A stretch of 64,000 nt of DNA, from NCBI GenBank assembly GCA_964016885.1, contig OZ024742.1, positions 112,716,001-112,780,000 on the forward strand. The letters run 5' to 3'. This document shows, in pieces, positions 1 to 64,000 of this stretch. This DNA is from Eledone cirrhosa. Lineage: Eukaryota. The notes below the pieces were generated by a model. That model was not told the origin of the DNA, made no database searches, and saw only the letters and a program-made list of their open reading frames with translations. The position numbers were made by a program, and so were the translations under genes. How positions within the stretch are numbered: position 1 is the stretch's first letter; every line of letters starts with the position of its first letter.

Positions 1-1175
1 TTTGCCCGGGATCGAGTAGCATGCGCCCGTCGTGGTCCACCAAAGACCGGATCGTGGCTTTGTTGCCACGACGCGCGTCCGCCACTCGGGCCCATTGAAC
101 GGCTTTCGTCCCCTCGTGTCTGAGAACACGCACCCTAGATTTTACAACGCAGCCTTCGTGTTTTGCATTGAAGAATTGGTCAAGGGCCAATCTTTCCACA
201 AGTACGTCGGTCGCGATGTCTTTGTCAAGCGCCTCGTCTAATTTTCTAACTAATTCTCCCTCTGCTCTATTTTTCTCTATTGCTAAAGCCTTACTAAACC
301 TAATGGACTCTATTCTAATTGCTCTTTTCAGAGCAAACCACCACTTGTTGTTGACGATGGCCCTCGTCAACGCCCGCTTAACTAGTTGGCTAATCCGGTC
401 TCTGTAGGCCTTGCGCGCTGGTAAGGACGCGTTTAGCTTCCAGTAGCCGGGTCCCCGTCTATGAAGCCTATCAAAGTCAAGCACACATATCACGAATTTG
501 TGGTCCGTGTAGCTGACTATATTGAATTTTGGACAGCCTATTCTAGACTTATCTATTTCCCTACAACATACTCTATCTAGATATGATCTGGATGACCCTA
601 TGCGATTTGTCCAAGTCCACATTGGTACATTCGGGAAATCCAATCGGTACCTGTTAGACAGTTCAAAACGCCTGAGCAGGTTGGTGAGGCTCTTGGACCC
701 TCCACCCCTATCCACTAATCCAACACAGTCCCAGCGTGCATCTAATATGCCGTTCCAGTCTCCCACTAGCACTAAAGAGCGGGACGTTCCAAGAAAGGTC
801 TCCAGACCCCGGAAGAAATCAGGCCGCCCTGCTCCTGTCGGGGCATAGACGGCCACTAGCGAATGCTTGCCCGTCTCGTTGGTCACGTCCAGATCCACCG
901 ACTTAACTTCTGGGTACAGAAAGATTGCCCGTATGGCGAGATCCAAACCTCTCTGAAAAAGCACAGCAACTCCTCCCCGATACAGGACTGTTGGGAGATG
1001 CGTACACATCGTAGCCGCCGAAGATCGGTGCGAAGGCCCGTGCTTCGGAGATTCTGGTCTCGCTGATGGCCACTTCATCTATGTTTAGTGACCCGAGGTC
1101 GTTGAGCAGGTGGCCCTCCTTCAGTGACGACCCAAAGCCACGCGCATTTATGCTGCCTATTCTGAGTGAGGTCAT
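1..1175 (-). pseudogene. Tx1 ORF2 N-terminal part (APE endonuclease), frameshifted
   Basis: SINARG...ISETR APE motifs; frameshift near 970; DNA closely matches 38220-39400. Confidence 0.9.
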
Positions 1176-1209
1176 GTTGAAGTGGAGTGGAAAATATGGG
1201 AAAGACCAC

Positions 1210-3149
1210 CTCCCTTACTTCTCGTAGAGGAAGGATAGTTTGTCCATCCTTTTCACTGCTTGTGGCCTCCCCCGGAAGGATGTCCTTATAAATCCTCCTG
1301 GAGTGTGTTTGTCGGAAGTCTCCGATGTCTTTGAGGAATTTTTGTTTTAGTGTCGTGTACGTTTTCTGCGTGATGCGAGTAATTTCTATATGTGGAGCTG
1401 GTGTGAACTTTTGGGTTTTTGTGTAGTCCTTTTCTGTGATGCTGGTTTGTGTTGGATGTAGTGTAATAATTGGTTGTTGTTCAAATGTATTGCTGTGTAG
1501 TGTGTATCATTTTGGTTATTTTGTTTGTTTGCGTTTGTTGTGGGTTTGTTTCTGTTTTGATTTTTGGTGACTTTTGTGATGTTGGTGATGGTGGTGTTGG
1601 GGTTAATGATGGTGATGGTGTTGGTGTTTATGGTAATGGGGTTGGTGATGCTGGTGTGAATGGTGGCATACCTGGGCTAACTTTTTTGTTTGATAGTTTA
1701 TTTGATTTCCACTGTAATTTGTTTTTGGAGGGGTTGATTGGGATCTTTTTGGGGGGGTTTCTTTTTCTTTTTTTCGTTTTTTCTGATACCGTTTCCCACT
1801 CCTCATCGTCACAATCTGTCTCCAGTTGCGATAGGTCGGGGAGTGGAAAATCCTCCACAGGCGTTGGTTTTGGGTTGTGGCGTGGTAGATGGTGTAGGCG
1901 CTGGTGCTAGTTCTGGCGCGTTGGGTGCTGGTGGTGTTGCTTTTGCTACTATTGCTGGGTTTGTTGCTGTGACAGTTGCTTTTGTTGTTGCTGCTACAGT
2001 TGTTGCTGCCATTTCTGCTGCTGGTGGTGTTGATGGATGAGTCACTGGGGTGGGTAAGAGAGGTGGCCTCAACCTTTTAGCCTGAGGGCAGAAAGCCCTT
2101 AGGTGGGTTCCTTCACCACAAACGACACACCTATGCCTTTCTCCCTCGACGATTACGGTGAGGTGGCTGCCGTCGGTGAGGTCTATTACTTCTGGGATCT
2201 CCCCAATGCTTTTTTGGTCCACTTGGATCAGGTGCTCCATCCCTGATACGTCCATTTCGCCTGCTTTTCTTTCGCTTTTTCGATTATCTTGGTGTTGGCT
2301 TCGATGCCGGCGAGGACGGCAGCCATTAGCCAGGGAATTTCGATGGCCGGTGGAACGTAGGTCACCCTGATCTTTACGAGTCTCTGGCCACAATAGCTTG
2401 GGACGAGTGTGAAGTCGTCACTTCTTAATGGGCCATGGAGTGTTCTCTGGCCTCCTGTGGTGTTTCAAAGGACACGTCCACGGTTTCATATTTCTGCACA
2501 CGTCTGATGTCGGTTTTTTTTGCCCACACATGTCCCAAATATTTTTGGACTTGGGACTCGGATGCCCGTTCCATTCGGCGCGATTTTATACGGTGCATAG
2601 GCGCCGATGCTCCATTTTATTGGGTGGTTGAGGGTTGGGCTGTACCAATCGTTCTTTACCATTTGTTTGGCTTCTTCTAATTCCTCCTGATTTACCGGGA
2701 ATGCTTGGCACATTTTTGCTACTCTGGCAAAAGATAGGGTTTTCTTATTCTCATAGTTGCTGTTGTATTTATCGTTATTTTTATTATTATCAATTTTAGT
2801 TTCAGTTGTGGTGGTGGTGGCGTCAGTGGTGTTCGGTGAAGAAGAGTTCATTTCGGTTGAATTCATTTCGATATCACGAGTTAATTTTTTTTTTGTTTCT
2901 GTTGTCGCGTGGTGGTGGTGGTGGTGCATGTGTGTGTGGGGGGGGGTTCGCGGTGGTTGTGGTGGCGGTGGTGGCGGCTTTAACACCTGCAGTCATTGGT
3001 AATGGCGGGAAATAAATGTCTGTCTGAGACAAATTTAAAGTATTGCTACTGCTTATATTTTTAGTGTTGACAAGCGTAGTAATATTTACAATGGTGGTGT
3101 CGGTGTGAGGTGTAAGTTTGTGAGAAAGGAGTGACTCTGAGTCAGCCAT
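1210..3149 (-). pseudogene. Tx1 ORF1 (gag-like, single CCHC knuckle), multiply frameshifted
   Basis: Fragments 2874-3149, 2486-2986, 1809-2393 and 1628-1858 are collinear with ORF1 at 36111-38184 (EELEEAK.MV, P.VID...G, PLPDL). Confidence 0.85.
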
Positions 3150-3362
3150 GTATTTTTGAAAGAAACATTTTTGTTTGATAATTATAAAAGTTTAAATTTT
3201 GGGCTCAAAGCCCCAATCTTTGTGGGTGTCCTTTTCAGATAACAATGTATGTGCACTTATATAAAGTTAACAATAACATTTTACATGAATGGCAATTTTG
3301 AACAATTGAAAATAACAAATCTTTGCGGTCTCACGATGATACGATTTACTACGTAGGTCGCC

Positions 3363-3398
<36 letters not shown>
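3363..3398 (+). repeat. (AAT)n microsatellite at the head-to-head junction of Tx1 T1 and R4 family B
   Basis: About 10 AAT units followed by an A-run. Confidence 0.95.
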
Positions 3399-4512
3399 GG
3401 AATCACATGATTGGATGATCAAACTCGTTTTGAAACACAAAAGCATCAAAAGATCGTATTCCATAACAAAAGATGCACAAAGATACAGTAATGGACTACA
3501 AATTTCAGAAGTCCCATTTACTGCTGAAATGGAAAACACAGAAAAAGCAAAGCAGGTAAAAGTAACTGCAAAGAAAGAACTGCTACAGAAACTGGCTAAG
3601 AAATGGCAAGAAAAGCCTCTGTATGGAAAATACCCAGAGCGAGCTAACAATCCTGATGTTGACAAAACTTTAACCCATCAGTGGTTGGCATCCTCTGGAC
3701 TGAAATCGGAGACTGAAGGACTGATTATATCCGCACAAGATCAGTGTCTGCCAACAAAAAATTACCAAGCCAACATAATAAAAAATGGGTGCAGCCCATT
3801 ATGCCGTGTATGCAAAAAACAACCAGAGACCATTGACCATATAATTTCAATGTGCAGTCCTATAGCTCCAACCGAATACCTAAACAGGCATGACAGAGCT
3901 GCACAATACATACATTGGATAATGTGTAAGCATTTTGACCTGCCTCATCAAAAGAATTGGTGGGAGCATCAACCACCTCCCATACTTGAAAAATATCACA
4001 TCTCAATCTTGTGGAACTTTAGCATAAAAACAGACCGAAAAATAGATGCAAACAGACCTGATATAATATTGAAGGACTTTAAAATGAGGGTATGCCTGCT
4101 AATTGATATTTCTGTTCCAATAGACAAGAATGTATCTATAAAAACATTTAAAAAATTGAGCAAGTATAAGCACATGGAGATAGAAATTGGAAAAATGTGG
4201 AAATTGAGAACTAAAACAATACCAGTGGTTGTAGGCGCTCTGGGAATGATACCTAAGGGGTCTAATGATTACATATCGCAAATCCCAGGAAACCCGCGTC
4301 TAGGAGAAATACAAAAGATAGTACTAATGGGAACTGCCCATATACTAAGGAAGATTCTGTCAATATAAGTACATCACAAGTCTAAACACTAAAGATGTAT
4401 GTGTGAATATGTATGTTCTTTCTTGAACATGGCGGACCTTGTTGTCTCTTGAGGTCACTGGTTGTGACTTGGTGATAACTCGTATGAACATAAAGCAAGA
4501 TAAATGCAACTG
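3399..4512 (+). mobile_element. R4/Dong-clade non-LTR retrotransposon family B, copy B1, 5'-truncated
   Basis: CRVC..ETIDHIISMC knuckle, RHD and RPDII..D...DISVP.D RLE motifs; the 3' UTR ends GCAACTG followed by (TAA)n. Confidence 0.92.
3415..4368 (+). CDS. C-terminal fragment of the R4 family B ORF (zinc knuckle + restriction-like endonuclease)
   Basis: 317-aa ORF with CCHC, RHD and PD..D motifs; left end created by 5' truncation. Confidence 0.75.
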   Translation: MIKLVLKHKSIKRSYSITKDAQRYSNGLQISEVPFTAEMENTEKAKQVKVTAKKELLQKLAKKWQEKPLYGKYPERANNPDVDKTLTHQWLASSGLKSETEGLIISAQDQCLPTKNYQANIIKNGCSPLCRVCKKQPETIDHIISMCSPIAPTEYLNRHDRAAQYIHWIMCKHFDLPHQKNWWEHQPPPILEKYHISILWNFSIKTDRKIDANRPDIILKDFKMRVCLLIDISVPIDKNVSIKTFKKLSKYKHMEIEIGKMWKLRTKTIPVVVGALGMIPKGSNDYISQIPGNPRLGEIQKIVLMGTAHILRKILSI

Positions 4513-4570
4513 TAATAATAATAATAATAACAATAATAAAAAAAAAAAAAAAAATTAAAGAAAATAAGAA
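4513..4570 (+). repeat. (TAA)n and A-rich tail between B1 and A1
   Basis: taataataataataataacaataataaaaaaa... Confidence 0.9.
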
Positions 4571-7500
4571 TGTTATGCAATGTTACCTGAAAAGTAACCC
4601 CAAGGAGAGGGGCTATAGGAAACGGATGCATAACATCTGGAACGAGATTGGTCTATTTAAATTAGATGAACAAAAATCGGCCGGGCAGGCTCGGGTAAAA
4701 AGAACTAATGGGTGGATAAGCGAGCTGGATCTGGAAGAACTGGGCAGAGGGATAAGCTTGGAGATGGAGGGTCGAGTATGCCAGGCAAACGAGCCAGTGG
4801 GAAATGAAGGTGAAGAGGTCGAGAGAACGGAGGAAACACCCGAAGCAGACAATGATCTGAATACTGAGATAAATAATTGTTTCTATTTTTGGCACAAGGC
4901 CAGCAATTATTCCAGTGTATTACTGGTACTTTATTTTATCGACCCGTTAAGGATGAAAGGCAAAGTTAACTTCGGCGGGTCTGGAACTCAGTCCGTAAAG
5001 AGAAGTAACTGTGCTGCAAAGCATGGCGTCCGACGCTCTACTGATACTGCCAATCCACAATACCTGGAACAGAGATACGGCCACTGAGGAGATGAATGCT
5101 GACGGGCTAGGACAAGATTTGGTTGATATCCTAAATTTAGTGGTAGATGAATTGAACAATGATAGTGGGAGACCTATGAACATAAGATTTGTAGACAGGA
5201 AAAAGTTAAAAGAAACAACAGCTAAGGTAAACAAAGTCATCCCATACCTTGAGGCGAGGAGCCTTCACCAGTGCAACAATATCCTCAAAGCAACAGCAAA
5301 TACGGTGAGGAAACTCCTTGGTATTAAAGCGAGAGGAAAAAACAGACAAGAAAGAGCAGAGCCTTGGTGGAAGAAACGACTGAGTGGTCAAATCAGGGAA
5401 ATGAGAAATGACATTGGAAAGCTTGAGTCCCTACTGAATGGGACACTAAAAAACATAGACACTAAAAATAGACTGGAAATAAAGTACAAAACTAGGAGGA
5501 AAAAGCTAAATATGATCATAGAAGAACTGAAGCAACGCATTGTAGCAAAGAGTGCAAAAATCAGGCTTTACGAGAACAGAGTCAGTCAGTATAGACAGAA
5601 CCGCATGTTCGACAACAACCAGAATATGCTGTTTGGACAGTTTGAAGGGAAAGAAAGAAGCAACGACTTGATCCCTGAGGCGGAACAAACTAAAACATTC
5701 TGGTGAGGAATATGGGAGCAGGATGTTAAACATAATGACCAGGCAGTGTGGATTGAGACAGTACAGAAGGAGATCAGTGAACAGGCACACCAACAAACTG
5801 ATTTGAGTATCACAGTTGAAACTCTTAAGGGGCAGGCCAAAAAACTAACCAACTGGAAATAACCTGGCCCAGATGGTGTGCAGGGTATTGGATTAAAAAG
5901 ATAACATCCCTCCACCCGAAACTGTCAAACATGTTCAATGACTGCTTGATGTCAGATGAGGTACCAGAGTGGTTGACAGTTCTGATAATGAAAGACCGAA
6001 TCAAGGGTAATGATGTTACTAACTATAGACCTATCACATGTCTGTCCGTAATGTGGAAGCTGTTGACAAGCATTATGTCAGAGGAAATCTACCATCACCT
6101 CCACACAAACAATATGTTACCGGACGAACAGAAAGGATGCCGAAAGAAGTCACGTGGTACAAATGACCAGTTACTTATTGATAAGATGGTAATGAGGAAT
6201 TGCAAGAGGAGACACACTGGTGTTGCCATGGGATGGATAGACTACAAAAAGGCATTTGACATGGTGCCTCATTCTTGGATCACCAAAAGCCTGGAGATCT
6301 TCAAGGTGGCAGATAACATCAGACAGTTGTTGGGCAAAAGTATGAAGTCCTGGGAAACAGAGTTAACATCAACTGGAAAATCCTTGGGAAGCGTGAAGAT
6401 CAAGAGAGGTATCTTCCAGGGAGATAGCCTGTCCCCTCTGTTGTTTGTCCTTGCCCTGAGTCCCTGACCAGTGTACTGCGAAACGTGAGAACAGGATACA
6501 GGTTGGGAAAGGGAGGGCTTACCATCAATCACCTCCACTTCATGGACGAGCTTAAGCTCTTCGGGAAGTGTGAGAAGGAGTTGCATGTGCTTGTTGACAC
6601 TGTCCGTATTTTCAGCAATGATATATGTATGAAATTTGGTATTAGTAAGTGTGGAGTCATTGTGATGAGGAGGGGTAAGTTGAGCAGAAGTAACGGAATC
6701 CAGATACCAACAGGTGAGATGATTAAGGAAATTGACTCTGAGGAGGGATACAAGTATTTGGGCGTTCTGGAGGCTGATGACATCAAGAACCAAAAAAAAT
6801 GAAGGAATTGATAAGAACTGAATACCTTCGGAGAGTAAGGAGCGTATTAAAGTCACATCTAAACAGTAGGAATGCCATAAGTGCAGTAAATTCCCGAGCT
6901 GTGTCTATTATTAGGTACAGTGCGGGAATTCTGAGATGGAATGTTGCTGAACAAAAAGAAATGGATGGGAAGACTAGGAAGCTATTGACTATCTACAATA
7001 TGTTCCACAAGAGGAGTGATGTCGATAGATTCTACTTAAGGAGATCTAAAGGTGGAAGAGGTCTTATCACATACAGGACTGTGTTCAGATGGAGAAAAAC
7101 AACCTACACAAATACGTGACTGATAGTAAGGAGCCAATGTGCAGAACTGTACTGAACGAGGGGACAATAGGCCGGGGATGTCCAAGGAGGAAATAACATC
7201 AAGGAGAAAGAGCAGCCTTCAGGAAAAATCCCTTCATAGAACCTTCTTTGAGAAAATTGAATTTAGAGATCCACAGACATGGAACTGGTTGAAAAGAGGA
7301 GACCTTAAAAAGGCTACAGAAGGAATGTTAATGGCTGCGCAGGAGCAGGCCCTCAAAACGAAGTAGTTGAAACACCACATTTACAAGGAGGAGGCTAGCC
7401 CACTGTGCAGGATCTGTGGAGAGAGAGAGGAGACTGTGGCTCACATTCTACCCGAGTGTAAACACCTAGCCCAGACTCACTATAAGGGCTGGAGACATGA

Positions 7501-8054
7501 TGTGATGGGCAGGGTGATCCACTGGGACCTATGCAAAGTAAACAATTTACCACATTCTAAGAAGTGGTATGAGCATAAGCCAGAGGCGGTGATAGAAAAC
7601 GATCAGGTGAATGTCCTGTGGGATTTTAGGATACAGACGGACAAGAAACTGGAAGACAATATACCTGACCTGGTGGTTTTGGACAAAGAAAAAAGATCGT
7701 GCCTGATTGTGGATGTGGCCAGCCCATTCGACTCGAGAGTGCATGAGAAGGAGAGGGAGACAATTAACCGATACCAGGACTTAAAGTGGGAGGTAAAAAG
7801 GATTTGGAACTGCCATGAAGTCAAAGTGATCCCGATTGTCATAGGCGCACTAGGGACTATCTCAACAAGTTTCCAGGGATGGTTAAAGAAAATTGGCCCC
7901 TTCACGCTTTTTGGAACGCTTCAAAAGTCATGCTTGCTTGGAACAGCAAGAACCCTCCGATACGTCCTGAATATCTGAGGCTGCAGGTAGTGGCTTGATA
8001 TTCATTTCAACAAACTTTCCAGTTAACTAACATCAATGACTGAGACTCAAAGTG
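4571..8054 (+). mobile_element. R4/Dong-clade family A, copy A1, slightly 5'-truncated, decayed
   Basis: GYRKRM..IW N-terminal motif, RT ([31 protein letters not shown]), [16 protein letters not shown] and RLE; several stops and frameshifts; (TAA)-like tail from 8055. Confidence 0.93.
4878..5058 (-). mobile_element. tRNA-derived SINE inserted antisense into A1
   Basis: Absent from the homologous site in A2 and A3 (GATAAATAATACCTGG in A3); AAT on both sides; B-box-like GAGTTCCAGACCC on the minus strand; second copy at 13313. Confidence 0.85.
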
Positions 8055-8970
8055 TAATAACAATAACAATAATAATAATAAGAAGAAGAATAAGAAGAAG
8101 GGGAGAAGACGCACGTGGTGGTAGAAGGTCATGAAATCGCTCCCGTAAGTTTTTGATTTTTAACATTTAAATCAATTTTGAAATAACAATTCTTAGTACA
8201 AATGATGCATAAATCACCGAATCAAGTCTCATAAAAATTCGGATCCATAATATATTGTTATATCGCTCAAATATACAATTTTCTATTATATATTTTATAT
8301 TCAAAAAAGAAAATGGTTATAAATGGAAGAAAACCCCCTCTGTCTACACTATATAGAACAGCCAAATAACAGCAATTTCACCAACATCAGAAACTATATA
8401 CCCCACCTACCCCGTCACCCCGCTGTGTACACTAAATATAACAGCCAGATAACGGCAATTTCACCACCACCACCACCAATCCGAGCATCATAATAATAAT
8501 TACTATTATTATTGTCTCAAGTTTTAACAAAATGTTTAAATCCAATATTAAGAAAATTCGTCATCACATATATTAAACATACGCGACACAAACGCATAGA
8601 TACTACAGATCAAACAAAACTAGTCTATTCGACAAAACTCAGTAACGACAACGCCACCGCCGCCAACACTCCATCCATCATTGCTACCACAATCCCATCA
8701 CCGCCGCCACCACTCCTTCATTGCTACCACCACTATTCCCCTGTTAACTTAAGAAAGGGCAAGGTGGCGGTATCACTAGAAAAGGGAGAGGCTAGCAAAA
8801 GATATAAATATATTGACTTAGTGACCCGGCCAGCGGCCAAACGTCAACAACTATGGCACTGCTGGCTCCCCCCTTCCCCACCAACAATATAAGAAGCCCC
8901 AGCACCACCACCACCGACATAGCCAACAACAATAACAGGCAACTTCAGCAAAAAGTATATTATATTATTG

Positions 8971-9016
8971 TAATGCACTGGGTAATTGCTGGCCTTGTGC
9001 CTGGAGTGGAGTCACT
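8971..9016 (+). mobile_element. 3' fragment of the same SINE family
   Basis: TAATGCACTGGGTAATTGCTGGCCTTGTGCC matches the SINE 3' region. Confidence 0.6.
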
Positions 9017-9105
9017 TATTAATAATTTCATTCTTAAGCCACGCAATGCTCACATTAAGGAACCACTCATGATAATAACAAGTTAAAAAAAAATAAAAAA
9101 AAAAA

Positions 9106-12100
9106 CCCGTGACCAAGAAATACCGGGATGGCGGCCGGCGGGGAATAGCCGTATCTCTGGGGGAGAACTAATCCTCTAGTCTTGGTTGACACTCGTTCTA
9201 GAAGTGGTAACACGAAATGATTACACCTTGGCGGATAAGGATAAAATGCGACAAAATAAAGTAAATGTCTAATGATAAAATCTCATACCGGATCGGCCGT
9301 CACCCGGGTAAAAAAGGGCCGCGTCTCTCAGAGAGGAACCAGACTGGGGTCGAAAAATCAGCTAATGGTTCAAACCTTCCCATCACTTCGGAGCTGGAGA
9401 CCTCCCATAAACGGAATACTCCTACTGTTGGCACTCCATGCTCACCACCAAGAAATCCAAAGAAAAAGAAAGAAAAATGGTCAAGGGAACATAATAAAGA
9501 AGTCCTTGAGACTTTCTACACTGCCATGTACTACCCATCAAATACATCGAATACACAACAGACATATATCAACTGGAAAAAGAAAAATCCCGAAAACAGA
9601 GGCTATGTTGACACTAAATAACTAGCCAATATACGAAGAAATATTGTAGAAAAAAAGTTACTAACTGATATAGAAATTGATCAGATCAAGCTATTAGCAC
9701 AAAGTCAGCGAAGGGAAAATGAAACATGTGTCAGTGAAAACGAGGTAAATTATAACACTTCGAATCCCAGGGTTGGGGCGGAATCACTGGCAACAGAACA
9801 AATTAAAGAAAGGATCGAAAAAGTGGAGGGAGTGCATGCTCAAGATGAAACTCCAAATGAAAATAATGAGATCGTAAATGATAAAGAAATGAATGAGAAT
9901 GAACTTGACAACTTGAAGGATGAAATTATGATCGAATGGATGAAAATGAAAGAATCTGACATCGGGCAACGAGACAACATCCCTAAAATCCAGAACTCCA
10001 AACAGAACCAAAAGATAATACACAAGACTAACATAATTCTCAAAAACATTATCATCACAAACAAACTAAACATTACTGATTTAAATCATCTCTATTATGC
10101 ATCGACTAAAGTCAACGCTCACATATGTGGAGTGAAGATGAAAAAACAAAGGAATTCCCACAAGAAATCTACGTGGCAAGAGAACATCAATCGCCAAATA
10201 AACCGTCTCCGATCTGACATAGACATTTTAACAAACTATAAAGTAGGTGAACATGTTAAACAAACTAAACTTAGAATATTGAAAAGAAAGTACAGTATAA
10301 AATCAACAAGTGACATAGACATGCTGATAGAAATAATCAAGCAAAACGTGTCGGCCAAAGCTGCTCGTATAAGGCGCTTTGAAAAACGATCTAGATTCTA
10401 TAAGGACAATAATATGTTCAAAAACAACCAAAGAAACTTCTAAAAAAAAATTGGTAGGTCAACAATAACTGCTAATCAATACCACCCAAGGAGGAAGTGC
10501 AAGAATTCTGGGAAAAGATCTGGGCCGAAGATAAAGTTCATAACATACATGCCCCATGGATAGACAGACACATGAAAGATACAGCTCACCTTGAAGAACA
10601 CATATAGGAAAAATATAACAGTTGAACAGTTGCGCTTGGCTCTAAGAAAATACAGCAAATGGAAATCCCCAGGAAAAGACAAAATACAAAATGTTTGGAT
10701 AAATGCCTTCACAGAGTCTCATGAGCTGTTAGCCCAACTTTACAATGAAATAGTTAAGGAGCCAGAAAATATACCATCATGGCTAGTTAACGGCATTACA
10801 TTCTGCTTCCGAAGAACGATGAGACAAACAATCCCAAAAATTACAGACCGATAACTTGCTTGACCACAATGTATAACATTTTAACATCAGTCCTAACTGA
10901 ATATACATATGGCCACCTGATAACAAATGATCTATTTCCCATTGAGCAGAAAGGGTGTAAACGAGGCTCATATGGCTGTAAGGATCAGCTTTTGGTTAAC
11001 AAAATGATACTGGAAGATTGTCATAATAGACACAAAAATCTATCACTTGCATGGATAGATTATAAAAAAGCATTCGATAGTTTGCCACACAGTTGGTTTG
11101 AAAGATGTTTAGAGATTTTCAAAATATCTCCCGTTGTCGGGAGGTTTTTGTTATTCAGTATGAAGACATGGAAAACATTCTTTTTGAATAGTGAAACAAA
11201 ATAACCGGAAGATGGAGAAGTTAATATTAATTGTGGAACTTTTCAGGGTGACTCTTTTTCACCGCTTTTATTCTGCATCGCGCATATACCATTAAGTAAA
11301 ATGCTCGATGAAACAAAACATGGATATAAAATCTATGACAAAACCATTAATCACTTGTTCTACATGGATGACCTGAAACTATTAGCAAAAAATGATGAAC
11401 AATTGCAAGGGCTATTATCCACTGTGGAGCAGTTCAGTGATGACAGTAAAATGGAGTTTGGACTAGATGAATGCGCCAAAGCAACGTTCAGCAGTGGAAA
11501 GCTACTGAATAGTTCAGACATTAATCTTGAACGGGGGAATGTGATAAGAGAACTTGATCAAGAAAAAAACTTACAAATATCTTGGTGTTTGTGAAGGAGA
11601 CGGAATCAAGCACTCGACAATGAGGGTAAGGATAAGGAAGGAATGTTACCGCAGTGTAAGAGCAATCTTAAGAACGGAATTGAATGCAAGCAATAGGATC
11701 GATGCCATAAACACGCTTGCCATACAGAGATCCGTAGGCTCGATACAAAAATTCGAAAATTCTTAAACATGCACAGAATGCATCACCCTAAGGCAGATAC
11801 AGATAGAATATATCTCCCTAGGAAAGAAGGAGGACGTGGGTTAATCCAGTTAGACATTGCGTTGAAAACTGCAACAATTGGATTATCTACATATCTAACG
11901 GAATCACATGATTGGATGATCAAACTCGTTTTGAAACACGAAAGCATCAAAAGATCATACTCCATTACAAAAGATGCACAAAGATACAGTAATGGACTAC
12001 ACATTCCAGAAGTCCCATTTACTGCTGAAATGGAAAACACAGAAAAAGCAAAGCAGGTAAAAGTAACTGCGAAGAAATAACTGCTACAGAAACTGGCTAA

Positions 12101-12250
12101 GAAATGGCAAGAAAAGCCTCTGTATGGAAAATACTCAGAGCGAGCTAACAATCCTGATGTTGATAAAACTTTAACCTATCAGTGGTTGGCATCCTCTTGT
12201 CTCAAATCGGTGACTGAAGGACTGATTATATCCGCACAAGATCACAAGAT
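9106..12250 (+). mobile_element. R4/Dong-clade family B, copy B2, with 5' UTR, 3'-truncated, decayed
   Basis: N-terminal KWSREHNKEV motif and RT (EQKGCK, WIDYKKAFDS, HLFYMDDLKL); overlaps B1 and B3 sequence; ends at SAQD. Confidence 0.92.
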
Positions 12251-12269
12251 CACAAGAAGAACATAGAAG

Positions 12270-14830
12270 AAATCATAAAGTAGGCGAGAAACGTTGCATG
12301 GGCCTGAGACATAGAATAAACTTAAACAGTTTCGATATAGTGATGGAAAAAAGAAACAGCGATTTAAGGCAAAATTCAATTTGGGTAGCTGCTATACAAA
12401 TAGACACAACGAACAGATGGTTCTCTTCAAATCGGAACATGCTCTTTAGAACTCTGTTAGGTGAAAATGGCAAACAAGTTGCACCTAGTGCTGAAGCACC
12501 CACATAATTCTGATTAAATATATACGAGGTTGAATAGAGCATAACAAAAATGCGGAATTGGTAATTGAAATTGAGTGTAAGATATCTAGCGAACGAAAAC
12601 ATAGATGGGAATGAATAATCAGGGAAATACTTTAAGAGGAAGCAAGAAAATGTCAAACTTGAAATCTCATGAACAAGGATTCTGGTTTATAATAGTTAAA
12701 TATGTTCATTTATCACGTAAAATAATGTGTAGTACATGAAGTTCTACATTGGATGATTGACGGAAAACAACACAAACAAGGAAGGATGAGATACAGAGGT
12801 CCGTTAGGTGGAAGGTGTAGGCTGATTGCATAGGAAGTACAGGAAGCCGTTGACAGATATATTTGCTGCAAAAGTAGATGATCACTTACTTCAAAATGAG
12901 AGGCTGTCTGTCGAGTAGAAGGTGTGTAGAAAACATTCTCATTGCAATATTGGCTATCAGGTATAACTAAAATTACATCTTAAGAATTTATGCATAGCTT
13001 GGAAAGATTATAATAAAAACTTTCGCATGGTCCCACATTCATGGGTACTGAAATATTTGAGAATATTTAGGATTGCAGACTATGGTAATAATATAAAAGC
13101 CTCTACTTTGCACCAGGGAACACAAACCTGCATGGAGGAAATAAATTCCTAGGTGTGATGAATATAAGGAGATGAATATTTGAAGGAGATTCCTTCTTAC
13201 GACAGTCTTTGTGATTGCAATGGTTTCACTATCGATTGTCTTATGGTATACAGATATTGGCCATCAGATGGAAAACAGTAAACCTATGATCAATCATTTA
13301 CTTTTTAAGAATTATTTCTACTTTTGGCACAATGTCAGCAATTACACAGTACATTACTGGTACTTTATTTTATCGACCCCGTAAGGATGAAAGGCAAAGT
13401 TAACCTCGACGGGATTTGAACTCAGACCGTAGAGGGACGTAACTATGCTGGAAAGCATGGCGTCCGACTCTCTATTGATACTGCCAAATAATGATCTGGA
13501 GCCCAGTGGTGTCGCGAATCATCGGGATGGAGTTTGATATTGCAAGAATTACCACCCTGACTATAAAGAGATTTTAACGCGTACATTATAGTGTCATTGA
13601 TTTACCTGATTAATAGTCGATTGTTTACCCCGTGAATAATGCATTCAAATATTTGGGAGTTGTTTAGCTTCAGTTGTAAATGGAAATACGAATGGAAATA
13701 TGAAGGAAGTCTAACTAAATGAACTAGAAGTGGTATTAAAAATAAAATAAAATCGGAATAACTCAGTTTTCCCTATCAATGTATGGGCTATGAAAGTTAT
13801 TATATTAGTGGAACAATGATGGATTGCAGAGGTTGGATAGGCTAAACTGAAAGAATAGGCTTGACAATGTTGCCATGATTCCAAAGGGAAATGTCATCAG
13901 GCTATGTACACCACGTAACGTAGGAAGACAAGGATTCGTAAGTTTGAAAGATTGTGTGGCTAATAAAAGCAGGACGTTTATATTGATATTTGGCCAGTAG
14001 TAAAGACGATGTTTTATAGTATGTATGCTGCCAAAAGCAAAGGCCTATGCATTGAAACCATTAAAGATAAAGAAAATTGCAAACAAGCTGCTGGCTGAGA
14101 AGCTGATCACAAGAGAGGATATGGAATTACATGGTCAAATTGAAGGGGAAATTAAGGATGTTAAAGTAGTAGGCTCTTTGTAGAATTCGTTGACAACAGG
14201 GGACAGAACGTTTATTAACAGTAGCTGAAGATCACGCAAATAAACACAAAGGTAATAAGTAATATATGTATCCCAGATAAACCAAATAAGTACAGGTTAA
14301 GTTGAAAGGGGGTGGAATGTGTATCAGATCATGAGTGCCTGTGGTTCGCTTGTGCGTGTGGAATATATAACGCATCAGGATAATTTGTGCTGATATCTCC
14401 ACTGGAGTTTATGCAAGAAATATGGGTTTACAAAAACCGAGAAGTGGTATTACGACAAACCAGAAAAGGCCCTAAAATATCAAACTGGGAAATTCTCGTG
14501 GGAGTTCAAAATTGAAACATATAGGGCACTTCAACCTACAAAGCCAACAACCTTTGGGTGAAGAAACTTAGAGAAAGGAGGTGTTTGTTGATCGAAGTAG
14601 TTTACACATGAATAGAAGAGAAAACGAGAAAACAGCAAAGTATGCAGATTTGAATATTTGAAAATAGATTTTGAGAGAATGCAGGATCGGAAAACAAGAG
14701 TGGGATCAACTGCGATTTGAATACTTGATTCAGTGGCAGAAACCCTTCCAAAAATCCGTGGTAATATTGGAATCAGTCCATGTATTACGACATAGTAAAA
14801 TAATCACTTTAGCGAACAGCAAGTATCCTA
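12270..14830 (+). mobile_element. Heavily decayed R4/Dong-like element (family C)
   Basis: Collinear motif remnants: NLCIAWKDY..MVPHSW (~12985-13045), IFEGDS, INHLLF, KYLGV (~13650), YLHWSLCKKYG..EKWY..KPE (~14390-14465). Confidence 0.75.
13313..13489 (-). mobile_element. tRNA-derived SINE inserted antisense into the RT motif of family C
   Basis: Homologous to 4878-5058; B box GAGTTCAAATCCC on the minus strand; AAT on both sides. Confidence 0.85.
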
Positions 14831-15289
14831 CTGAAAGCGAGGGTGGACACTATTTTAAATGGTTGCATACCCTGACTCCAATATTTTGCATTGTTGACGT
14901 AATTAAAACACCTAGATAGCGATCTGCTTACTGAATGCTTTCGCAAATTTGTTTGCACGTAAAATCTAAAGAGACCGGATCAGCATATTCGTTTTGCGAC
15001 AATATCCTATACATATATTTACAAGCATGAACTAAATGTCTAAAACCATTACAAATCTTTAATTCGAATTCGAAAATATCCCATAAGATTACAAGCATCG
15101 AATGAGAGATTCTAAAATATATCATAGCAATGTAGATATCTGGAATGACAGCAATAAATAGCACACTAGCGAGGTCTTGAGAACATTCCTCTAATAAACT
15201 TTGGAATAACTTTGTCTTTCTGAACTGAAACTTTTGCTCAGTACATTTTCCCCATGCAATTTTCAGATGAGTTATCATACGCCATTGTT

Positions 15290-15710
15290 GAACCTAACAA
15301 TGGCTATTATCTGACTTATGACCTTTCGGTTCTCAGTCTGCTTGCTGAACATGTCAGAGCAATGTGAATTGTCTTCAATCAGCTTTTCACCTTTGTCATA
15401 GGATTTGAATGACCTTTGTGGCTTCAAAGGCTGCTATTGCTAATATGAAGTCTTCTTTTCAACTTCCACTTTGTATATCTTTCCTCCCTTCCATCTATCT
15501 CTTTCTTTCTTTCTCTCAACCCCCTCTCTCTCAATCACTCTTCTCTCCCTCTTTCTCTCTCATAGACTCCTTAACTTATGCTCTCTACAATTTCTTCTTG
15601 ATATTTCCCTTTCCTTCTTTTTACATGCATTGTTCAAATTCTCCAGCCGCAGTGACCTTTGTTCGGTGCAAATTAATGCTAGTGATACCTGAACAATAGT
15701 GAACATTAAA
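15290..15710 (-). mobile_element. Possible decayed 3' part of an RTE-clade LINE
   Basis: Weak protein remnants only; collinear with and downstream of the RTE RT fragment at 18800-19310. Confidence 0.3.
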
Positions 15711-16882
15711 CATATTAAATCAAAAACAGAATATACTTATTCATTAATTATTCATAATATTACATTTTAAATAATTCTCTATTTTCAATTGTTTCTACGT
15801 CGATATGTTTTAATACTCGTTTCTAAATATTTAATCCGGGATATAACAGAACGTAAACAGCGTTTGATACTATGTTGTATATGTTTATATTCCATCTACA
15901 TTTGAACGATTACTATAAATATTTTGAACGATTCATATGCAAACAATAATAGCGGCTATACAAACCTTTGCTAAAATGTCAATTTGGAACTGAAATCGTA
16001 ATACATTAAAGTTTTTTGATTCGTAATTCTCAAATGTTATACTACCTGTCAATATACACGATTACATAGGAACTAAAAACGACTGACACAGGCCTCAGTT
16101 AGATGTAATCCCATATGATCTATATTGTGTTTAAAACCTACACAAAGTAACTATGATATGATAACTTAGATAAGTAAAAAAACTTACAATATATGATAAT
16201 ATATAAAATAAAAGTAAAATACATCGAAAAAAATGTTATGCATTCAGCAACGAAAATCTAACTGTGCAAAAGAAATATGTCATTTTGCACTGTTGAAATA
16301 ATTCCCCATTTTATGTTATAATATAAAATTGTACTTGTTTCTCCAGTGATTCTCATACTTATTTATTCTTACATACGTTAAATGGCTAGTAATTTTGTTC
16401 GTACCGAATGTTTAGTATTACTATATTTCGATTCCCATGATAATATCGTCATTTTAATTATAATAACCATTGAGATTTATCACACCAGCGTTCATTTACT
16501 GATGTATTTCTTTTTTTTAGAAAATACGAGCTAATAGAAGGCATAAGAGAATGACAAAATATATCCATCGTAACTTTGATAACAATGAAAATTACGATTA
16601 CATTTTTTACATACACTTTTAAAAGTCGCTCATTCTGATTAGATATGTCACTTTTTATAATCAGTTTTGTATATGGCATCCACTTTAGTATTATTATAAA
16701 AACGTTGGAAAGAGGAACTTCATTAATTATATGAAATCTGATAGAAAATGAAATGAGAATTTGTCGATTTGAATTCTACATCATAACTATACAAAAGTTG
16801 CGTACGTTTGAGAGTGGCTCATGTGTTACTGCACTAGTCCAGATAAACAATACATACAACTCATTCAGAAACACACACACAC

Positions 16883-16883
<1 letters not shown>

Positions 16884-16941
<58 letters not shown>
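16884..16941. repeat. (TA)n microsatellite
   Basis: Direct sequence. Confidence 0.95.
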
Positions 16942-16943
<2 letters not shown>

Positions 16944-17735
16944 ATAATATTAATAAATGGAAACTATCTTTATTAAACCATATTTATTTGATCTATATAT
17001 ATAAAACTGAGGATGTATGTGTGTGTGTGTGAGTTTGAATTCGTAAAACTAGAGAAACACCCAACCGACTGTTTTCAAACATTACACATGTAGTACTTAT
17101 GTTTCAGGGAGTGTTCTGAGCAACAATAATTTCAAATGTTCAATGTGGTAGGGACAAATTAAATAACTCATTGCTTTTATATATATATAGTGGTAGAACA
17201 GGCGATTTAGCGATCTCTCTCTATAATTCTTAGACTTTCTCTTTTTAGAGAGATACATACATATAACGTCGCGCCCTTATAACATCTGTCTGTATGTCTG
17301 GCTGACTGCATTACGCCACTTCCTACAATTCGCTCTGCGTCCAGAAAGCGCCCTTATCATATCTGGCTGGCTGCTGCCTCCGGTTATTCTTCCACCCTCG
17401 CCCAAGACAAATCGCACACTCATTCCCCAAACAGTTGGTAAGTGCACACAGCTTCTTCCTCACGTTTTAAGCCACAGTGTTGCTTACTTACGTACCGCCA
17501 GACCCTTATGTCTTTGCCAGCCGTGGTTGTGGCAATACTAAGCTTAGCTAAGGCGGTTATATATTTCACAATACCTGATCCCGTGCAACGCCGGGTACCA
17601 CTGCTAGTTATATATATTTCAAGGGGTACCAAAAGAGTTGGTGCCCTTGAAATATATTTAATAAAATAAATATGGTTTTATAATTATAGTTTCCATTTAT
17701 TAATATTATTAATATTATTAATATTATTGATATAT
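16940..17735. repeat. ~50-bp repeat termini in inverted orientation (16940-16990 and 17662-17735); third copy at 20268-20322
   Basis: TATTAATAAATGGAAACTAT....TA.AAACCATATTTATTT and its reverse complement, each next to TA-rich sequence. Confidence 0.75.
16991..17140 (+). mobile_element. Possible non-autonomous Helitron-like 5' end
   Basis: A|TCTATATATATAAAA start followed by (GT)n resembles Helitron-type non-autonomous elements; no 3' CTAG end located. Confidence 0.35.
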
Positions 17736-18437
17736 TATTGATATATACAAGAAGAATCTTGTATGTGTTTCGAATCTGTTATAAACTAAATTTGTTGAAT
17801 AACCAACAAATTAAATAACTCATTGCATATATATATATATATATATATAGTGGTAGAACACTGGAAGGTAATATCCGTATTGGTACGTGGGCCTAGTTAG
17901 GTAGAAGTGGTTACACAACAGTCAGTTCATCATACCGAGAACAATTGTTTCACCTTAACGGATCCTGAGCTCGTAATGGACATGGTTATACGGAACAGGC
18001 AGGAAACCGTACGAATGCGCATGCGCAGAAACCCGTCACTTCACACAGGCAATACTAAAATGCGTGCGAGAGGTGTAAGGGAGATAACTGCGAAAGTTCG
18101 AAAGGTTTCCAGTTGATAAGAACATTATGATGTTGTTGTAATTCAATCCCGAGCTTTGTAGTTATGTAAGAGGTGGTTCGAGACGTGTGGAAACGTGTGA
18201 AAATTCATTTCTCGTGTTTATGCAATCACTATTGCCTAATCTCTTTCGAATATTTATTCGTTCATCAATACATAGTCCACACGACGGATTTCTCCTTACG
18301 TATGGCTTGGACTTAGTGATGGCTTTCCGAGTCTATACTTGAGTCATTGAGGGACCATACGTGGCTCGCGAGTTTCGTGGATGAACGTCTGTCCGGGTAC
18401 CTAAAGGTCGACTGGTGGTTCAGGAAACGTTCCTTAA

Positions 18438-18442
18438 ATATT

Positions 18443-18497
<55 letters not shown>

Positions 18498-18658
18498 CTG
18501 CGTGTGTAGATAAATATATATATATATATATATACTTTGGTGCGTTATGGTCCACCTGGTTCCTTACCACATTTCCTTCGTTATATATATATAGAGAGAG
18601 ATAGGGATAGTGAGAGAGAGAGGAGGAGAGAGAGAGTGAGAGAGAGAGATAGATAGAT

Positions 18659-18689
<31 letters not shown>

Positions 18690-18700
18690 GAGAGAGAGAG

Positions 18701-18777
<77 letters not shown>

Positions 18778-18780
18778 TAT
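18438..18780. repeat. Compound (TA)n/(GT)n/(GA)n microsatellite containing a ~55-bp dispersed repeat tail at 18535-18592
   Basis: TGGTGCGTTATGGTCCACCTGGTTCCTTACCACATTT.CTTCGT recurs at 53571-53614. Confidence 0.85.
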
Positions 18781-18799
18781 GTATAATTTTCTTCTTCAT

Positions 18800-19310
18800 C
18801 CACTTCATACTGACAGCTTCAAGAAGAAATTGTAGAGACCATAAGGTTCAGATGACTCAAACATTCCTAACAGTATGTGACGCTGGAATCACACCCTGAG
18901 CATACTTCTTTCACCAATGATTCATCTCTTAAAATTGCACTTCCTAGATGAACAAAGTACTGACAACAGTTAGATAAACACCAGGAGCCGGAGAAAACAT
19001 AATATTTCTTTTTCTTAACCTAATTTTTCTACAAAAAAAAAACGTTCTGAATATTGCATAGAATCAGATACATCAGCATAGAGAAGTTCACGAACCATTG
19101 ATAGGAGCTTTCTACCATTGGCCTTCTACCAATAGCTTTCTAGTAGTCCTATACCTAATACAAAGCCCAATATCACAGTTCTCAAATGACGTGACAACAA
19201 AACAAATAATTTGCAAAATCGATAAAAAAAACTGTTGCCATGGGAACCACATGATTGCTATATAAACCGTTGTCATGCAATGCACCATATATTAGGCGTG
19301 TAATATCATT
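18800..19310 (-). mobile_element. Decayed RTE-clade LINE RT fragment
   Basis: Minus-strand MVRELLYADVS (~19065-19100) and YFVHLGSAILRDESLVKEV (~18900-18960) match the RTE RT motifs ELLYADD and F.YLGS. Confidence 0.65.
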
Positions 19311-19645
19311 TGGTGATATTGTTTTGGTTACAAACACTATACAGTAAGTTCTACCTTACCAGCATCCTACATACGAACAACCGCAGATATGAACAGTCTC
19401 ACGAAGAAACAAAAGATTGTCTCAGTTGGAAATTCGCGACTTTGTGGGCTATTTCGGGCTTTAAGTTCTTTCATAAAAAAGGGTTCCTTCTTTTGCAGCA
19501 TACAAACAAGTCGAAAACAAACCTACGGTATGGGATACCATTCTGTTTTTGCAGAATTGAAAAAAAGCAATCTATTTTAAACAATTTATCGTCATTAGTT
19601 ATTCAGTATTTAAAGACATATATAAACCTGTTATCCATAAACATG

Positions 19646-19651
<6 letters not shown>

Positions 19652-19730
<79 letters not shown>
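19652..19730. repeat. (TA)n microsatellite
   Basis: Direct sequence. Confidence 0.95.
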
Positions 19731-19734
<4 letters not shown>

Positions 19735-20193
19735 ACGTTTGTCCTCATCAGTGGCCTTCCAACCGTCGTAGGCATTTCGTCGCATTAAAGGCCATATACC
19801 TCAGGTTGGTGCGAGCAACGGCTAAAAAGAGTCGTTGGGACACGTAAATAAGGGGGACGCTAGAGTAAACAAACAAAATGGTTTAAGCAACAGAAAGTGA
19901 TGAAGAAGAAACAAGTCCCAGATTTCTATGAATATAAATTCGGTGGAATCGTGAATGAGAGAATAAAGACCATCAAACCTGGTTGAAATGTGAGCAAGCA
20001 AGGAATTTCGCACAGGTCTAACGGGAGGAAGAAGGGGTCTGGTCTACGAATTCGGTAAACATAAGTTCTGTGAAGTCGTAGACGAGAGAGAGAGAGAACA
20101 AAAATTCATACCGGCTTGGCAAGTGCCCGCGAGAAAAGGATTACGGACAGGTCAAACGGGAAGAAAGGGGAGGAGGAGAGGTAGCGACAGAGA

Positions 20194-20197
<4 letters not shown>
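19731..20197 (-). mobile_element. Short element between two (TA)n tracts, possibly a Penelope-like 3' UTR/pLTR fragment
   Basis: Pyrimidine-rich on the minus strand, with an internal repeat (TTCTTCC..CCGTT.GACCTGT); ends in CCACTGATGAGGAC, the 5' half of a hammerhead core. Confidence 0.4.
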
Positions 20198-20271
<74 letters not shown>

Positions 20272-20638
20272 ATTAATAAATGGAAACTATATTTATAAAA
20301 CCATATTTATTTCCTTATACATATCTCAAATACACCACGTTACATTATGGTGTGCTTTCATCAAATAAAATATAATATAGATCAGTTTTATAAATAAATA
20401 TTGACATACCCTTAAAGAATGCAACCATTACTGTTGGAAGCTCCCGGATAGTGGATTTGTAGCTTTAATTATATTATTAGTATTGGATATTTTTATTTTT
20501 AAAATAAGCCGTTGTGTTACGGAGAAAGAGAAAGATAGAGAAGGAAAGACAGGTTTTTACTCCAAATATTTGTTGAGTGCTATATATCAGTTATAAAAAT
20601 ATTTGCTTGTTGTATCCCAACAATTTAAATAGAACTTT

Positions 20639-20679
<41 letters not shown>

Positions 20680-20730
20680 TCATCATCATCATCATCATTT
20701 TACGTCCGCTTTTCCCTGCTTGCAAGGGTG

Positions 20731-20817
<87 letters not shown>

Positions 20818-20895
20818 TTACAATAATCAAAGTTCAGTTTAAATCATTTATTTGCTTACAATTGTTTCCTCCAAACCGAGGTTTGGATTCTTCAG

Positions 20896-21129
20896 ATATT
20901 TCTCTGATATCATCTTTTTACAAAATTTGGTTATGCAGTCAAACCCCAACTTACGAACGATTTATATTCCAAGAGGCCGTTCGTTAGTTGATTTGTTCGT
21001 AAGTTGATCGTCTATCTCAGTACCGATATGATATATTGATTGATATTGCAGGTTTCCATATAAATCGTTCGTAAGTTGGGGTGTAACTGCATAACCAAAT
21101 TTTGTAAAAATCTGATATCATAGAAATAT
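20896..21129. mobile_element. MITE-like inverted repeat (~70-bp arms) with a Tc1/mariner-pogo-like core at 20936-21089
   Basis: Arms 20896-20966 and 21059-21129; CAGTCAAACCCCAACTTACGAAC...GTTCGTAAGTTGGGGTGTAACTG. Confidence 0.7.
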
Positions 21130-23839
21130 TTTTTACACCCGGTTGAACTTCTACCATTTTCATCGTAATGGTGAAATGTTTTTCGAAATAAGAAAATTTT
21201 AGGAAAAGAAACAAAATCTCAATGAAATAGCTGCTTCTTTCAAAGTTTATACATCAAAAAAACGAGGCGGGTAGGCTCACAAAGCACACCCTCATTCCCG
21301 GGGGGTAATGTGGTCACTACATACATTGACTTACTGATATGAGCTTTCGATGGACAGACAAAGTGTATATGGTAATGAAAAGCTATGATGTTTACATGTT
21401 TTTATTGATTATCGACCAGGTTCTGACGTTTCACAGTTGAATGACTAAAAATCCCTACGGATGCTATGTAACTGATTACAGCATCGATCTAATGTATTAT
21501 CATGTCTGAAGATCAGATCGACGCTGCAGCCAAGTATTGAGCATCCATAGAGGACGTTGAGGAAATTATCTGTGAAAGGTATGTAACAGATCGATAAACA
21601 ATAAAAAAACATATAAACTGAACTTTATAGTTTTACTTTAATATCTAAATATTTACAGCTGACAATGTAGAATCTGCCAAATATGATGTGTATGGGACAG
21701 AAACCTCGCAAAAGGGCATATGTAAGGATCTGTTTTCGGAATGAAGCGGACTGCATTCGTCACTTGTTTAGGTAAGTATGGATACATATCCCAATTAGAT
21801 CGATGCTTATTCCCCAATCGCATTCCAATCATATATTTCCCTCCGTTTACGTTTGTCTCATAATACGGAAGACGATCGGAGAAAGAAAACGGTTTACAGA
21901 AAATCACATATCTATCAAATATGTGACATATGCAACCAAATTTTACCATAGATGAGTACACAGAATAGATCTTCTGCTTTGTTAAGATTGGATATATCAT
22001 ATGATGCAATTTGCAACTAGACACTCGTCTGACATTTCTCCATACAAATTTCTTTATTATATTCTTAAAGTATTCCTCTCTAGATCTTTACAACAATTTT
22101 CAGTTACATGTTGCTTAACAAAAACAAGAACAACGTCGATTTCCTTGGTTTCGCACGAACACTGGAGATAACTAGATCACACAATTCTTGATCAAAATCT
22201 TTTAAGTGCACATGATGATGAGGAAGATAATGGGCTACATTTGTTGATGTTGATGATTCTGGTGAGGGTGGTAATGATGTTGATGACGATGAGAATTGTT
22301 GATGGTGATGATACTGATATTGTTGATTGTGATCATTATAATGATAACAATGACCATGATGTAGCTCACACTTTCATTGATGTGGATAGCGAAACCGTTG
22401 TAAGGCTTTCACAATGGGAATAATGATAGCTTCGAAATATCTGAGTGAAAATGTTATCCAATAAAGAAATTGCCTTCTACCATGGTATAATGTATGAAAC
22501 AAATTATAAATATAAATAAAAGTACAAATTCAAAATGAATTATCCAATAAAACTATAAGTAAAATAACGGAGAGAAAACAAAGAAATGTTAATAGTATGT
22601 TGACCATTGAATGTGATGTAGAACTAGAGAAACAATTACCACTTCGACAGACACTCTTGAGATTTATTCATAAAACCAACAAGTAATTGCATTGTTGAGA
22701 GATACAATTGAGAATAAATATATTTATTTACAATTATTATAGTTAGACACAATCTAAATAAAATAGTAGGAACAGAGCGGCCCGTGGAATAACTGCTCCA
22801 GACTTATAAATGTATAAATAATGACATCGTTCCTGAATATAGTTAATTCTCGCATATGTACTGAGAAAAAGGGGCTTAAAAAAGAAACCGTTGATAAAAT
22901 AAATTCCGGTATTTGAATGTAATTTATGTTCGTGCATTTAGGAAGAAACGGAGGAAAAGAACCTAATAATAGGAACTTATACATGATAACTTGCCAACTC
23001 TACTACAAATCACATAATAAGATCTTTGATATATTGCGACTTGAATTACGGAGTCGATTTAAAATAAGCGAGGTAGAAAACATGTGCGACACTCATTTTT
23101 GAAACATTTTTGACAAGTGTGTTAAAATAAAAAATGTGTTCAAATTGCATAAGGGGGTCAATATACATATAGGTGTAAGCATTTGGTTGAGTTATACACC
23201 CAACATATTTAGTCTGTTATATAAAACAAATATGGTTACCTCCACAGACATTTATATGTATGCGTATATAAATATAAACATGCGTACACAGGCACACTTA
23301 GTAAAATCCACCTACATTTACACAAATACACATGCATTCACACAAATACACATAAATTCACACACCTACATTTACACAAGCACACAGATACACATTCACT
23401 CACACTGCGTAGCATAGAACACCATCAACATCTTTGCTATAGCTTTTTCACCATCCTCTTCTTTCATTTAACACTCACACAGTGTGTGACGGAAGGACGT
23501 TTCTCAAAGGTATATATAGATTGTACAACCAAATGTAGGGAATGTGAGACGCTGTTTTCTGTAGTTTATCATCACCCTCTCCTTCCACACTCATCTCTAT
23601 TGGGTGACGTTAACTCCCCTTCCGTCCATAATCATTTCTAATGCGTAACGTCATCAGCCCATTCTTTCTGCTTGTGTTATGAACGGACGGAAGTCGGTTA
23701 CATTTAAATAAAGAATACGCCCTTGAAGAACCCTCCGTAATTTCTAAAAACCTCAAATCAATCTCTGGAGTGAGACATTTTTATTTCATATTACAGGCTG
23801 AATCAGGTATGGTTTATAACTCAACGAAATTTAAATACC

Positions 23840-24048
23840 TGTTATGTTACTGTAGTAACTAATGGTACGTAAATAATCCCATTCACTGAGTGCTTTTGCC
23901 CTTCGTTATTTCTATAAAACCTATACTACAGTGTAGGTCCGACGAGCTTTTAATTCCAGAGTCGAGCTAGATCAATACAGATCGAAGCTTGAGCTGATCA
24001 ATAGCGACACGAGCGTAACTACTCAATAAACTTAAAGAAGATATAACA
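23840..24048 (+). mobile_element. Possible solo LTR
   Basis: TGTTAT...ATAACA termini, CTATAAAA near 23912, AATAAA near 24025; no target-site duplication seen. Confidence 0.3.
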
Positions 24049-24065
24049 AATCGTCCTTTCTGTTA

Positions 24066-26581
24066 TCCGAATGTACCAATGTGTACATGGGCAAACCGCA
24101 ACGGCTCATCTAGATCGTATTTTAGATAGGGTATTCTGTAGGGAAACAGATAAGGCTAGTGTAAATTGTCCACAATTTAAAGTAGTCCAGTACACGGACC
24201 ACACATTCGTGACCTTTGAGGTTGACTTAGATAGACTCCATAGGCAAGGGCCCGGTTACTGGAAGCTGAACGCGTCTTTACCGGCGCGCAAAGCTTACAG
24301 AGACCGGATTAGCGAATTAGTTTAGCGTGCGTTGACGAGTGCGATCATTAACAACAGGTGTTGGTTTACCCTGAAAATGGCTATTAGAGAAGAATCGATA
24401 AGGTTTAGCAAAGAAGTAGTGATAGAGGAAAATAGAGTAGAGGGAGAGCTAGTTAGAAAAGCAGAAGATCGTTTAGGACAGGCATCGCAACCAACGTTCT
24501 TGCGTCGAGATTGGCACTCGACCAATTCTTTTACGCAAAGCAGAAGGCTGCGTAGTCAGAGCTAGAGCGCTTGATCTAAGACACGAGGGGACGAAAGCCG
24601 TTCAATGGGCCCGGCTGGTGGAGGCGCGACGTGGCAACAATTCCACAATACGGTTTTGCCTGATCAAAACGAGTTCATACTGCTCGAATTCGAGCAGATG
24701 TGTGCGGCTTTTCAACAGCACTTTTCTCGATTACACGGGTGCGGTAGCGGGCAGGTTCGGAGTATGGACTTCGGTGCGAACTTCGACTGATTGCCGCGGC
24801 TCTCGACGACCGCAGCACAGTGCTGCAAAAGGCCTATAACAGCAGGTGAAATACGGGAAGCGATGTATAACTGCACGAGGGGTAAATTGCCAGGTTTGGA
24901 TGGTCTACTCTACGAGCTTTATGCGTACATCCCAGACTTGTTCGGCGACCTCTTGGCAGATATCTATTGCAACTGGCAGCAGAACGGAAGCATTCCCAGT
25001 GTTGTGAGCCGGGGAGCGGTAGCGCTACTGAGAAAAGATCCGAACAAAGGGGGCGTTATAGATAACTCAGGCCCATAACTCTGCTAAACACATAGTTCAA
25101 CATTTTGGCCAATGTGTTAGCAAAGAGATTGGCGCTTGTCGTCGGTGATCTGGTGGGAGAGGTGTAGACATGCACCATTCCGGACAGATCTATCCACGAT
25201 AACCTCCATCTCATGCGATACATCATAGAGAGGGTGGTTAAGGAATATGGCACAGGTGGAGCCCTGATCAACTTCGAGTGACCATCGGTACCTGGCTGCG
25301 GTCCTTGAGGTGGCCGGTTTCAGACCAGCATTTAGAGGCTGGATCGCTGCGATGCACAGCGACATCTGCTCGAATGTGATGGTGAATGGTTACCTGTCTA
25401 AGCCGTTCGGCATCATTCGCTCGGTCCACCAAGTTTGTCCACTCTCGTCCCTCTTGTACATACCGGCCCTCGAGCCATTACTGCACAAATTGGAGACCAA
25501 GAAGTGGGTCCCCGCGAAACGTCGGTAGGCTTGCAACTCGGCACCTGGAGAGGCAAGTCCATGTCCTCCGAAAGGGGAAGGACCGTTTAAGTTGCTCGGA
25601 GTTTGGTTCGGTCCCGACCTCCAGATGGTAAAAAAAACTGGAGCTCGGAAGCTGGAATGTCTCCAAGCGCTCACCGCTCTCTACCAGTTGGTTACTGATA
25701 TCGGTGGAACATCCACCTTGGCGTTCTATAGAGGGCTAATAGAGGGGTAAAGCAATGGCGAATAAGATCCACTGTTTGCTCTCTTCAAGAGAACTTTCAT
25801 TCCGGGTCTTATGGTCAATTTCCAGAAATCCTTGGCCTGGCAGTACTACCAGGAAGCTTTGGATGTTCTGGATAATATCTACAGGGACGGAGGTGCTGTC
25901 AGGCTGTCAGCCGAGTCTGTCCGAGATGCGCTCAGGACGACAAAACCGTCCTGCACACACTTGTTCAGTGCCCAAAGTTTGGTGACTTGTCGAACAGTCG
26001 CTGTCGCGTGTAGGACGGATACGGTTATCGATGCAGTCCATTGTGCAGATAGCACCGCCATCCGCCTTTAAACAGGAGGAATGGTAAGCAGTGTTCAACT
26101 GCCTGGTGGCCATGGCGAAAGAGATTGTGTGGTGAAAGGTTGAAAGGCTTGAAGAAAGACACTTTCCTCTACGGCCAATCCCTAATTAACTTTTTCAAGT
26201 TTCACTTGAAGAGCAAACTTAGGGTGGAAAGGCAAGAGCTGGCTTCTAGTAAGCTTGTTGAAAGGTGGGTGAAAGTGGCGAATCTTGTCCGAGTGAACGG
26301 TTCCATTCTGAGTATGCGCCTGTAGTCTGCGGAGTGGCAAAGCTGAGAGAGGGCGCTTGCCCTGGTGTCCAGGTTGGCCGTGGTCTTTTGTGTGGTTTTC
26401 GCCAAAAATGACCCTCCGTGTTTTCCCCTATTGGGGGAAATTTTTGTTGTTTGAATTTTAATTTATTTTACAGGTTTCTGTCTTTTAAAACCTTTTTACA
26501 CGGCCAAAACCCACTTTGTATCGTCCTGTGCTGTCTGTAATGTGTTTCTTCATGTTAGCCACTGTGGCCAATAAATAAACC
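24066..26581 (+). mobile_element. Tx1/L1-clade copy T2, 5'-truncated, internally deleted, decayed
   Basis: GPGYWKLNAS, GK.PGLDGL, SIHDNLHLMRY and FFKFHLK match ORF2 38220-41639; the 3' end CCACTGTGGCCAATAAATAAACC is followed by (ATT)n. Confidence 0.92.
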
Positions 26582-26619
26582 ATTATTATTATAAAGTAGA
26601 AACAATTATTATAATTATT

Positions 26620-29600
26620 GTTCTTTGAGTTGCAGTCATTGATTTTATTTAACTGGAAAGTTTGTTGAAAAGAATATCAAGCCACTACCTGCAGCCTCAG
26701 ATATTCAGGACGTATCGGAGGGGGCGGGACCAATTTTCTTTAACCATCCTTGGAAACTCTTTGAGATAGTACCTAGTGCGCCTATGATAAACGGGACCAC
26801 TTTGCAGTTCCAAATCCTTTTTACCTCCCACTTTAAATCCTGGTATCGGTTTTTTTTCTCCCTCTCCTTCTCTTTCACTCTCGTGTCGAATGGGCAGGCT
26901 ACATCCACAAACATGCACGATCTTTTTTCCTTGTCCAAAACCACCAGGTCAGGTCTATTGTTTTCCAGTTTCTTGTCTGTATGTATCCTAAAATCCCACA
27001 ACACCTTCACCTGATTGTTTAACTTCACCGACTCTGGCTTATGCTCATACCACTTCTCAGAATGTGGTAAATTGTTTACTTTGCATAGGTCCCAGTGGAT
27101 CACCCTGCCCATCACATCATGTCTCCAGCCTTTATAGTGAGTCTGGGCTAGGTGTTTACACTCGGATACAATGTGAGCCACAGTCTCCTCTCTCTCTCCA
27201 CAGATCCTACACAGTGGGATAGCCTCCTCCTTGTAAATATGGTGCTTCAGCCACTTCGTTTTGAGGGCCTGCTCTTGCGTAGTCATTAGCATTCCTTCTG
27301 TAGCATTTTAAAGGTCTCCTCTTTTCAACCAGTTCCATGTCTGTGGATCTCTGAATTCAGTTTTCTCAAAGAAGGTACTATGAAGGGATTTTTCATGAAG
27401 GTTGCTCTTTCTCCTTGTTGTTATTTCCTCCCTGGACATCCCCTGGTTTATTTTCCTCTCCTTCAGTACAATTCTGAGCATTGGCTCCCTACTGCCAGTC
27501 ACGTATTTGTGTAGGTTGTTTTTCTCCATCTGAACACAGTCCTCTATGCTGATAAGACCTCTTCCAACTTCAGATCTCCTTAAGTAGAGTATATCGACAT
27601 CACTTCTTTTGTGGAGCATGTTGTAAATAATCAATAGCTTCCTAGTCTTCCTATCCATTTCTTTTTGTTCAGCAACGTTCCATCTCAGAATTCCCGCACT
27701 GTACCTAATAATAGACACAGCTCGGGAATTTACAGCACTTATGGCATTCCTACAGTTCAGATGTGACTTTAATACGCTCCTTACTCTCCGAAGGTATTCA
27801 GTTCTTATCAATTCCTTCATTTTTTTGTTATTGATGTCATCAGCCTCCAGAACGCCCAAAATACTTGTATCCTTCCTCAGAGTCAATTTCCTTTATCATC
27901 TCACCTGTTGGTATCTGGATTCCGTTACTTCTGCTCAACTTACCCTCCTCATCACAATGACTCCACACTTACTAATACCAAATTGCATACATATACCATT
28001 GCTGAAAATACGGACAGTGTCAACAAGCACATCCAACTCCTTCTCACTCTTCCCGAAGAGCTTAAGATCGTCCATGAAGAGGAGGTGATTGATGGTAAGT
28101 CCTCCCTTTCCCAACCTGTATCCTGCTCTCACTTTTCGAAGTACACTGGTCAGGGGACTCAGGGCAAGGACAAACAACAGAGGGGACAGACTCTCTCCCT
28201 GGAAGATACCTCTCTTGATCTTCACGCTTCCCAAGGATTCTCCAGTTGAAGTTAACTCTGTTTCCCAGGACTTCATACTTTTGCCCAACAACTGTCTGAT
28301 GTTATCTGCCACCTTCAAGATCTCCAGGCTTTTGGTGATCCAAGAATGAGGCACCATGTCAAATGCCTTTTTGTAGTCTATCCATCCCATGGCAAGTCCA
28401 GTGTGTCTCCTCTTGCAATTCCTCATTACCATCTTATCAATAAGTAACTGGTCCTTTGTATCACGCGACTTCTTTCGGCATCCTTTCTGTTCGTCCGGTA
28501 ACACGTTGTTTGTGTGGAGGTGATGGTAGATTTCCTCAGACATAATGCTTGTCAACAGTTTCCACATTACGGACAGACATGTGATAGGTCTATGCTTGGT
28601 AACATCATTACCCTTGATTCGGTCTTTCATTATCAGAACTGTGGTACCTTTTGTCAACCACTCTGGTACCTCACCTGACATCAAGCAGTCATTGAATATG
28701 GTTGTCAGTTTCGGGTGGAGGGATGTTATATGTTTAATCCAATACCCCTGCACACCACCTGGGCCTTCTGATTTCCAGTTGGTTAGTTATTTGGCCTGCC
28801 CCTTAAGAGTTTCAACTGTGATACTTAAATCAGTTTGTTGGCGTGCCTGTTCACTGATCTCCTTCTGTACTGTCTCAATCCACACTGCCTGGTCATTATA
28901 TTTAACATCCTGCTCCCATATTCCTCTCCAGAATGTTTTAGTTTGTTCCGCCTCAGGGATCAAGTCGTTGCCTCTTTCTTTCCCTTCAATCTGTCCAAAC
29001 AACATCTTCTGGTTGTTGTCGAACATGCGGTTGTGTCTATACTGACTGGCTCTCTTCTCGTATCGCCTGATTTTTGAACTCTTTGCTACAATGCGTTGCT
29101 TCAGTTCTTCTATGATAATATTTAGATTTTTTCTCCTAGTTTTGTACTTTATTTGCAGTCTACTTTTAGTTTCTATGTTTTTTACTGTCCCATTCAGTAG
29201 GGACACAAGCTTTCCAATGTCATTTCTCATTTCCCTGATTTGACCACTCAGTCGTTTCTTCCACCAAGGCTCTGCTCTTTCTTGTCTGTTGTTTCCTCTC
29301 GCTTTTATACCAAGTAGTCTCCTCACCGTATTTGCTGTTGCTTTGAGGATATTGTTGCACTGGTGAAGGCTCCTCGCCTCAAGGTATGGGATGACTTTGT
29401 TTACCTTAGCTGTTGTTTCTTTTAACTGTTTCCTATCTACAAATCTTTGGTTCATAGGTCTCCCACTATCATTGTTCAATTCATCTAACACTAAGTTTAG
29501 GATATCAACCAAATCTTGTCCTAGCCCATCAGCATTCATCTCCTCAGTGGCCGTATCTCAGTTCCAGGTACTATTTATCTCAGCATTCAGATCATTGTCT

Positions 29601-30160
29601 GCTTCGGGTGGTTCCTCCGTTCTCTAAACCTCTTCACCTTCATTTCCCACTGTCTCATTTGCCTGGCATAGTCCACTCTCCATCTCCAAGCTAATCTCTC
29701 TGCTCAGTTCCTCCAGTACCAGCTCGCTTATCCACCGATTAGTTCTTATTACCCGAGCCTGCTCGGCCAATTTTTGTTCATCTAATTTAAATAGACCAAT
29801 CTCGTTCCAGATCTTATGCATCCGTTTCCTATAGCCTTTCTCCATGGGGTTACTCTTCACGTAATATTGCATAACAGTACTATTCAATTCTTTCGTCCAG
29901 TTGGTTCTGGTTGCTTTCCTTCTTCTTCTTCCTCCGACACCAGCAGTATTTGGTTGACAGCCAGGTCCCTGCTGCTGAGCCAGGGAGCACCTGTTGGGTG
30001 AGAGTTTGTCACATGACATTCTAGTCTCCATTTCACCGTTATTCGAACTGTTTAGGTTCGACATTTAAACACTCTTATCGAGGATTGGCGAATGTCTGGT
30101 TACATGACCACCGGTGAATTCATCGTCTCCGGTGGTTTCGTCACTCCACGTGACTTTTGT
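26620..30160 (-). mobile_element. R4/Dong-clade family A, copy A2, near full length, decayed
   Basis: ORF start at 30064 (RTNWTKELN..VMQYY..GYRKRM..IW..EQKLAEQAR), then RT, CCHC and RLE fragments; tail-to-tail with T2. Confidence 0.93.
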
Positions 30161-30686
30161 GTGGCACCATCACGCTGTAGACGAATACAAATAAACACAC
30201 AAACAAACAGGCAGAAAAAACCCCAACAATGAATAAGCATAAATTTCGTTGTAATGTAGTGTTTGAATGTCTGACATTAGTTTTTCCCTTCCCTTCTCTG
30301 TCCGCCTGTTTGTTTTTCTCTTCATTCTTATTTTCTTTACGTTTTTCGTCGTTGCTGTGCTGCTTTGATTTTGATTTTGGTTTTTTTAATTTGACCGGTC
30401 TTCAATTCAGTCTATTTATATATTTTGATGCCTTCCTCTTTTAGTGAGAATTCTACAAAGTAGCAGGGGCTAGCGGGAGAGAATAGCGGCGGTAGTGATA
30501 TTGAGGCAGTTGTCGTGATGGTGGTGGTGGTGCTGTGCTAGCAGGAGGTAGTGGGAGAGATAAGCGGCGGTAGCGATAATGAGGCAGTGGTGGCGGTGAT
30601 GTGGTCGTATTACTGTAGTGATGGTGTTGAAGTTGGAGTAGAAATTTGAGTCGACTTGACCAGATTATTATTATTATTATCCAGAC

Positions 30687-30717
<31 letters not shown>

Positions 30718-30729
30718 GTTATTGTTATT

Positions 30730-33700
30730 CCTTGAATCTCAGTCATTGATGTTGGTTAACTGGAAAGTCCGTTGGATTGAATATCAAGCTACTACCTGCA
30801 GCCTCAGATATTCAGGACGTATCGGAGGGTTATTGCCGTTCCAAGCAAGCATGCCTTTTGAAGCGTTCCAAAAAGCGTGAAGGGGCCGATTTTCTTTAAC
30901 CATCCCTGGAAACCTTTGGAGATAGTCCCCAGTGCGCCTATGACAATCGGGATCACTTTGACTTCATGGCAGTTCCAAATCCTTTTCACCTCCCACTTTA
31001 GGTCCTGGTATCGGTTAATGTTCTCCCTCTCCTTCTCTTGCACTCTCGTGTCGAACGGGCAGGCCACATCCACAATCAGGCACGATCTTTTTTCTTTGTC
31101 CACAACCACCAGGTCAGGTCTATTGTGTTCCAGTTTTTTGTCCGTCTGTATCCTAAAATCCCACAGCACCTTCACCTGACTGTTCTCCATCACCGCCTCT
31201 GGCCTATGCTCATACCATCTCTCAGAATGTGGTAGATTGTTTACTTTGCACAGGTGCCAGTGGATCACCCTGCCCATCACATCGTGTCTCCAGCCCTTAT
31301 AGTGGGTCTGGGCTAGGTGTTTACACTCAGACACAATGTGAGCCACAGTCTCCTCTCTCTCTCTACAGATCCTGCACAGTGGGCTAGCCTCCTCCTTGTA
31401 GATATGGTGCTTCAACCACTTCGTTTTGAGGGCCTGCTCCTGCGCAGCCATTAGCATTCCTTCTGTAGCCTTTTTGAGGTCTCCTCTTCTCAACCAGTTC
31501 CATGTCTGTGGATATCTAAATTCAGTTTTCTCAAAGAAGGTACTATGAAGGGATTTTCCCTTAAGGCTGCTCTTCCTCCTTGATGTTATTTCCTCCTTGG
31601 ATATCCCCTGGCCTACTGTCCCCTCCTTCAGTACAGCTCTGAGCATTGGCTCCTTACTATAGGTCACGTATTTGTATAGGTTGTTTTTCTCCATCTGAAC
31701 ACAGTCCTGTATGCTGATAAGACCTCTTCCACCCTCAGATCTCCTTAGGTAGAGTCTATCGACATCACTCCTCTTGTGGAACATGTTGTAGATAGTCAAT
31801 AGCTTCCTAGTCTTCCTATCCATTTCTTTTTGTTCAGCAACATTCCATCTCAGAATTCCCGCACTGTACCTAATAATAGACACAGCTCGGGAATTTACTG
31901 CGCTTATGGCATTTCTGCTGTTCAGATGTGACTTCAATACGCTCCTTACTCTCTGAATGTATTCAGTTCTTAACAATTCCTTCATTTTTTTGTTCTTTAT
32001 GCCATCAGCCTCCAGAACGCCCAAATACTTGTATCCTTCCTCAGAGTCAATTTCCTTTATCATCTCACCTGTTGGTATCTGGATCCCGTTACTTCTGCTC
32101 AACCTACCCCTCTTCATCACAATGACTCCACATTCACCAATACCAAACTGCATACATATATCACTGCTGAAAATACGGACAGTGTCAACAAGCACATCCA
32201 ACTCCTTCTCACTTTTCCCGAAGAGCTTAAGATCGTCCATGAAGAGGAGGTGATTGATGGTAAGCTCTCCCCTTCCCAACTTGTATCCTGCTCTCACTTT
32301 TCGCAGCATAATGGTCAAGGGCATCAGGGCAAGGACAAACAACAGAGGGGACAGGCTATCTCCCTGGAAGATACCTCTCTTGATCTTCACGCTTCCCAAG
32401 GATACTCCAGTTGTTGTCAACTCTGTCTCCCAGAACCCCATACTCCTGCCCAGCAACTGTCTGATGTTATCTGCCACCCTGAAGATCTCCAGGCTTTTGG
32501 TGATCCAGGAATGAGGCACCATGTCAAATGCCTTTCTGTAGTCTATCCATCCCATGGCAAGATCAGTGTGTCTCCTCCTGCAATTCCCCATTACCATCTT
32601 ATCAATAAGCAACTGGTCCTTTGTACCACGTGACTTCTTTCGGCATCCTTTCTGTTCGTCCGGTAACAAGTTGTTTGTGTGGAGGTGATGGTAGATTTCC
32701 TCAGACACAATGCTCGTCAACAGTTTCTACATTACGGGCAGACATGTGATAGGTCTATAGTTGGTAACATCATTACCCTTGATTCGGTCTTTCATTATCA
32801 GAACTGTGGTACTTTTTGTCAACCACTCTGGCACCTCACCCGACACCAAGCAGTCATTGAACATGGCCGTCAGCTTCGGGTGGAGGGATGTTAAATGTTT
32901 AATCCAATACCCCTGCACACCATCTGGGCCTGGTGATTTCCAGTTGGTTAGTTTTTTGGCTTGCCCCTTAAGAGTTTCAACTGTGATACTCAAATCAGTC
33001 TGTTGTTGTGCCTGCTCACCGATCTCCCTCTGTACTGTCTCAATCCACCCTGCCTGGGCATTGTGTCTAACATCCTGCTCCCATATTCCTCTCCAGAATG
33101 TTTTAGCTTGTTCCGCCCCAGGGATCAAGTCGTTGCCTCTTTCTTTCCCCTCAAGCTGTCCAAACAGCATCTTCTGGTTGTTGTCGAACATGCGGTTCTG
33201 TTTATACTGACTGACTCTGTTCTCGTATCGCCTGATTTTGGCACTCTTTGCTACAATGCGTTGCTTCAATTCCTCTATGATAATATTTAGCTTTTTACTC
33301 CTAGTTTTGTATTTTATTTCCAGTCTATTTTTAGTGCCTATGTATTTTAGTGTCCCATTCTGTAGTGACTCAAGCTTTCCTATGTCATTTCTCATTTCCC
33401 CGATTTGCCCACTCAGTCGCTTCTTCCACCACGGCTCTGCTCTTTCTTGTCTGTTGTTTCCTCTCGCTTTTATACCAAGTAGTTTCCTCACCGTATTTGC
33501 TGTTTCTTTGAGGATATTGTTGCACTGGTGAAGACTCCTCGCCTCAAGGTATGGGATGACTTTGTTTACCTTAGCTGTAGTTTCTTTTAACTTTTCCCTG
33601 TCTACAAATCTTAGGTTCATAGGTCTCCCACTATCATTGTTCAACTCATCTACCACTAAATTTAGGATGTCAACCGAATCTTGTCCTAGACCGTCAGCAT

Positions 33701-33838
33701 TCATCTCCTCAGTGGCCGTATCTCTGTTCCAGGTATTATTTATCTCAGTATTCAGATCATTGTCTGCTTCGGGTGGTTCCTCCGTTCTCAGGACCTCCTC
33801 ACCTTCATTTCCCGCCGGCTCGCTTGTCTGGCATACTA

Positions 33839-33840
<2 letters not shown>
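30730..33840 (-). mobile_element. R4/Dong-clade family A, copy A3, 5'-truncated, young
   Basis: ORFs 32727-33974 and 30804-32720 are in one frame, separated by a single TAG; (TAA)n on both sides. Confidence 0.95.
30804..33840 (-). pseudogene. R4 family A RT-CCHC-RLE ORF with one nonsense codon
   Basis: [52 protein letters not shown]; the TAG at 32727 is TGG in A1 and A2. Confidence 0.9.
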
Positions 33841-33886
<46 letters not shown>

Positions 33887-33900
33887 TATTATTATTATTA
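33841..33900 (-). repeat. (TAA)n tract between B3 and A3
   Basis: About 20 units. Confidence 0.97.
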
Positions 33901-35878
33901 CAGTTGCATTTATCTTGCTTTATGTTCATACGAGTTATCACCAAGACACAACCAGTGACCTCAAGAGACAACAAGGTCCGCCATGTTCAAGAAAGAACAT
34001 ACATATTCACACATGCATCTTTAGTGTTTAGACTGGTGATGTACTTATGTTGACAAAATCTTCCTTAGTATATGGGCAGTTCCCATTAATACTCTCTTTT
34101 GTATTTCTTCTATACGCGGGTTTCCTGGGATTTGCGATATGTAATCATTAGACCCCTTAGGTATCATTCCCAGAGCGCCTACAACCACTGGTATGTTTTA
34201 GTTCTCAATTTCCAAATTTTTCCAATTTCTATCTCCAGGTCCTTATACTTGCTCAATTGTTCAAATGTTTTTATAGATACATTCTTGTCTATTGGAACAG
34301 ACATATCAATTAGCAGGCATACCCTCTTTTGAAAGTCCTTCAATATTATATCAGGTCTGTTTGCATCTATTTTTCGGTCTGTTTGGATGCTAAAGTTCCA
34401 CAAGATTGAGATGTGATCTTTTTCAAGTATGGGAGGTGGTTGATGCTCACACCAATTCTTTTGATGGGGCAGGTCAATATGCTTACACATTATCCAATGT
34501 ATGTATTGTGCAGCTCTGTCATGCCTGTTTAGGTATTCGGTTGGAGCTATAGGACTACACATTGAAATTATATGGTCAATGGTCGCTGGTTGTTTTTTAC
34601 ATACACGGCATAATGGGCTGCACCAATTTTTTATTATGTTGGCTTGGTAATTTTTTGTTGGCAGACACTGATCTTGTGCCGATATAATCAGTCCTTCAGT
34701 CTCCGATTTCAGTCCAGAGGATGCCAACCACTGATGGGTTAAAGTTTTGTCAACATCAGGATTGTTAGCTCGCTCTGGGTATTTTCCATACAGAGGCTTT
34801 TCTTGCCATTTCTTAGCCAGTTTCTGTAGCAGTTCTTTCTTTGCAGTTACTTTTACCTGCTTTGCCTTTTCTGTGTTTTCCATTTCAGCAGTAAATGGGA
34901 CTTCAGGAATGTGTAGTCCATTACTGTATCTTTGTGCATATTTTGTAATGGAGTATCTTTTGATGCTTTCGTGTTTCAAAACGAGTTTGATCATCCAATC
35001 ATGTGATTCCCTTAGATATGTAGATAATCCAATTGTTGCAGTTTTCAACGCAATGTATAACTGGATTAACCCACGTCCTCCTTCTTTCCTAGGGAGATAT
35101 ATTCTATCTATATCTGCCTTAGGGTGATGCATTCTGTGCATGGTTAAGAATTTTCGGATTTTTTTATCGAGCCTACGGACCTCTGTGCTTGACCAGTTGA
35201 TGACATAGTAACTGTAGGTTACTACTGGTATGGCAATCGTGTTTATGGCATCGATCCTATTCCTTGCATTCAATTCCGTTCTTAAGATTGCTCTTACTCT
35301 GCGGTAACATTCCTTCCTTATCCTTTCCCTCATTGTCGAGTGCTTGATTCCGTCTCCTTCACAAACACCTAGATATTTGTAAGTTTTTTCTTGATCAAGT
35401 TCTCTTATCACGTTCCCCCGATCAAGATTAATGTCTGAACTCTTCAGCAGCTTTCCTCTGGTGAACGTTGCTTTGGCGCATTTGTCTAGTCCAAACTCCA
35501 TTTTAATGTCATCACTGAACTGCTTCACAGTGGATAATATCCCTTGCAATTGTTCATCATTTTTTGCAAATAGTTTCAGGTCATCCATGTGGAACAGGTG
35601 ATTAATGGTTTTGTCATAGATTTTATATCCATGTTTTGTTTCATTGAGCATTTTACTTAATGGTATAAGTGCGATGCAGAATAAAAGCGGTGATAAAGAG
35701 TCAACCTGAAAAATTCCACATTTAATATTAACTTCTCCAGCTTCCAGTGATTTTGTTTCACTATTCAAAAGGAGTGTCGTTTTCCATGTCTTCATACTTG
35801 AATGACAAAAACCTCCTGACAATGGGGGATACTTTGAACATCTCTAAACATTTTTCAATCCAACTGTGTGGCAAACTA
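33901..35878 (-). mobile_element. R4/Dong-clade family B, copy B3, 5'-truncated
   Basis: 547-aa ORF 34179-35822 with RT, CCHC and RLE; same 3' UTR as B1; frameshifts near both ends. Confidence 0.94.
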
Positions 35879-36110
35879 TTATTATTATTATTATTGAATG
35901 CCATGGTTGACGGAGGCTCGGCTCTGTAAGGTATAGTAATTTTTAACCGATAAAACAATTGTGAATTGTTTAAAACTTGAACCAAATTGTTGATAAAGAC
36001 ACCCTCCTCCTCGTGAGAAGGGTCTTTCTGTCCGTTATTTGGCCCTTCGGAGTTAAATAACCAGTTATTGGGGTTTTGTACCCAAAATTTCATTTTAAAC
36101 AAAAAACAAC

Positions 36111-38184
36111 ATGGCTACGACAAAGAAATTTCATACGTCACTCCCACTCATTCCGTCTTCTTCTTCCTCAATCATCACTACAGCAGAGAGAAGATTGTCT
36201 CTCTCCCTCCCTTCTTTAAATGTGTCTCTCTCCCTCCCTTCTCTTTCGCAAGTGACGAAAGAAAAGAAAAGTCTCGTGCAAAGCGTGCAAGGTTTCTCCA
36301 CGACGACGACGACAGCGACGAAACAGGTGTGCGGGAAATACGAAAACCCAGTTCATTCGTCTGACGTCAGGAATAATAGCAGTAGCAGCCGTAATAACAA
36401 CAGCAACAGTGACAATGAAAACAACAGTAGCAGCCGCAACAGCATCACCAGCAGCATAAACAACAACAGCATTAGCAGCAGCAACACCAACAACAACCAC
36501 AGCAACAGCGGCGGAGGCAGTAGTCGTAGTACCTGCAGCAACAACAAAAGTACCAGCAACTCTGACGACAACAACAACAGCAGAGAAAAACCAATCTCAT
36601 TTGCAGGTATTGCGAAAAACTTGGAAACAATCCTCATAACAAATGAGGAATTAGAGGAAGCGAAGAAGATGGTGACAAAGAACGGACACCGAGCAATCTG
36701 CAAGGCAGCGGAAAAAATTTTCGAAACGCAAGAGCACTGTACGGTCACGTACCGTACAGTAAGTACAAAATCCCGTAGGGTGGAAAGAGCCACAGAGGCC
36801 CAAATACAAAAAGCCTTGGGGTTTGTGTGACAGCGGAAAACGCACATCACCCGAGGCAAAAAATATGCCACCGTAGACGTACTTTTTGCCACACCCCAGG
36901 AGGCAAAGTCCCAATCAGTAGTGACCCTAAGGAGCGAGGAAATGGTGTTGGTGCCCTCCTACTGCGGGCAAAAAAATTGTGAGGGTCAAACTGACCCACG
37001 TCCCCCCCGGAATGAGCCCTTCTTGGCTGGCCGCGTCTGTCCTCGTCGGAATCGAGGACAAAACAACTGTACTGCAAGTACAGAGAAAAGTAAGAGAAGA
37101 TTGGGTCGGCTCCTCCATTGAGATGCTAATCCAAACCAACCAGGAGTGCGTCGAAGCTATCCCGGATGTGATAGACTTCGATAACGGCACTCAACTGCCC
37201 ATAAGTGTTGAGGGCAAACGCCCGAAATGCTTTCGCTGTGGATCGAAGACTCACCTCAGGGGCTTCTGCAACGAGAAGACCCTGAGAAAGGAGAAAACCC
37301 CCCTCCTTCCGAATCCGGCTCCACGGCTACCAGCAACAGGACAAGCGGCAACCAGGAACGATAGGTCCGTGGCACCCATACCCACTCCACAGAAATCAAA
37401 AACAGCAGCAGCAGTGGAAATATTAACAACAACGACAGCAATACCAAATGCAGCTGCAACAGAGACTCCAGTGCAAACATCACCAACAACAACAAGTGAA
37501 AGAGTGGAGCTGGTACCCCTCCCCGACCTCACAGAATCAGACATGGAGTGTGAGGTGGGAGAGGGATGGCAAAAGGTCGCAAGAAGGCACAAACGCAGAA
37601 GCAGCGCATCGTCGCCTTTGAAAAGGGAGGAAAGAAATGAGAAAAGGGTAAAGTCTACTGCAAAGAGACCCACAGCAGCAACACCGGCACCACCATCACC
37701 ACCGGCGACAACCCCACCGCCAACAACACCTTCAACACCACCACCACAAGCACCAACATCGCAAACACAACAACAAAACACACACACCCAGCAACAACGA
37801 CAAGAAAATAGCAGAACCACACCCCACCCCCAGAAAAACAAATGCACGGCAATAAACACACACAACAAGAAACTAATGACTTACATAATTGAACACACAG
37901 ACATTTCACAACAGGACTACATAATACCAGCACCAATCAAAACGCCAACTAACATAAGACTGCTAAAAATAGCACAGAAACAATACACAAATATTAAAAC
38001 GAAATTTCCCAACGCAGTTGGTGATTTCAGGGACCTAGGAGGAACCATTAATCGAAGAGTATATTCAGACATTCTCTTAGAAGAGCCGACGACCAGCCGA
38101 AGGGACGATTCAACGGTCCCTTCACCAGACGATCAAGTGAAAAGGGATGTAAAAACCATCCCTCCTCTACCAAAAATACGGTAA
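36111..38184 (+). pseudogene. Tx1 ORF1 (Asn/Ser-rich N-terminus, RRM-like region, CFRCGSKTHLRGFC knuckle, Pro/Thr linker), with one stop and one frameshift
   Basis: The TGA at 36828 and the extra A at 36970-36976 are TGG and in-frame sequence in T1. Confidence 0.88.
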
Positions 38185-38219
38185 GTGGTCTTTCCCATCT
38201 TTTCCACTCTATTTTAAAC

Positions 38220-41200
38220 ATGACCTCACTCAGAATAGGCAGCATAAATGCGCGTGGCTTGGGGTCGTCATGGAAGCAGGGTCACCTGCTCAACGACCTC
38301 AGGTCACTAAACATAGATGTAGTGGCCATCAGCGAGACCAGAATCTCCGAAGCACGGGCCTTCGCACCGATCTTCGGCGGCTACGATGTGTACGCATCTC
38401 CCAGCCGTCCTGGATCCGGTGGAGGAGTTGCTGTACTTTTTCGGAGAGGTTTGGATCTCGCCATACGGGCCATCTTCCTGGACCCAGAGGGTAAGCTGGT
38501 GGTGCTGGACGTGACCAGCGGAGACGGGCAAGCTTTCAGGCTAGTGGCCGTCTATGCCCCGACAGGAGCAGGGCGGCCTGATTTCTTCCGGCGTCTGGAG
38601 ACCTTTCTTGGAACGTCCCGCTCTTTAGTGTTAGTGGGCGACTGGAACGGGATCTTAGATGCACGCTGGGACTGTGTGGGATTAGCGGATAGGGGTGGAG
38701 GGTGCAAGAGCCTCACCAACCTGCTCAGGCGTTTTGAACTGTCTGACAGGTACCGATTGGATTTCCCGAATGTGCCAATGTGGACTTGGACAAACCGCAT
38801 AGGGTCATCCAGATCATATCTAGATAGAGTATTTTGTAGGGAAATAGATAGGTCTAGCATAGGCTGTCCACAATTCAAGATAGTCAGCTACACGGACCAC
38901 AAATTCGTGATCTGTGTGCTTGACTTAGATAGGCTTCATAGACGAGGACCCGGCTACTGGAAGCTAAACGCGTCCTTACCAGCGCGCAAGGCCTACAGAG
39001 ACCGGATTAGCGAACTAGTTAAGCGGGCGTTGACGGGGGCCATCGTCAACAACAAGTGGTGGTTTGCTCTGAAAAGAGCGATTAGAATAGAATCGATTAG
39101 GTTTAGTAAGGCTTTAGCAATAGAGAAAAATAGAGCAGAGGGAGAACTAGTTAGAAAATTAGACGAGGCGCTTAGCAAAGGCATTGCGACCGACGTGCTT
39201 GCGGCGAAATTGGCCCTTGACCAATTCTTCAATGCAAAGCACGAAGGCTGCGTTGTCAGAGCTAGGGTGCGTGCTCTCAGACACGAGGGGACGAAAGCCG
39301 TTCAATGGGCCCGAGTGGCGGAGGCGCGTCGTGGCAACAAAGCCACGATCCGGTCTTTGGTGGACCACGACGGGCGCATGCTACTCGATCCCGGGCAAAT
39401 GTGTGAAGCTTTTCAGCGACACTTCGCTCAGCTGTTCGGGGGCAGCGGGGGGCCGGGTAGAGGGATGGACTTTAGTGTCTACCTCGACGGGCTGCCGCGG
39501 CTCTCGGCCACTGAGGCGAGGTGTTGCGAAAAGCCGATAACAGCCGCTGAAGTACGGGAGGCAATGACTGGCTGCACAAGGGGTAAATCGCCTGGTTTGG
39601 ATGGTCTGCCCTATGAACTTTACGTACAGATGCCAGACTTGTTCGGAGGCCTCTTGGCGGACGTCTACTGCAACTGGCAACAGAACGGGAGAATTCCCAG
39701 TTCTGTGAGCCGAGGAGCGGTGGCACTGCTGAGAAAGGATCCGAACAAGGGGGATAACATAGACAATTTCCGGCCCATAACTCTGCTAAACACAGAGTTT
39801 AAGATTTTGGCCAAGGTGCTAGCAAAGAGGTTGGCGCTTGTCGTTGGTGGTCTGGTGGGAGAGGCGCAGACATGCGCCATTCCCGACAGATCCATCCACG
39901 ACAACCTCCACCTCATGCGATACATCGTAGAGAGGGTAGCTAGGGAACCTGGCACGGGTGGGTCCTTGATCAATTTAGATCAGTCGAAAGCTTTCGATAG
40001 GGTCGACCATCGTTACCTAGCGGCAGTCCTGAGGGCGGCTGGCTTTGGGCCCGTCTTCAGAGGCTGGATCGCTGCCATGCACAGCGACATCTGCTCTGTG
40101 GTGAGAGTGAACGGTCACCTGTCGGAACCGTTCAACATCATGCGCTCGGTCCGCCAAGGATGTCCCCTCTCGTCCCTCTTGTACGTATTGACTCTCGAGC
40201 CATTACTGCACAAACTGGAGACGTTGAGGGGAGTCCCGCGCGAACTAGGATGCGGAAGATCCGTGTCAGCATATGCGGACGATGTCACCGTAGTGGTGTC
40301 GAACGCCAAACACATCGAGGCGATCGGCACTACACTAAGAGAATACGAAGCGGTGACAGGAGCAATGATCAACCAGGAAAAGTCAGTGGGCCTGCAGCTC
40401 GGCACCTGGAGAGGCAGGTCCATGCCGTCCAACAGCGTCGTCGGGCGCTGGACGGACGGACCGGTTAAATTGCTAGGGGTCTGGTTCGGTCCGGACCTCC
40501 AGACGGACAAAAACTGGGACGAGGTGACGAGCAGGGTGGCTTCTCTCACCCAGAAATGGGCGGAGAGGAAGCTATCCCTGAAAGGTCGAGCGGAGGTGGC
40601 TAACGCGTACATCGCGTCTGTCATCTGCTACCGCCTAACCGTCGTACCTTGTCCTAAGCCTCGCCTGACTGCGCTGGAGCGTTTGCTCTTTCGCTTTTTG
40701 TGGAAGGGACGTGCTCCGATGGTCAGGCGGTCCATCTGTTGTCAACACCCGCTACGTGGAGGGCTGGGCATGCCGTGGCTGATGATGCGCAGGCACGCGC
40801 TCAGGCTACGACATCTCCACCTCTTCCTCGACGGTGATCAGGTGTGGTCGCCGTTTGCTAGACGCGTTTTTCCCCAGCTCGTTTCCTTGACGGAGCTGCA
40901 GTCCTGGGTCAAGCGAAGACCGAGAGGGAGCGCCTGGAGACTGGAATGTCTTCAGGCGCTCACAGCCCTCGACCAATCGGGCAATGTGATCGGTGGAAAC
41001 TCCACCTCGGCGTTCTATAGAGGATTAGTGGAGGGGAAGAGCGACGACGTACTTGGGGAAACTCTAGGCGTCGACGAAAATCAACTAGCCAATCTCTTCG
41101 GAAGAACTTTCGGGCCAGGGCCTATGGACAACTTCCAGAAATCTCTGGCCTGGCAGTGCTACCGAGGAGCCTTGCCAGTTCGGGATAAACTCTACAGGCA

Positions 41201-41639
41201 TGGAGGTGCCGTCAGCCGGGCATGTCCGAGATGCGCGCAGGGCGACGAAACCGTCCTGCACGCACTCGTCCAGTGTCCGAAAATTGCTGACTTGTGGGTT
41301 TATGTCGAACACCTGCTGTCGCGTTTAGGACGGATCCAGCTATCATCTGAGTCCATCGTGAGGATTGCCCCGCCCTCCTCCTTTAGCCGGGAAGGGCAGG
41401 CAGTTTTTATCTGTCTGGTGGCCATGGCGAAAGAGATAGTATGGTGGACACGTTTGAAAGGGCTGAAGACGAGCACTTACCTCTTCGGTGATGCTCTGAT
41501 TGACTTTTTCAAATTTCATTTGAAAAGGAAAATCAGAGTAGAGAGGGAAGTGCTCTCTTCCCAGCATTTTGTTGAAAGATGGGTGAGAGAAGCAAGAATG
41601 GCCCGAGTGAATGGGCCGACTCTGAGTATATATCTGTAA
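38220..41639 (+). CDS. Tx1 ORF2: APE endonuclease + reverse transcriptase + C-terminal CCHC, intact (1139 aa)
   Basis: SINARG, SETR, GDWN, SYLDR, TDH; KSPGLDG, FRPITLLN, DQSKAFDRV, RQGCPLS, YADD; CPRC..DETVLHALVQC. Confidence 0.96.
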   Translation: MTSLRIGSINARGLGSSWKQGHLLNDLRSLNIDVVAISETRISEARAFAPIFGGYDVYASPSRPGSGGGVAVLFRRGLDLAIRAIFLDPEGKLVVLDVTSGDGQAFRLVAVYAPTGAGRPDFFRRLETFLGTSRSLVLVGDWNGILDARWDCVGLADRGGGCKSLTNLLRRFELSDRYRLDFPNVPMWTWTNRIGSSRSYLDRVFCREIDRSSIGCPQFKIVSYTDHKFVICVLDLDRLHRRGPGYWKLNASLPARKAYRDRISELVKRALTGAIVNNKWWFALKRAIRIESIRFSKALAIEKNRAEGELVRKLDEALSKGIATDVLAAKLALDQFFNAKHEGCVVRARVRALRHEGTKAVQWARVAEARRGNKATIRSLVDHDGRMLLDPGQMCEAFQRHFAQLFGGSGGPGRGMDFSVYLDGLPRLSATEARCCEKPITAAEVREAMTGCTRGKSPGLDGLPYELYVQMPDLFGGLLADVYCNWQQNGRIPSSVSRGAVALLRKDPNKGDNIDNFRPITLLNTEFKILAKVLAKRLALVVGGLVGEAQTCAIPDRSIHDNLHLMRYIVERVAREPGTGGSLINLDQSKAFDRVDHRYLAAVLRAAGFGPVFRGWIAAMHSDICSVVRVNGHLSEPFNIMRSVRQGCPLSSLLYVLTLEPLLHKLETLRGVPRELGCGRSVSAYADDVTVVVSNAKHIEAIGTTLREYEAVTGAMINQEKSVGLQLGTWRGRSMPSNSVVGRWTDGPVKLLGVWFGPDLQTDKNWDEVTSRVASLTQKWAERKLSLKGRAEVANAYIASVICYRLTVVPCPKPRLTALERLLFRFLWKGRAPMVRRSICCQHPLRGGLGMPWLMMRRHALRLRHLHLFLDGDQVWSPFARRVFPQLVSLTELQSWVKRRPRGSAWRLECLQALTALDQSGNVIGGNSTSAFYRGLVEGKSDDVLGETLGVDENQLANLFGRTFGPGPMDNFQKSLAWQCYRGALPVRDKLYRHGGAVSRACPRCAQGDETVLHALVQCPKIADLWVYVEHLLSRLGRIQLSSESIVRIAPPSSFSREGQAVFICLVAMAKEIVWWTRLKGLKTSTYLFGDALIDFFKFHLKRKIRVEREVLSSQHFVERWVREARMARVNGPTLSIYL

Positions 41640-41924
41640 ACTAAAGGTGGAAAACTGGGAGAGGGCACTTGCCTTGGTGGTCAGGGTCATTGTGGCTTTT
41701 TACTGGGCTTTCTCCACAAATGTCCCTCCGAAGTCTCCCCCCTATTGGGGAATTTTTCATTGTTATTTTCATTGTTATTTTTGTTACATCCTCTGTTTTT
41801 GTTTTTTTACACGCAGAAATGCCCATTTGTACCGTCCTGCATTGTCCTGCACTGTCCTTAATGTCTACTTTATGTAAACCCTTGTGGTTAATAAAGAAAT
41901 CATTATTATTATTATTATCCAGAC

Positions 41925-41955
<31 letters not shown>

Positions 41956-41967
41956 GTTATTGTTATT

Positions 41968-44900
41968 CCTTGAATCTCAGTCATTGATGTTGGTTAACTG
42001 GAAAGTCCGTTGGATTGAATATCAAGCTACTACCTGCAGCCTCAGATATTCAGGACGTATCGGAGGGTTATTGCCGTTCCAAGCAAGCATGCCTTTTGAA
42101 GCGTTCCAAAAAGCGTGAAGGGGCCGATTTTCTTTAACCATCCCTGGAAACCTTTGGAGATAGTCCCCAGTGCGCCTATGACAATCGGGATCACTTTGAC
42201 TTCATGGCAGTTCCAAATCCTTTTCACCTCCCACTTTAGGTCCTGGTATCGGTTAATGTTCTCCCTCTCCTTCTCTTGCACTCTCGTGTCGAACGGGCAG
42301 GCCACATCCACAATCAGGCACGATCTTTTTTCTTTGTCCACAACCACCAGGTCAGGTCTATTGTGTTCCAGTTTTTTGTCCGTCTGTATCCTAAAATCCC
42401 ACAGCACCTTCACCTGACTGTTCTCCATCACCGCCTCTGGCCTATGCTCATACCATCTCTCAGAATGTGGTAGATTGTTTACTTTGCACAGGTGCCAGTG
42501 GATCACCCTGCCCATCACATCGTGTCTCCAGCCCTTATAGTGGGTCTGGGCTAGGTGTTTACACTCAGACACAATGTGAGCCACAGTCTCCTCTCTCTCT
42601 CTACAGATCCTGCACAGTGGGCTAGCCTCCTCCTTGTAGATATGGTGCTTCAACCACTTCGTTTTGAGGGCCTGCTCCTGCGCAGCCATTAGCATTCCTT
42701 CTGTAGCCTTTTTGAGGTCTCCTCTTCTCAACCAGTTCCATGTCTGTGGATATCTAAATTCAGTTTTCTCAAAGAAGGTACTATGAAGGGATTTTCCCTT
42801 AAGGCTGCTCTTCCTCCTTGATGTTATTTCCTCCTTGGATATCCCCTGGCCTACTGTCCCCTCCTTCAGTACAGCTCTGAGCATTGGCTCCTTACTATAG
42901 GTCACGTATTTGTATAGGTTGTTTTTCTCCATCTGAACACAGTCCTGTATGCTGATAAGACCTCTTCCACCCTCAGATCTCCTTAGGTAGAGTCTATCGA
43001 CATCACTCCTCTTGTGGAACATGTTGTAGATAGTCAATAGCTTCCTAGTCTTCCTATCCATTTCTTTTTGTTCAGCAACATTCCATCTCAGAATTCCCGC
43101 ACTGTACCTAATAATAGACACAGCTCGGGAATTTACTGCGCTTATGGCATTTCTGCTGTTCAGATGTGACTTCAATACGCTCCTTACTCTCTGAATGTAT
43201 TCAGTTCTTAACAATTCCTTCATTTTTTTGTTCTTTATGCCATCAGCCTCCAGAACGCCCAAATACTTGTATCCTTCCTCAGAGTCAATTTCCTTTATCA
43301 TCTCACCTGTTGGTATCTGGATCCCGTTACTTCTGCTCAACCTACCCCTCTTCATCACAATGACTCCACATTCACCAATACCAAACTGCATACATATATC
43401 ACTGCTGAAAATACGGACAGTGTCAACAAGCACATCCAACTCCTTCTCACTTTTCCCGAAGAGCTTAAGATCGTCCATGAAGAGGAGGTGATTGATGGTA
43501 AGCTCTCCCCTTCCCAACTTGTATCCTGCTCTCACTTTTCGCAGCATAATGGTCAAGGGCATCAGGGCAAGGACAAACAACAGAGGGGACAGGCTATCTC
43601 CCTGGAAGATACCTCTCTTGATCTTCACGCTTCCCAAGGATACTCCAGTTGTTGTCAACTCTGTCTCCCAGAACCCCATACTCCTGCCCAGCAACTGTCT
43701 GATGTTATCTGCCACCCTGAAGATCTCCAGGCTTTTGGTGATCCAGGAATGAGGCACCATGTCAAATGCCTTTCTGTAGTCTATCCATCCCATGGCAAGA
43801 TCAGTGTGTCTCCTCCTGCAATTCCCCATTACCATCTTATCAATAAGCAACTGGTCCTTTGTACCACGTGACTTCTTTCGGCATCCTTTCTGTTCGTCCG
43901 GTAACAAGTTGTTTGTGTGGAGGTGATGGTAGATTTCCTCAGACACAATGCTCGTCAACAGTTTCTACATTACGGGCAGACATGTGATAGGTCTATAGTT
44001 GGTAACATCATTACCCTTGATTCGGTCTTTCATTATCAGAACTGTGGTACTTTTTGTCAACCACTCTGGCACCTCACCCGACACCAAGCAGTCATTGAAC
44101 ATGGCCGTCAGCTTCGGGTGGAGGGATGTTAAATGTTTAATCCAATACCCCTGCACACCATCTGGGCCTGGTGATTTCCAGTTGGTTAGTTTTTTGGCTT
44201 GCCCCTTAAGAGTTTCAACTGTGATACTCAAATCAGTCTGTTGTTGTGCCTGCTCACCGATCTCCCTCTGTACTGTCTCAATCCACCCTGCCTGGGCATT
44301 GTGTCTAACATCCTGCTCCCATATTCCTCTCCAGAATGTTTTAGCTTGTTCCGCCCCAGGGATCAAGTCGTTGCCTCTTTCTTTCCCCTCAAGCTGTCCA
44401 AACAGCATCTTCTGGTTGTTGTCGAACATGCGGTTCTGTTTATACTGACTGACTCTGTTCTCGTATCGCCTGATTTTGGCACTCTTTGCTACAATGCGTT
44501 GCTTCAATTCCTCTATGATAATATTTAGCTTTTTACTCCTAGTTTTGTATTTTATTTCCAGTCTATTTTTAGTGCCTATGTATTTTAGTGTCCCATTCTG
44601 TAGTGACTCAAGCTTTCCTATGTCATTTCTCATTTCCCCGATTTGCCCACTCAGTCGCTTCTTCCACCACGGCTCTGCTCTTTCTTGTCTGTTGTTTCCT
44701 CTCGCTTTTATACCAAGTAGTTTCCTCACCGTATTTGCTGTTTCTTTGAGGATATTGTTGCACTGGTGAAGACTCCTCGCCTCAAGGTATGGGATGACTT
44801 TGTTTACCTTAGCTGTAGTTTCTTTTAACTTTTCCCTGTCTACAAATCTTAGGTTCATAGGTCTCCCACTATCATTGTTCAACTCATCTACCACTAAATT

Positions 44901-45076
44901 TAGGATGTCAACCGAATCTTGTCCTAGACCGTCAGCATTCATCTCCTCAGTGGCCGTATCTCTGTTCCAGGTATTATTTATCTCAGTATTCAGATCATTG
45001 TCTGCTTCGGGTGGTTCCTCCGTTCTCAGGACCTCCTCACCTTCATTTCCCGCCGGCTCGCTTGTCTGGCATACTA

Positions 45077-45078
<2 letters not shown>
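41968..45078 (-). mobile_element. R4/Dong family A, copy A4 (duplicate of A3)
   Basis: Translations identical to A3, including the TAG. Confidence 0.95.
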
Positions 45079-45124
<46 letters not shown>

Positions 45125-45138
45125 TATTATTATTATTA

Positions 45139-47116
45139 CAGTTGCATTTATCTTGCTTTATGTTCATACGAGTTATCACCAAGACACAACCAGTGACCTC
45201 AAGAGACAACAAGGTCCGCCATGTTCAAGAAAGAACATACATATTCACACATGCATCTTTAGTGTTTAGACTGGTGATGTACTTATGTTGACAAAATCTT
45301 CCTTAGTATATGGGCAGTTCCCATTAATACTCTCTTTTGTATTTCTTCTATACGCGGGTTTCCTGGGATTTGCGATATGTAATCATTAGACCCCTTAGGT
45401 ATCATTCCCAGAGCGCCTACAACCACTGGTATGTTTTAGTTCTCAATTTCCAAATTTTTCCAATTTCTATCTCCAGGTCCTTATACTTGCTCAATTGTTC
45501 AAATGTTTTTATAGATACATTCTTGTCTATTGGAACAGACATATCAATTAGCAGGCATACCCTCTTTTGAAAGTCCTTCAATATTATATCAGGTCTGTTT
45601 GCATCTATTTTTCGGTCTGTTTGGATGCTAAAGTTCCACAAGATTGAGATGTGATCTTTTTCAAGTATGGGAGGTGGTTGATGCTCACACCAATTCTTTT
45701 GATGGGGCAGGTCAATATGCTTACACATTATCCAATGTATGTATTGTGCAGCTCTGTCATGCCTGTTTAGGTATTCGGTTGGAGCTATAGGACTACACAT
45801 TGAAATTATATGGTCAATGGTCGCTGGTTGTTTTTTACATACACGGCATAATGGGCTGCACCAATTTTTTATTATGTTGGCTTGGTAATTTTTTGTTGGC
45901 AGACACTGATCTTGTGCCGATATAATCAGTCCTTCAGTCTCCGATTTCAGTCCAGAGGATGCCAACCACTGATGGGTTAAAGTTTTGTCAACATCAGGAT
46001 TGTTAGCTCGCTCTGGGTATTTTCCATACAGAGGCTTTTCTTGCCATTTCTTAGCCAGTTTCTGTAGCAGTTCTTTCTTTGCAGTTACTTTTACCTGCTT
46101 TGCCTTTTCTGTGTTTTCCATTTCAGCAGTAAATGGGACTTCAGGAATGTGTAGTCCATTACTGTATCTTTGTGCATATTTTGTAATGGAGTATCTTTTG
46201 ATGCTTTCGTGTTTCAAAACGAGTTTGATCATCCAATCATGTGATTCCCTTAGATATGTAGATAATCCAATTGTTGCAGTTTTCAACGCAATGTATAACT
46301 GGATTAACCCACGTCCTCCTTCTTTCCTAGGGAGATATATTCTATCTATATCTGCCTTAGGGTGATGCATTCTGTGCATGGTTAAGAATTTTCGGATTTT
46401 TTTATCGAGCCTACGGACCTCTGTGCTTGACCAGTTGATGACATAGTAACTGTAGGTTACTACTGGTATGGCAATCGTGTTTATGGCATCGATCCTATTC
46501 CTTGCATTCAATTCCGTTCTTAAGATTGCTCTTACTCTGCGGTAACATTCCTTCCTTATCCTTTCCCTCATTGTCGAGTGCTTGATTCCGTCTCCTTCAC
46601 AAACACCTAGATATTTGTAAGTTTTTTCTTGATCAAGTTCTCTTATCACGTTCCCCCGATCAAGATTAATGTCTGAACTCTTCAGCAGCTTTCCTCTGGT
46701 GAACGTTGCTTTGGCGCATTTGTCTAGTCCAAACTCCATTTTAATGTCATCACTGAACTGCTTCACAGTGGATAATATCCCTTGCAATTGTTCATCATTT
46801 TTTGCAAATAGTTTCAGGTCATCCATGTGGAACAGGTGATTAATGGTTTTGTCATAGATTTTATATCCATGTTTTGTTTCATTGAGCATTTTACTTAATG
46901 GTATAAGTGCGATGCAGAATAAAAGCGGTGATAAAGAGTCAACCTGAAAAATTCCACATTTAATATTAACTTCTCCAGCTTCCAGTGATTTTGTTTCACT
47001 ATTCAAAAGGAGTGTCGTTTTCCATGTCTTCATACTTGAATGACAAAAACCTCCTGACAATGGGGGATACTTTGAACATCTCTAAACATTTTTCAATCCA
47101 ACTGTGTGGCAAACTA
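45139..47116 (-). mobile_element. R4/Dong family B, copy B4 (duplicate of B3)
   Basis: Translations identical to B3. Confidence 0.94.
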
Positions 47117-47133
47117 TTATTATTATTATTATT

Positions 47134-50100
47134 GAATGCCATGGTTGACGGAGGCTCGGCTCTGTAAGGTATAGTAATTTTTAACCGATAAAACAATTGT
47201 GAATTGTTTAAAACTTGAACCAAATTGTTGATAAAGACACCCTCCTCCTCGTGAGAAGGGTCTTTCTGTCCGTTATTTGGCCCTTCGGAGTTAAATAACC
47301 AGTTATTGGGGTTTTGTACCCAAAATTTCATTTTAAACAAAAAACAACATGGCTACGACAAAGAAATTTCATACGTCACTCCCACTCATTCCGTCTTCTT
47401 CTTCCTCAATCATCACTACAGCAGAGAGAAGATTGTCTCTCTCCCTCCCTTCTTTAAATGTGTCTCTCTCCCTCCCTTCTCTTTCGCAAGTGACGAAAGA
47501 AAAGAAAAGTCTCGTGCAAAGCGTGCAAGGTTTCTCCACGACGACGACGACAGCGACGAAACAGGTGTGCGGGAAATACGAAAACCCAGTTCATTCGTCT
47601 GACGTCAGGAATAATAGCAGTAGCAGCCGTAATAACAACAGCAACAGTGACAATGAAAACAACAGTAGCAGCCGCAACAGCATCACCAGCAGCATAAACA
47701 ACAACAGCATTAGCAGCAGCAACACCAACAACAACCACAGCAACAGCGGCGGAGGCAGTAGTCGTAGTACCTGCAGCAACAACAAAAGTACCAGCAACTC
47801 TGACGACAACAACAACAGCAGAGAAAAACCAATCTCATTTGCAGGTATTGCGAAAAACTTGGAAACAATCCTCATAACAAATGAGGAATTAGAGGAAGCG
47901 AAGAAGATGGTGACAAAGAACGGACACCGAGCAATCTGCAAGGCAGCGGAAAAAATTTTCGAAACGCAAGAGCACTGTACGGTCACGTACCGTACAGTAA
48001 GTACAAAATCCCGTAGGGTGGAAAGAGCCACAGAGGCCCAAATACAAAAAGCCTTGGGGTTTGTGTGACAGCGGAAAACGCACATCACCCGAGGCAAAAA
48101 ATATGCCACCGTAGACGTACTTTTTGCCACACCCCAGGAGGCAAAGTCCCAATCAGTAGTGACCCTAAGGAGCGAGGAAATGGTGTTGGTGCCCTCCTAC
48201 TGCGGGCAAAAAAATTGTGAGGGTCAAACTGACCCACGTCCCCCCCGGAATGAGCCCTTCTTGGCTGGCCGCGTCTGTCCTCGTCGGAATCGAGGACAAA
48301 ACAACTGTACTGCAAGTACAGAGAAAAGTAAGAGAAGATTGGGTCGGCTCCTCCATTGAGATGCTAATCCAAACCAACCAGGAGTGCGTCGAAGCTATCC
48401 CGGATGTGATAGACTTCGATAACGGCACTCAACTGCCCATAAGTGTTGAGGGCAAACGCCCGAAATGCTTTCGCTGTGGATCGAAGACTCACCTCAGGGG
48501 CTTCTGCAACGAGAAGACCCTGAGAAAGGAGAAAACCCCCCTCCTTCCGAATCCGGCTCCACGGCTACCAGCAACAGGACAAGCGGCAACCAGGAACGAT
48601 AGGTCCGTGGCACCCATACCCACTCCACAGAAATCAAAAACAGCAGCAGCAGTGGAAATATTAACAACAACGACAGCAATACCAAATGCAGCTGCAACAG
48701 AGACTCCAGTGCAAACATCACCAACAACAACAAGTGAAAGAGTGGAGCTGGTACCCCTCCCCGACCTCACAGAATCAGACATGGAGTGTGAGGTGGGAGA
48801 GGGATGGCAAAAGGTCGCAAGAAGGCACAAACGCAGAAGCAGCGCATCGTCGCCTTTGAAAAGGGAGGAAAGAAATGAGAAAAGGGTAAAGTCTACTGCA
48901 AAGAGACCCACAGCAGCAACACCGGCACCACCATCACCACCGGCGACAACCCCACCGCCAACAACACCTTCAACACCACCACCACAAGCACCAACATCGC
49001 AAACACAACAACAAAACACACACACCCAGCAACAACGACAAGAAAATAGCAGAACCACACCCCACCCCCAGAAAAACAAATGCACGGCAATAAACACACA
49101 CAACAAGAAACTAATGACTTACATAATTGAACACACAGACATTTCACAACAGGACTACATAATACCAGCACCAATCAAAACGCCAACTAACATAAGACTG
49201 CTAAAAATAGCACAGACACAATACACAAACATTAAAACGAAATTCCCCAACGCAGTTGGTGATTTCAGGGACCTAGGAGGAACCATCAATCGAAGAGTAT
49301 ATTCAGACATTCTCTTAGAAGAGCCGACGACCAGCCGAAGGAACGATTCAACGGTCCCTTCACCAGACGATCAAGTGAAAAGGGATGTAAAAACCATCCC
49401 TCCTCTACCAAAAGTACGGTAAGTGGTCTTTCCCATCTTTTCCACTCTATTTTAAACATGACCTCACTCAGAATAGGCAGCATAAATGCGCGTGGCTTGG
49501 GGTCGTCATGGAAGCAGGGTCACCTTCTCAACGACCTCAGGTCACTAAACATAGATGTAGTGGCTATCAGCGAGACCAGAATCTCCGAAGCACGGGCCTT
49601 CGCACCGATCTTCGCCGGCTACGATGTGTACGCATCTCCCAGCCGTCCTGGATCGGGTGGAGGAGTTGCTGTGCTTTTTCGGAGAGGTTTGGATCTCGCC
49701 ATACGGGCCATCTTCCTGCACCCAGAGGGTAAGCTGGTGGTGCTGGACGTGACCAGCGGAGACGGGCAAGCTTTCAGGCTAGTGGCCGTCTATGCCCCAA
49801 CAGGAGCAGGGCGGCCTGATTCTTCCGGCGTCTGGAGACCTTTCTTGGAACGTCCCGCTCTTTAGTGTTAGTGGGCGACTGGAAAGGGATCTTAGATGCA
49901 CGCTGGGACTGTGTGGGATTAGCGGATAGGGGTGGAGGGTGCAAGAGCCTCACCAACCTGCTCAGGCGTTTTGAAATGTCTGACAGGTACCGATTGGATT
50001 TCCCGAATGTGCCAATGTGGACTTGGACAAACCGCATAGGGTCATCCAGATCATATCTAGATAGAGTATTTTGTAGGGAAATAGATAGGTCTAGCATAGG

Positions 50101-52842
50101 CTGTCCACAATTCAAGATAGTCAGCTACACGGACCACAAATTCGTGACCTGTGTGCTTGACTTAGATAGGCTTCATAGACGAGGACCCGGCTACTGGAAG
50201 CTAAACGCGTCCTTACCAGCGCGCAAGGCCTACAGAGACCGGATTAGCGAACTAGTTAAGCGGGCGTTGACGGGGGCCATCGTCAACAACAAGTGGTGGT
50301 TTGCTCTGAAAAGAGCGATTAGAATAGAATCGATTAAGTTTAGTAAGGCTTTAGCAATAGAGAAAAATAGAGCAGAGGGAGAATTAGTTAGAAAATTAGA
50401 CGAGGCGCTTAGCAAAGGCATTGCGGCCGACGTGCTTGCGGCGAAATTGGCCCTTGACCAATTCTTGAATGCAAAGCACGAAGGCTGCGTTGTCAGAGCT
50501 AGGGTGCGTGCTCTCAGACACGAGGGGACGAAAGCCGTTCAATGGGCCCGAGTGGCGGAGGCGCGTCGTGGCAACAAAGCCACGATCCGGTCTTTGGTGG
50601 ACCACGACGGGCGCATGCTACTCGATCCCGGGCAAATGTGTGAAGCTTTTCAGCGACACTTCGCTCAGCTGTTCGGGGGCAGCGGGGGGCCGGGTAGAGG
50701 GATGGACTTTAGTGTCTACCTCGACGGATTGCCGCGGCCCTCGGCCACTGAGGCGAGGTGTTGCGAAAAGCCGATAACAGCCGCTGAAGTAAGGGAGGCA
50801 ATGACTGGCTGCACAAGGGGTAAATCGCCTGGTTTGGATGGTCTGCCCTATGAACTTTACGTACAGATGCCAGACTTGTTCGGAGGCCTCTTGGCGGACG
50901 TCTACCGCAACTGGCAACAGAACAGGAGTATTCCCAGTTCTGTGAGCCGAGGAGCGGTGGCACTGCTGAGAAAGGATCTGAACAAGGGGGATAACATAGA
51001 CAATTTCCGGCCCATAACTCTGCTAAACACAGAGTTCAAGATTTTGGCCAAGGTGCTAGCAAAGAGGTTGGCGCTTGTCGTTGGTGGTCTGGTGGGAGAG
51101 GCGCAGACATGCGCCATTCCCGACAGATCCATCCACGACAAACTCCACCTCATGCGATACATCATAGAGAGGGTAGCTAACCTGGCACGGGTGGGTCCTT
51201 GATCAATTTAGATCAGTCGAAAGCTTTCGATAGGGTCGACCATCGTTACCTAGCGGCAGTCCTGAGGGCGGCTGGCTTTGGGCCCGTCTTCAGAGGCTGG
51301 ATCGCTGCCATGCACAGCGACATCTGCTCTGTGGTGAGAGTGAACGGTCACCTGTCGGAACCGTTCAACATCATGCGCTCGGTCCGCCAAGGATGTCCCC
51401 TCTCGTCCCTCTTGTACGTATTGACTCTCGAGCCATTACTGCACAAACTGGAGACGTTGAGGGGAGTCCCGCGCGAACTAGGATGCGGAAGATCCGTGTC
51501 AGCATATGCGGACGATGTCACCGTAGTGGTGTCGAACGCCAAACACATCGAGGCGATCGGCACTACACTAAGAGAATACGAAACGGTGACAGGAGCAATG
51601 ATCAACCAGGAAAAGTCAGTGGGCCTGCACCTCGGCACCTGGAGAGGCAGGTCCATGCCGTCCAACAGCGTCGTCGGGCGCTGGACGGACGGACCGGTTA
51701 ATTTCCTAGGGGTCTGGTTCGGTCCGGACTTCCAGACGGACAAAAACTGGGACGAGGTGACGAGCAGGGTGGCTTCTCTCACCAAGAAATGGGCGGAGAG
51801 GAAGCTATCCCTGAAAGGTCGAGCGGAGGTGGCTAACGCGTACATCGCGTCTGTCATCTGCTACCGCCTAACCGTCGTACCTTGTCCTAAGCCTCGCCTG
51901 ACTGCGCTGGAGCGTTTGCTCTTTCGCTTTTTGTGGAAGGGACGTGCTCCGATGGTCAGGCGGTTCATCTGTTGTCAACACCCGCTACGTGGAGGGCTGG
52001 GCATGCCGTGGCTGATGATGTGCAGGCACGCGCTCAGGCTACGATATCTCCACCTCTTCCTCGACGGTGATCAGGTGTGGTCGCCGTTTGCTAGACGCGT
52101 TTTTCCCCAGCTCGTTTCCTTGACGGAGCTGCAGTCCTGGGTCAAGCGAAGACCGAGAGGGAGTGCCTGGAGACTGGAATGTCTTCAGGCGCTCACAGCC
52201 CTCGACCAATCGGGAAATGTGATCGGTGGAAACTCCACCTCGGCGTTCTATAGAGGATTAGTGGAGGGGAAGAGCGACGACGTACTTGGGGAAACTCTAG
52301 GCGTCGACGAAAATCAACTAGCCAATCTCTTCGGAAGAACTTTCGGGCCAGGGCCTATGGACAACTTCCAGAAATCTCTGGCCTGGCAGTGCTACCGAGG
52401 AGCCTTGCCAGTTCGGGATAAACTCTACAGGCATGGAGGTGCCGTCAGGCGGGCATGTCCGAGATGCGCGCAGGGCGACGAAACCGTCCTGCACGCACTC
52501 GTCGAGTGTCCGAAAATTGCTGACTTGTGAGTTTATGTCGAACACCTGCTGTCGCGTTTAGGACGGATCCGGCTATCATCTGAGTCCATCGTGAGGATTG
52601 CCCCGCCCTCCTCCTTTAGCCGGGAAGGGCGGGCAGTTTTTATCTGCCTGGTGGCCATGGTGAAAGAGATAGTATGGTGGACACGTTTGAAAGGGCTGAA
52701 GACGAGCACTTACCTCTTCGGTGATGCTCTGATTGACTTTTTCAAATTTCATTTGAAAAGGAAAATCAGAGTAGAGAGGGAAGTGCTCTCTTCCCAGCAT
52801 TTTGTTGAAAGATGGGTGAGAGAAGCAAGAATGGCCCGAGTG
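47134..52842 (+). mobile_element. Tx1 copy T4, decayed and lacking its 3' UTR
   Basis: Same ORF1 lesions as T3. ORF2 has a 1-nt deletion (~49820), a 4-nt deletion (~51179) and TGG>TGA (~52528). Homology stops at GCCCGAGTG (52842). Confidence 0.94.
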
Positions 52843-52930
52843 CTTAATTCTATACATGTATAATTACTAGAAACTACGCATCGAGTCCTCATTCGGGTGA
52901 ATATATAGTAACTGGACTTTACAATCCCTC

Positions 52931-52933
<3 letters not shown>

Positions 52934-53024
<91 letters not shown>

Positions 53025-53040
53025 TCTCTATCTCTCTCTC
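52934..53040. repeat. (CT)n microsatellite
   Basis: Direct sequence. Confidence 0.97.
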
Positions 53041-53345
53041 TATATATATGTCGATATATATGTCGATTGCCTCTCTTTGATTTCTAATTACGGGCTGTAC
53101 ATAATCAGTGTTCAATTTGCGTATAAACGCCGATATCACTTAGTTAGTGGTTTAGAAATGCTGAGTGTATGTCTAAAGAAAACGATTATGGTTGCAGTTT
53201 AACATATTTTATACGTATTCTCACCAGAGGTGATTATGCATGGAATCAATTAAGGATACGTCCTGTTCAATTGTGAAACACGTCATATGCTCGATTATTA
53301 ATAAAATATGATAAATATGATAAATGTAAATATAAACATGAATAA

Positions 53346-53416
<71 letters not shown>

Positions 53417-53419
53417 TAT

Positions 53420-53614
53420 ATAGGAACCAGTAAGACCCCGACGGCTGAGCTCAAGCCGTTTCGACGGCTAATTCTGGACTAAGAATTAGCCGTCGAAACG
53501 GCTTGAGCTCAGCCGTCGGGGTCTTACTGGTTCCTATTACCCACTCTACTACCCCAAGTATTGAGTACTCTGGTGCGTTATGGTCCACCTGGTTCCTTAC
53601 CACATTTTCTTCGT
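53420..53614 (+). mobile_element. Short Penelope-like remnant with a perfect fold-back (56-bp arms), inserted in (TA)n
   Basis: Arms 53420-53475 and 53482-53537; the right arm reads stem-GAAA-stem-GTC; the tail recurs at 18535. Confidence 0.55.
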
Positions 53615-54395
53615 TATATATATATATATATATATATGAATATATATATATAAATAATCACACACACATACATATATATATGTTTGCGTGTGTGTGTGTG
53701 TGTGTGTGTGTGCGTGTGTGTGTTGTGTATGTGTATGTAACCATTGTATGAATATTATTGAATCCGCCCGTACATATACATATGTATTGGTGAATGCGTG
53801 TATATATATGAGTGCGTATGAACGTATGTCTGTACAACGTTTTAAAATAGATTTTAGGTATAGATTTTAGGCATAAAGTGTGAAATATATGTTTATATTT
53901 GGATTAATAATGGATCATGTTAGAAGGTAAGTGAAATATAGCCACTACGGATCATTGTTGTTTCATATAATTTTAATGCTTGTTAATGGATGAAACATTG
54001 GCTTAAAAAGATACGTGTTTTAATTAAATGAACAAATGTTCCATTCCTGTAATGCAAATTGTCCATCTACAGTGCATTTAATACATTAATATAATTTCGT
54101 TATCCTACACTTATTTATAATTTATATAGAAAAGCATACTTTGCTAATGCATGTAGAAATAAACAAAAATGCGAAAAAATATTTTCTGAATATTACTTCT
54201 GATTTTCATAGAATATTCAACAAAAAATGCCGGATACACTCCTTACATGTGTGCATTGCACTGCATTGAAATACGCACACAATGAAACATGTAAATGCAT
54301 AGGTATATATACACACACACGCACACACACACATACACACCCACCCACACACACGCACACACACACATACACACACACATATATATATATATATA

Positions 54396-54588
54396 TAATT
54401 CCTAGGGAAATGGTAAAACTCAGCGTACGGAGGCTGTTAAATCTGCAAAATGCCGTCGAAGCAGCGTTCGGTAAATTAGCGGCTTATTACTATTATTTGA
54501 GGTAATATTTTACCCAACATAGCTTCGACACTATTTTGCTGTTTGAACAGCTTCCTTGCGCTGAGTTTTCCTATTTTCCTACGAATTC
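54396..54588. repeat. Imperfect ~80-bp inverted repeat (MITE or fold-back), between (TA)n tracts
   Basis: AAAACTCAGCG..GG.GCTGTT..GCAAAAT..GTCGAAGC versus its reverse complement at 54508-54588. Confidence 0.75.
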
Positions 54589-54649
54589 TATTACACTTGC
54601 GTCTCAAAAATCGATGTTCGAGGTAATTGTATATATATATATATATATA

Positions 54650-54705
54650 TCTACATATATCTATCAATCTATCTATCTATCTATCTCTCTATCTATCTAT
54701 CTATG

Positions 54706-54754
<49 letters not shown>

Positions 54755-54766
54755 GTCTGTCTGTCT
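54650..54766 (+). repeat. (ATCT)n microsatellite, 5' flank of T5
   Basis: Direct sequence. Confidence 0.95.
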
Positions 54767-57700
54767 GCGATGGACACAGGCGTGAAACTTGCTGGGTAAG
54801 TTCTGCCTAAATTTCTATAGAAATTGCTAACTGTAAACCTTCATTTTTATACCAATTTGAAGAGGGACTGCCAGGTCAAATTTTCATCTGACCAGTCTCT
54901 CAAAATAGTCCACGCCTTTAGGCGAAATAGTTCACAAAATGTTTTTTTGGAAAAGTTAACATTTTTTTAAAAATGGCTGAAGCTTCTTCACCAACATTTG
55001 AAGGAGGAAAGAGGAAGATATGCTTACAGCTTCCATCTGCCACTGTCATAGTAGCAGATGTCAATGACAAAGGTCAGCCAGAGGAAGTATTTTCTCCACC
55101 TGCTGACCGACAAGTTGACGTTGCCATGGCAACAAACCAAAAGCATGAAACAATGAACAAAAACAACACGACCAGCGGCACCAGCAACAACAACAACAAC
55201 AATACTCCGAACGAAAACAACACCAACAACAATAACAATAACAACAACAACAAGACCAATAACTGCAACAAAGAATTAAACGACAAAATATCGTTTGCGC
55301 AAACCGTAAAGAAAACGGTAAGCTACACTCCGGTAGATATTTCATATGCAAATGAGCTTTTGAATAACGCCAGACAGTACATAACTTTGGGGGAGACGGA
55401 TCATTCTCCATAAACTCTCCCCCAGATTTGCGAAGAGAAGCTGCCTTGAAAACTGTGGTTTTCAGGACAGTCTCAAACAAAACCAGAAAACCGACTCACA
55501 AGGCGAAATTGAGTTGGTTTTAGAAGATACCTTAAAAGACATTGCTTTCATTCAGAAGGGAAGACTCAACGGGAGTTTATACATTCTGATGAAAGACCAA
55601 CTGACGGCACAGAAATACTCTGTGTCGACAATTGTGTCACTGTTGTTCACCTTTTTCCTCACTTGCATTGGGAAAAGAACACAGAAAATAAAAATACAAA
55701 GTATCACACCAAGTATTGATATTTGGTAGGTACAATGTGGATTTTTAAACCTAGAAAAAGACACAATAATATCGGTAGGTAAGTCCTCCGGCGAACTGTT
55801 CAGCGGAACTAGCCTGGAAAAACTGGTCCAAATGACACCAGAACGAAGAGCTAGGATCTCGGAACGTGTGCTGCTGGATGGACTTATATACATAAACATT
55901 TCGGTCGAGGGTAGCCCTCATGTTACCACTGCCTAAGCAAGGATCACCTGAGAGCTTCCTCTCCTCGGCTAACTAGCCAAAAAAAGACATTACTGCCAAC
56001 GCCTGCAACACCAGCACAACAATCACCCCACCACCACAACAACAACATAAACAAATAGTGACAACAAAACAAACGACAAACACATTCCCACCCAACCCTT
56101 CCCCACCTAAAACAACTCCAGACACATAACAGCCCCCCAAAATGTACCCCTCCCCAACAACACAGATGAGGCCTCATCATCGTCACCCAGTGACGATGAG
56201 AGTGAGCCTTTCCGACCAGTAAAAAGAATAAAAAGAAAAGACATAACACAAACAAAAATGCAACAAACACACACACACCAACACAAGCGACGTAAACAGT
56301 ACAAACAAAAACACCCCCTCCTGAAAACAAAACACCTACTACAAAACGTAAACACACACAAGAACCACAGAAAAAAGCAACACAACACAACAAAAATGTT
56401 ACACCTACATAAATACTAACAATAACACTTTAACAGACACCATATATAAAAACCCTTAGGTGGAGACGGAAGGGAAAACTATTACACACTCTTCGGAGTT
56501 TCCTAATCTTAAAATGATTAGGATTTCCATGGACACACAAACAGTTAAAAGAAAAATTTCCTAACGACGTAGGTAATCCATGCGTCAAACCCTATAACCG
56601 CGTCCTTTTGAAATGTTTCCCTACCCCCACCCCATGCAGCCCCACCCCAACTGACACCCCGTCCCCACCTAACATCTCCGTCCCCACCCCGCCAGAGACC
56701 ATCACCCCACCAAACAACCCCTCCAACATCCCCATGGTAATTGTGTAGCCTGGTTCGCAGGAGATGAAGAGGTGAGTGATTTATTTTCCTCTTTTAACTT
56801 TTCAGCACCAACATGGCCAATATAAAAGTTGAATCTGTGAATGTACGCGGTCTGGGGTTGCCCTGGAAACAAGGCAAACACTTAAACGACCTCAGGTCGC
56901 ACAGTATGGATGTAGTAGCCATTTGCGAGTCCAGGATCCACAGCGAGCTACAACTGGCCCCATCTTCGACGACTTTGAGATCTACGCATCTCTCTGTCAG
57001 CCGGGTGGTGGGGGTGGTGTTGCCGTTTAGCAGCGGAAATACCTGCACCTCGTAACACCGACGGTACATCTGGACCCGGAGGGTCGACTGGTGGTCCTAG
57101 ACGTTGACGGTAGTGAAGGTGGAGGCATATGCCCCATCCGCGACACCGCGGCCAGACTTCTTCAAACGTCTAGAGACTTTTCTGGGAACGTCCCGCTCTC
57201 TGCTGTTAGTGGGGGACTGGAATGGAATCCTAGATGCACGTTGGGACTATGTGGGAGCATGTCCCGATAGAGGGGGTGTAACAGCCTCAAACAGTTAATC
57301 GGCCGATTTGACCTGGCAGATAGATATCGACTAGATTTTCCGACTGTGCCACTGTGGACGTGGACTAAATTCGGCGGGATATCTAGATCGTACCTAGATA
57401 GAAAGAAGGATAGGGACATGTTAAGCTGTCCACAAATGTTCATGGTTGCCTATTCAGATCACAAATTAGTGACCTGCTTAGTCAACTTTGACAAAACCCA
57501 TAGACAGGGACCCGGCCTGGAAGCTGAACTTATCGTTGCCGACATGCAAAGATTACAGTAGACGGAATAGCACTTTAGTTAAGCAGCACTTGACGGGGAC
57601 CATTTTCAACGACGTATGCTGGTACTCTCTCAGAGGGCAGTTAGATTAGACTCGATAGATGTTAGTAAAGAATTAGTGTTAGATAGAAATAAGAACGAAA

Positions 57701-60391
57701 AGGAACTTAGGAGTGGCTACGTAGCCAGCGTGCTAGCGACGTGAACGGCCTTGGACCAGTTCTTCGACGCAAAGCATGAAGGCTGCGTTGCTAGAAGCAA
57801 AATACGTGCTCTGGGAAACGAGGGAGCCAATGCTGTTAGCTGGGCCCGAATGACGGAGGCGAAAAGTGGCAACAAGTCCACGATTCGGTCTTTGAAGTAC
57901 CAAGATGGACGCGTGATAGGTGAGCCGAAGGAGATGTGCGCGGCCTTTCAGCGGCACTTTGCTCAACTGTTCGGGGATGGCGGCGCGCCGGAAGGGTCTA
58001 TGGACATCAGCCCATACATCGAGGGCCTACCGCCACTCTCGGACAGCGAGGCGAAGTTCTGCGAAAGGCCGATTTCGGCCGCTTAGATAGGGAACGTGCT
58101 GAGCCAATGCGGCAAATTCAAATCTCCAGGTCTAGACGGTCTACCATACGAATTTTACGTAGCAATGCCAGACTTGTTCTCCGGTCTCCTGGAAGCGGTC
58201 TACTGCAACTGGCAGAAGAACGGGAGAATTCCCTCTTCTGTGACCAAGATAATTCCCTCTTCTGTGACCAAGAATGAGAATAAGGGGGATGACATAGGCA
58301 ACTTCCGTCCTATACCTCTGCTCAACACAGAATTACAGATTTTGGCCAAGGTCTTGGCAAAGATGCTGGCGCTTGTCGTCCAAAACATGGTGGGAGAAGT
58401 GCAGACATGCGCAATCCCGACCAGGTCCATACACGACAAACTCCACCTCATGCGATACATCATAGAGAGGGTAGGGTGTAAACCCGGCTTCGGTGGGGTC
58501 CTGATCAACTTGGATCAGTCTAAGACTTTCGATAGGGTTGACCATCGTTACCTGGATGCGGTGCTAGTGGCGGCAGGCTTCGAACCCGTGTTCAGGGACT
58601 GGATTGCTGCAATGCACAGCAGCAACATCTGCTCAAGGGTCAAGGTGAACGGCTACTTCTCGGAGCCGTTCCATATCACGCGATCCATCCGACAGGGATG
58701 CACTCTCACCTCCCTTCTGTACGTACTGACTCTTGAGCGACTACTGCGGAAGTCGGAGTTATTGCAGGGCATTTTTTGGGAACGGGGACTGCGAAAAGCG
58801 GCGTCAGCCTACGCCGACGACGTGAGAGTAATGGTGTCTAGCACCTCGCAATTAGAGGAGGTTGGCACCTTACTGGGAGGAATACGAAAGTTTCACAGGA
58901 GCGAAGCTGAACCGGGAGAAATCTGTCGGTTTGCAAGTCGGAACGTGGAAAGGCAAACCGATGCCTTCCGATGGCGTCGTCGAACGCTGCACGAAAGGAT
59001 CGGTAAAGCTGGTGGTGGTCTGGTTTGGTCCGGACCTCCAGGTGGAGAAGAACTGGAAGGAGGTGACGGCCAAGGTGTTTGCGCTCACCCAGAAGTGGAC
59101 CGAGTGCAAACCATCCTTGAAAGGTCGAGCGGAGGTGGCGAACAATTTTATAGCGTCCGTCATCTACTACCGCTTCACCGTCATGCCTTGTTCAGCCAAA
59201 ACGCTCACCAAAATGGAGCGCCCGCTCTTCCCATTTCTTTGGAAGAAACGGGCTCTTTTGGTGAGAAGATCCATCTGCTGCCAACACCCTTCAGACGGAT
59301 GACTGGTATGCCGTGACTGTGGCACCTCCACGTATTCCTCACCAGACAGCCGGTGTGGGCCCCGTTCGTGAGGCGAGCCTTCCCACGACTCGTCTCGCTG
59401 ACCGAGCTGCAGTCCTGGGTCAAGCAAAGACTGAGGAAAATGGGCGCTGGCACGTTGAATGTGCTCAAGCCCTTACATTCTTCTGTCAAACGGACCCGGC
59501 GATCAGTGCATATTCCACTTCAACATTCTATAGAGGGTTGGTCCGCAGCAAGTGCGACGTTACGCTCGGAGAAACTCTAGGCGGAGAAGAGGACGAACTG
59601 GCCAGTCTGTAGGACCTTTCGCCCGGGACCAATGGACAACTTCCAAATGTCCCTGGCTTGGTAGTGCTACCGAAAAGCTCTACCAGTCCGAGACAAGCTC
59701 TAAAGACACGGGCGCCCGGGTAGGGACCCTTCGAAAAAGATTTGTCCGAGATGTGTGCGCGACGACGAAACCGTCGTGCACGCATTTGTACACTGCCCGG
59801 GCGTTACCGTCCTGTGAGGCTATGTAGAACGACTATTGTCCCGGGTGGTACCAATCCAGTTGACCACCGAGTCCATTGTCATGATCAAACCGCCACCCTC
59901 CTTCAAAAACGAGGGAGATGCGGTTTTCCTATGTGTTATGGCTATGGTGAAAGAGCTTATATGGTGGACGAGGTTAAAAGGGCTGATGTCAGACACCATT
60001 CTCTCCAGTGACCAACTGATTCGTTTTTTTCAAATATCATTTTGGAAGAAGAATCAGGAGGGAGAGGGAGGTGCTGTACCCCAGCAAATTTTATAAAAGG
60101 TGGGTGAATGTGGCAAAGATGGCCCGAGTGGTTGGGCCTTCTCTCTATATAATCCTGTAGGTTGAGGGAAAAGAGGAAGAGAGGAAGGGAGTACTCACTC
60201 TTGGTGCTCTTGGAGATGAGGGTTGTACATTTTTAGGGGTGTGTACAACCTCTGTGTAACGCCTCCCCCATATTGGGGATTTCAATTGTTATTTGTTATT
60301 TTATTAATAGTTTAATTTTCATATACCTGTATGTAAACTTCCCATTAGTATTTGTCCCCTTCTTTTGTGCCCTTGTGGCTATTAAAAAATG
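54767..60391 (+). mobile_element. Divergent Tx1/L1-clade family, copy T5, full length but decayed
   Basis: ORF1 from 54973 (ISFAQTVK; decayed CYHC...DHLRAS knuckle) and ORF2 from 56813 (SVNVRG, GDWN, KSPGLDG, YADD); the 3' end CCCTTGTGGCTATTAAAAAATG is followed by (TATC)n. Confidence 0.92.
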
Positions 60392-60587
<196 letters not shown>

Positions 60588-61050
60588 ACTACAACTAAAT
60601 TTTGAGTAATGCCATCGCTTGATACTTACGCGCAGGAGCATTTTAGTCCGGCTAGGGTCGTATCTATGGAGCGAAATCCGTGATTGAGGCTTCTTTAAGT
60701 GAGAAAAGGTTTTGCCCGGGAAGAATCCCACTCTCTGAACATCGGATGCATTTACCCAAAATATAAACATGGTCTACATCATTGGATGCAAACGAAGTCG
60801 CAGATTTCATATCTGAGTGGCCTCCTCCTATAGAGATGTCCTAATGAAGACTAGGAGTCTCTTGATCCACAACAATCCCTCTTTATTGGTGGGATTACCG
60901 GTTTAGTCGCCGACAACGCGTCCATGCACAGTTTGAACTGGGTTTCATGTTACCAGTAGCAATAAGGAAGGAGCTGGCATCGAATGGTATTCTAAATGTT
61001 TTTAATTAAACATACAGTATATTGCCTAATATACTATACATACATTCATA

Positions 61051-61095
<45 letters not shown>

Positions 61096-61099
61096 ATAT

Positions 61100-64000
61100 G
61101 TATATATATAAATTATTTCTCAGGAATTGAACTGTTTCGTACAACGAAACATCAGGAATATGTATATAAATAATATTAGTGGGCTGGTTAGCTACAAAAA
61201 CGAGCACAGCTTAGTATGTTCATCTTAGATTGCGGCTGTTTCCCAATGAGTATACATGCCCATCTGACCTGTGTTTCCTTGTGCTTGTTTCTATTACATT
61301 AATACTGATTAAAGATGTTCAACATGTTTTCAGTTTGAAAGGTATGTTTATATATCTACATTTTAAGAATGTCTTTATCTATGTACACCTTCACACGTTC
61401 TCAGTTACAGACTAAGAATAAATACAAATTTAACTTTATTGAACTGTTCGGTTACTTAGTGCATAGCAACTCAAATCCGTAGAGTAAGTTTGAACATACT
61501 TATTAAGGCCAGTTACTACATCCGTGTCATAAAAGGTATATGTTTATTCAAAAAGAGAAATACAGAAAAAGCAGAAGAACCCCAAATCAAAGGCAGATAA
61601 TCTGGGGGTTTAGTGAAGACACTTTGGACAAGAATTGAACAAACCTTAAATTAACTAATAGATATGAGGGGGCTAGAAAAAATTGAAGATGCATATCAAT
61701 ATTAAGGGGGCCACTCCTTTAAAATGTATTTAGAACCATAAGAACATCGAGTGAAGAAATATGTGTGTTAAATGAATTTGTTATTGTTGTAGAGACTATT
61801 CAATACCCCCCACATCTCGTCATTAAATAATCTGCAGATTTTGAGCATATTTATTGATAGTAGAGATGTTTTTAATATCTTCCATTTGATGGAGAGTTCA
61901 ATGTTATTTTGCTTGCGTTGCCATATTTAATGTACCAACTTTGTCGTGTTTCATATATTTGGGTATCTGAAAGACGATTCGTGATTAAAGAAGCAATTTT
62001 CAAACTGGCTGTCTGACATAACTAAGTATTTCCAGGATTCTTTCCAATGCTTTTAATTCAATGGAAATTCCTCACGTTCGTATATTTGCATTGTTGATCA
62101 GCGGGCATTAAACAAGATTTTTAAAATAACATCAATATGTTTCGGGCTGTTTTCATGCTGAAGGTGTGACTTCATTTCCTAGCACAGGAGTATCCCATTT
62201 TAATCATATATCGGATAAAGATCAGGTGGTATTTCTTTCCTTGGGGATGGTGTGAATCTATGATGACTAGAAACTTATTTACGAGATTAGTGTTGACATT
62301 TAACGAGAAAAGGGGAGAAAACCAGATTTTAGTTTTTTTTCTAGTTATTTTTTCCTAATAGTGTTTTGGAAGTGACCTGGAGTGTAGGAAATAATCTTGG
62401 AGAAACTGCTATTGCATATGTCAATATTATAGTATTCGTAAATGTTCGATATTTTGAAATGGCCTGGTTAGAAGAGAGGTTAGAAATCTGCTTGCTAATA
62501 TTCTTAACTAGGGTTATAGAACGGTTAATGAGCGTGTGTACGGCGGTCTAGGTTTAAATATGAGAATTTAACACTAGTGAGTTCGGTGTATAAGTGAGGT
62601 TTAGCCCAAGATCCCTAAAAGTGTGATTAAAACTTTCCTAAAAATGCCGTGCGTGTGGCCATTCATATGGCTGATAATGACAATACTATCCTCACGGTAT
62701 ATACCCATCTGGAAACCCTGAAATTTCGTGTATAGGCTATCCAGGAAAAAGAGCTCCATGTAATCACAAATATCCGCGCTGCCAAACGCATATCTAAGAA
62801 CACCAAAGCAGTCGTTTGTTGCCGAATTCTGTAACCACAGTCGGTCCAAGAGATACATATCCCTACATTTACTGGCGAATTCCAGCGCCCCATCAGGTGT
62901 GTCAATGGATGTCGTTGGAAAAACGTCCACGATATCGAATTGGACGAATCTGGCTCTAACTGTATGCTTGAGGGAGTTAAACCAATATAGCAACGCTTGG
63001 CTATTTCGCATTGGTTAAACTGTTATTGTCTATTGATATTCCTATTCAAGTCTCACAGTAGTTTCTTACTGACTAGACCTAATTCTATCTTAGCAGGGTT
63101 AATACATGTACATGTCGGGATTGTTAGGAATTCATCGGCATGGTCATAGTGTTACACAAGCTTCTGTCTTCGCTGCGTATTCTAATCTATTTTCTATCCT
63201 CGTGGTAGTGGCGATGCATTTATCATTTTTTGTTAATAGGGTTATATGTGGTGAGTTCTACTTTTCAATATTTGGATCGATAGACTTGTTTAGTGATTTT
63301 CTGCGGGTGGTAGTATCGAGTACATAGAGGTTGTTAATTTCTCTCTGGTAGAACGAAATGTTAACTGGAAGATGGACAATTTTTACCTCCTTATTTAAAT
63401 AGTTTTGGAAAGGGGCAGAGTGTTTACCGAAGGTGTTGTTTGGTACTAGATTAATTAGAAAAAGAAACATGTCCATTTTCTTAGGTGGTTACTTTGTAGA
63501 TTTTAAGTAGAACGTATTCACAGTGCCAGATAATGTTCCACCAAACACCTATGCACTCCATCGAAGGCGTTTAATCAATGCATGGCTCTCTGTTGGGGAA
63601 CTTTCGAGTTAGTCCTGTTTGAAGGGGTCGGAATTTTCTTTAGAGAGTAGTCTATTTCGCAGAGATTTTCTAATGGATAGATTTGTGATTGTAGTATGAA
63701 CTTCGACCAAAACTCTATCTTTTAGACACGCACGGGAATTGTGTAGAGGATTGCAAGCAAACATAACATCGTAACCACTCCCACATATGTTATAATTTTC
63801 CTCTTCTCCCAATATCATTCAGCTTTATTAATAACGGAATTCGTAACAGATCCCACGGAAGAATTCCTATACTTTCGCAAAGGTTATATTTACATGAACA
63901 ATGGAATCGTTTGAAAAGAACGAATATACTTTTGTTGACAGCATCAGTATAAATTTACCTATGATGGTACAATAACGTGCAATGTATGAATTCAATTAGC
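61100..64000 (-). mobile_element. Decayed Penelope-like element (RT + GIY-YIG endonuclease region); boundaries approximate
   Basis: NPAKIELGLVSK (~63065-63100), FVQFDIVDVFP, FGSADICD, GIYREDS and IWFSP.FSLNVNTN (~62290-62330) resemble PLE motifs; degenerate CTGATG..GAAAC near 61133-61156. Confidence 0.75.

Follow-up and report, generated by a model that had tools for sequence, protein, structure and literature searches.

Shared 3' hairpins are the rule for the SINE/LINE pairs of the L2, CR1 and RTE clades, in which the short element borrows the end that the enzyme of the long element reads. Zebrafish L2 elements, for instance, require a stem-loop, and above all its loop, and in the L2-clade systems UnaL2/UnaSINE1 and ZfL2-1/2 the stem-loop is followed by short tandem repeats, with loop specificity and a swappable stem demonstrated by assay in the portions of PMC4176376 that describe them. 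Within the L1 group, the monocot LINE1-1_ZM and its partners ZmSINE2/3 are presented as having a common 3' hairpin of -11 to -18 kcal/mol, with a conserved loop and compensatory stem changes, inside roughly 50 nt of shared sequence (Ohshima 2012, PMC3472496). For the Tx1 clade, the nearest proposal concerns crocodilians, where Tx1-Mar has been put forward as the mobiliser of SINEU on the basis of a shared target preference, with tandem SINE insertions also reported; SINEU elements carry U1/U2 heads and poly(A) tails, and according to the available text of that paper, a search for a LINE with the same 3' end found none (Kojima 2015, PMC4494074). Tx1 families that insert in microsatellites have been named as well, such as Kibi in TC and Koshi in TTC repeats (PMC4494074, PMC3812793). 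The SINE/LINE pair table of PMC3747384 contains neither an octopus SINE nor a Tx1 partner.

The octopods bring both kinds of element together. According to the sections of PMC13282606 on repeat content, SINEs make up 11.6% of the genome of O. vulgaris, in which 13 L1-Tx1 families have recently been active, and the tRNA-type CORE-SINEs OR1 and OR2 of octopus are described as carrying a central block that recurs across phyla (PMC4758252, PMC4824008); in the literature found, no partner LINE is given for any octopus SINE. The present analysis concerns a stretch of 64,000 nt from Eledone cirrhosa (hereafter the window), in which a SINE and several Tx1-type LINEs lie close together. Judging from their 3' ends, the SINE and the ATT-type Tx1 elements probably form a Tx1-driven SINE/LINE pair that recognises RNA structure.

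Elements of the window

A nest of non-LTR retrotransposons fills the window, as judged by self-comparison and Pfam (Table 1). Two of its families combine a reverse transcriptase with a C-terminal restriction-like region and have 3' ends in (TAA)n; from their protein motifs and from the TAA target, we take these to be Dong/R4-like. TAA is also the target given for Dong in the passages of PMC3812793 on that clade, and here it stands on the element's own strand at every Dong end displayed. The APE-type elements are represented by five pieces, T1 to T5, whose ORF2 carries the Tx1 domain set (PF03372, PF00078 and PF13966 in Pfam) behind an ORF1. In phmmer, the ORF2 of T3 scores 327 bits against Xenopus Tx1 ORF2 and 180 bits against human L1 ORF2p, and its best named relative, from Argonauta hians, is 69% identical; the reverse transcriptase tree (FastTree), drawn without an L1 row, does not resolve the link of the octopod elements to Xenopus Tx1. 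A target-sequence preference, as in Tx1, is seen at few sites, with ATT runs at T1, T2 and T3 and TATC at T5. All catalytic motifs that were checked are present in T3 ORF2, and T3 ORF1 is interrupted by one stop and one frameshift. T4 is no independent insertion, and the 5' boundary of T5 was inferred from a repeat junction.

Two features of the arrangement are recorded in their own right. An 11-kb unit of two Dong elements and one Tx1 is duplicated in tandem at 99.5% identity across 30664-52842; the breakpoints fall at an ATT run and close to where ORF2 ends, and the duplication is a recent event or an assembly artefact. From 3363 to 47133, Dong and Tx1 elements alternate within shared trinucleotide runs and are oriented against one another, the tail of each being a site for the other.

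Table 1. Positions of the retrotransposon features in the window, in order of coordinate
Feature	Position	Strand	Remarks
Tx1-type LINE T1, 5' part only	1..3362	-	(ATT)n at 5' junction; 3' end beyond window
Dong/R4-like LINE, family A	4557..8055	+	Host of S1; (TAA)n end on own strand; compared as a rival partner
3-nt ATT gained on insertion	4875..4877	-	Duplicated target or a single tail unit; twin at 5059-5061
SINE copy S1, short form	4878..5058	-	Inserted antisense in Dong-like LINE
S1 terminal stem-loop	4890..4902	-	4 bp, loop CTTGT; loop 16 nt before end
Central block	4941..4965	-	Common to SINE-like elements of other animals with other tails; 5 metagenome contigs
B-box-like motif	4978..4987	-	Nearer to consensus in S2
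A-box-like motif, tRNA-type head	5038..5052	-	Pattern match in S1 and S2
SINE copy S3, 5'-truncated	8970..9014	+	Flanks ATTATT and CTTATT
SINE copy S2	13313..13487	-	87% identity with S1; broken stem; flanked by ATTAT and ATTCTT
Tx1-type LINE T2, 5'-truncated, decayed	24067..26581	+	Stem-loop 26558-26568; (ATT)n behind; 5' flank not ATT and not a repeat
12-nt stub, last bases of the SINE	26593..26604	+	Inside ATT run behind T2
Tx1-type LINE T3, full length	35896..41901	+	(ATT)n on both sides
T3 ORF2, 1139 aa, open	38220..41639	+	APE endonuclease, reverse transcriptase, zinc-binding region
Second conserved hairpin (C4...G4) of Tx1 3' UTR	41738..41750 (T3)	+	Also in T2 (26425) and T5 (60266)
T3 terminal stem-loop, AATAAA and end	41877..41901	+	
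T4, copy of T3 by 11-kb tandem duplication (99.5%)	47134..52842	+	Without 3' end
Tx1-type LINE T5, another family	54768..60392	+	Stem-loop 60369-60379; (TATC)n at 3' end and inferred 5' end

The SINE is short, dispersed and of high copy, with a target-site signature at insertion and with 5' truncations. S1 lacks about 6 nt of the family 5' end, as placed by the loose contig ends at 5058. Its A- and B-box-like motifs stand 65 nt apart in S1 and S2, as for a pol III promoter, by loose patterns that we assume for these boxes; neither copy has a run of four T, and ARAGORN and Rfam gave no tRNA match by which to name a parent of the head. The stub at 26593-26604 is likely an extremely truncated copy by the look of its bases, and within the window the SINE tail pattern occurs only there and in S1 and S2. 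The tail of S3 (9002-9014) departs from those of S1 and S2 mostly through A-to-G substitutions, as could arise by editing of the RNA prior to insertion. In sequencing run X1, 86,606 contigs fall on the stretch around S1, the summed depth on the SINE being about 100-fold that on its Dong flanks, a figure that is not a copy number. The same run holds a longer subfamily, with about 35 nt extra at 4908-4912, a different sequence upstream of 4908 and the same tail, and head-to-tail SINEs are represented by 162 contigs in the four strongest joints.

The central block was also met in SINE-like elements with different heads and tails on unrelated metagenome contigs (L001-L005). It was compared with the Vhc subdomain, a candidate that was rejected since the printed consensus sequences differ, and it was not found as an element in the published supplementary data searched. 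Pattern scans for the SINE in viral and genome contigs gave no match.

Sequence of T3 turned up elsewhere: 13 runs under 10 organism labels contain at least half of its words (38200-41950), with no RNA run among those listed for it. Runs X5 and X7 have 27 and 28 contigs on the SINE stretch, traces only, and the raw reads of run X22, under one such label, have 0 of 12.8 million records on it and constitute no test. T3 in runs of other labels is likely trace DNA, as are the X5 and X7 contigs, and horizontal transfer was not adopted as an account of the many labels.

The 3' module and its stem-loop

The initial annotation had set the end of the SINE beside those of the Tx1 elements, and the ends that it quoted are reproduced in the sequence: S1 closes with TGGC-CTTGT-GCCA, 12 nt and then ATTATT on the minus strand, T3 with AACC-CTTGT-GGTT (41877-41901), T2 with GCC-ACTGT-GGC (26558-26581) and T5 with GCC-CTTGT-GGC (from 60369). 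Its statement that both the loop and the spacing are kept stood for the spacing, which measures 16 nt from the end of the loop to the flanking repeat in six of six ends (T2, T3, T5, S1, S2 and S3), and gave way for the loop, which reads ACTGT in T2 and ATTGT in S2. The six ends align gap-free in MAFFT. With a profile of 25 columns, made from the T2, T3 and T5 ends only and scored on both strands, the last 25 nt of S1 rank 4th among 127,952 positions, the first three being the training ends; the S2 end ranks 18th and that of S3 971st. S1 shares 15 of the 25 bases with each Tx1 end, and just upstream of the stem its likeness to T3 and T2 drops to 4/20 and 5/20, a pattern that tail capture would produce. 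The likeness was already known when the 25-nt frame was fixed; when the S1 end is shuffled, 9 of 200,000 sequences reach its score, none of them with the stem in register. A looser descriptor finds five sites in the window, four of which are element ends, against 1.35 expected from Markov shuffles; this count is weak by itself, so that the coincidence with element ends carries the weight. Neither AATAAA nor the C4...G4 hairpin, which lies 106-143 nt upstream of the terminal loop in T3, T2 and T5, is present in the SINE.

A profile search of prokaryote genome contigs led to host-derived Tx1 arrays, of which 58 loci were taken from the best 80 of 142 matches; viral contigs yielded no relative in a single-protein scan and three partial matches in a profile scan. 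In 43 loci of one assembly, ORF2 is 41% identical to that of T3, and the tree places this lineage as sister to the octopod elements, on one branch with support of 100 (FastTree). The motif GGC-CTNGT-GCC stands 3' of ORF2 in all 33 loci whose sequence extends 1 kb or more past the stop (10 of the 43 were too short and were dropped). It lies at a distance of 593-700 nt from the stop and 21-25 nt ahead of AATAAA, is followed by a second hairpin and then AATAAA, and occurs in 0 of the 43 ORF2s. The 33 loci are overlapping units of two families from one assembly, and they are thus counted as about two observations. Directly behind AATAAA the sequence becomes variable, and in locus L019 a 5'-truncated unit joins at this point, which marks it as the 3' end of the sister lineage; owing to the second hairpin, the distance from module to end is not the 16 nt of the octopod elements. 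The same hairpin at the 3' end of a distant sister lineage from another host argues that the motif belongs to the LINE lineage. By profile score, the more distant Tx1 relatives (26-32% identity, L047-L063) do not show the module.

The loci L006-L046, L049 and L059 come from an assembly labelled as a bacterial MAG, with many contigs of tandem Tx1 arrays that are evidently eukaryotic host DNA, and other MAGs (L047-L063) likewise hold Tx1 arrays. The second 3' hairpin of the sister arrays varies in sequence and keeps its pairing. Several of the distant relatives end directly at the 5' end of U1 snRNA (L047:4751, L048:7806, L052:7724, L053:7271 and L062:7764), at junctions within a U1/U2/5S tandem cluster (Rfam), and a conserved GC-WTTGC-AC motif lies shortly upstream of these ends; they look like a U1-targeting Tx1 group with a 3' signal of its own.

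The shared stem of the six ends measures 3 bp, as also obtained by RNAalifold, with a fourth pair in three of them. Compensating changes in this stem, which the annotation had asserted, were found in part: double changes occur at three of four pairs, yet the events are few (4 of 24 cells), since T2 and T5 have the same stem. The stem of S2 is broken. Shifting the register by 1-3 columns lowers pairing from 83% to 17-54%, and the covariation score is reached by 2 of 500 shuffles, a figure for six ends that is not a probability. When eight sister-lineage ends are added, 91% of cells pair and double changes amount to 6 of 56.

The weakness of the stem invites a different account, unlikely on balance, in which the tail did come from a Tx1 ancestor and the recognised signal is the primary sequence with its AUU repeats, or a longer SINE hairpin, the small stem being incidental. 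The hairpin is no more stable than shuffled sequence (z -0.1 to -1.65); its pairing in whole-RNA folds is 0.11 in S1, 0 in S2 and T5, 0.6-0.7 in T3 and T2 and 0-0.99 in nine sister-lineage ends; and its closing pair and the GT of the loop are invariant, hence no covariation comes from them. In the short SINE form, a longer and more stable hairpin competes for the same bases (in S3, -10.4 against -3.0 kcal/mol), and it fits the two changes by which the small stem of S2 is broken. However, the double changes affect three stem positions across the SINE, the octopod Tx1 elements and the sister lineage, the roughly 35 extra nucleotides of the long subfamily fall inside the competing hairpin, and the Tx1 ends cannot form that hairpin.

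Target sites and the choice of partner

All four SINE pieces have ATT-type flanks, and ATT is found on the sense strand at the 5' end of T1, at both ends of T3 and at the 3' end of T2. A difference between SINE and Tx1 target sites, which would speak against the pair, was therefore not encountered for T1, T2 and T3; the proposal of an ATT-type target common to the SINE and Tx1 holds for these three and fails for T5, which lies in (TATC)n repeats and thus has the loop and is no ATT-type partner. T5 seems to represent a Tx1 family that targets (TATC)n, such repeats being present at its two inferred ends (54632-60420), and it demonstrates that RNA signal and DNA target can change independently of each other. 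The 3' flank of T3 may be the duplication breakpoint. The empty site of S1 is preserved in paralogous Dong copies and in run X5, where contig 9 connects 4874 with 5059, and the comparison gives a gain of 3 nt. In run X1, 1,685 contigs run past the SINE 3' end with an ATT-repeat consensus at an agreement of 0.42, a consensus from one run that counts only contigs already matching the ATTATT of the reference. The tail of the SINE and its target cannot be fully told apart.

The partner might also belong to another clade. The main rival, that an RTE LINE (or one of CR1 or L2) drives the SINE, the likeness to Tx1 being due to the commonness of small terminal hairpins or to an old tail now read by another enzyme, is less likely; in two hosts the module is linked to the Tx1 branch. 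RTE-BovB is described as strongly expanded in octopuses (PMC8967140), the RTE-driven SINEs covered in PMC6007223 have microsatellite tails and an upstream T-stretch, and in run X1 the SINE strand is rich in T in the consensus that precedes the SINE 5' end; a T-rich consensus also arises, however, from out-of-phase ATT repeats, and the gain at S1 is 3 nt. The comparison of partners was confined to the Dong ends of two families.

The Dong/R4 elements with their TAA repeats are very improbable as mobilisers of the SINE. They have the same trinucleotide target, S1 lies inside a Dong copy, and Table 1 of PMC13282606 gives Dong-R4 as the largest recently active LINE group in O. vulgaris; but the sense strand reads TAA in Dong against ATT in the SINE and Tx1, no BLAST match connects the SINE with either Dong family, and by the Tx1-only profile the four Dong ends score -15 to -27 bits, at ranks 29,157 to 103,234. 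A better match of the SINE tail to another LINE clade, named by the annotation as the outcome to look for, was thus not seen with the two Dong families that were compared, for which a Dong partnership is largely refuted. A chance likeness of A/T-rich ends is equally hard to credit: the motif is short and was noticed after the fact, and with a similar profile scores of 11-17 bits arise by chance in 1.13 Mb of other loci, but the register is fixed by the element ends, shuffles seldom reach the score and the motif recurs at the ends of the sister lineage.

Proposed mechanism and relation to known systems

Set against the properties of stringent pairs, the SINE and Tx1 have a shared 3' tail in register, a compensatory stem-loop, with few events and a competing fold in the SINE, and, for T1, T2 and T3 and not for T5, the same terminal repeat and insertion signature. 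Since the SINE and Tx1 share the stem-loop at the same distance from ATT repeats, Tx1 likely supplies the copying enzyme, and the suggestion of the initial annotation that Tx1 mobilises the SINE through a structured 3' end is supported by the sister-lineage hairpin and by the common ATT polarity, opposite to that of Dong. In the Tx1-driven pair, the SINE would have taken its tail, the last 25 nt, from a Tx1 ancestor, the module consisting of a 3-bp stem, a 5-nt loop ending in GT, 16 nt and ATT, and an ATT-targeting Tx1 family would provide, in trans, the ORF2 protein that copies it. This protein would bind the loop in a read-through transcript of pol III and nick the AAT strand with its endonuclease, the AUU units after the module would pair with the nicked strand and prime synthesis, and reverse transcription would begin at a fixed distance from the loop. 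The binding, nicking and priming steps follow the analogy of stringent L2 elements, as far as PMC4176376 describes them, and of target-primed reverse transcription; by the same analogy, we infer that ORF2 recognises RNA structure. A start set by structure would explain why neither partner has poly(A) despite the AATAAA-type signals of the LINE (no poly(A) lies behind AATAAA in T2 and T3), and the mechanism would likewise account for the insertion of new copies into ATT tails left by older copies.

With a candidate enzyme named, the SINE expansion of octopuses becomes testable and its landing sites predictable, and a 13-nt signal with a separable DNA target (ATT or TATC) offers a compact system for mapping the RNA recognition of ORF2. 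To our knowledge, the known cases of strict 3' recognition in the L1 group are those of plants and an alga, to which an example from animals would be added by a Tx1 branch whose hairpin persists at 41% ORF2 identity. Whether the L1 group started with strict 3' recognition that was later relaxed in mammals is a question raised in PMC3747384. As a tentative and broader picture, an old invertebrate Tx1 branch may read its RNA by a tiny conserved hairpin and not by poly(A), which would make it the first animal representative of such reading in the L1/Tx1 group, and a single SINE lineage of octopods may have captured this hairpin and used the enzymes of ATT-targeting Tx1 elements for much of the octopus SINE expansion, thereby seeding its own ATT landing sites.

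No report of this SINE/Tx1 pair was found in the literature searched, which did not extend to Repbase, Dfam, SINEBase, the octopus SINE paper of 1994 or a number of supplements. As far as that search reaches, the pair stands as a candidate new SINE/LINE partnership; a Tx1-SINE partnership as such had been proposed before, from target preference only in the available text of PMC4494074. Among the described systems, OR1 and OR2 resemble the present SINE as tRNA-type octopod SINEs with a cross-phyla central block, a likeness by description only. Kibi and Koshi insert in microsatellites, as T1 to T3 and T5 do, whereas ATT and TATC are not among the targets named, and no SINE partner is given, in the passages on these families. 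UnaL2/UnaSINE1 and ZfL2-1/2 have the same order of stem-loop and short tandem repeats; in those elements the roles of loop and stem were established by assay, and here they are read from sequence. LINE1-1_ZM and ZmSINE2/3 correspond in the common hairpin, the conserved loop and the compensatory stem changes, but that pair belongs to a plant L1, whereas the present one concerns an animal Tx1 lineage, 25 nt, a stem of 3-4 bp and a microsatellite target. The closest counterpart is SINEU/Tx1-Mar, in which a Tx1-clade LINE is likewise the proposed mobiliser, with a shared target preference and tandem SINE insertions as here. Unlike SINEU, the octopod SINE has no Rfam snRNA match (none was found in the window) and an ATT tail in place of poly(A); it has a tRNA-type head and a 3' module in common with its LINE.

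Follow-up and report, generated by a model that had tools for sequence, protein, structure and literature searches.

How do two different kinds of retrotransposon come to face each other across one simple repeat? A window of 64,000 nucleotides from Eledone cirrhosa (the whole stretch of DNA that was analysed) raises this question, because R4/Dong-like elements (families A and B) and Tx1-like elements (T1 to T5) meet there at ATT/TAA runs. The best explanation as a whole, to which we assign a probability of about 0.7, is that elements of both kinds entered one ATT/TAA repeat in opposite directions, and that a second block of the array is a duplicate. The features are collected in Table 1, and all coordinates quoted in an earlier note on this DNA held on re-check.

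Table 1. Elements and repeats along the window (strand "." for features given without orientation).
Feature	Position	Strand	Remarks
T1, L1/Tx1-like	1..3362	-	5' end intact; continues beyond window edge
(TAA)10	3363..3394	.	common to T1 and B1 5' ends, head-to-head
B1, R4/Dong-like	3396..4512	+	5'-truncated
B1 tail, (TAA)n and A17	4513..4556	+	also A1 5' flank
A1, R4/Dong-like	4557..8054	+	5'-truncated; frames broken; insert of about 180 bp at 4875-5058
A1 tail	8055..8100	+	(TAA/CAA)n, then (GAA)n
B0, R4/Dong-like	9106..12244	+	N-terminus kept, 3' end gone; start approximate
T2, Tx1-like	24067..26581	+	5'-truncated, that end without ATT
Degenerate (ATT)n	26582..26622	.	common to T2 3' end and A2 tail, tail-to-tail
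A2, R4/Dong-like	26623..30190	-	ORF start 30064; 5' limit approximate; 5' flank without TAA
(ATT)5-ATCCAGACT-(ATT)9	30664..30729	.	A3 tail and left edge of duplicated unit
A3, R4/Dong-like	30730..33839	-	RT, CCHC, RLE; 5'-truncated; one internal stop
(TAA)20	33840..33900	.	B2 tail and A3 5' flank, head-to-tail
B2, R4/Dong-like	33901..35876	-	5'-truncated
(ATT)6	35877..35895	.	common to B2 and T3 5' ends, head-to-head
T3, L1/Tx1-like	35896..41901	+	ORF1 broken; ORF2 open, 38220-41639 (APE, RT, zf-RVT)
Exact copy of 30664-37978	41902..49216	.	repeat, A4, repeat, B3, repeat, T4 5' part
T4, Tx1-like	47134..52845	+	ORF2 frameshifted, 3' end deleted
(ATCT)n array	54632..54766	.	T5 5' end
T5, third Tx1-like family	54767..60392	+	decayed, both ends kept
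(ATCT)n array	60393..60430	.	T5 3' end; register that of ATT at T2 and T3

The A and B elements have a single open reading frame with a reverse transcriptase (RVT_1 match), then a CCHC motif and a C-terminal restriction-like endonuclease (RLE), and the motifs CRIC..H..SEC and RPD..D are visible in translation. Their best protein matches were R2 proteins, via the C-terminal nuclease region, and R2 structures align to positions 396-1105 of the A/B profile; the two families are about 39% identical in protein. Domain content and TAA insertion suggest that they are R4/Dong-like, the homologues matched including no named R4/Dong reference. A structure model of the A2 N-terminus predicts a three-helix domain (helices at pLDDT >90), whose best structural matches were Zeste, LUX, TRF1, GT-1 and R2 residues 147-215, at Z of only 5.0-6.2. 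Foldseek found nothing for this model at E 0.001, a Pfam search of the region gave no Myb match, and no zinc finger occurred in the 146 residues read at the R4-like N-terminus; the tentative prediction for A and B is a Myb/SANT-like N-terminus without zinc fingers. For an HDV-like ribozyme, an Rfam search returned no ribozyme match, only sub-threshold ones driven by microsatellites; a loose descriptor detected nothing in B0 and, in A2, only weak pairings of 5 bp (both copies are decayed), and a hairpin scan gave nothing convincing. Members of the Dong family in the R4 clade (B. mori Dong, DongAg, snail DongBg and ostracod Dong) are described, in the available text of three sources, with the same single open reading frame of RT, CCHC and RLE, with sense-strand (TAA)n at both ends, and with the type of N-terminus that is predicted in A and B (PMC3812793, PMC7998251, PMC3774820). 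No essential difference from Dong was seen; here, two families nest in each other's tails, and all A and B copies in the window are broken.

ORF2 of T3 carries Exo_endo_phos, RVT_1 and zf-RVT domains, and among solved structures LINE-1 ORF2p is closest to it (E 7e-113), with R2 scoring far lower. ORF1 is broken and gave no Pfam match in the T elements; CxxCxxxxHxxxxC is visible in that of T1 and T3. The earlier note was thus right that two nuclease types are present in the array, APE in T and RLE in A and B. T1 and T3 are 93% identical in the ORF2 region and not alignable at the DNA level in ORF1 and the 5' UTR. T2 is 79% identical to T3, and T5, a Tx1-like sister family additional to the elements noted earlier, has 69% DNA identity to T3. 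The label Tx1 for T1-T5 is a putative one, given by architecture, and the homologues matched include no named Tx1 reference. A search with the T profile yielded 64 loci in metagenomes, mostly at 21-35% identity, and 0 loci in viral contigs; no TAA/ATT run was found at the 13 Tx1-like loci scanned. Relatives at 41% identity form tandem arrays without repeats, a repeat run following only 3 of 88 (overlapping) 3' motifs. The 3' DNA of T3 matched 0 of 5 genomes, and none of the 21 matches of the T 3'-end motif in genome contigs was element-related (viral contigs gave 0 matches).

Insertion of R4/Dong-like elements into (TAA)n has been described before, and truncated copies whose 5' flank carries TAA support it here. 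As had been claimed, sense-strand (TAA)n comes after intact A and B 3' ends, at all 5 independent ones (A1 at 8055, B1 at 4513, A2 at about 26620, A3 at 30730 and B2 at 33900); B0 lost its 3' end at 12244, where there is no TAA run. At 5' ends, TAA is present in 4 of 6 cases (B1, B2 and A3 with TAA, A1 with TAA and poly(A)) and absent from A2 and B0, the flank of B0 being A-rich without a TAA run. In sequencing-run contigs, B truncations at 34220 and 34298 and an A truncation at 42117 join the repeat, among the joints listed (15 of 530). Among R4 relatives, a sense-strand TAA run of at least four units lies within 300 nt upstream of 10 of 17 fragment starts, 5 of these within 4 nt, and an opposite-strand run precedes 0 of 17. 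Truncated 5' ends adjoin the repeat, which supports the earlier note in taking it as a target and not only as a tail. All 60 (ATT)4 matches in the window lie at R4 ends (shuffles give 0.02), and the A1 and A3 tails both carry TAACAATAACAA, so at least part of the R4-A tail is encoded by the element.

On the sense strand of the T elements, (ATT)n stands at 3363, 26582, 35877-35895, 41902 and 47115-47133. These positions had been given correctly, but the earlier count has to be lowered: 35877 and 47115 are one junction inside an exact duplicate, so that (ATT)n stands at 4 of 6 independent ends; the exceptions are the 5' end of T2 and the 3' end of T4, which is deleted. Positions no more than 5 bp from a run of at least three TAA-type units make up 0.6% of the non-duplicated window, and the probability of at least 4 of 6 T ends at ATT is 2e-8, calculated post hoc. 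The claim that T and R4 elements use one repeat in opposite orientation is borne out at all 4 independent T-ATT junctions (two-sided p = 0.125); inside the window, orientation by itself is weak evidence. Phase agreement of these junctions has a chance of about 1/27. The 3' register is fixed in T2, T3 and T5 (TGTGG plus 14 nt, then AT), and T5 has (ATCT)n at both ends (2/2) in the T|AT register of the ATT junctions, the runs that flank it being the only long GATA-type runs of the window. Insertion of T1-T5 is therefore sequence-specific in a small sample, with 4 of 6 ends at ATT, 2 of 2 T5 ends at ATCT, and one register. In sequencing-run contigs, (ATT)n precedes the T truncations at 36184 and 41633 when read on the sense strand of T, and it is from the joints listed (15 of 530) that orientation agreement outside the window comes; where listed, these joints have 20-23 repeat letters on the short side at 88% likeness and were flagged as unreliable by the alignment tool. 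One contig, among the inserts listed (12 of 110), lengthens the ATT run ahead of a T 5' end. Poly(A) is absent from the T-repeat junctions.

An exact 7,315-bp copy of 30664-37978 lies at 41902-49216, so A4, B3 and the T4 5' end are copies. They may have been made by unequal exchange or by a haplotype switch in the assembly, and may be an assembly error; two raw-read runs gave only 6 and 2 reads matching the window. T3 and T4 have 0 differences in their first 2,083 bp versus 28 expected, and beyond 49216 they differ by 1.35%, the later differences being neutral (13 synonymous, 30 not). In the identical part they have in common ten letters that are rare among sequencing-run contigs, and in the diverged part one rare letter (39520), which is unexpected under a clean two-copy model. 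This letter would fit a real tandem duplication of greater age, in which 7.3 kb was homogenised afterwards and the 3' junction of T3 marks a breakpoint instead of a site of insertion, and so would the fact that exactly (ATT)5 opens both repeat copies. However, an older duplication needs an extra event, the derived letters in the T1 overlap are uneven (4 in T3 versus 11 in T4), and T3 ends exactly at the family 3' register of T2 and T5, so that ATT followed T there in any case; we consider it unlikely. The left copy of (ATT)5 is preceded by G, not T.

Like Tx1L and Tx1-Mar, whose targets are other transposons, the Tx1-like elements might instead aim at Dong elements (their TAA tails and flanks) and not at free microsatellites. 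Transposon-inserting Tx1 families are already described, each of the 4 independent T-ATT junctions is also an R4 end, as is the site of every (ATT)4 in the window, and the order T-B-A occurs twice independently. With no free long ATT run, the window alone cannot separate the two kinds of targeting, but T5 lies in (ATCT)n in the same register with no neighbouring R4, and T elements adjoin an R4 5' end at two junctions and an R4 3' end at the other two, so only the repeat, and no particular R4 sequence, is common to these junctions. We regard targeting of Dong as quite improbable, and give equally little credence to the idea that only R4/Dong is target-specific, with T elements loosely preferring AT-rich T|A sites or having ATT tails that R4 enters later, and the orientation being a small-sample effect. 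The orientation figure does come from four junctions, the T2 5' end has no ATT, and distant relatives have no repeat target, all of which would suit that idea. Tails, however, cannot account for ATT before full-length 5' ends (T1, T3/T4) or before truncated T copies, the register is constant across three families, and T5 has one repeat on both sides, in the sole long GATA-type runs of the window.

Returning to the reading in which both kinds of element target the shared repeat, cutting of opposite strands by the two enzymes is the likely reason for the opposite facing. TPRT geometry would place the nick of the R4 nuclease in the (TTA)n strand and that of the Tx1-like APE in the purine-rich strand, at a T|A step (AAT|AAT in the case of T1-T4, AGAT|AGAT in that of T5). 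R4 tails would add target, and hence later copies of either kind would land in them. Transcripts of the Tx1-like elements probably run on through a few repeat units beyond the AATAAA signal and pair with the primer by means of these units, which would explain the missing poly(A). A younger T3 would have inserted at the (ATT)5 beyond A3, and the second A-B-T block would then have arisen where the 5' part of T3 crossed over with that of T4, or where the assembly switched from one to the other. The proposal that the array extends itself survives in part: the R4-A tail is encoded by the element at least in part and later copies lie within tails left by earlier ones, but duplication or assembly switch accounts for about a third of the span, and no Tx1-made tail is shown in the window. 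Read-through at the tail-to-tail junctions might, as the earlier note proposes, give antisense or double-stranded RNA of the kind made at piRNA clusters. Beyond this, we offer a tentative idea, more doubtful than probable. The Tx1-like lineage would recognise a T|A-purine step in simple repeats, on their purine-rich strand; it would have changed target between (ATT)n and (ATCT)n, and its priming would use repeat units transcribed by read-through of its own flank. The ATT branch would depend largely on target supplied by Dong tails, so that one retrotransposon would create the insertion sites of another, unrelated one.

The newer part of these results is (ATT)n and (ATCT)n as targets of L1/Tx1-like elements, a kind of behaviour that is already known. 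Tx1 families in microsatellites include Kibi in (TC)n, Koshi in (TTC)n and crocodilian Tx1 in (TTCC)n/(TTTC)n, which like T belong to the L1/Tx1 group, have two ORFs with APE and RT, and lie in a repeat whose sense strand is pyrimidine- or T-rich; the targets (ATT)n and (ATCT)n are not listed in the available text of that source, Fig. 3 and supplements aside (PMC4494074). In the literature outside Repbase, we did not find either repeat reported as a Tx1 target. TRAS1 and SART1 likewise enter one repeat, (TTAGG)n, in opposite directions, and the TRAS1 nick at TT|AGG, according to the portion of the source available, is a T|A-purine step such as that proposed for T; both, however, are R1-clade APE elements and telomeric, whereas RLE and APE elements meet here in an interstitial trinucleotide repeat (PMC7265360). 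Keno and Utopia, of a Tx1 (APE) and an RLE lineage, share U2 snRNA genes as one multicopy target, so convergence of APE and RLE elements on one target has a precedent, although that target is an RNA gene, which, unlike the repeat here, the elements cannot lengthen. If the pattern holds genome-wide, two microsatellite targets would be added to the L1/Tx1 group, RLE and APE elements would share one repeat lengthened by one of them, and the T3-type and T5-type APE endonucleases, at 69% DNA identity and with targets one repeat unit apart, would be a clean system for the study of target change. Such nests are also easily misassembled or altered by unequal exchange, and junction counts are inflated as a result.

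The picture of a single continuous microsatellite-linked array given in the earlier note does not hold, as the array is broken at about 30190-30663. About 470 bp of non-element DNA lies there between the A3 tail and A2, together with the A2 5' end without TAA. A hidden Tx1 fragment of the same orientation was considered for 29900-30664 and rejected; this segment consists of the A2 N-terminus and an old dispersed repeat.

The pattern described in the earlier note, in which R4/Dong-like and Tx1-like elements meet (TAA/ATT)n in opposite orientations, is real, and all of the junctions quoted there exist in the sequence; half of it is already known, and its counts are inflated by a duplicate. Its new part is a small group of Tx1-like elements whose two microsatellite targets, both apparently unreported, fall in one register. 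The window consists of animal-like DNA that is rich in simple repeats and carries two kinds of non-LTR retrotransposon. In elements of families A and B, an RT is accompanied by a CCHC motif and, at the C terminus, a nuclease, and R2 is the best structural match; the T elements are two-ORF elements in which ORF2 contains APE, RT, and zf-RVT domains and is nearest to LINE-1 ORF2p. The labels R4/Dong and Tx1 are putative and fit these domain architectures. Every R4-like copy is truncated or broken, and T3, whose ORF1 is broken, has the sole open ORF2 among the T elements. The predicted N-terminal helices of A2 resemble Myb/SANT domains at Z 5-6 only. Dong-R4 and L1-Tx1 are both given as recently active in an octopus (PMC13282606); the pair in the window fits this listing, which proves nothing.

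The association of R4-like elements with (TAA)n was upheld at the 3' side, where the repeat follows all five independent intact ends. However, because the tail is partly element-encoded, with the variant tail TAACAATAACAA being common to A1 and A3, 3' (TAA)n alone is no evidence of a target; the 5' ends decide. Among six such ends, (TAA)n precedes those of B1, B2, and A3, all three truncated; A1 is preceded by TAA plus A17, and no TAA run was found at the 5' ends of A2 and B0. In R4 relatives, sense-strand (TAA)4+ lies within 300 bases of 10 of 17 fragment starts, some of which are internal alignment starts and not true ends, and the opposite-strand run is near 0 of 17. Dong insertion in (TAA)n, molluscs included, has already been published (PMC3812793, PMC3774820, and PMC7998251).

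For T1-T4, the claim that every observable end except two meets sense-strand (ATT)n survives as four of six independent ends, with no repeat at the 5' end of T2 or at the 3' side of T4, where the end is deleted; the junction at 47115 is a duplicate copy. Only 0.6% of the non-duplicated window lies that near such a run (P = 2e-8, post hoc), and orientation by itself (4/4) is not significant. T5, which was overlooked in the earlier note, is 69% identical to T3 and has on each side an (ATCT)n array, these being the only long GATA-type runs within the window. T2, T3, and T5 can be aligned at their 3' ends on TGTGG plus 14 bases, after which come ATT, ATT, and ATCT, respectively; on the 5' side, T1, T3/T4, and T5 each start with G after T, ~210 bases upstream of the first ATG, so that six observable junctions fall in one T|AT register. 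The contigs of X1, a sequencing run that may come from the source of the window itself, represent other genomic copies. In them, truncated B (at 34220 and 34298) and truncated A (at 42117) adjoin the repeat, and T truncated at 36184 and 41633 is preceded by sense-strand (ATT)n; in a contig of a further run, X4, the ATT run ahead of the T 5' end is longer. This evidence comes from the listed 15 of 530 joints, 12 of 110 inserts, and 14 of 2,213 loose ends, and the repeat side of the joints, 20-23 letters where given, is a weak match.

In TPRT, the primer is established to be the bottom strand of the 3' flank (PMC1919474). By this geometry, the (TTA)n strand would provide the primer for R4-like elements and the (AAT)n strand that for T elements, with T1-T4 nicking at AAT|AAT and T5 at AGAT|AGAT, a step similar to the TT|AGG nick of TRAS1 (PMC7265360). 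With such priming from opposite strands, head-to-head and tail-to-tail junctions would arise automatically, and they provide no separate evidence. T2 and T3 carry AATAAA six bases ahead of the junction and no poly(A); a few repeat units, transcribed by read-through, may form the end of the T RNA and pair with the primer, much as has been noted for R1Bm. R4 tails would supply extra target, as in B1 then A1 and B2 then A3. Opposite entry into one repeat, as for R4-like and T elements here, is already known for TRAS and SART, and APE and RLE lineages on a common target for Keno and Utopia. Published microsatellite targets of Tx1 families include (TC)n, (TTC)n, (TTCC)n, and (TTTC)n, and more targets are listed in Fig. 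3 and the supplements of the same paper (PMC4494074). In the texts covered, neither (ATT)n nor (ATCT)n was found as a reported target of Tx1; Repbase and Kojima and Fujiwara 2004 lay outside this scope, and an earlier description is possible. PMC8869645, PMC5203782, and PMC3747384 gave background only.

The proposed single array has real junctions, but it is interrupted at ~30190-30663, and A4 and B3 belong to a duplicated block. The 3,631 bp following this block carry 49 substitutions and 5 gap columns, a rate at which 28 differences would be expected in the T 5' part, where there are 0. The later T3/T4 differences, of which 13 are synonymous and 30 are not (the neutral share being 0.29), look like neutral decay; over the part covered by T1, derived letters number 4 in T3 and 11 in T4. 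Within the identical part, both copies carry ten letters nearly absent from X1 contigs, and beyond it four rare letters are T3-only and one (39520) is common to both. The simplest reading would be that a younger T3 landed in (ATT)5 beyond A3, and that either a crossover or an assembly haplotype switch in the 5' parts joined it to the older T4. In either case, no new insertion accounts for A4, B3, or the 47115 junction. An old repeat lies downstream of the A1 tail and also of the A3 tail, and these two clusters have the same order, T-B-A-spacer-R4. CCAGA occurs twice within the A3 tail, flanking (TTA)5, perhaps through template slippage or a minor local duplication.

Positions of elements and other repeats in the window
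Feature	Positions	Remark
T1	1-3362	
T3	35896-41901	
T5	54767-60392	
Duplicated block	30664-37978 and 41902-49216	identical across 7,315 bp
Old repeat	8651-8832 and 30392-30576	~65% (weak) homology
CCAGA pair	30659-30688	
SINE-like repeat, ~180 bp	4875-5058 (inside A1) and 13307-13487	copies 86% identical
Decayed RT and RLE-type fragments	12844-13080 and 14304-14555	
Self-complementary stretches, 120-240 bp	20896-21129, 53420-53537, 54393-54591	self-comparison

In the ORF2 region, T1 and T3 share 93% identity; their ORF1 and 5' UTR give no DNA-level alignment, with ORF1 protein identity of 34-47%, which suggests a putative ORF1 module swap. At least half of the sampled words from 35600-41930, mostly T3, are present in 11 of 24 listed runs (8 organism codes), suggesting that the T3 family is young and widely shared; raw reads from one of those codes gave no placement on this interval. 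Of the 42 Tx1-like loci found, 39 are relatives at 41% identity; these form head-to-tail arrays in which no more than 3 of 88 overlapping 3' motifs are followed by a repeat run, and two more single copies showed no such run. These distant relatives would argue against a lineage-wide repeat-target rule. Long head-to-tail Tx1-like arrays occupy L065-L103, eukaryote-like contigs in one bacterial genome record (G002), with a ~6.4 kb period, open elements 41% identical to T3 ORF2, and differing ORF1/5' modules joined to near-identical ORF2. No microsatellite was found at their junctions, and they are possibly self-targeting or telomere-like. Microsatellite-rich eukaryote-like contigs with LINE copies were also seen at L106, L108, L113, L116, and L148-L152 (record G001) and at L104, L110, and L111; such contigs in several bacterial genome records are host contamination.

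Follow-up and report, generated by a model that had tools for sequence, protein, structure and literature searches.

An exact 7.3-kb duplication and a chimeric Tx1-like retrotransposon at an ATT tract, with a candidate origin in a single retrotransposition event

How can a block of 7.3 kb come to stand twice, unchanged to the last base, on either side of a 3.9-kb 3' segment from a younger Tx1-like element? The question is raised by a nest of non-LTR retrotransposons in the window, the whole stretch of 64,000 nucleotides analysed here, in which the two copies lie as follows:

30664..37978, no strand assigned: left copy of the exact duplication (A3, B3 and the 5' part of T3), 0/7315 differences
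41902..49216, no strand assigned: right copy (A4, B4 and the 5' part of T4), starting at the junction of the T3 3' end with ATT

Direct comparison of the two copies, at an offset of 11,238, gave no mismatch in 7315 bp, which bears out the identity claimed for these intervals in the original prediction, and the bases flanking the identity block (30663 and 37979) are both mismatched against the other copy. The 7315 bp form an upper bound for the length of the duplication, the point of switch between element types lying somewhere in 36977-37978. At the difference rate found downstream, 103 differences would be expected in 7315 bp, 29 of them in the T part, and none was observed; the identity takes in two long ATT tracts, microsatellite lengths included. 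Judged by a divergence of under 0.04%, the duplication is very recent.

The T copies are of a two-ORF element. Its ORF2 has the domains PF03372, PF00078 and PF13966, i.e. an N-terminal APE endonuclease and an RT, plus a C-terminal CCHC motif, and its best PDB matches are human L1 ORF2p (E 3e-52). ORF1 has no Pfam match; the translation of 36931-38184 contains a gag-like CX2CX4HX4C knuckle, which is a feature of the Tx1 clade. By its ORF structure and motifs the element is classed as Tx1-like (L1 group); none of 33 homologues bears a name, and the Atlas clusters are likewise without a clade label. The parts of T3 and T4 were delimited as follows:

35896..37978, plus strand: 5' part of T3, identical to T4 by sequence comparison; 5' UTR and ORF1 (ATG at 36111)
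36977..37978, plus strand: interval of the switch from T4-type to young-type, from the last common ORF1 lesion to the first difference
37979..41901, plus strand: 3' part of T3, 3923 bp of a younger lineage; end of ORF1, intact ORF2, complete 3' UTR
47134..52842, plus strand: T4, a resident decayed Tx1-like copy by sequence comparison, its 3' end absent past 52842

Two lesions break ORF1 in T3 and T4 alike, one a TGA at 36828-36830 and the other a frameshift in the A7 run at 36970-36976. The ORF2 of T3 (38220-41639, 1139 aa) is open with every catalytic motif present, so that T3 has the broken ORF1 of T4 together with an intact ORF2, as had been claimed for it. All three ORF2-breaking lesions are in T4 and none is in T3: two deletions, of 1 bp near 49819 and of 4 bp near 51178, and a TGA at 52528-52530. 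The 3' UTR of T3 (41610-41901) is missing from T4 and is therefore of other origin. With the ORF1 lesions of T4 in its 5' part and an intact ORF2 in its 3' part, T3 is on these grounds a chimera of decayed T4 (5') and a younger lineage (3'). The switch is in register and without an indel and, at a difference density of 1.4%, probably falls within about 200 bp of 37979. Carrying a broken ORF1 beside its intact ORF2, the chimera is predicted to be unable to move alone and is probably non-autonomous; at most it would be predicted to provide ORF2 protein in trans.

Past 37978, T3 and T4 differ by 49 substitutions and 2 indels in 3631 bp (98.6% identity). The original prediction had let identity end inside ORF1; exact identity does stop at 37978, but homology does not, continuing at 98.6% to 41609/52842, where T4 is 3'-truncated. 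The 14 differences counted there in 37979-38585 were recovered (13 substitutions and one 1-bp indel, with 8 changes synonymous), but these 8 of 14 fail as proof of two lineages, since the excess is local to the first 607 bp (8/13, against 8/36 in the remainder) and the overall share of 16/49 is not above the neutral expectation of about 27% (p=0.23). Two separate lineages are indicated instead because lesions and amino-acid changes are asymmetric. When amino-acid changes were polarised by P0001, 21 of 24 fell on the T4 branch (p=0.0003, with 9/33 left unpolarised). Outgroup polarisation with T1 and T2 placed 18 non-synonymous against 4 synonymous changes on the T4 branch, and 3 against 7 on that of T3 (Fisher p=0.013, with 17/49 sites unpolarised), a synonymous excess on the T3 branch that leans on T2 (79% identical, saturated sites), T1 alone giving 3/4 versus 3/10 (p=0.24). 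Site 39100 is polarised in opposite ways by T1 and P0001, and polarisation of 37979-38104 with T1 was dropped because the ORF1 of T1 is too diverged in that part. At the level of sequence comparison, the asymmetry is real evidence for the separation of the lineages.

The same data bear on whether the whole 11.2-kb unit could have been duplicated in tandem long ago, after which it decayed, T4 lost its 3' end and gene conversion recently acted on 7.3 kb. Such a history would allow both the even spread of differences across 37979-41609 (KS p=0.53) and a synonymous share that, taken overall, lies close to the neutral value. It predicts symmetric decay, however, where 21:3 amino-acid changes and 3:0 lesions are seen; T3 and T4 have the ORF1 lesions in common and the ORF2 lesions not; and the conversion tract would need to stop exactly at the unit boundary. 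We regard this history as exceedingly improbable. Mosaic conversion patches were not detected in the 3' part of T3 (longest identical gap 408 bp; same KS test).

The ATT tracts and the passenger elements of the block are placed as follows:

30664..30729, plus strand: putative priming site at the left end of the duplication, an interrupted (ATT)n tract that is the 3' tail/target of A3
30730..33839, minus strand: A3, a 5'-truncated RLE-type (Dong/R4-like) non-LTR element with an in-frame stop at 32727-32729 (RVT_1)
33840..35877, minus strand: B3 with its ATT tract (33840-33900), a second 5'-truncated RLE-type family, frameshifted near the C-terminus (RVT_1, translation)
35878..35895, plus strand: (ATT)6 abutting the 5' end of the Tx1-like element

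The passengers A and B each have a single ORF with RT, CCHC and a C-terminal RLE, and are inserted in TAA repeats; the translation of A3 shows RT, a CCHC knuckle and a PD..D RLE motif, with R2 proteins as best PDB matches (E 1e-19). Dong elements are of the R4 clade and RLE type. As far as the accessible part of the source describes them, Dong elements target TAA microsatellites (PMC3812793), and A and B resemble them in their RT, CCHC knuckle, C-terminal RLE motif and position in TAA/ATT tracts; they differ in being passengers rather than drivers of the duplication, and their putative Dong/R4 assignment comes from motifs.

The AATAAA-containing 3' end of T3 stops at 41901 and the right copy begins directly after it at 41902, at the first ATT of the tract, just where the original prediction had placed the start. 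This complete 3' end joins precisely the base at which the duplication begins on the left, 30664 corresponding to 41902, and the interruption of the tract was found at 30676 and 41914 only. The 3' end of T2 likewise adjoins the ATT tail of an A copy, and the 5' ends of T1 and T4 adjoin ATT tracts. In this small sample, four of the six Tx1-like ends in the window abut ATT (T1 5', T3/T4 5', T2 3', T3 3') and the two that do not are truncated ends (T2 5', T4 3'); all 13 ATT/AAT runs of at least 4 units in the window sit at ends of A, B or T copies. By this comparison, the 41901/41902 junction is of the normal type for the Tx1-like family. Contigs of a related sample (2 runs, one sample) show an ATT tract joined to a 5'-truncated copy at 41633. 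Microsatellite-targeting families of the Tx1 clade, as given in the accessible part of PMC4494074, are Kibi at (TC)n, Koshi at (TTC)n and crocodilian families at (TTCC)n/(TTTC)n, and the present element is like them in having two ORFs, an APE-RT-CCHC ORF2 and an end in a microsatellite; it differs in its (ATT)n target, common to the Dong-like elements in opposite orientation. An ATT-targeting Tx1 family was not found in a search confined to the literature.

The account that we favour, with moderate confidence, is that the ATT tract served as priming site for a young element, whose cDNA then invaded T4 downstream, duplicating the 7315-bp block in one event. The starting allele would have been X-A-B-T4-Y. 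At 30664, an active ATT-targeting element would have cut one strand of the ATT tail of A, and its own RNA would then have been reverse-transcribed there from the 3' end, giving the junction now seen. After about 4 kb, the 3' end of the cDNA would have paired with T4 (98.6% identical, some 7 kb downstream), either in cis or on the sister chromatid, at a point in 36977-37978 where the chimera changes type. From there, DNA synthesis, whether by strand displacement or as break-induced replication, would have continued through the T4 5' end and on through B and A until it reached the nick again, re-copying A and B as passengers and adding a net 11,238 bp. A switch at the RNA level to a local read-through transcript was set aside, as it requires a 7-kb transcript ending exactly at the nick.

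The one-step joining of cDNA had been part of the original prediction, and its chimera, its recency and its ATT 3' junction all stand; a single step is likeliest, but the same sequence would be left by an ordinary young insertion at the ATT tract followed by unequal crossing-over with T4 on an empty homologue. The T copies, 98.6% identical over kilobases, offer non-allelic recombination a workable substrate; the end structure would be the same, with 41901/41902 as a normal 3' junction. We consider this two-step route unlikely: it takes its copies from two homologues, yet there are 0/7315 differences, microsatellite lengths included, and the empty allele that it calls for would have to be identical by descent. 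Had sisters exchanged instead, a T copy would stand to the left of 30664, where there is none. On heterozygosity of the host, the sole hint comes from another sample, in which one 213-bp contig shows 1 difference.

As the Tx1-like element lacks a poly(A) tail, its junction with ATT also fits DNA-level microhomology. Without any reverse transcription, synthesis could in principle have departed from T4, used the 3' part of a young copy at another site as template and come back to 30664 via ATT microhomology; since Tx1-like copies are flanked by ATT, the 3' flank of the donor would supply the microhomology, and yeast is known to switch templates between diverged repeats, according to the accessible part of PMC4215184. 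Such a course is improbable, as two switches are required, the return must hit the first of several nearby ATT runs while keeping the entire 5-unit run, and no donor flank lies between the T3 3' end and the tract. Its donor would moreover have an intact young-type ORF2, as expected for a transcribed source.

Reads were sought for 29680-41960 in 4 of 19 listed runs (two Hi-C runs and two contig runs of one related sample). The Hi-C runs placed 0 reads in this interval and have no bearing on the junctions. The contig runs gave short contigs dominated by other family copies, with no bridge over the junctions or the switch among the pieces listed; the element families reached summed depths of 9,000-620,000, and a single substitution row was obtained, polarising none of the T3/T4 differences. 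Because the test reached no spanning reads, both the DNA-templated route and an assembly artefact keep a small probability. In the latter, empty and young-insertion haplotypes would have been joined inside the element, or a collapsed repeat traversed twice; a reused consensus would also yield zero differences over 7.3 kb, and the region is, by its contig depths, a dense nest of high-copy repeats. Against this, T3 and T4 are cleanly apart over 3.6 kb with all lesions on one side, which a collapsed consensus would blur; a misjoin by exact overlap needs long identity, and 1 kb without a difference at 1.4% has a chance of 8e-7; the window contains no N; and even so the 41901/41902 junction must be a real young insertion. 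We hold an artefact to be rather unlikely, slightly less so than the DNA-templated route. A threefold step in contig depth near 38290 was rejected as evidence for the switch, fitting instead 5' truncation or an ORF2 common to subfamilies. The related-sample contigs have one base fewer at 36970 (depth 11,000-12,000). A loose contig end at 30664 has no continuation within the window. Searches for related loci gave 14 pattern matches in metagenome contigs, 0 of them confirmed, and none in viral contigs; the Rfam search gave 0 matches.

L1 retrotransposition-mediated chimeras and large target-site duplications were reportedly obtained in cultured cells by Gilbert et al. in 2005. An elongating de novo L1 recombines with a resident L1, and target-site duplications (TSDs) reach up to 5.3 kb, in the accessible part of Servant et al. 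(PMC5223499), where the large TSDs are not described as homology-joined; the size here is 6.3-7.3 kb. The L1 chimeras (HeLa, NER-deficient cells) in such accounts share a de novo 3' end at the endonuclease target, a 5' end joined to a resident element through homology and a kb-scale target duplication, and differ in that the present case is a natural assembled locus, a microsatellite-targeting Tx1-like element without poly(A), and a duplication instead of a deletion. In tumours and clones, tandem duplications of 1-10 kb at L1 TPRT sites are treated as large TSDs (10.1101/2024.12.14.628481), and 14/152 bridges are duplication-like (10.1101/2024.08.27.596794), again from the accessible parts of these sources; they are alike in size range and in the notion that break-induced synthesis starting at one TPRT site yields a large TSD, and unlike in being somatic human events with no chimera with a resident element stated there. 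Kilobase duplications driven by retrotransposons and old/young chimeras are thus already documented in cultured cells and tumours. Features of the L1-chimera type found here are the complete 3' end at the family target, the duplication starting from the 3' junction and the in-register join of old 5' to young 3'; a base-resolved natural case for a Tx1-like element was not found in the literature search.

If reads confirm it, the locus shows an L1-type outcome in an animal-type genome in which the parent copy and the two junctions are still present, and suggests that microsatellite-targeted nests grow by duplication as well as by insertion, and how ORF1/ORF2 recombinants could arise. The impact on the host is likely nil, because the duplicated DNA holds only decayed elements and the chimera is probably non-autonomous. 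More speculatively, shared microsatellite targeting may build nests of Tx1 copies a few kb apart, so that capture of cDNA by a resident might be a routine germline outcome, duplicating multi-kb blocks and pairing the resident promoter and ORF1 with an incoming ORF2, and hence the way in which this family swaps ORF1; we put this forward as a doubtful possibility. Were it true, the locus at 30664-49216 would be a swap caught just after it happened. Between T1 and T3, identity steps near 38136 from only about 60-70% in ORF1 to 91-96% in ORF2, the pattern to be expected of an older swap.

Self-comparison of the window confirmed that 30664-37978 recurs at 41902-49216, with 0 mismatches over 7315 bp at an offset of 11,238, as the original prediction had held. 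The block is composed as follows:

30664-30729 (left copy): interrupted (ATT)n tract, at the start of the block
next, minus strand: 5'-truncated copies of families A and B
next: (ATT)6 run
last, plus strand: 5' 2.08 kb of a T-family element (T3 on the left, T4 on the right)

Beyond the block, 37979-41609 and 49217-52842 shared 98.6% identity, with 49 substitutions plus one indel of 1 bp and another of 4 bp over 3631 bp. Had the identical block diverged at this downstream rate, it should show 103 differences, 29 of them in the Tx1-like part, against 0 seen (p about 2e-13 for the Tx1-like part); divergence between the left and right blocks is at most 0.04% (95% upper bound).

Two lesions within the identical block break ORF1 of T3 (ATG at 36111): a TGA (36828-36830) and a frameshift in an A7 run (36970-36976). 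The homologous ORF1 of T1, another copy, reads through at both places, and contigs of a related sample have one base fewer at 36970. T3 ORF2 has 1139 open codons and all 12 of the motifs checked, whereas that of T4 has two frameshifts and one stop, and its 3' end is missing after 52842. T4 breaks off at 52842/52843, about 30 bp short of the ORF2 stop, and no ATT tract follows; a deletion or an insertion may account for the break. Using the outgroup homologue P0001 (79% identical), 21 of 24 polarised amino-acid changes fell on T4 (p=0.0003; 9 of 33 unassigned). With T1 and T2 as outgroups, T4 carried 18 non-synonymous against 4 synonymous changes, and T3 carried 3 against 7 (Fisher p=0.013; 17 of 49 unassigned). 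Silent sites are, however, saturated in T2, T1 as sole outgroup gave no significant branch contrast (p=0.24), and the outgroups disagree on the direction of one site. Two lineages had previously been argued from synonymous differences; our recount agreed on 14 differences in 37979-38585, 8 of them synonymous, but the 16 of 49 found overall do not exceed the neutral 27% (p=0.23).

What stands firm in these alignments is the asymmetry: T4 decayed and the 3' part of T3 did not. Had the duplication been older and followed by conversion, decay should be symmetric; this reading is disfavoured as highly improbable. That T3 is a chimera is well supported, and its switch from T4-type to young-type sequence falls after the last lesion that both copies carry and before the first position at which they differ (36977-37978), which puts the duplicated target at 6.3-7.3 kb. 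An assembly artefact is judged quite unlikely; the sequence itself argues against one in that T3 and T4 are cleanly separated and that a 1-kb identical overlap at the switch has a chance of 8e-7. Whatever artefact were assumed, a young element would still have to be inserted at the ATT tract. Because its ORF1 is broken and L1-group elements require ORF1 protein in cis, T3 is probably not autonomous.

A and B encode a reverse transcriptase (RT), a CCHC knuckle and a C-terminal restriction-like endonuclease motif, and the best solved relatives of A are R2 proteins; from their predicted products they look like Dong elements, a group of the R4 clade. TAA repeats are described as the target of Dong elements (PMC3812793). 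T encodes an ORF1 with a zinc knuckle and an ORF2 with an APE endonuclease, RT and CCHC, the best PDB matches of ORF2 being human L1 ORF2p; it is likely a member of the Tx1 clade, and none of the 33 homologues found carries a name. Each of the 13 ATT/AAT runs in the window that have at least 4 units marks an end of an A, B or T copy, and four of the six T-family ends seen there adjoin ATT, the other two being truncated. The ATT tail of one A copy meets the 3' end of T2, just as A4, in the right block, meets T3; 41901/41902 is thus a normal 3' junction for the family. That A copy, A2 (26583-30250), is a near full-length Dong-like element, with the T2 3' end sitting in its tail. Tx1 families are reported in (TC)n, (TTC)n, (TTCC)n and (TTTC)n by Kojima (PMC4494074), and no ATT-targeting Tx1 was found in a literature search that covered largely open-access papers.

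The retrotransposition-mediated origin first proposed is also the simplest history and can be set out from a starting allele X-A-B-T4-Y, X and Y being the flanks. A young T would nick the ATT tail of A and reverse-transcribe about 4 kb; its cDNA, on the right-hand arm, would pair with T4 about 7 kb downstream, and extension would run back across the 5' end of T4, then B, then A, until it reached the nick; strand displacement would achieve this within one chromatid, break-induced synthesis on the sister. Such a history accounts for the position of the left end of the duplication at the 3' junction, for the other end lying in register within T, and for the identity of the copies. The two junctions and the chimeric structure are observed; priming, invasion of T4 and a single-event origin are what we infer from them, as a moderately probable account. 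The same sequence would result if a young element inserted in the ordinary way and an empty homologue then took part in an unequal exchange, but this requires two homologues identical over 7.3 kb and is unlikely. DNA-templated insertion through ATT microhomology requires two switches and is very unlikely.

The proposed mechanism, capture of cDNA by a resident copy, is already known from L1; its setting here is new. L1 chimeric duplications were reportedly seen by Gilbert et al. in 2005. Servant et al. describe recombination of elongating L1 with resident L1, giving deletions, and target-site duplications of up to 5.3 kb in NER-deficient cells (PMC5223499). Tandem duplications of 1-10 kb at target-primed reverse transcription sites have been taken as large target-site duplications (bioRxiv 10.1101/2024.12.14.628481), and duplication-like bridges made up 14 of 152 in a report that also cites an SDSA-like model for templated insertions (bioRxiv 10.1101/2024.08.27.596794); PMC10760644 and PMC1920257 added little. 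No natural germline case combining chimera and duplication was found in the largely open-access literature searched.

Four of the 19 listed runs, two Hi-C runs and two contig sets from one related sample, were compared with 29680-41960. The Hi-C runs placed 0 reads there, and the contig sets held the T, A and B families at very high depth. Among the 15 joints listed (74 further), nine ran from a point inside A to an ATT tract and one ran from an ATT tract into a T truncated at its 5' end, in support of a common target; none of the listed contig pieces from these two sets bridged the junctions of the duplicated locus. Contigs of runs X7 and X9 matched up to 30664 and then ran on for 8-11 other letters with no counterpart at a corresponding position of the window; these may represent the site as it was before A3 (the left-block A) inserted, or a paralogous repeat.

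Between T1 (1-3360) and T3 (35896-39399), ORF2 is 91-96% identical in 200-bp bins and ORF1 about 60-70%, with a step near 38136. ORF1 homology rests on tblastx (34-61% amino-acid identity), gapped DNA identity alone being no higher than in shuffled controls. An older swap of ORF1 may explain the pattern, although an ORF1 that evolves faster could give the same contrast. If capture of cDNA by nearby copies were common in these nests of elements, a rather doubtful premise, it would drive both duplication and ORF1 swaps.

An independent nest at 1-8096 (minus orientation) has the order A-B-ATT-T of the duplicated block, but its elements are truncated at other points and its T belongs to another subfamily; it is convergent nesting through the common target and no older duplication. 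Its A1 contains a 182-bp repeat (4872-5053), possibly a SINE, with a second copy, 86% identical, at 13307-13487. T5 (54640-60583), a more distant Tx1-like copy that is 69% identical to T3 in DNA, carries (TATC)n in place of ATT, in tracts close to the 5' end and immediately at the 3' end, so that one window holds two related lineages with different microsatellite targets. Additionally, the flank right of T4 contains a 118-bp near-perfect palindrome (53420-53537; 95%), possibly a small inverted-repeat element.

What the first reader, a model, noticed from the sequence alone, without database searches (positions are those of the whole stretch)
38181..38233. Candidate spliceosomal intron that deletes the ORF1 stop and fuses ORF1 to ORF2 in frame
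Seen: the ORF1 stop lies inside a consensus donor (CG|GTAAGT, 38181). A pyrimidine-rich, AG-free stretch follows, then TTTTAAAC, and the first AG is CTCAG| at 38233. Removing these 53 nt gives AAA ATA CG|A ATA GGC AGC = ...PKIR-IGSINARG, in frame with ORF2 and keeping the APE N-terminal motif. T4 has the same sites (49419-49471), and the divergent T5 has an equivalent. In the decayed T1 the site reads AG|GGAGGT, one change from GTAGGT with a TAG stop. Known: L1-type ORF2 is normally made by re-initiation, and splicing-controlled gag/pol ratios are known from LTR elements. Inference: unspliced RNA would give ORF1 and the transposition template, and spliced RNA would give an ORF1-ORF2 polyprotein. 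I do not know of this strategy in a LINE.
Basis: partly seen in the sequence, partly recalled or inferred. Interest (0 to 1): 0.85.

Follow-up and report, generated by a model that had tools for sequence, protein, structure and literature searches.

The report
Conserved splice donor ending LINE ORF1
A jumping gene (LINE) keeps a strong splice-donor signal at the end of its first gene across distant relatives, more likely to make a message for that first gene alone than to fuse its two genes as first proposed, but no RNA data were available to show that any splicing happens.

Summary
The sequence is as described: donor G|GTAAGT at 38181 over the ORF1 stop, first AG at 38233, 53 nt, both phase 2. 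The fusion reading is weak. ORF2 has its own ATG (38220) inside the 'intron'. The AG is simply Arg codon 5, there is no branch-point match, and T4 is a 99.5% duplicate of T3. Relatives from other animal hosts (same RT clade, 42% ORF2 identity) keep a perfect donor, but after the ORF1 stop and only 11-13 nt before ORF2's ATG, where it cannot fuse the frames. They carry a second donor just after the ORF2 stop. So the conserved thing is the donor, not the short intron. Best guess (0.33): it splices to a far acceptor in the 3' UTR (41816 in T3), cutting out ORF2 to give an ORF1-only mRNA, as copia does for Gag. Rivals: chance, stop context or an RNA stem (0.25); U1 binding without splicing (0.2); the fusion (0.12); an ORF2-only mRNA (0.1). 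One related family lacks the donor, and the 3' UTR acceptors are only modestly above shuffles. No RNA run could be tested.

The parts
35896..41903 (+). Full-length Tx1-like LINE copy T3, between (TTA)n repeats; ends approximate
36111..38184 (+). ORF1 (CCHC knuckle, low-complexity linker, C-terminal domain); broken in this copy by a stop at 36828-30 and a frameshift near 36970
   Evidence: knuckle region similar to family A and B ORF1 at E 1e-7 and 3e-6
38178..38186 (+). 5' splice-site consensus ACG|GTAAGT containing the ORF1 stop (38182-84); the feature conserved in relatives
   Evidence: strongest of 314 GT sites; relatives
38187..38219 (+). Pyrimidine-rich inter-ORF spacer without AG; length varies by 1 nt among copies
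   Evidence: table 4
38220..41639 (+). Intact ORF2, 1139 aa, own ATG; endonuclease, RT, zinc finger
38231..38233 (+).
41791..41816 (+). Pyrimidine tract + CAG in the 3' UTR; strongest YAG of the element (13.7), candidate far acceptor; 19 codons to a stop follow in the phase-2 frame
   Evidence: 13 of 500 shuffles reach it
41890..41895 (+). AATAAA before the (TTA)n tail
49416..49471 (+). Same donor, spacer and AG in T4 (duplicate of T3, not independent)
56769..56815 (+). T5 junction: donor GAG|GTGAGT (56772), strongest YAG of T5 at 56805 (34 nt later), ORF2 ATG 56813
   Evidence: rank 1 of 162
54793..54801 (+). Donor consensus TGG|GTAAGT about 30 nt from the 5' end of T5; possible partner of the 56805 acceptor
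1162..1216 (-). T1 junction, decayed copy: donor lost (two changes), same spacer and ORF2 start (ATG 1175)

Best explanation
The element is a bicistronic Tx1-like LINE. ORF2 starts at its own ATG (38220) on unspliced RNA, which is also the transposition template (ATG shown; re-initiation inferred from known L1 biology). The GTAAGT at the ORF1 end is a clade-conserved 5' splice site (recurrence shown; U1 binding inferred). Its most likely job is to splice part of the time to a far acceptor in the 3' UTR (41816 in T3, a 3.6-kb intron), removing ORF2. That gives an ORF1-only mRNA and raises the ORF1p:ORF2p ratio, as copia elements do for Gag (inferred; no RNA evidence). The stop sits in or next to the junction, so such an mRNA would escape nonsense-mediated decay (50-nt rule, own knowledge).
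For: A donor of at least 10 bits lies within 25 nt of the ORF1 stop in T3, T5, family A and L261, against 0.005-0.019 expected per 40-nt window (T5 minus strand had none). These elements fall in one RT clade, 100/98 (L261 not in the tree). The spacer differs between family A and L261 while AG|GTAAGT stays. In both, the donor follows the stop and lies 13 or 11 nt before the ATG, so any partner must be downstream of ORF2's start. Every 3' UTR examined has a YAG after a pyrimidine tract, 149-266 nt past the ORF2 stop; in T3 it is the strongest of 209 YAG. Families A and B and 3 of 4 G002 copies keep a second GTRAGT just after the ORF2 stop, with A/G exchange at +3, which fits a used 3' UTR acceptor. 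Precedent: spliced subgenomic GAG RNA of Ty1/copia (PMC7197481, passages).
Against: No spliced RNA was seen. No precise ORF2-less copy turned up: 71 of 71 anchored family A ORF1 ends run on into ORF2 (tandem arrays, few independent insertions). Family B has no ORF1-end donor (best 3.6 bits), and decayed T1 and L258 have lost it. The 3' UTR acceptors are weak against shuffles of U-rich UTRs: T3 13, T5 52, T2 107, family B 39, family A 2-158 of 500. T3 and T2 do not use the same AG, and the tails read after it are unrelated. Invariance inside family A says little, since 409 of 500 four-fold sites are also invariant. T2, T3 and T5 lack the ORF2-end donor.
Confidence: 0.33

Rival explanations
1. 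No spliceosomal role. The motif comes from stop-codon context (G-TAA-G), a local RNA stem and shared descent, and ORF2 is made only by re-initiation.
For: In T3 and T5 the stop supplies three of the six bases. In family A the donor pairs with ORF2 codons 4-6 in the predicted fold, and in T5 with the pyrimidine tract. Families A and B keep a second in-frame stop overlapping ORF2's ATG (TGATG), the usual re-initiation layout (own knowledge). Family B transposes without the donor. L219 and L222 show that a stop-donor overlap arises simply when a frame reads on into a downstream GTAAGT.
Against: In family A and L261 the donor is separate from the ORF1 stop. GTRAGT recurs independently after the ORF2 stop in families A, B and G002 (0-18 of 500 shuffles in 7 of 9 G001 UTRs; the other two have it on the stop). 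Fold z-scores are weak (-1.8 to +0.2).
Confidence: 0.25
2. The donor binds U1 snRNP without productive splicing, for example to suppress premature polyadenylation or to control export, and sits in the spacer because that is one of the few non-coding places.
For: Donors are better conserved than acceptors. Donor consensus occurs in all three non-coding zones: near the 5' end in T5 and 3 of 6 family A leaders examined, at the ORF1 end, and at the ORF2 end. In T5 and in family A 3' UTRs the nearest AG is only 34-39 nt away, below the ~50-90 bp shortest typical animal introns (PMC13644364, passage). U1 protection against premature polyadenylation is recalled, not read here.
Against: Strong acceptors are present and would invite splicing. 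T1 and T3 have only weak 5'-end donors (3.6-5.5 bits). Nothing tested here shows U1 binding.
Confidence: 0.2
3. One reading: a 52-53-nt (T5: 34-nt) intron removes the ORF1 stop and gives an ORF1-ORF2 polyprotein.
For: The first AG is in frame in both T3 and T5, at different positions (about 1 in 9 by chance given the donors). T5's ORF1-like frame runs to the stop inside the donor, with one internal stop 8 codons earlier. Ile/Val before the last Arg would replace Leu4, which aligns next to residue 9 of human L1 endonuclease. The T3 AG ranks 9 of 209 and T5's ranks 1 of 162. Donor and AG are intact in contigs X3 record 8 and X6 record 21.
Against: ORF2's ATG is kept in T1, T3, T4, T5 and in 52 of 61 relatives (gene callers favour a start codon). 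Position 5 is Arg in 6, Lys in 5 and other in 8 of 19 close relatives. Loose ends of three other families show AAG rather than YAG there (low-agreement consensus). There is no branch-point match, and 34 nt is very short. The strong donor follows the stop in family A and L261. No hit among the 61 N-termini carried an ORF1 knuckle.
Confidence: 0.12
4. The spacer's main splice feature is an acceptor for a 5' leader donor, giving an ORF2-only mRNA like human SpORF2; the nearby donor and acceptor are used alternately because they are too close to pair.
For: T5 has its strongest YAG 8 nt before the ATG and a GTAAGT donor at 54796 in matching phase with an upstream ATG. A loose end in run X5 shows a pyrimidine tract + CAG 5 nt before the ATG (4 contigs, agreement 0.72). 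Precedent: SpORF2 (PMC2896524, abstract and section 18).
Against: T1, T3, family A and L261 have no acceptor between the donor and the ATG, and it does not explain the conserved donor by itself.
Confidence: 0.1

Closest known systems
Tx1-clade non-LTR retrotransposons (Kibi, Koshi, crocodilian Tx1; PMC4494074, passages); L1-Tx1 families of Octopus vulgaris (13 recently active; PMC13282606, passages and supplement search)
   Same: Two ORFs, endonuclease-RT-zinc finger ORF2, knuckle-bearing ORF1, insertion in microsatellites: (TTA)n for T1-T3, (TATC)n for T5.
   Different: The passages read mention no splice sites at the ORF ends; clade placement was not tested against named references.
Ty1/copia spliced subgenomic GAG RNA (Drosophila copia, Arabidopsis EVADE; PMC7197481, passages)
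   Same: A donor at the end of the structural-protein frame would yield an mRNA for that protein alone, while unspliced RNA makes the enzymes and is the template.
   Different: Copia is an LTR element with one gag-pol frame; here the ORFs are already separate, and splicing is not shown.
Human L1 splicing: SpORF2 (PMC2896524, abstract and section 18) and SpIREs (PMC5860796, passages)
   Same: A LINE with spliceosomal sites, including products that express one ORF alone.
   Different: The L1 products remove ORF1 or leader sequence from 5' UTR donors; none described in what I read starts at the ORF1 stop or fuses the ORFs.
Introns in other non-LTR transcripts: TART antisense, L1, Tad, Penelope, Athena (listed in PMC1636488, passages)
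   Same: Introns in retroelement RNA are known; TART's are 53-104 nt, one 489 nt.
   Different: TART's are antisense and non-coding, and the paper calls their importance not established.
Vertebrate L1 inter-ORF regions (PMC5381506, passages)
   Same: Short spacer and ORF2 with its own start; re-initiation or IRES proposed.
   Different: The word stems 'splic' and 'intron' do not occur in that paper's main text.

Membership tests
Tx1-clade LINE | ORF2 with APE endonuclease, RT and C-terminal zinc finger | tested here: met
   Pfam PF03372, PF00078, PF13966; L1 endonuclease structures at E 4e-6
Tx1-clade LINE | Separate ORF1 with CCHC knuckle (feature recalled) | tested here: met
   zf-CCHC in family A (E 1e-5) and family B (E 0.002, below cut-off) ORF1; T3 has the pattern by eye and matches them at E 1e-7, with no Pfam hit of its own
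Tx1-clade LINE | Target preference, such as microsatellites | tested here: inconclusive
   T1 (5'), T2 (3') and T3 (both ends) abut (TTA)n; T5 abuts (TATC)n; only four independent copies
Tx1-clade LINE | RT groups with named Tx1 references | not tested
   The tree holds only unnamed rows
Spliceosomal intron 38181-38233 | Consensus 5' splice site | tested here: met
   10.2 bits, best of 314 GT sites
Spliceosomal intron 38181-38233 | Branch point 18-40 nt before the AG | tested here: not met
   By eye, no YTRAY at that distance; the proposed motif is absent in T1 and variable at 38216
Spliceosomal intron 38181-38233 | Pyrimidine tract next to YAG | tested here: inconclusive
   Tract ends about 17 nt before the AG; score 4.7, rank 9 of 209
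Spliceosomal intron 38181-38233 | Length within the host's spliceable range | tested here: inconclusive
   53 nt is at the low edge of ~50-90 bp and T5's 34 nt is below it (PMC13644364); the host's range was not measured
Spliceosomal intron 38181-38233 | Sites and frame-fusing phase conserved across the clade | tested here: not met
   Strong donor after the stop in family A and L261, absent in family B
Spliceosomal intron 38181-38233 | Junction in RNA | not testable with these tools
   The runs laid were contigs of unrecorded kind
Copia-type subgenomic splicing | Donor at the end of the structural-protein frame | tested here: met
   T3, T5, family A, L261; not family B
Copia-type subgenomic splicing | Conserved downstream acceptor | tested here: inconclusive
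   Present in all 3' UTRs scored, but reached by 2-158 of 500 shuffles
Copia-type subgenomic splicing | Abundant spliced RNA on polysomes | not testable with these tools
   No RNA data

The most novel reading that the evidence does not exclude
This LINE clade uses the host spliceosome as a switch at the ORF1 stop, and in the T3/T5 lineage the donor has moved onto the stop so that a mini-intron gives an in-frame ORF1-ORF2 polyprotein, a gag-pol-like product not found for LINEs in the searches made here. The milder form, functional splicing from this donor to any partner, I put at about 0.45.
Probability: 0.12. Interest if true: 0.85.

Novelty: new variant of a known kind. Interest (0 to 1): 0.5.

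Why it matters
How bicistronic LINEs set a high ORF1p to low ORF2p ratio is still open outside mammals. A 5' splice site kept at the ORF1 stop across elements only 42% identical in ORF2 points to control at the RNA-processing level, known from LTR elements but not found for LINEs in my searches. It gives exact junctions (38181 to 41816, 38181 to 38233, 54796 to 56805) that one RNA-seq data set can confirm or reject. If none is used, this is an ordinary Tx1-like LINE.

Tried and rejected
RNA: no RNA holder listed; this is no evidence either way. Four contig runs laid on 37750-38850: none of the 15 joints shown starts at 38180 (106 hidden), and none of the 40 variant rows shown falls in 38180-38186 or 38232-33 (252 hidden), so neither is counted as a result.
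Fused proteins: ORF1 queries found nothing among 63 longer candidates or 10 candidates of 93-298 aa; weak. Cluster look-ups listed no fused member.
Related loci: protein scans of metagenome and viral contigs found none. The viral pattern scan gave 18 loci, none a relative. Seventeen distant L1/Tx1 loci mostly lacked ORF1 and showed no comparable donor; uninformative.
Programmed frameshift or readthrough: rejected, because spacer length varies by 1 nt among copies.
An acceptor-like site 154-160 nt before ORF2 in families A and B: set aside, it lies in a conserved coding motif, and L220, L223 and L239 did not reach threshold.
A weaker stop-overlapping donor in family A with an AG at +20 would be in frame, but it would cut into the first endonuclease strand; that donor is missing in L239 and that AG in L220.
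Homology of the ORF1 C-terminal domains of T3 and family A: not significant (E 0.78); the Atlas gave only hits under 0.9. Junction folds were not significant. Rfam found no RNA family in the three LINE-array loci scanned. Earlier-finding look-ups by place, sequence and two word sets were empty.
Full report
SETTING. The window has no genome behind it. It holds five copies of an L1/Tx1-type LINE: T1 (minus strand, about 1-3360), T2 (24067-26580, 5'-truncated), T3 (35896-41903), T4 (47.1-52.8 kb) and T5 (54.8-60.4 kb). T3 has an intact 1139-aa ORF2 with endonuclease, RT and zinc finger, but its ORF1 is broken. T3 and T4 belong to one 10,946-bp duplicate at 99.5%. The host is probably an octopus-type cephalopod; this is inferred from an Octopus sinensis protein hit at 64% over 18% of the query and the microsatellite-rich, AT-rich DNA.

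OBSERVATION. The coordinates and arithmetic hold: donor at 38181 with the ORF1 stop inside it, next AG at 38233, 53 nt, phase 2 on both sides. With my own matrix (frequencies recalled) the donor scores 10.2 bits, the best of 314 GT sites in T3. The AG is Arg codon 5. Phase 2 at the donor is automatic when GT overlaps an in-frame stop, so the in-frame match has about a 1 in 3 chance per family. T5 has a donor at 56772 and its strongest YAG (1 of 162) 34 nt later, upstream of its ATG and also in phase. T1 has lost the donor.

PROTEIN EVIDENCE. Of the best 150 relatives of the endonuclease I took the 61 that reach its N-terminus. 52 of 61 have a Met 5-12 residues before the Asn (two rows were mis-registered by my script, and gene callers favour a start codon). 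None of the eight longer N-termini checked has an ORF1 knuckle. Among 19 close relatives, position 5 is Arg in 6, Lys in 5 and other in 8, so an acceptor made of this codon cannot be general.

DNA RELATIVES. A motif scan gave 218 loci, 98 of them with a tblastn match to ORF2. The closest are animal-like LINE arrays binned into two prokaryotic assemblies, G001 and G002; their hosts are unidentified. Families A and B of G001 are 42-43% identical to T3's ORF2 and group with T3 and T5 at 100/98. In family A the junction reads stop, G, then GTAAGT, 13 nt before ORF2's ATG (12.7 bits), in 71 of 71 anchored ends (overlapping loci counted twice, tandem arrays). In G002, L261 has a different spacer but again AG|GTAAGT after the stop, 11 nt before the ATG; L264 has GTAAGT on the stop with the ATG deleted; L258 has lost the donor (all three decayed). 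Family B has no ORF1-end donor. So 3 of the 4 other lineages (T5, family A, L261; not B) have a donor of at least 10 bits within 25 nt of the ORF1 stop, against 0.005-0.019 per 40-nt window. They are related, so this shows retention, not independent origin. Invariance within family A is uninformative, because 409 of 500 four-fold sites are invariant too.

A SECOND DONOR. Families A and B and 3 of 4 G002 copies carry GTRAGT 17-43 nt after the ORF2 stop, while the sequence just behind it diverges. In L219 and L222 the upstream stop is lost and ORF2 now ends on the TAA inside that donor, the same look as T3's ORF1 end. The overlap of stop and donor can therefore be incidental. T2, T3 and T5 have no such ORF2-end donor.

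WHICH PARTNER. Where the donor follows the stop, it cannot fuse the frames. All 3' UTRs scored hold a pyrimidine tract + YAG: T3 at 41816 (13.7, rank 1 of 209; the 38233 site scores 4.7, rank 9), T2 at 26473, T5 at 60310, family A 238-266 nt and family B 185 nt past the ORF2 stop. Against 500 dinucleotide shuffles these are only modestly special (T3 13, T5 52, T2 107, B 39, A 2-158), and T3 and T2 use different AGs. Splicing from 38181 to 41816 would remove ORF2 and leave ORF1 with 19 further codons before AATAAA. No such retrocopy was found in family A.

READS. Four contig runs were laid on 37750-38850. Contigs bridge the site unspliced in three runs (X3 record 8, X5 record 11, X6 record 21), and the differences listed for X3 and X6 lie outside donor and AG. 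Common variants flank the donor (38171, 38173, 38176, 38179), and the one at 38179 improves the consensus. One-base spacer deletions argue against a fixed frameshift. Contigs cannot show splicing here; see Tried and rejected.

MECHANISM. Shown: separate ORFs, ORF2's own ATG, a recurring donor consensus at the ORF1 stop, candidate acceptors. Inferred: U1 binding, use of the 3' UTR acceptor, an ORF1-only mRNA, escape from decay. My odds: ORF1-only mRNA 0.33; no spliceosomal role 0.25; U1 binding without splicing 0.2; fusion in the T3/T5 lineage 0.12; ORF2-only mRNA 0.1.

LITERATURE. Searches (listings only, apart from the papers named) showed no LINE with an intron that fuses ORF1 to ORF2 or a donor kept at the ORF1 stop. 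The library holds Creative Commons papers and preprints only; subscription papers, Repbase reports and bioRxiv supplements were not seen and could describe this. Read in part: PMC7197481 (passages), PMC2896524 (abstract and section 18), PMC5860796 (passages), PMC5381506 (passages), PMC1636488 (passages), PMC13644364 (passages), PMC4494074 (passages), PMC13282606 (passages and a supplement search). The branch-point consensus, the 50-nt decay rule and U1 protection from premature polyadenylation are recalled.

VERDICT. What remains is an untested but specific lead: a Tx1-like clade that keeps 5' splice sites at its ORF stops. New variant of a known kind, interest 0.5.

Noticed in passing
window 30664-41609 and 41902-52842: Tandem 10.9-kb duplicate (99.5%) of an RTE-like element plus the Tx1-like element; the second copy has two ORF2 frameshifts and ends before the 3' UTR. 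Recent duplication or uncollapsed assembly.
   Followed up: partly
window 3363-3400, 26572-26600, 35877-35895, 41903-41970, 54660-54768, 60391-60430: T1-T3 abut (TTA)n and T5 abuts (TATC)n, suggesting two microsatellite-targeting families.
   Followed up: partly
L219-L255 (G001 contigs C2-C19): A bacterial bin holds many animal-like contigs: head-to-tail arrays of about 70 mostly intact 6.4-6.9-kb LINE units, and tRNA arrays.
   Followed up: partly
L289-L294 (G002:C16): The contig is 61-65% GC in three samples up to 220 kb and 35-37% GC and repeat-rich from 300 kb on: probably a bacterium-host chimera.
   Followed up: no
L235:12492-12525 and equivalents in family A: The donor after the ORF2 stop is followed by a pyrimidine tract and YAG 34-39 nt later, the same size as T5's spacer cassette; a second acceptor lies about 240-265 nt past the stop.
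   Followed up: partly
L235:9008-9012; L234:12631-12635: A second ORF1-frame stop overlaps ORF2's ATG (TGATG) in families A and B, a stop-start layout typical of re-initiation.
   Followed up: partly
5' leaders of L219, L226, L233: An inverted repeat of about 15 bp, visible by eye, covers a donor-like GGTAAGA in the 5' UTR.
   Followed up: no
family A, L219-L239: ORF2 differs by only 2-7% among eight subfamilies while 5' UTRs and ORF1 N-terminal halves differ strongly, which suggests swapping of 5' modules.
   Followed up: no
window 54768-54801: T5's first 30 nt hold an ATG whose frame meets the 54796 donor in phase 2, matching the 56805 acceptor; may be chance.
   Followed up: partly
protein P0005, matched by window 38220-39209: An Octopus sinensis 'tectonic-3-like' model begins with a fragment of this endonuclease, probably a gene-model chimera.
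   Followed up: no
window 32730-33986 (-): A frame of the RTE-like element has a weak coiled-coil hit (PF09006, E 1.5e-4).
   Followed up: no
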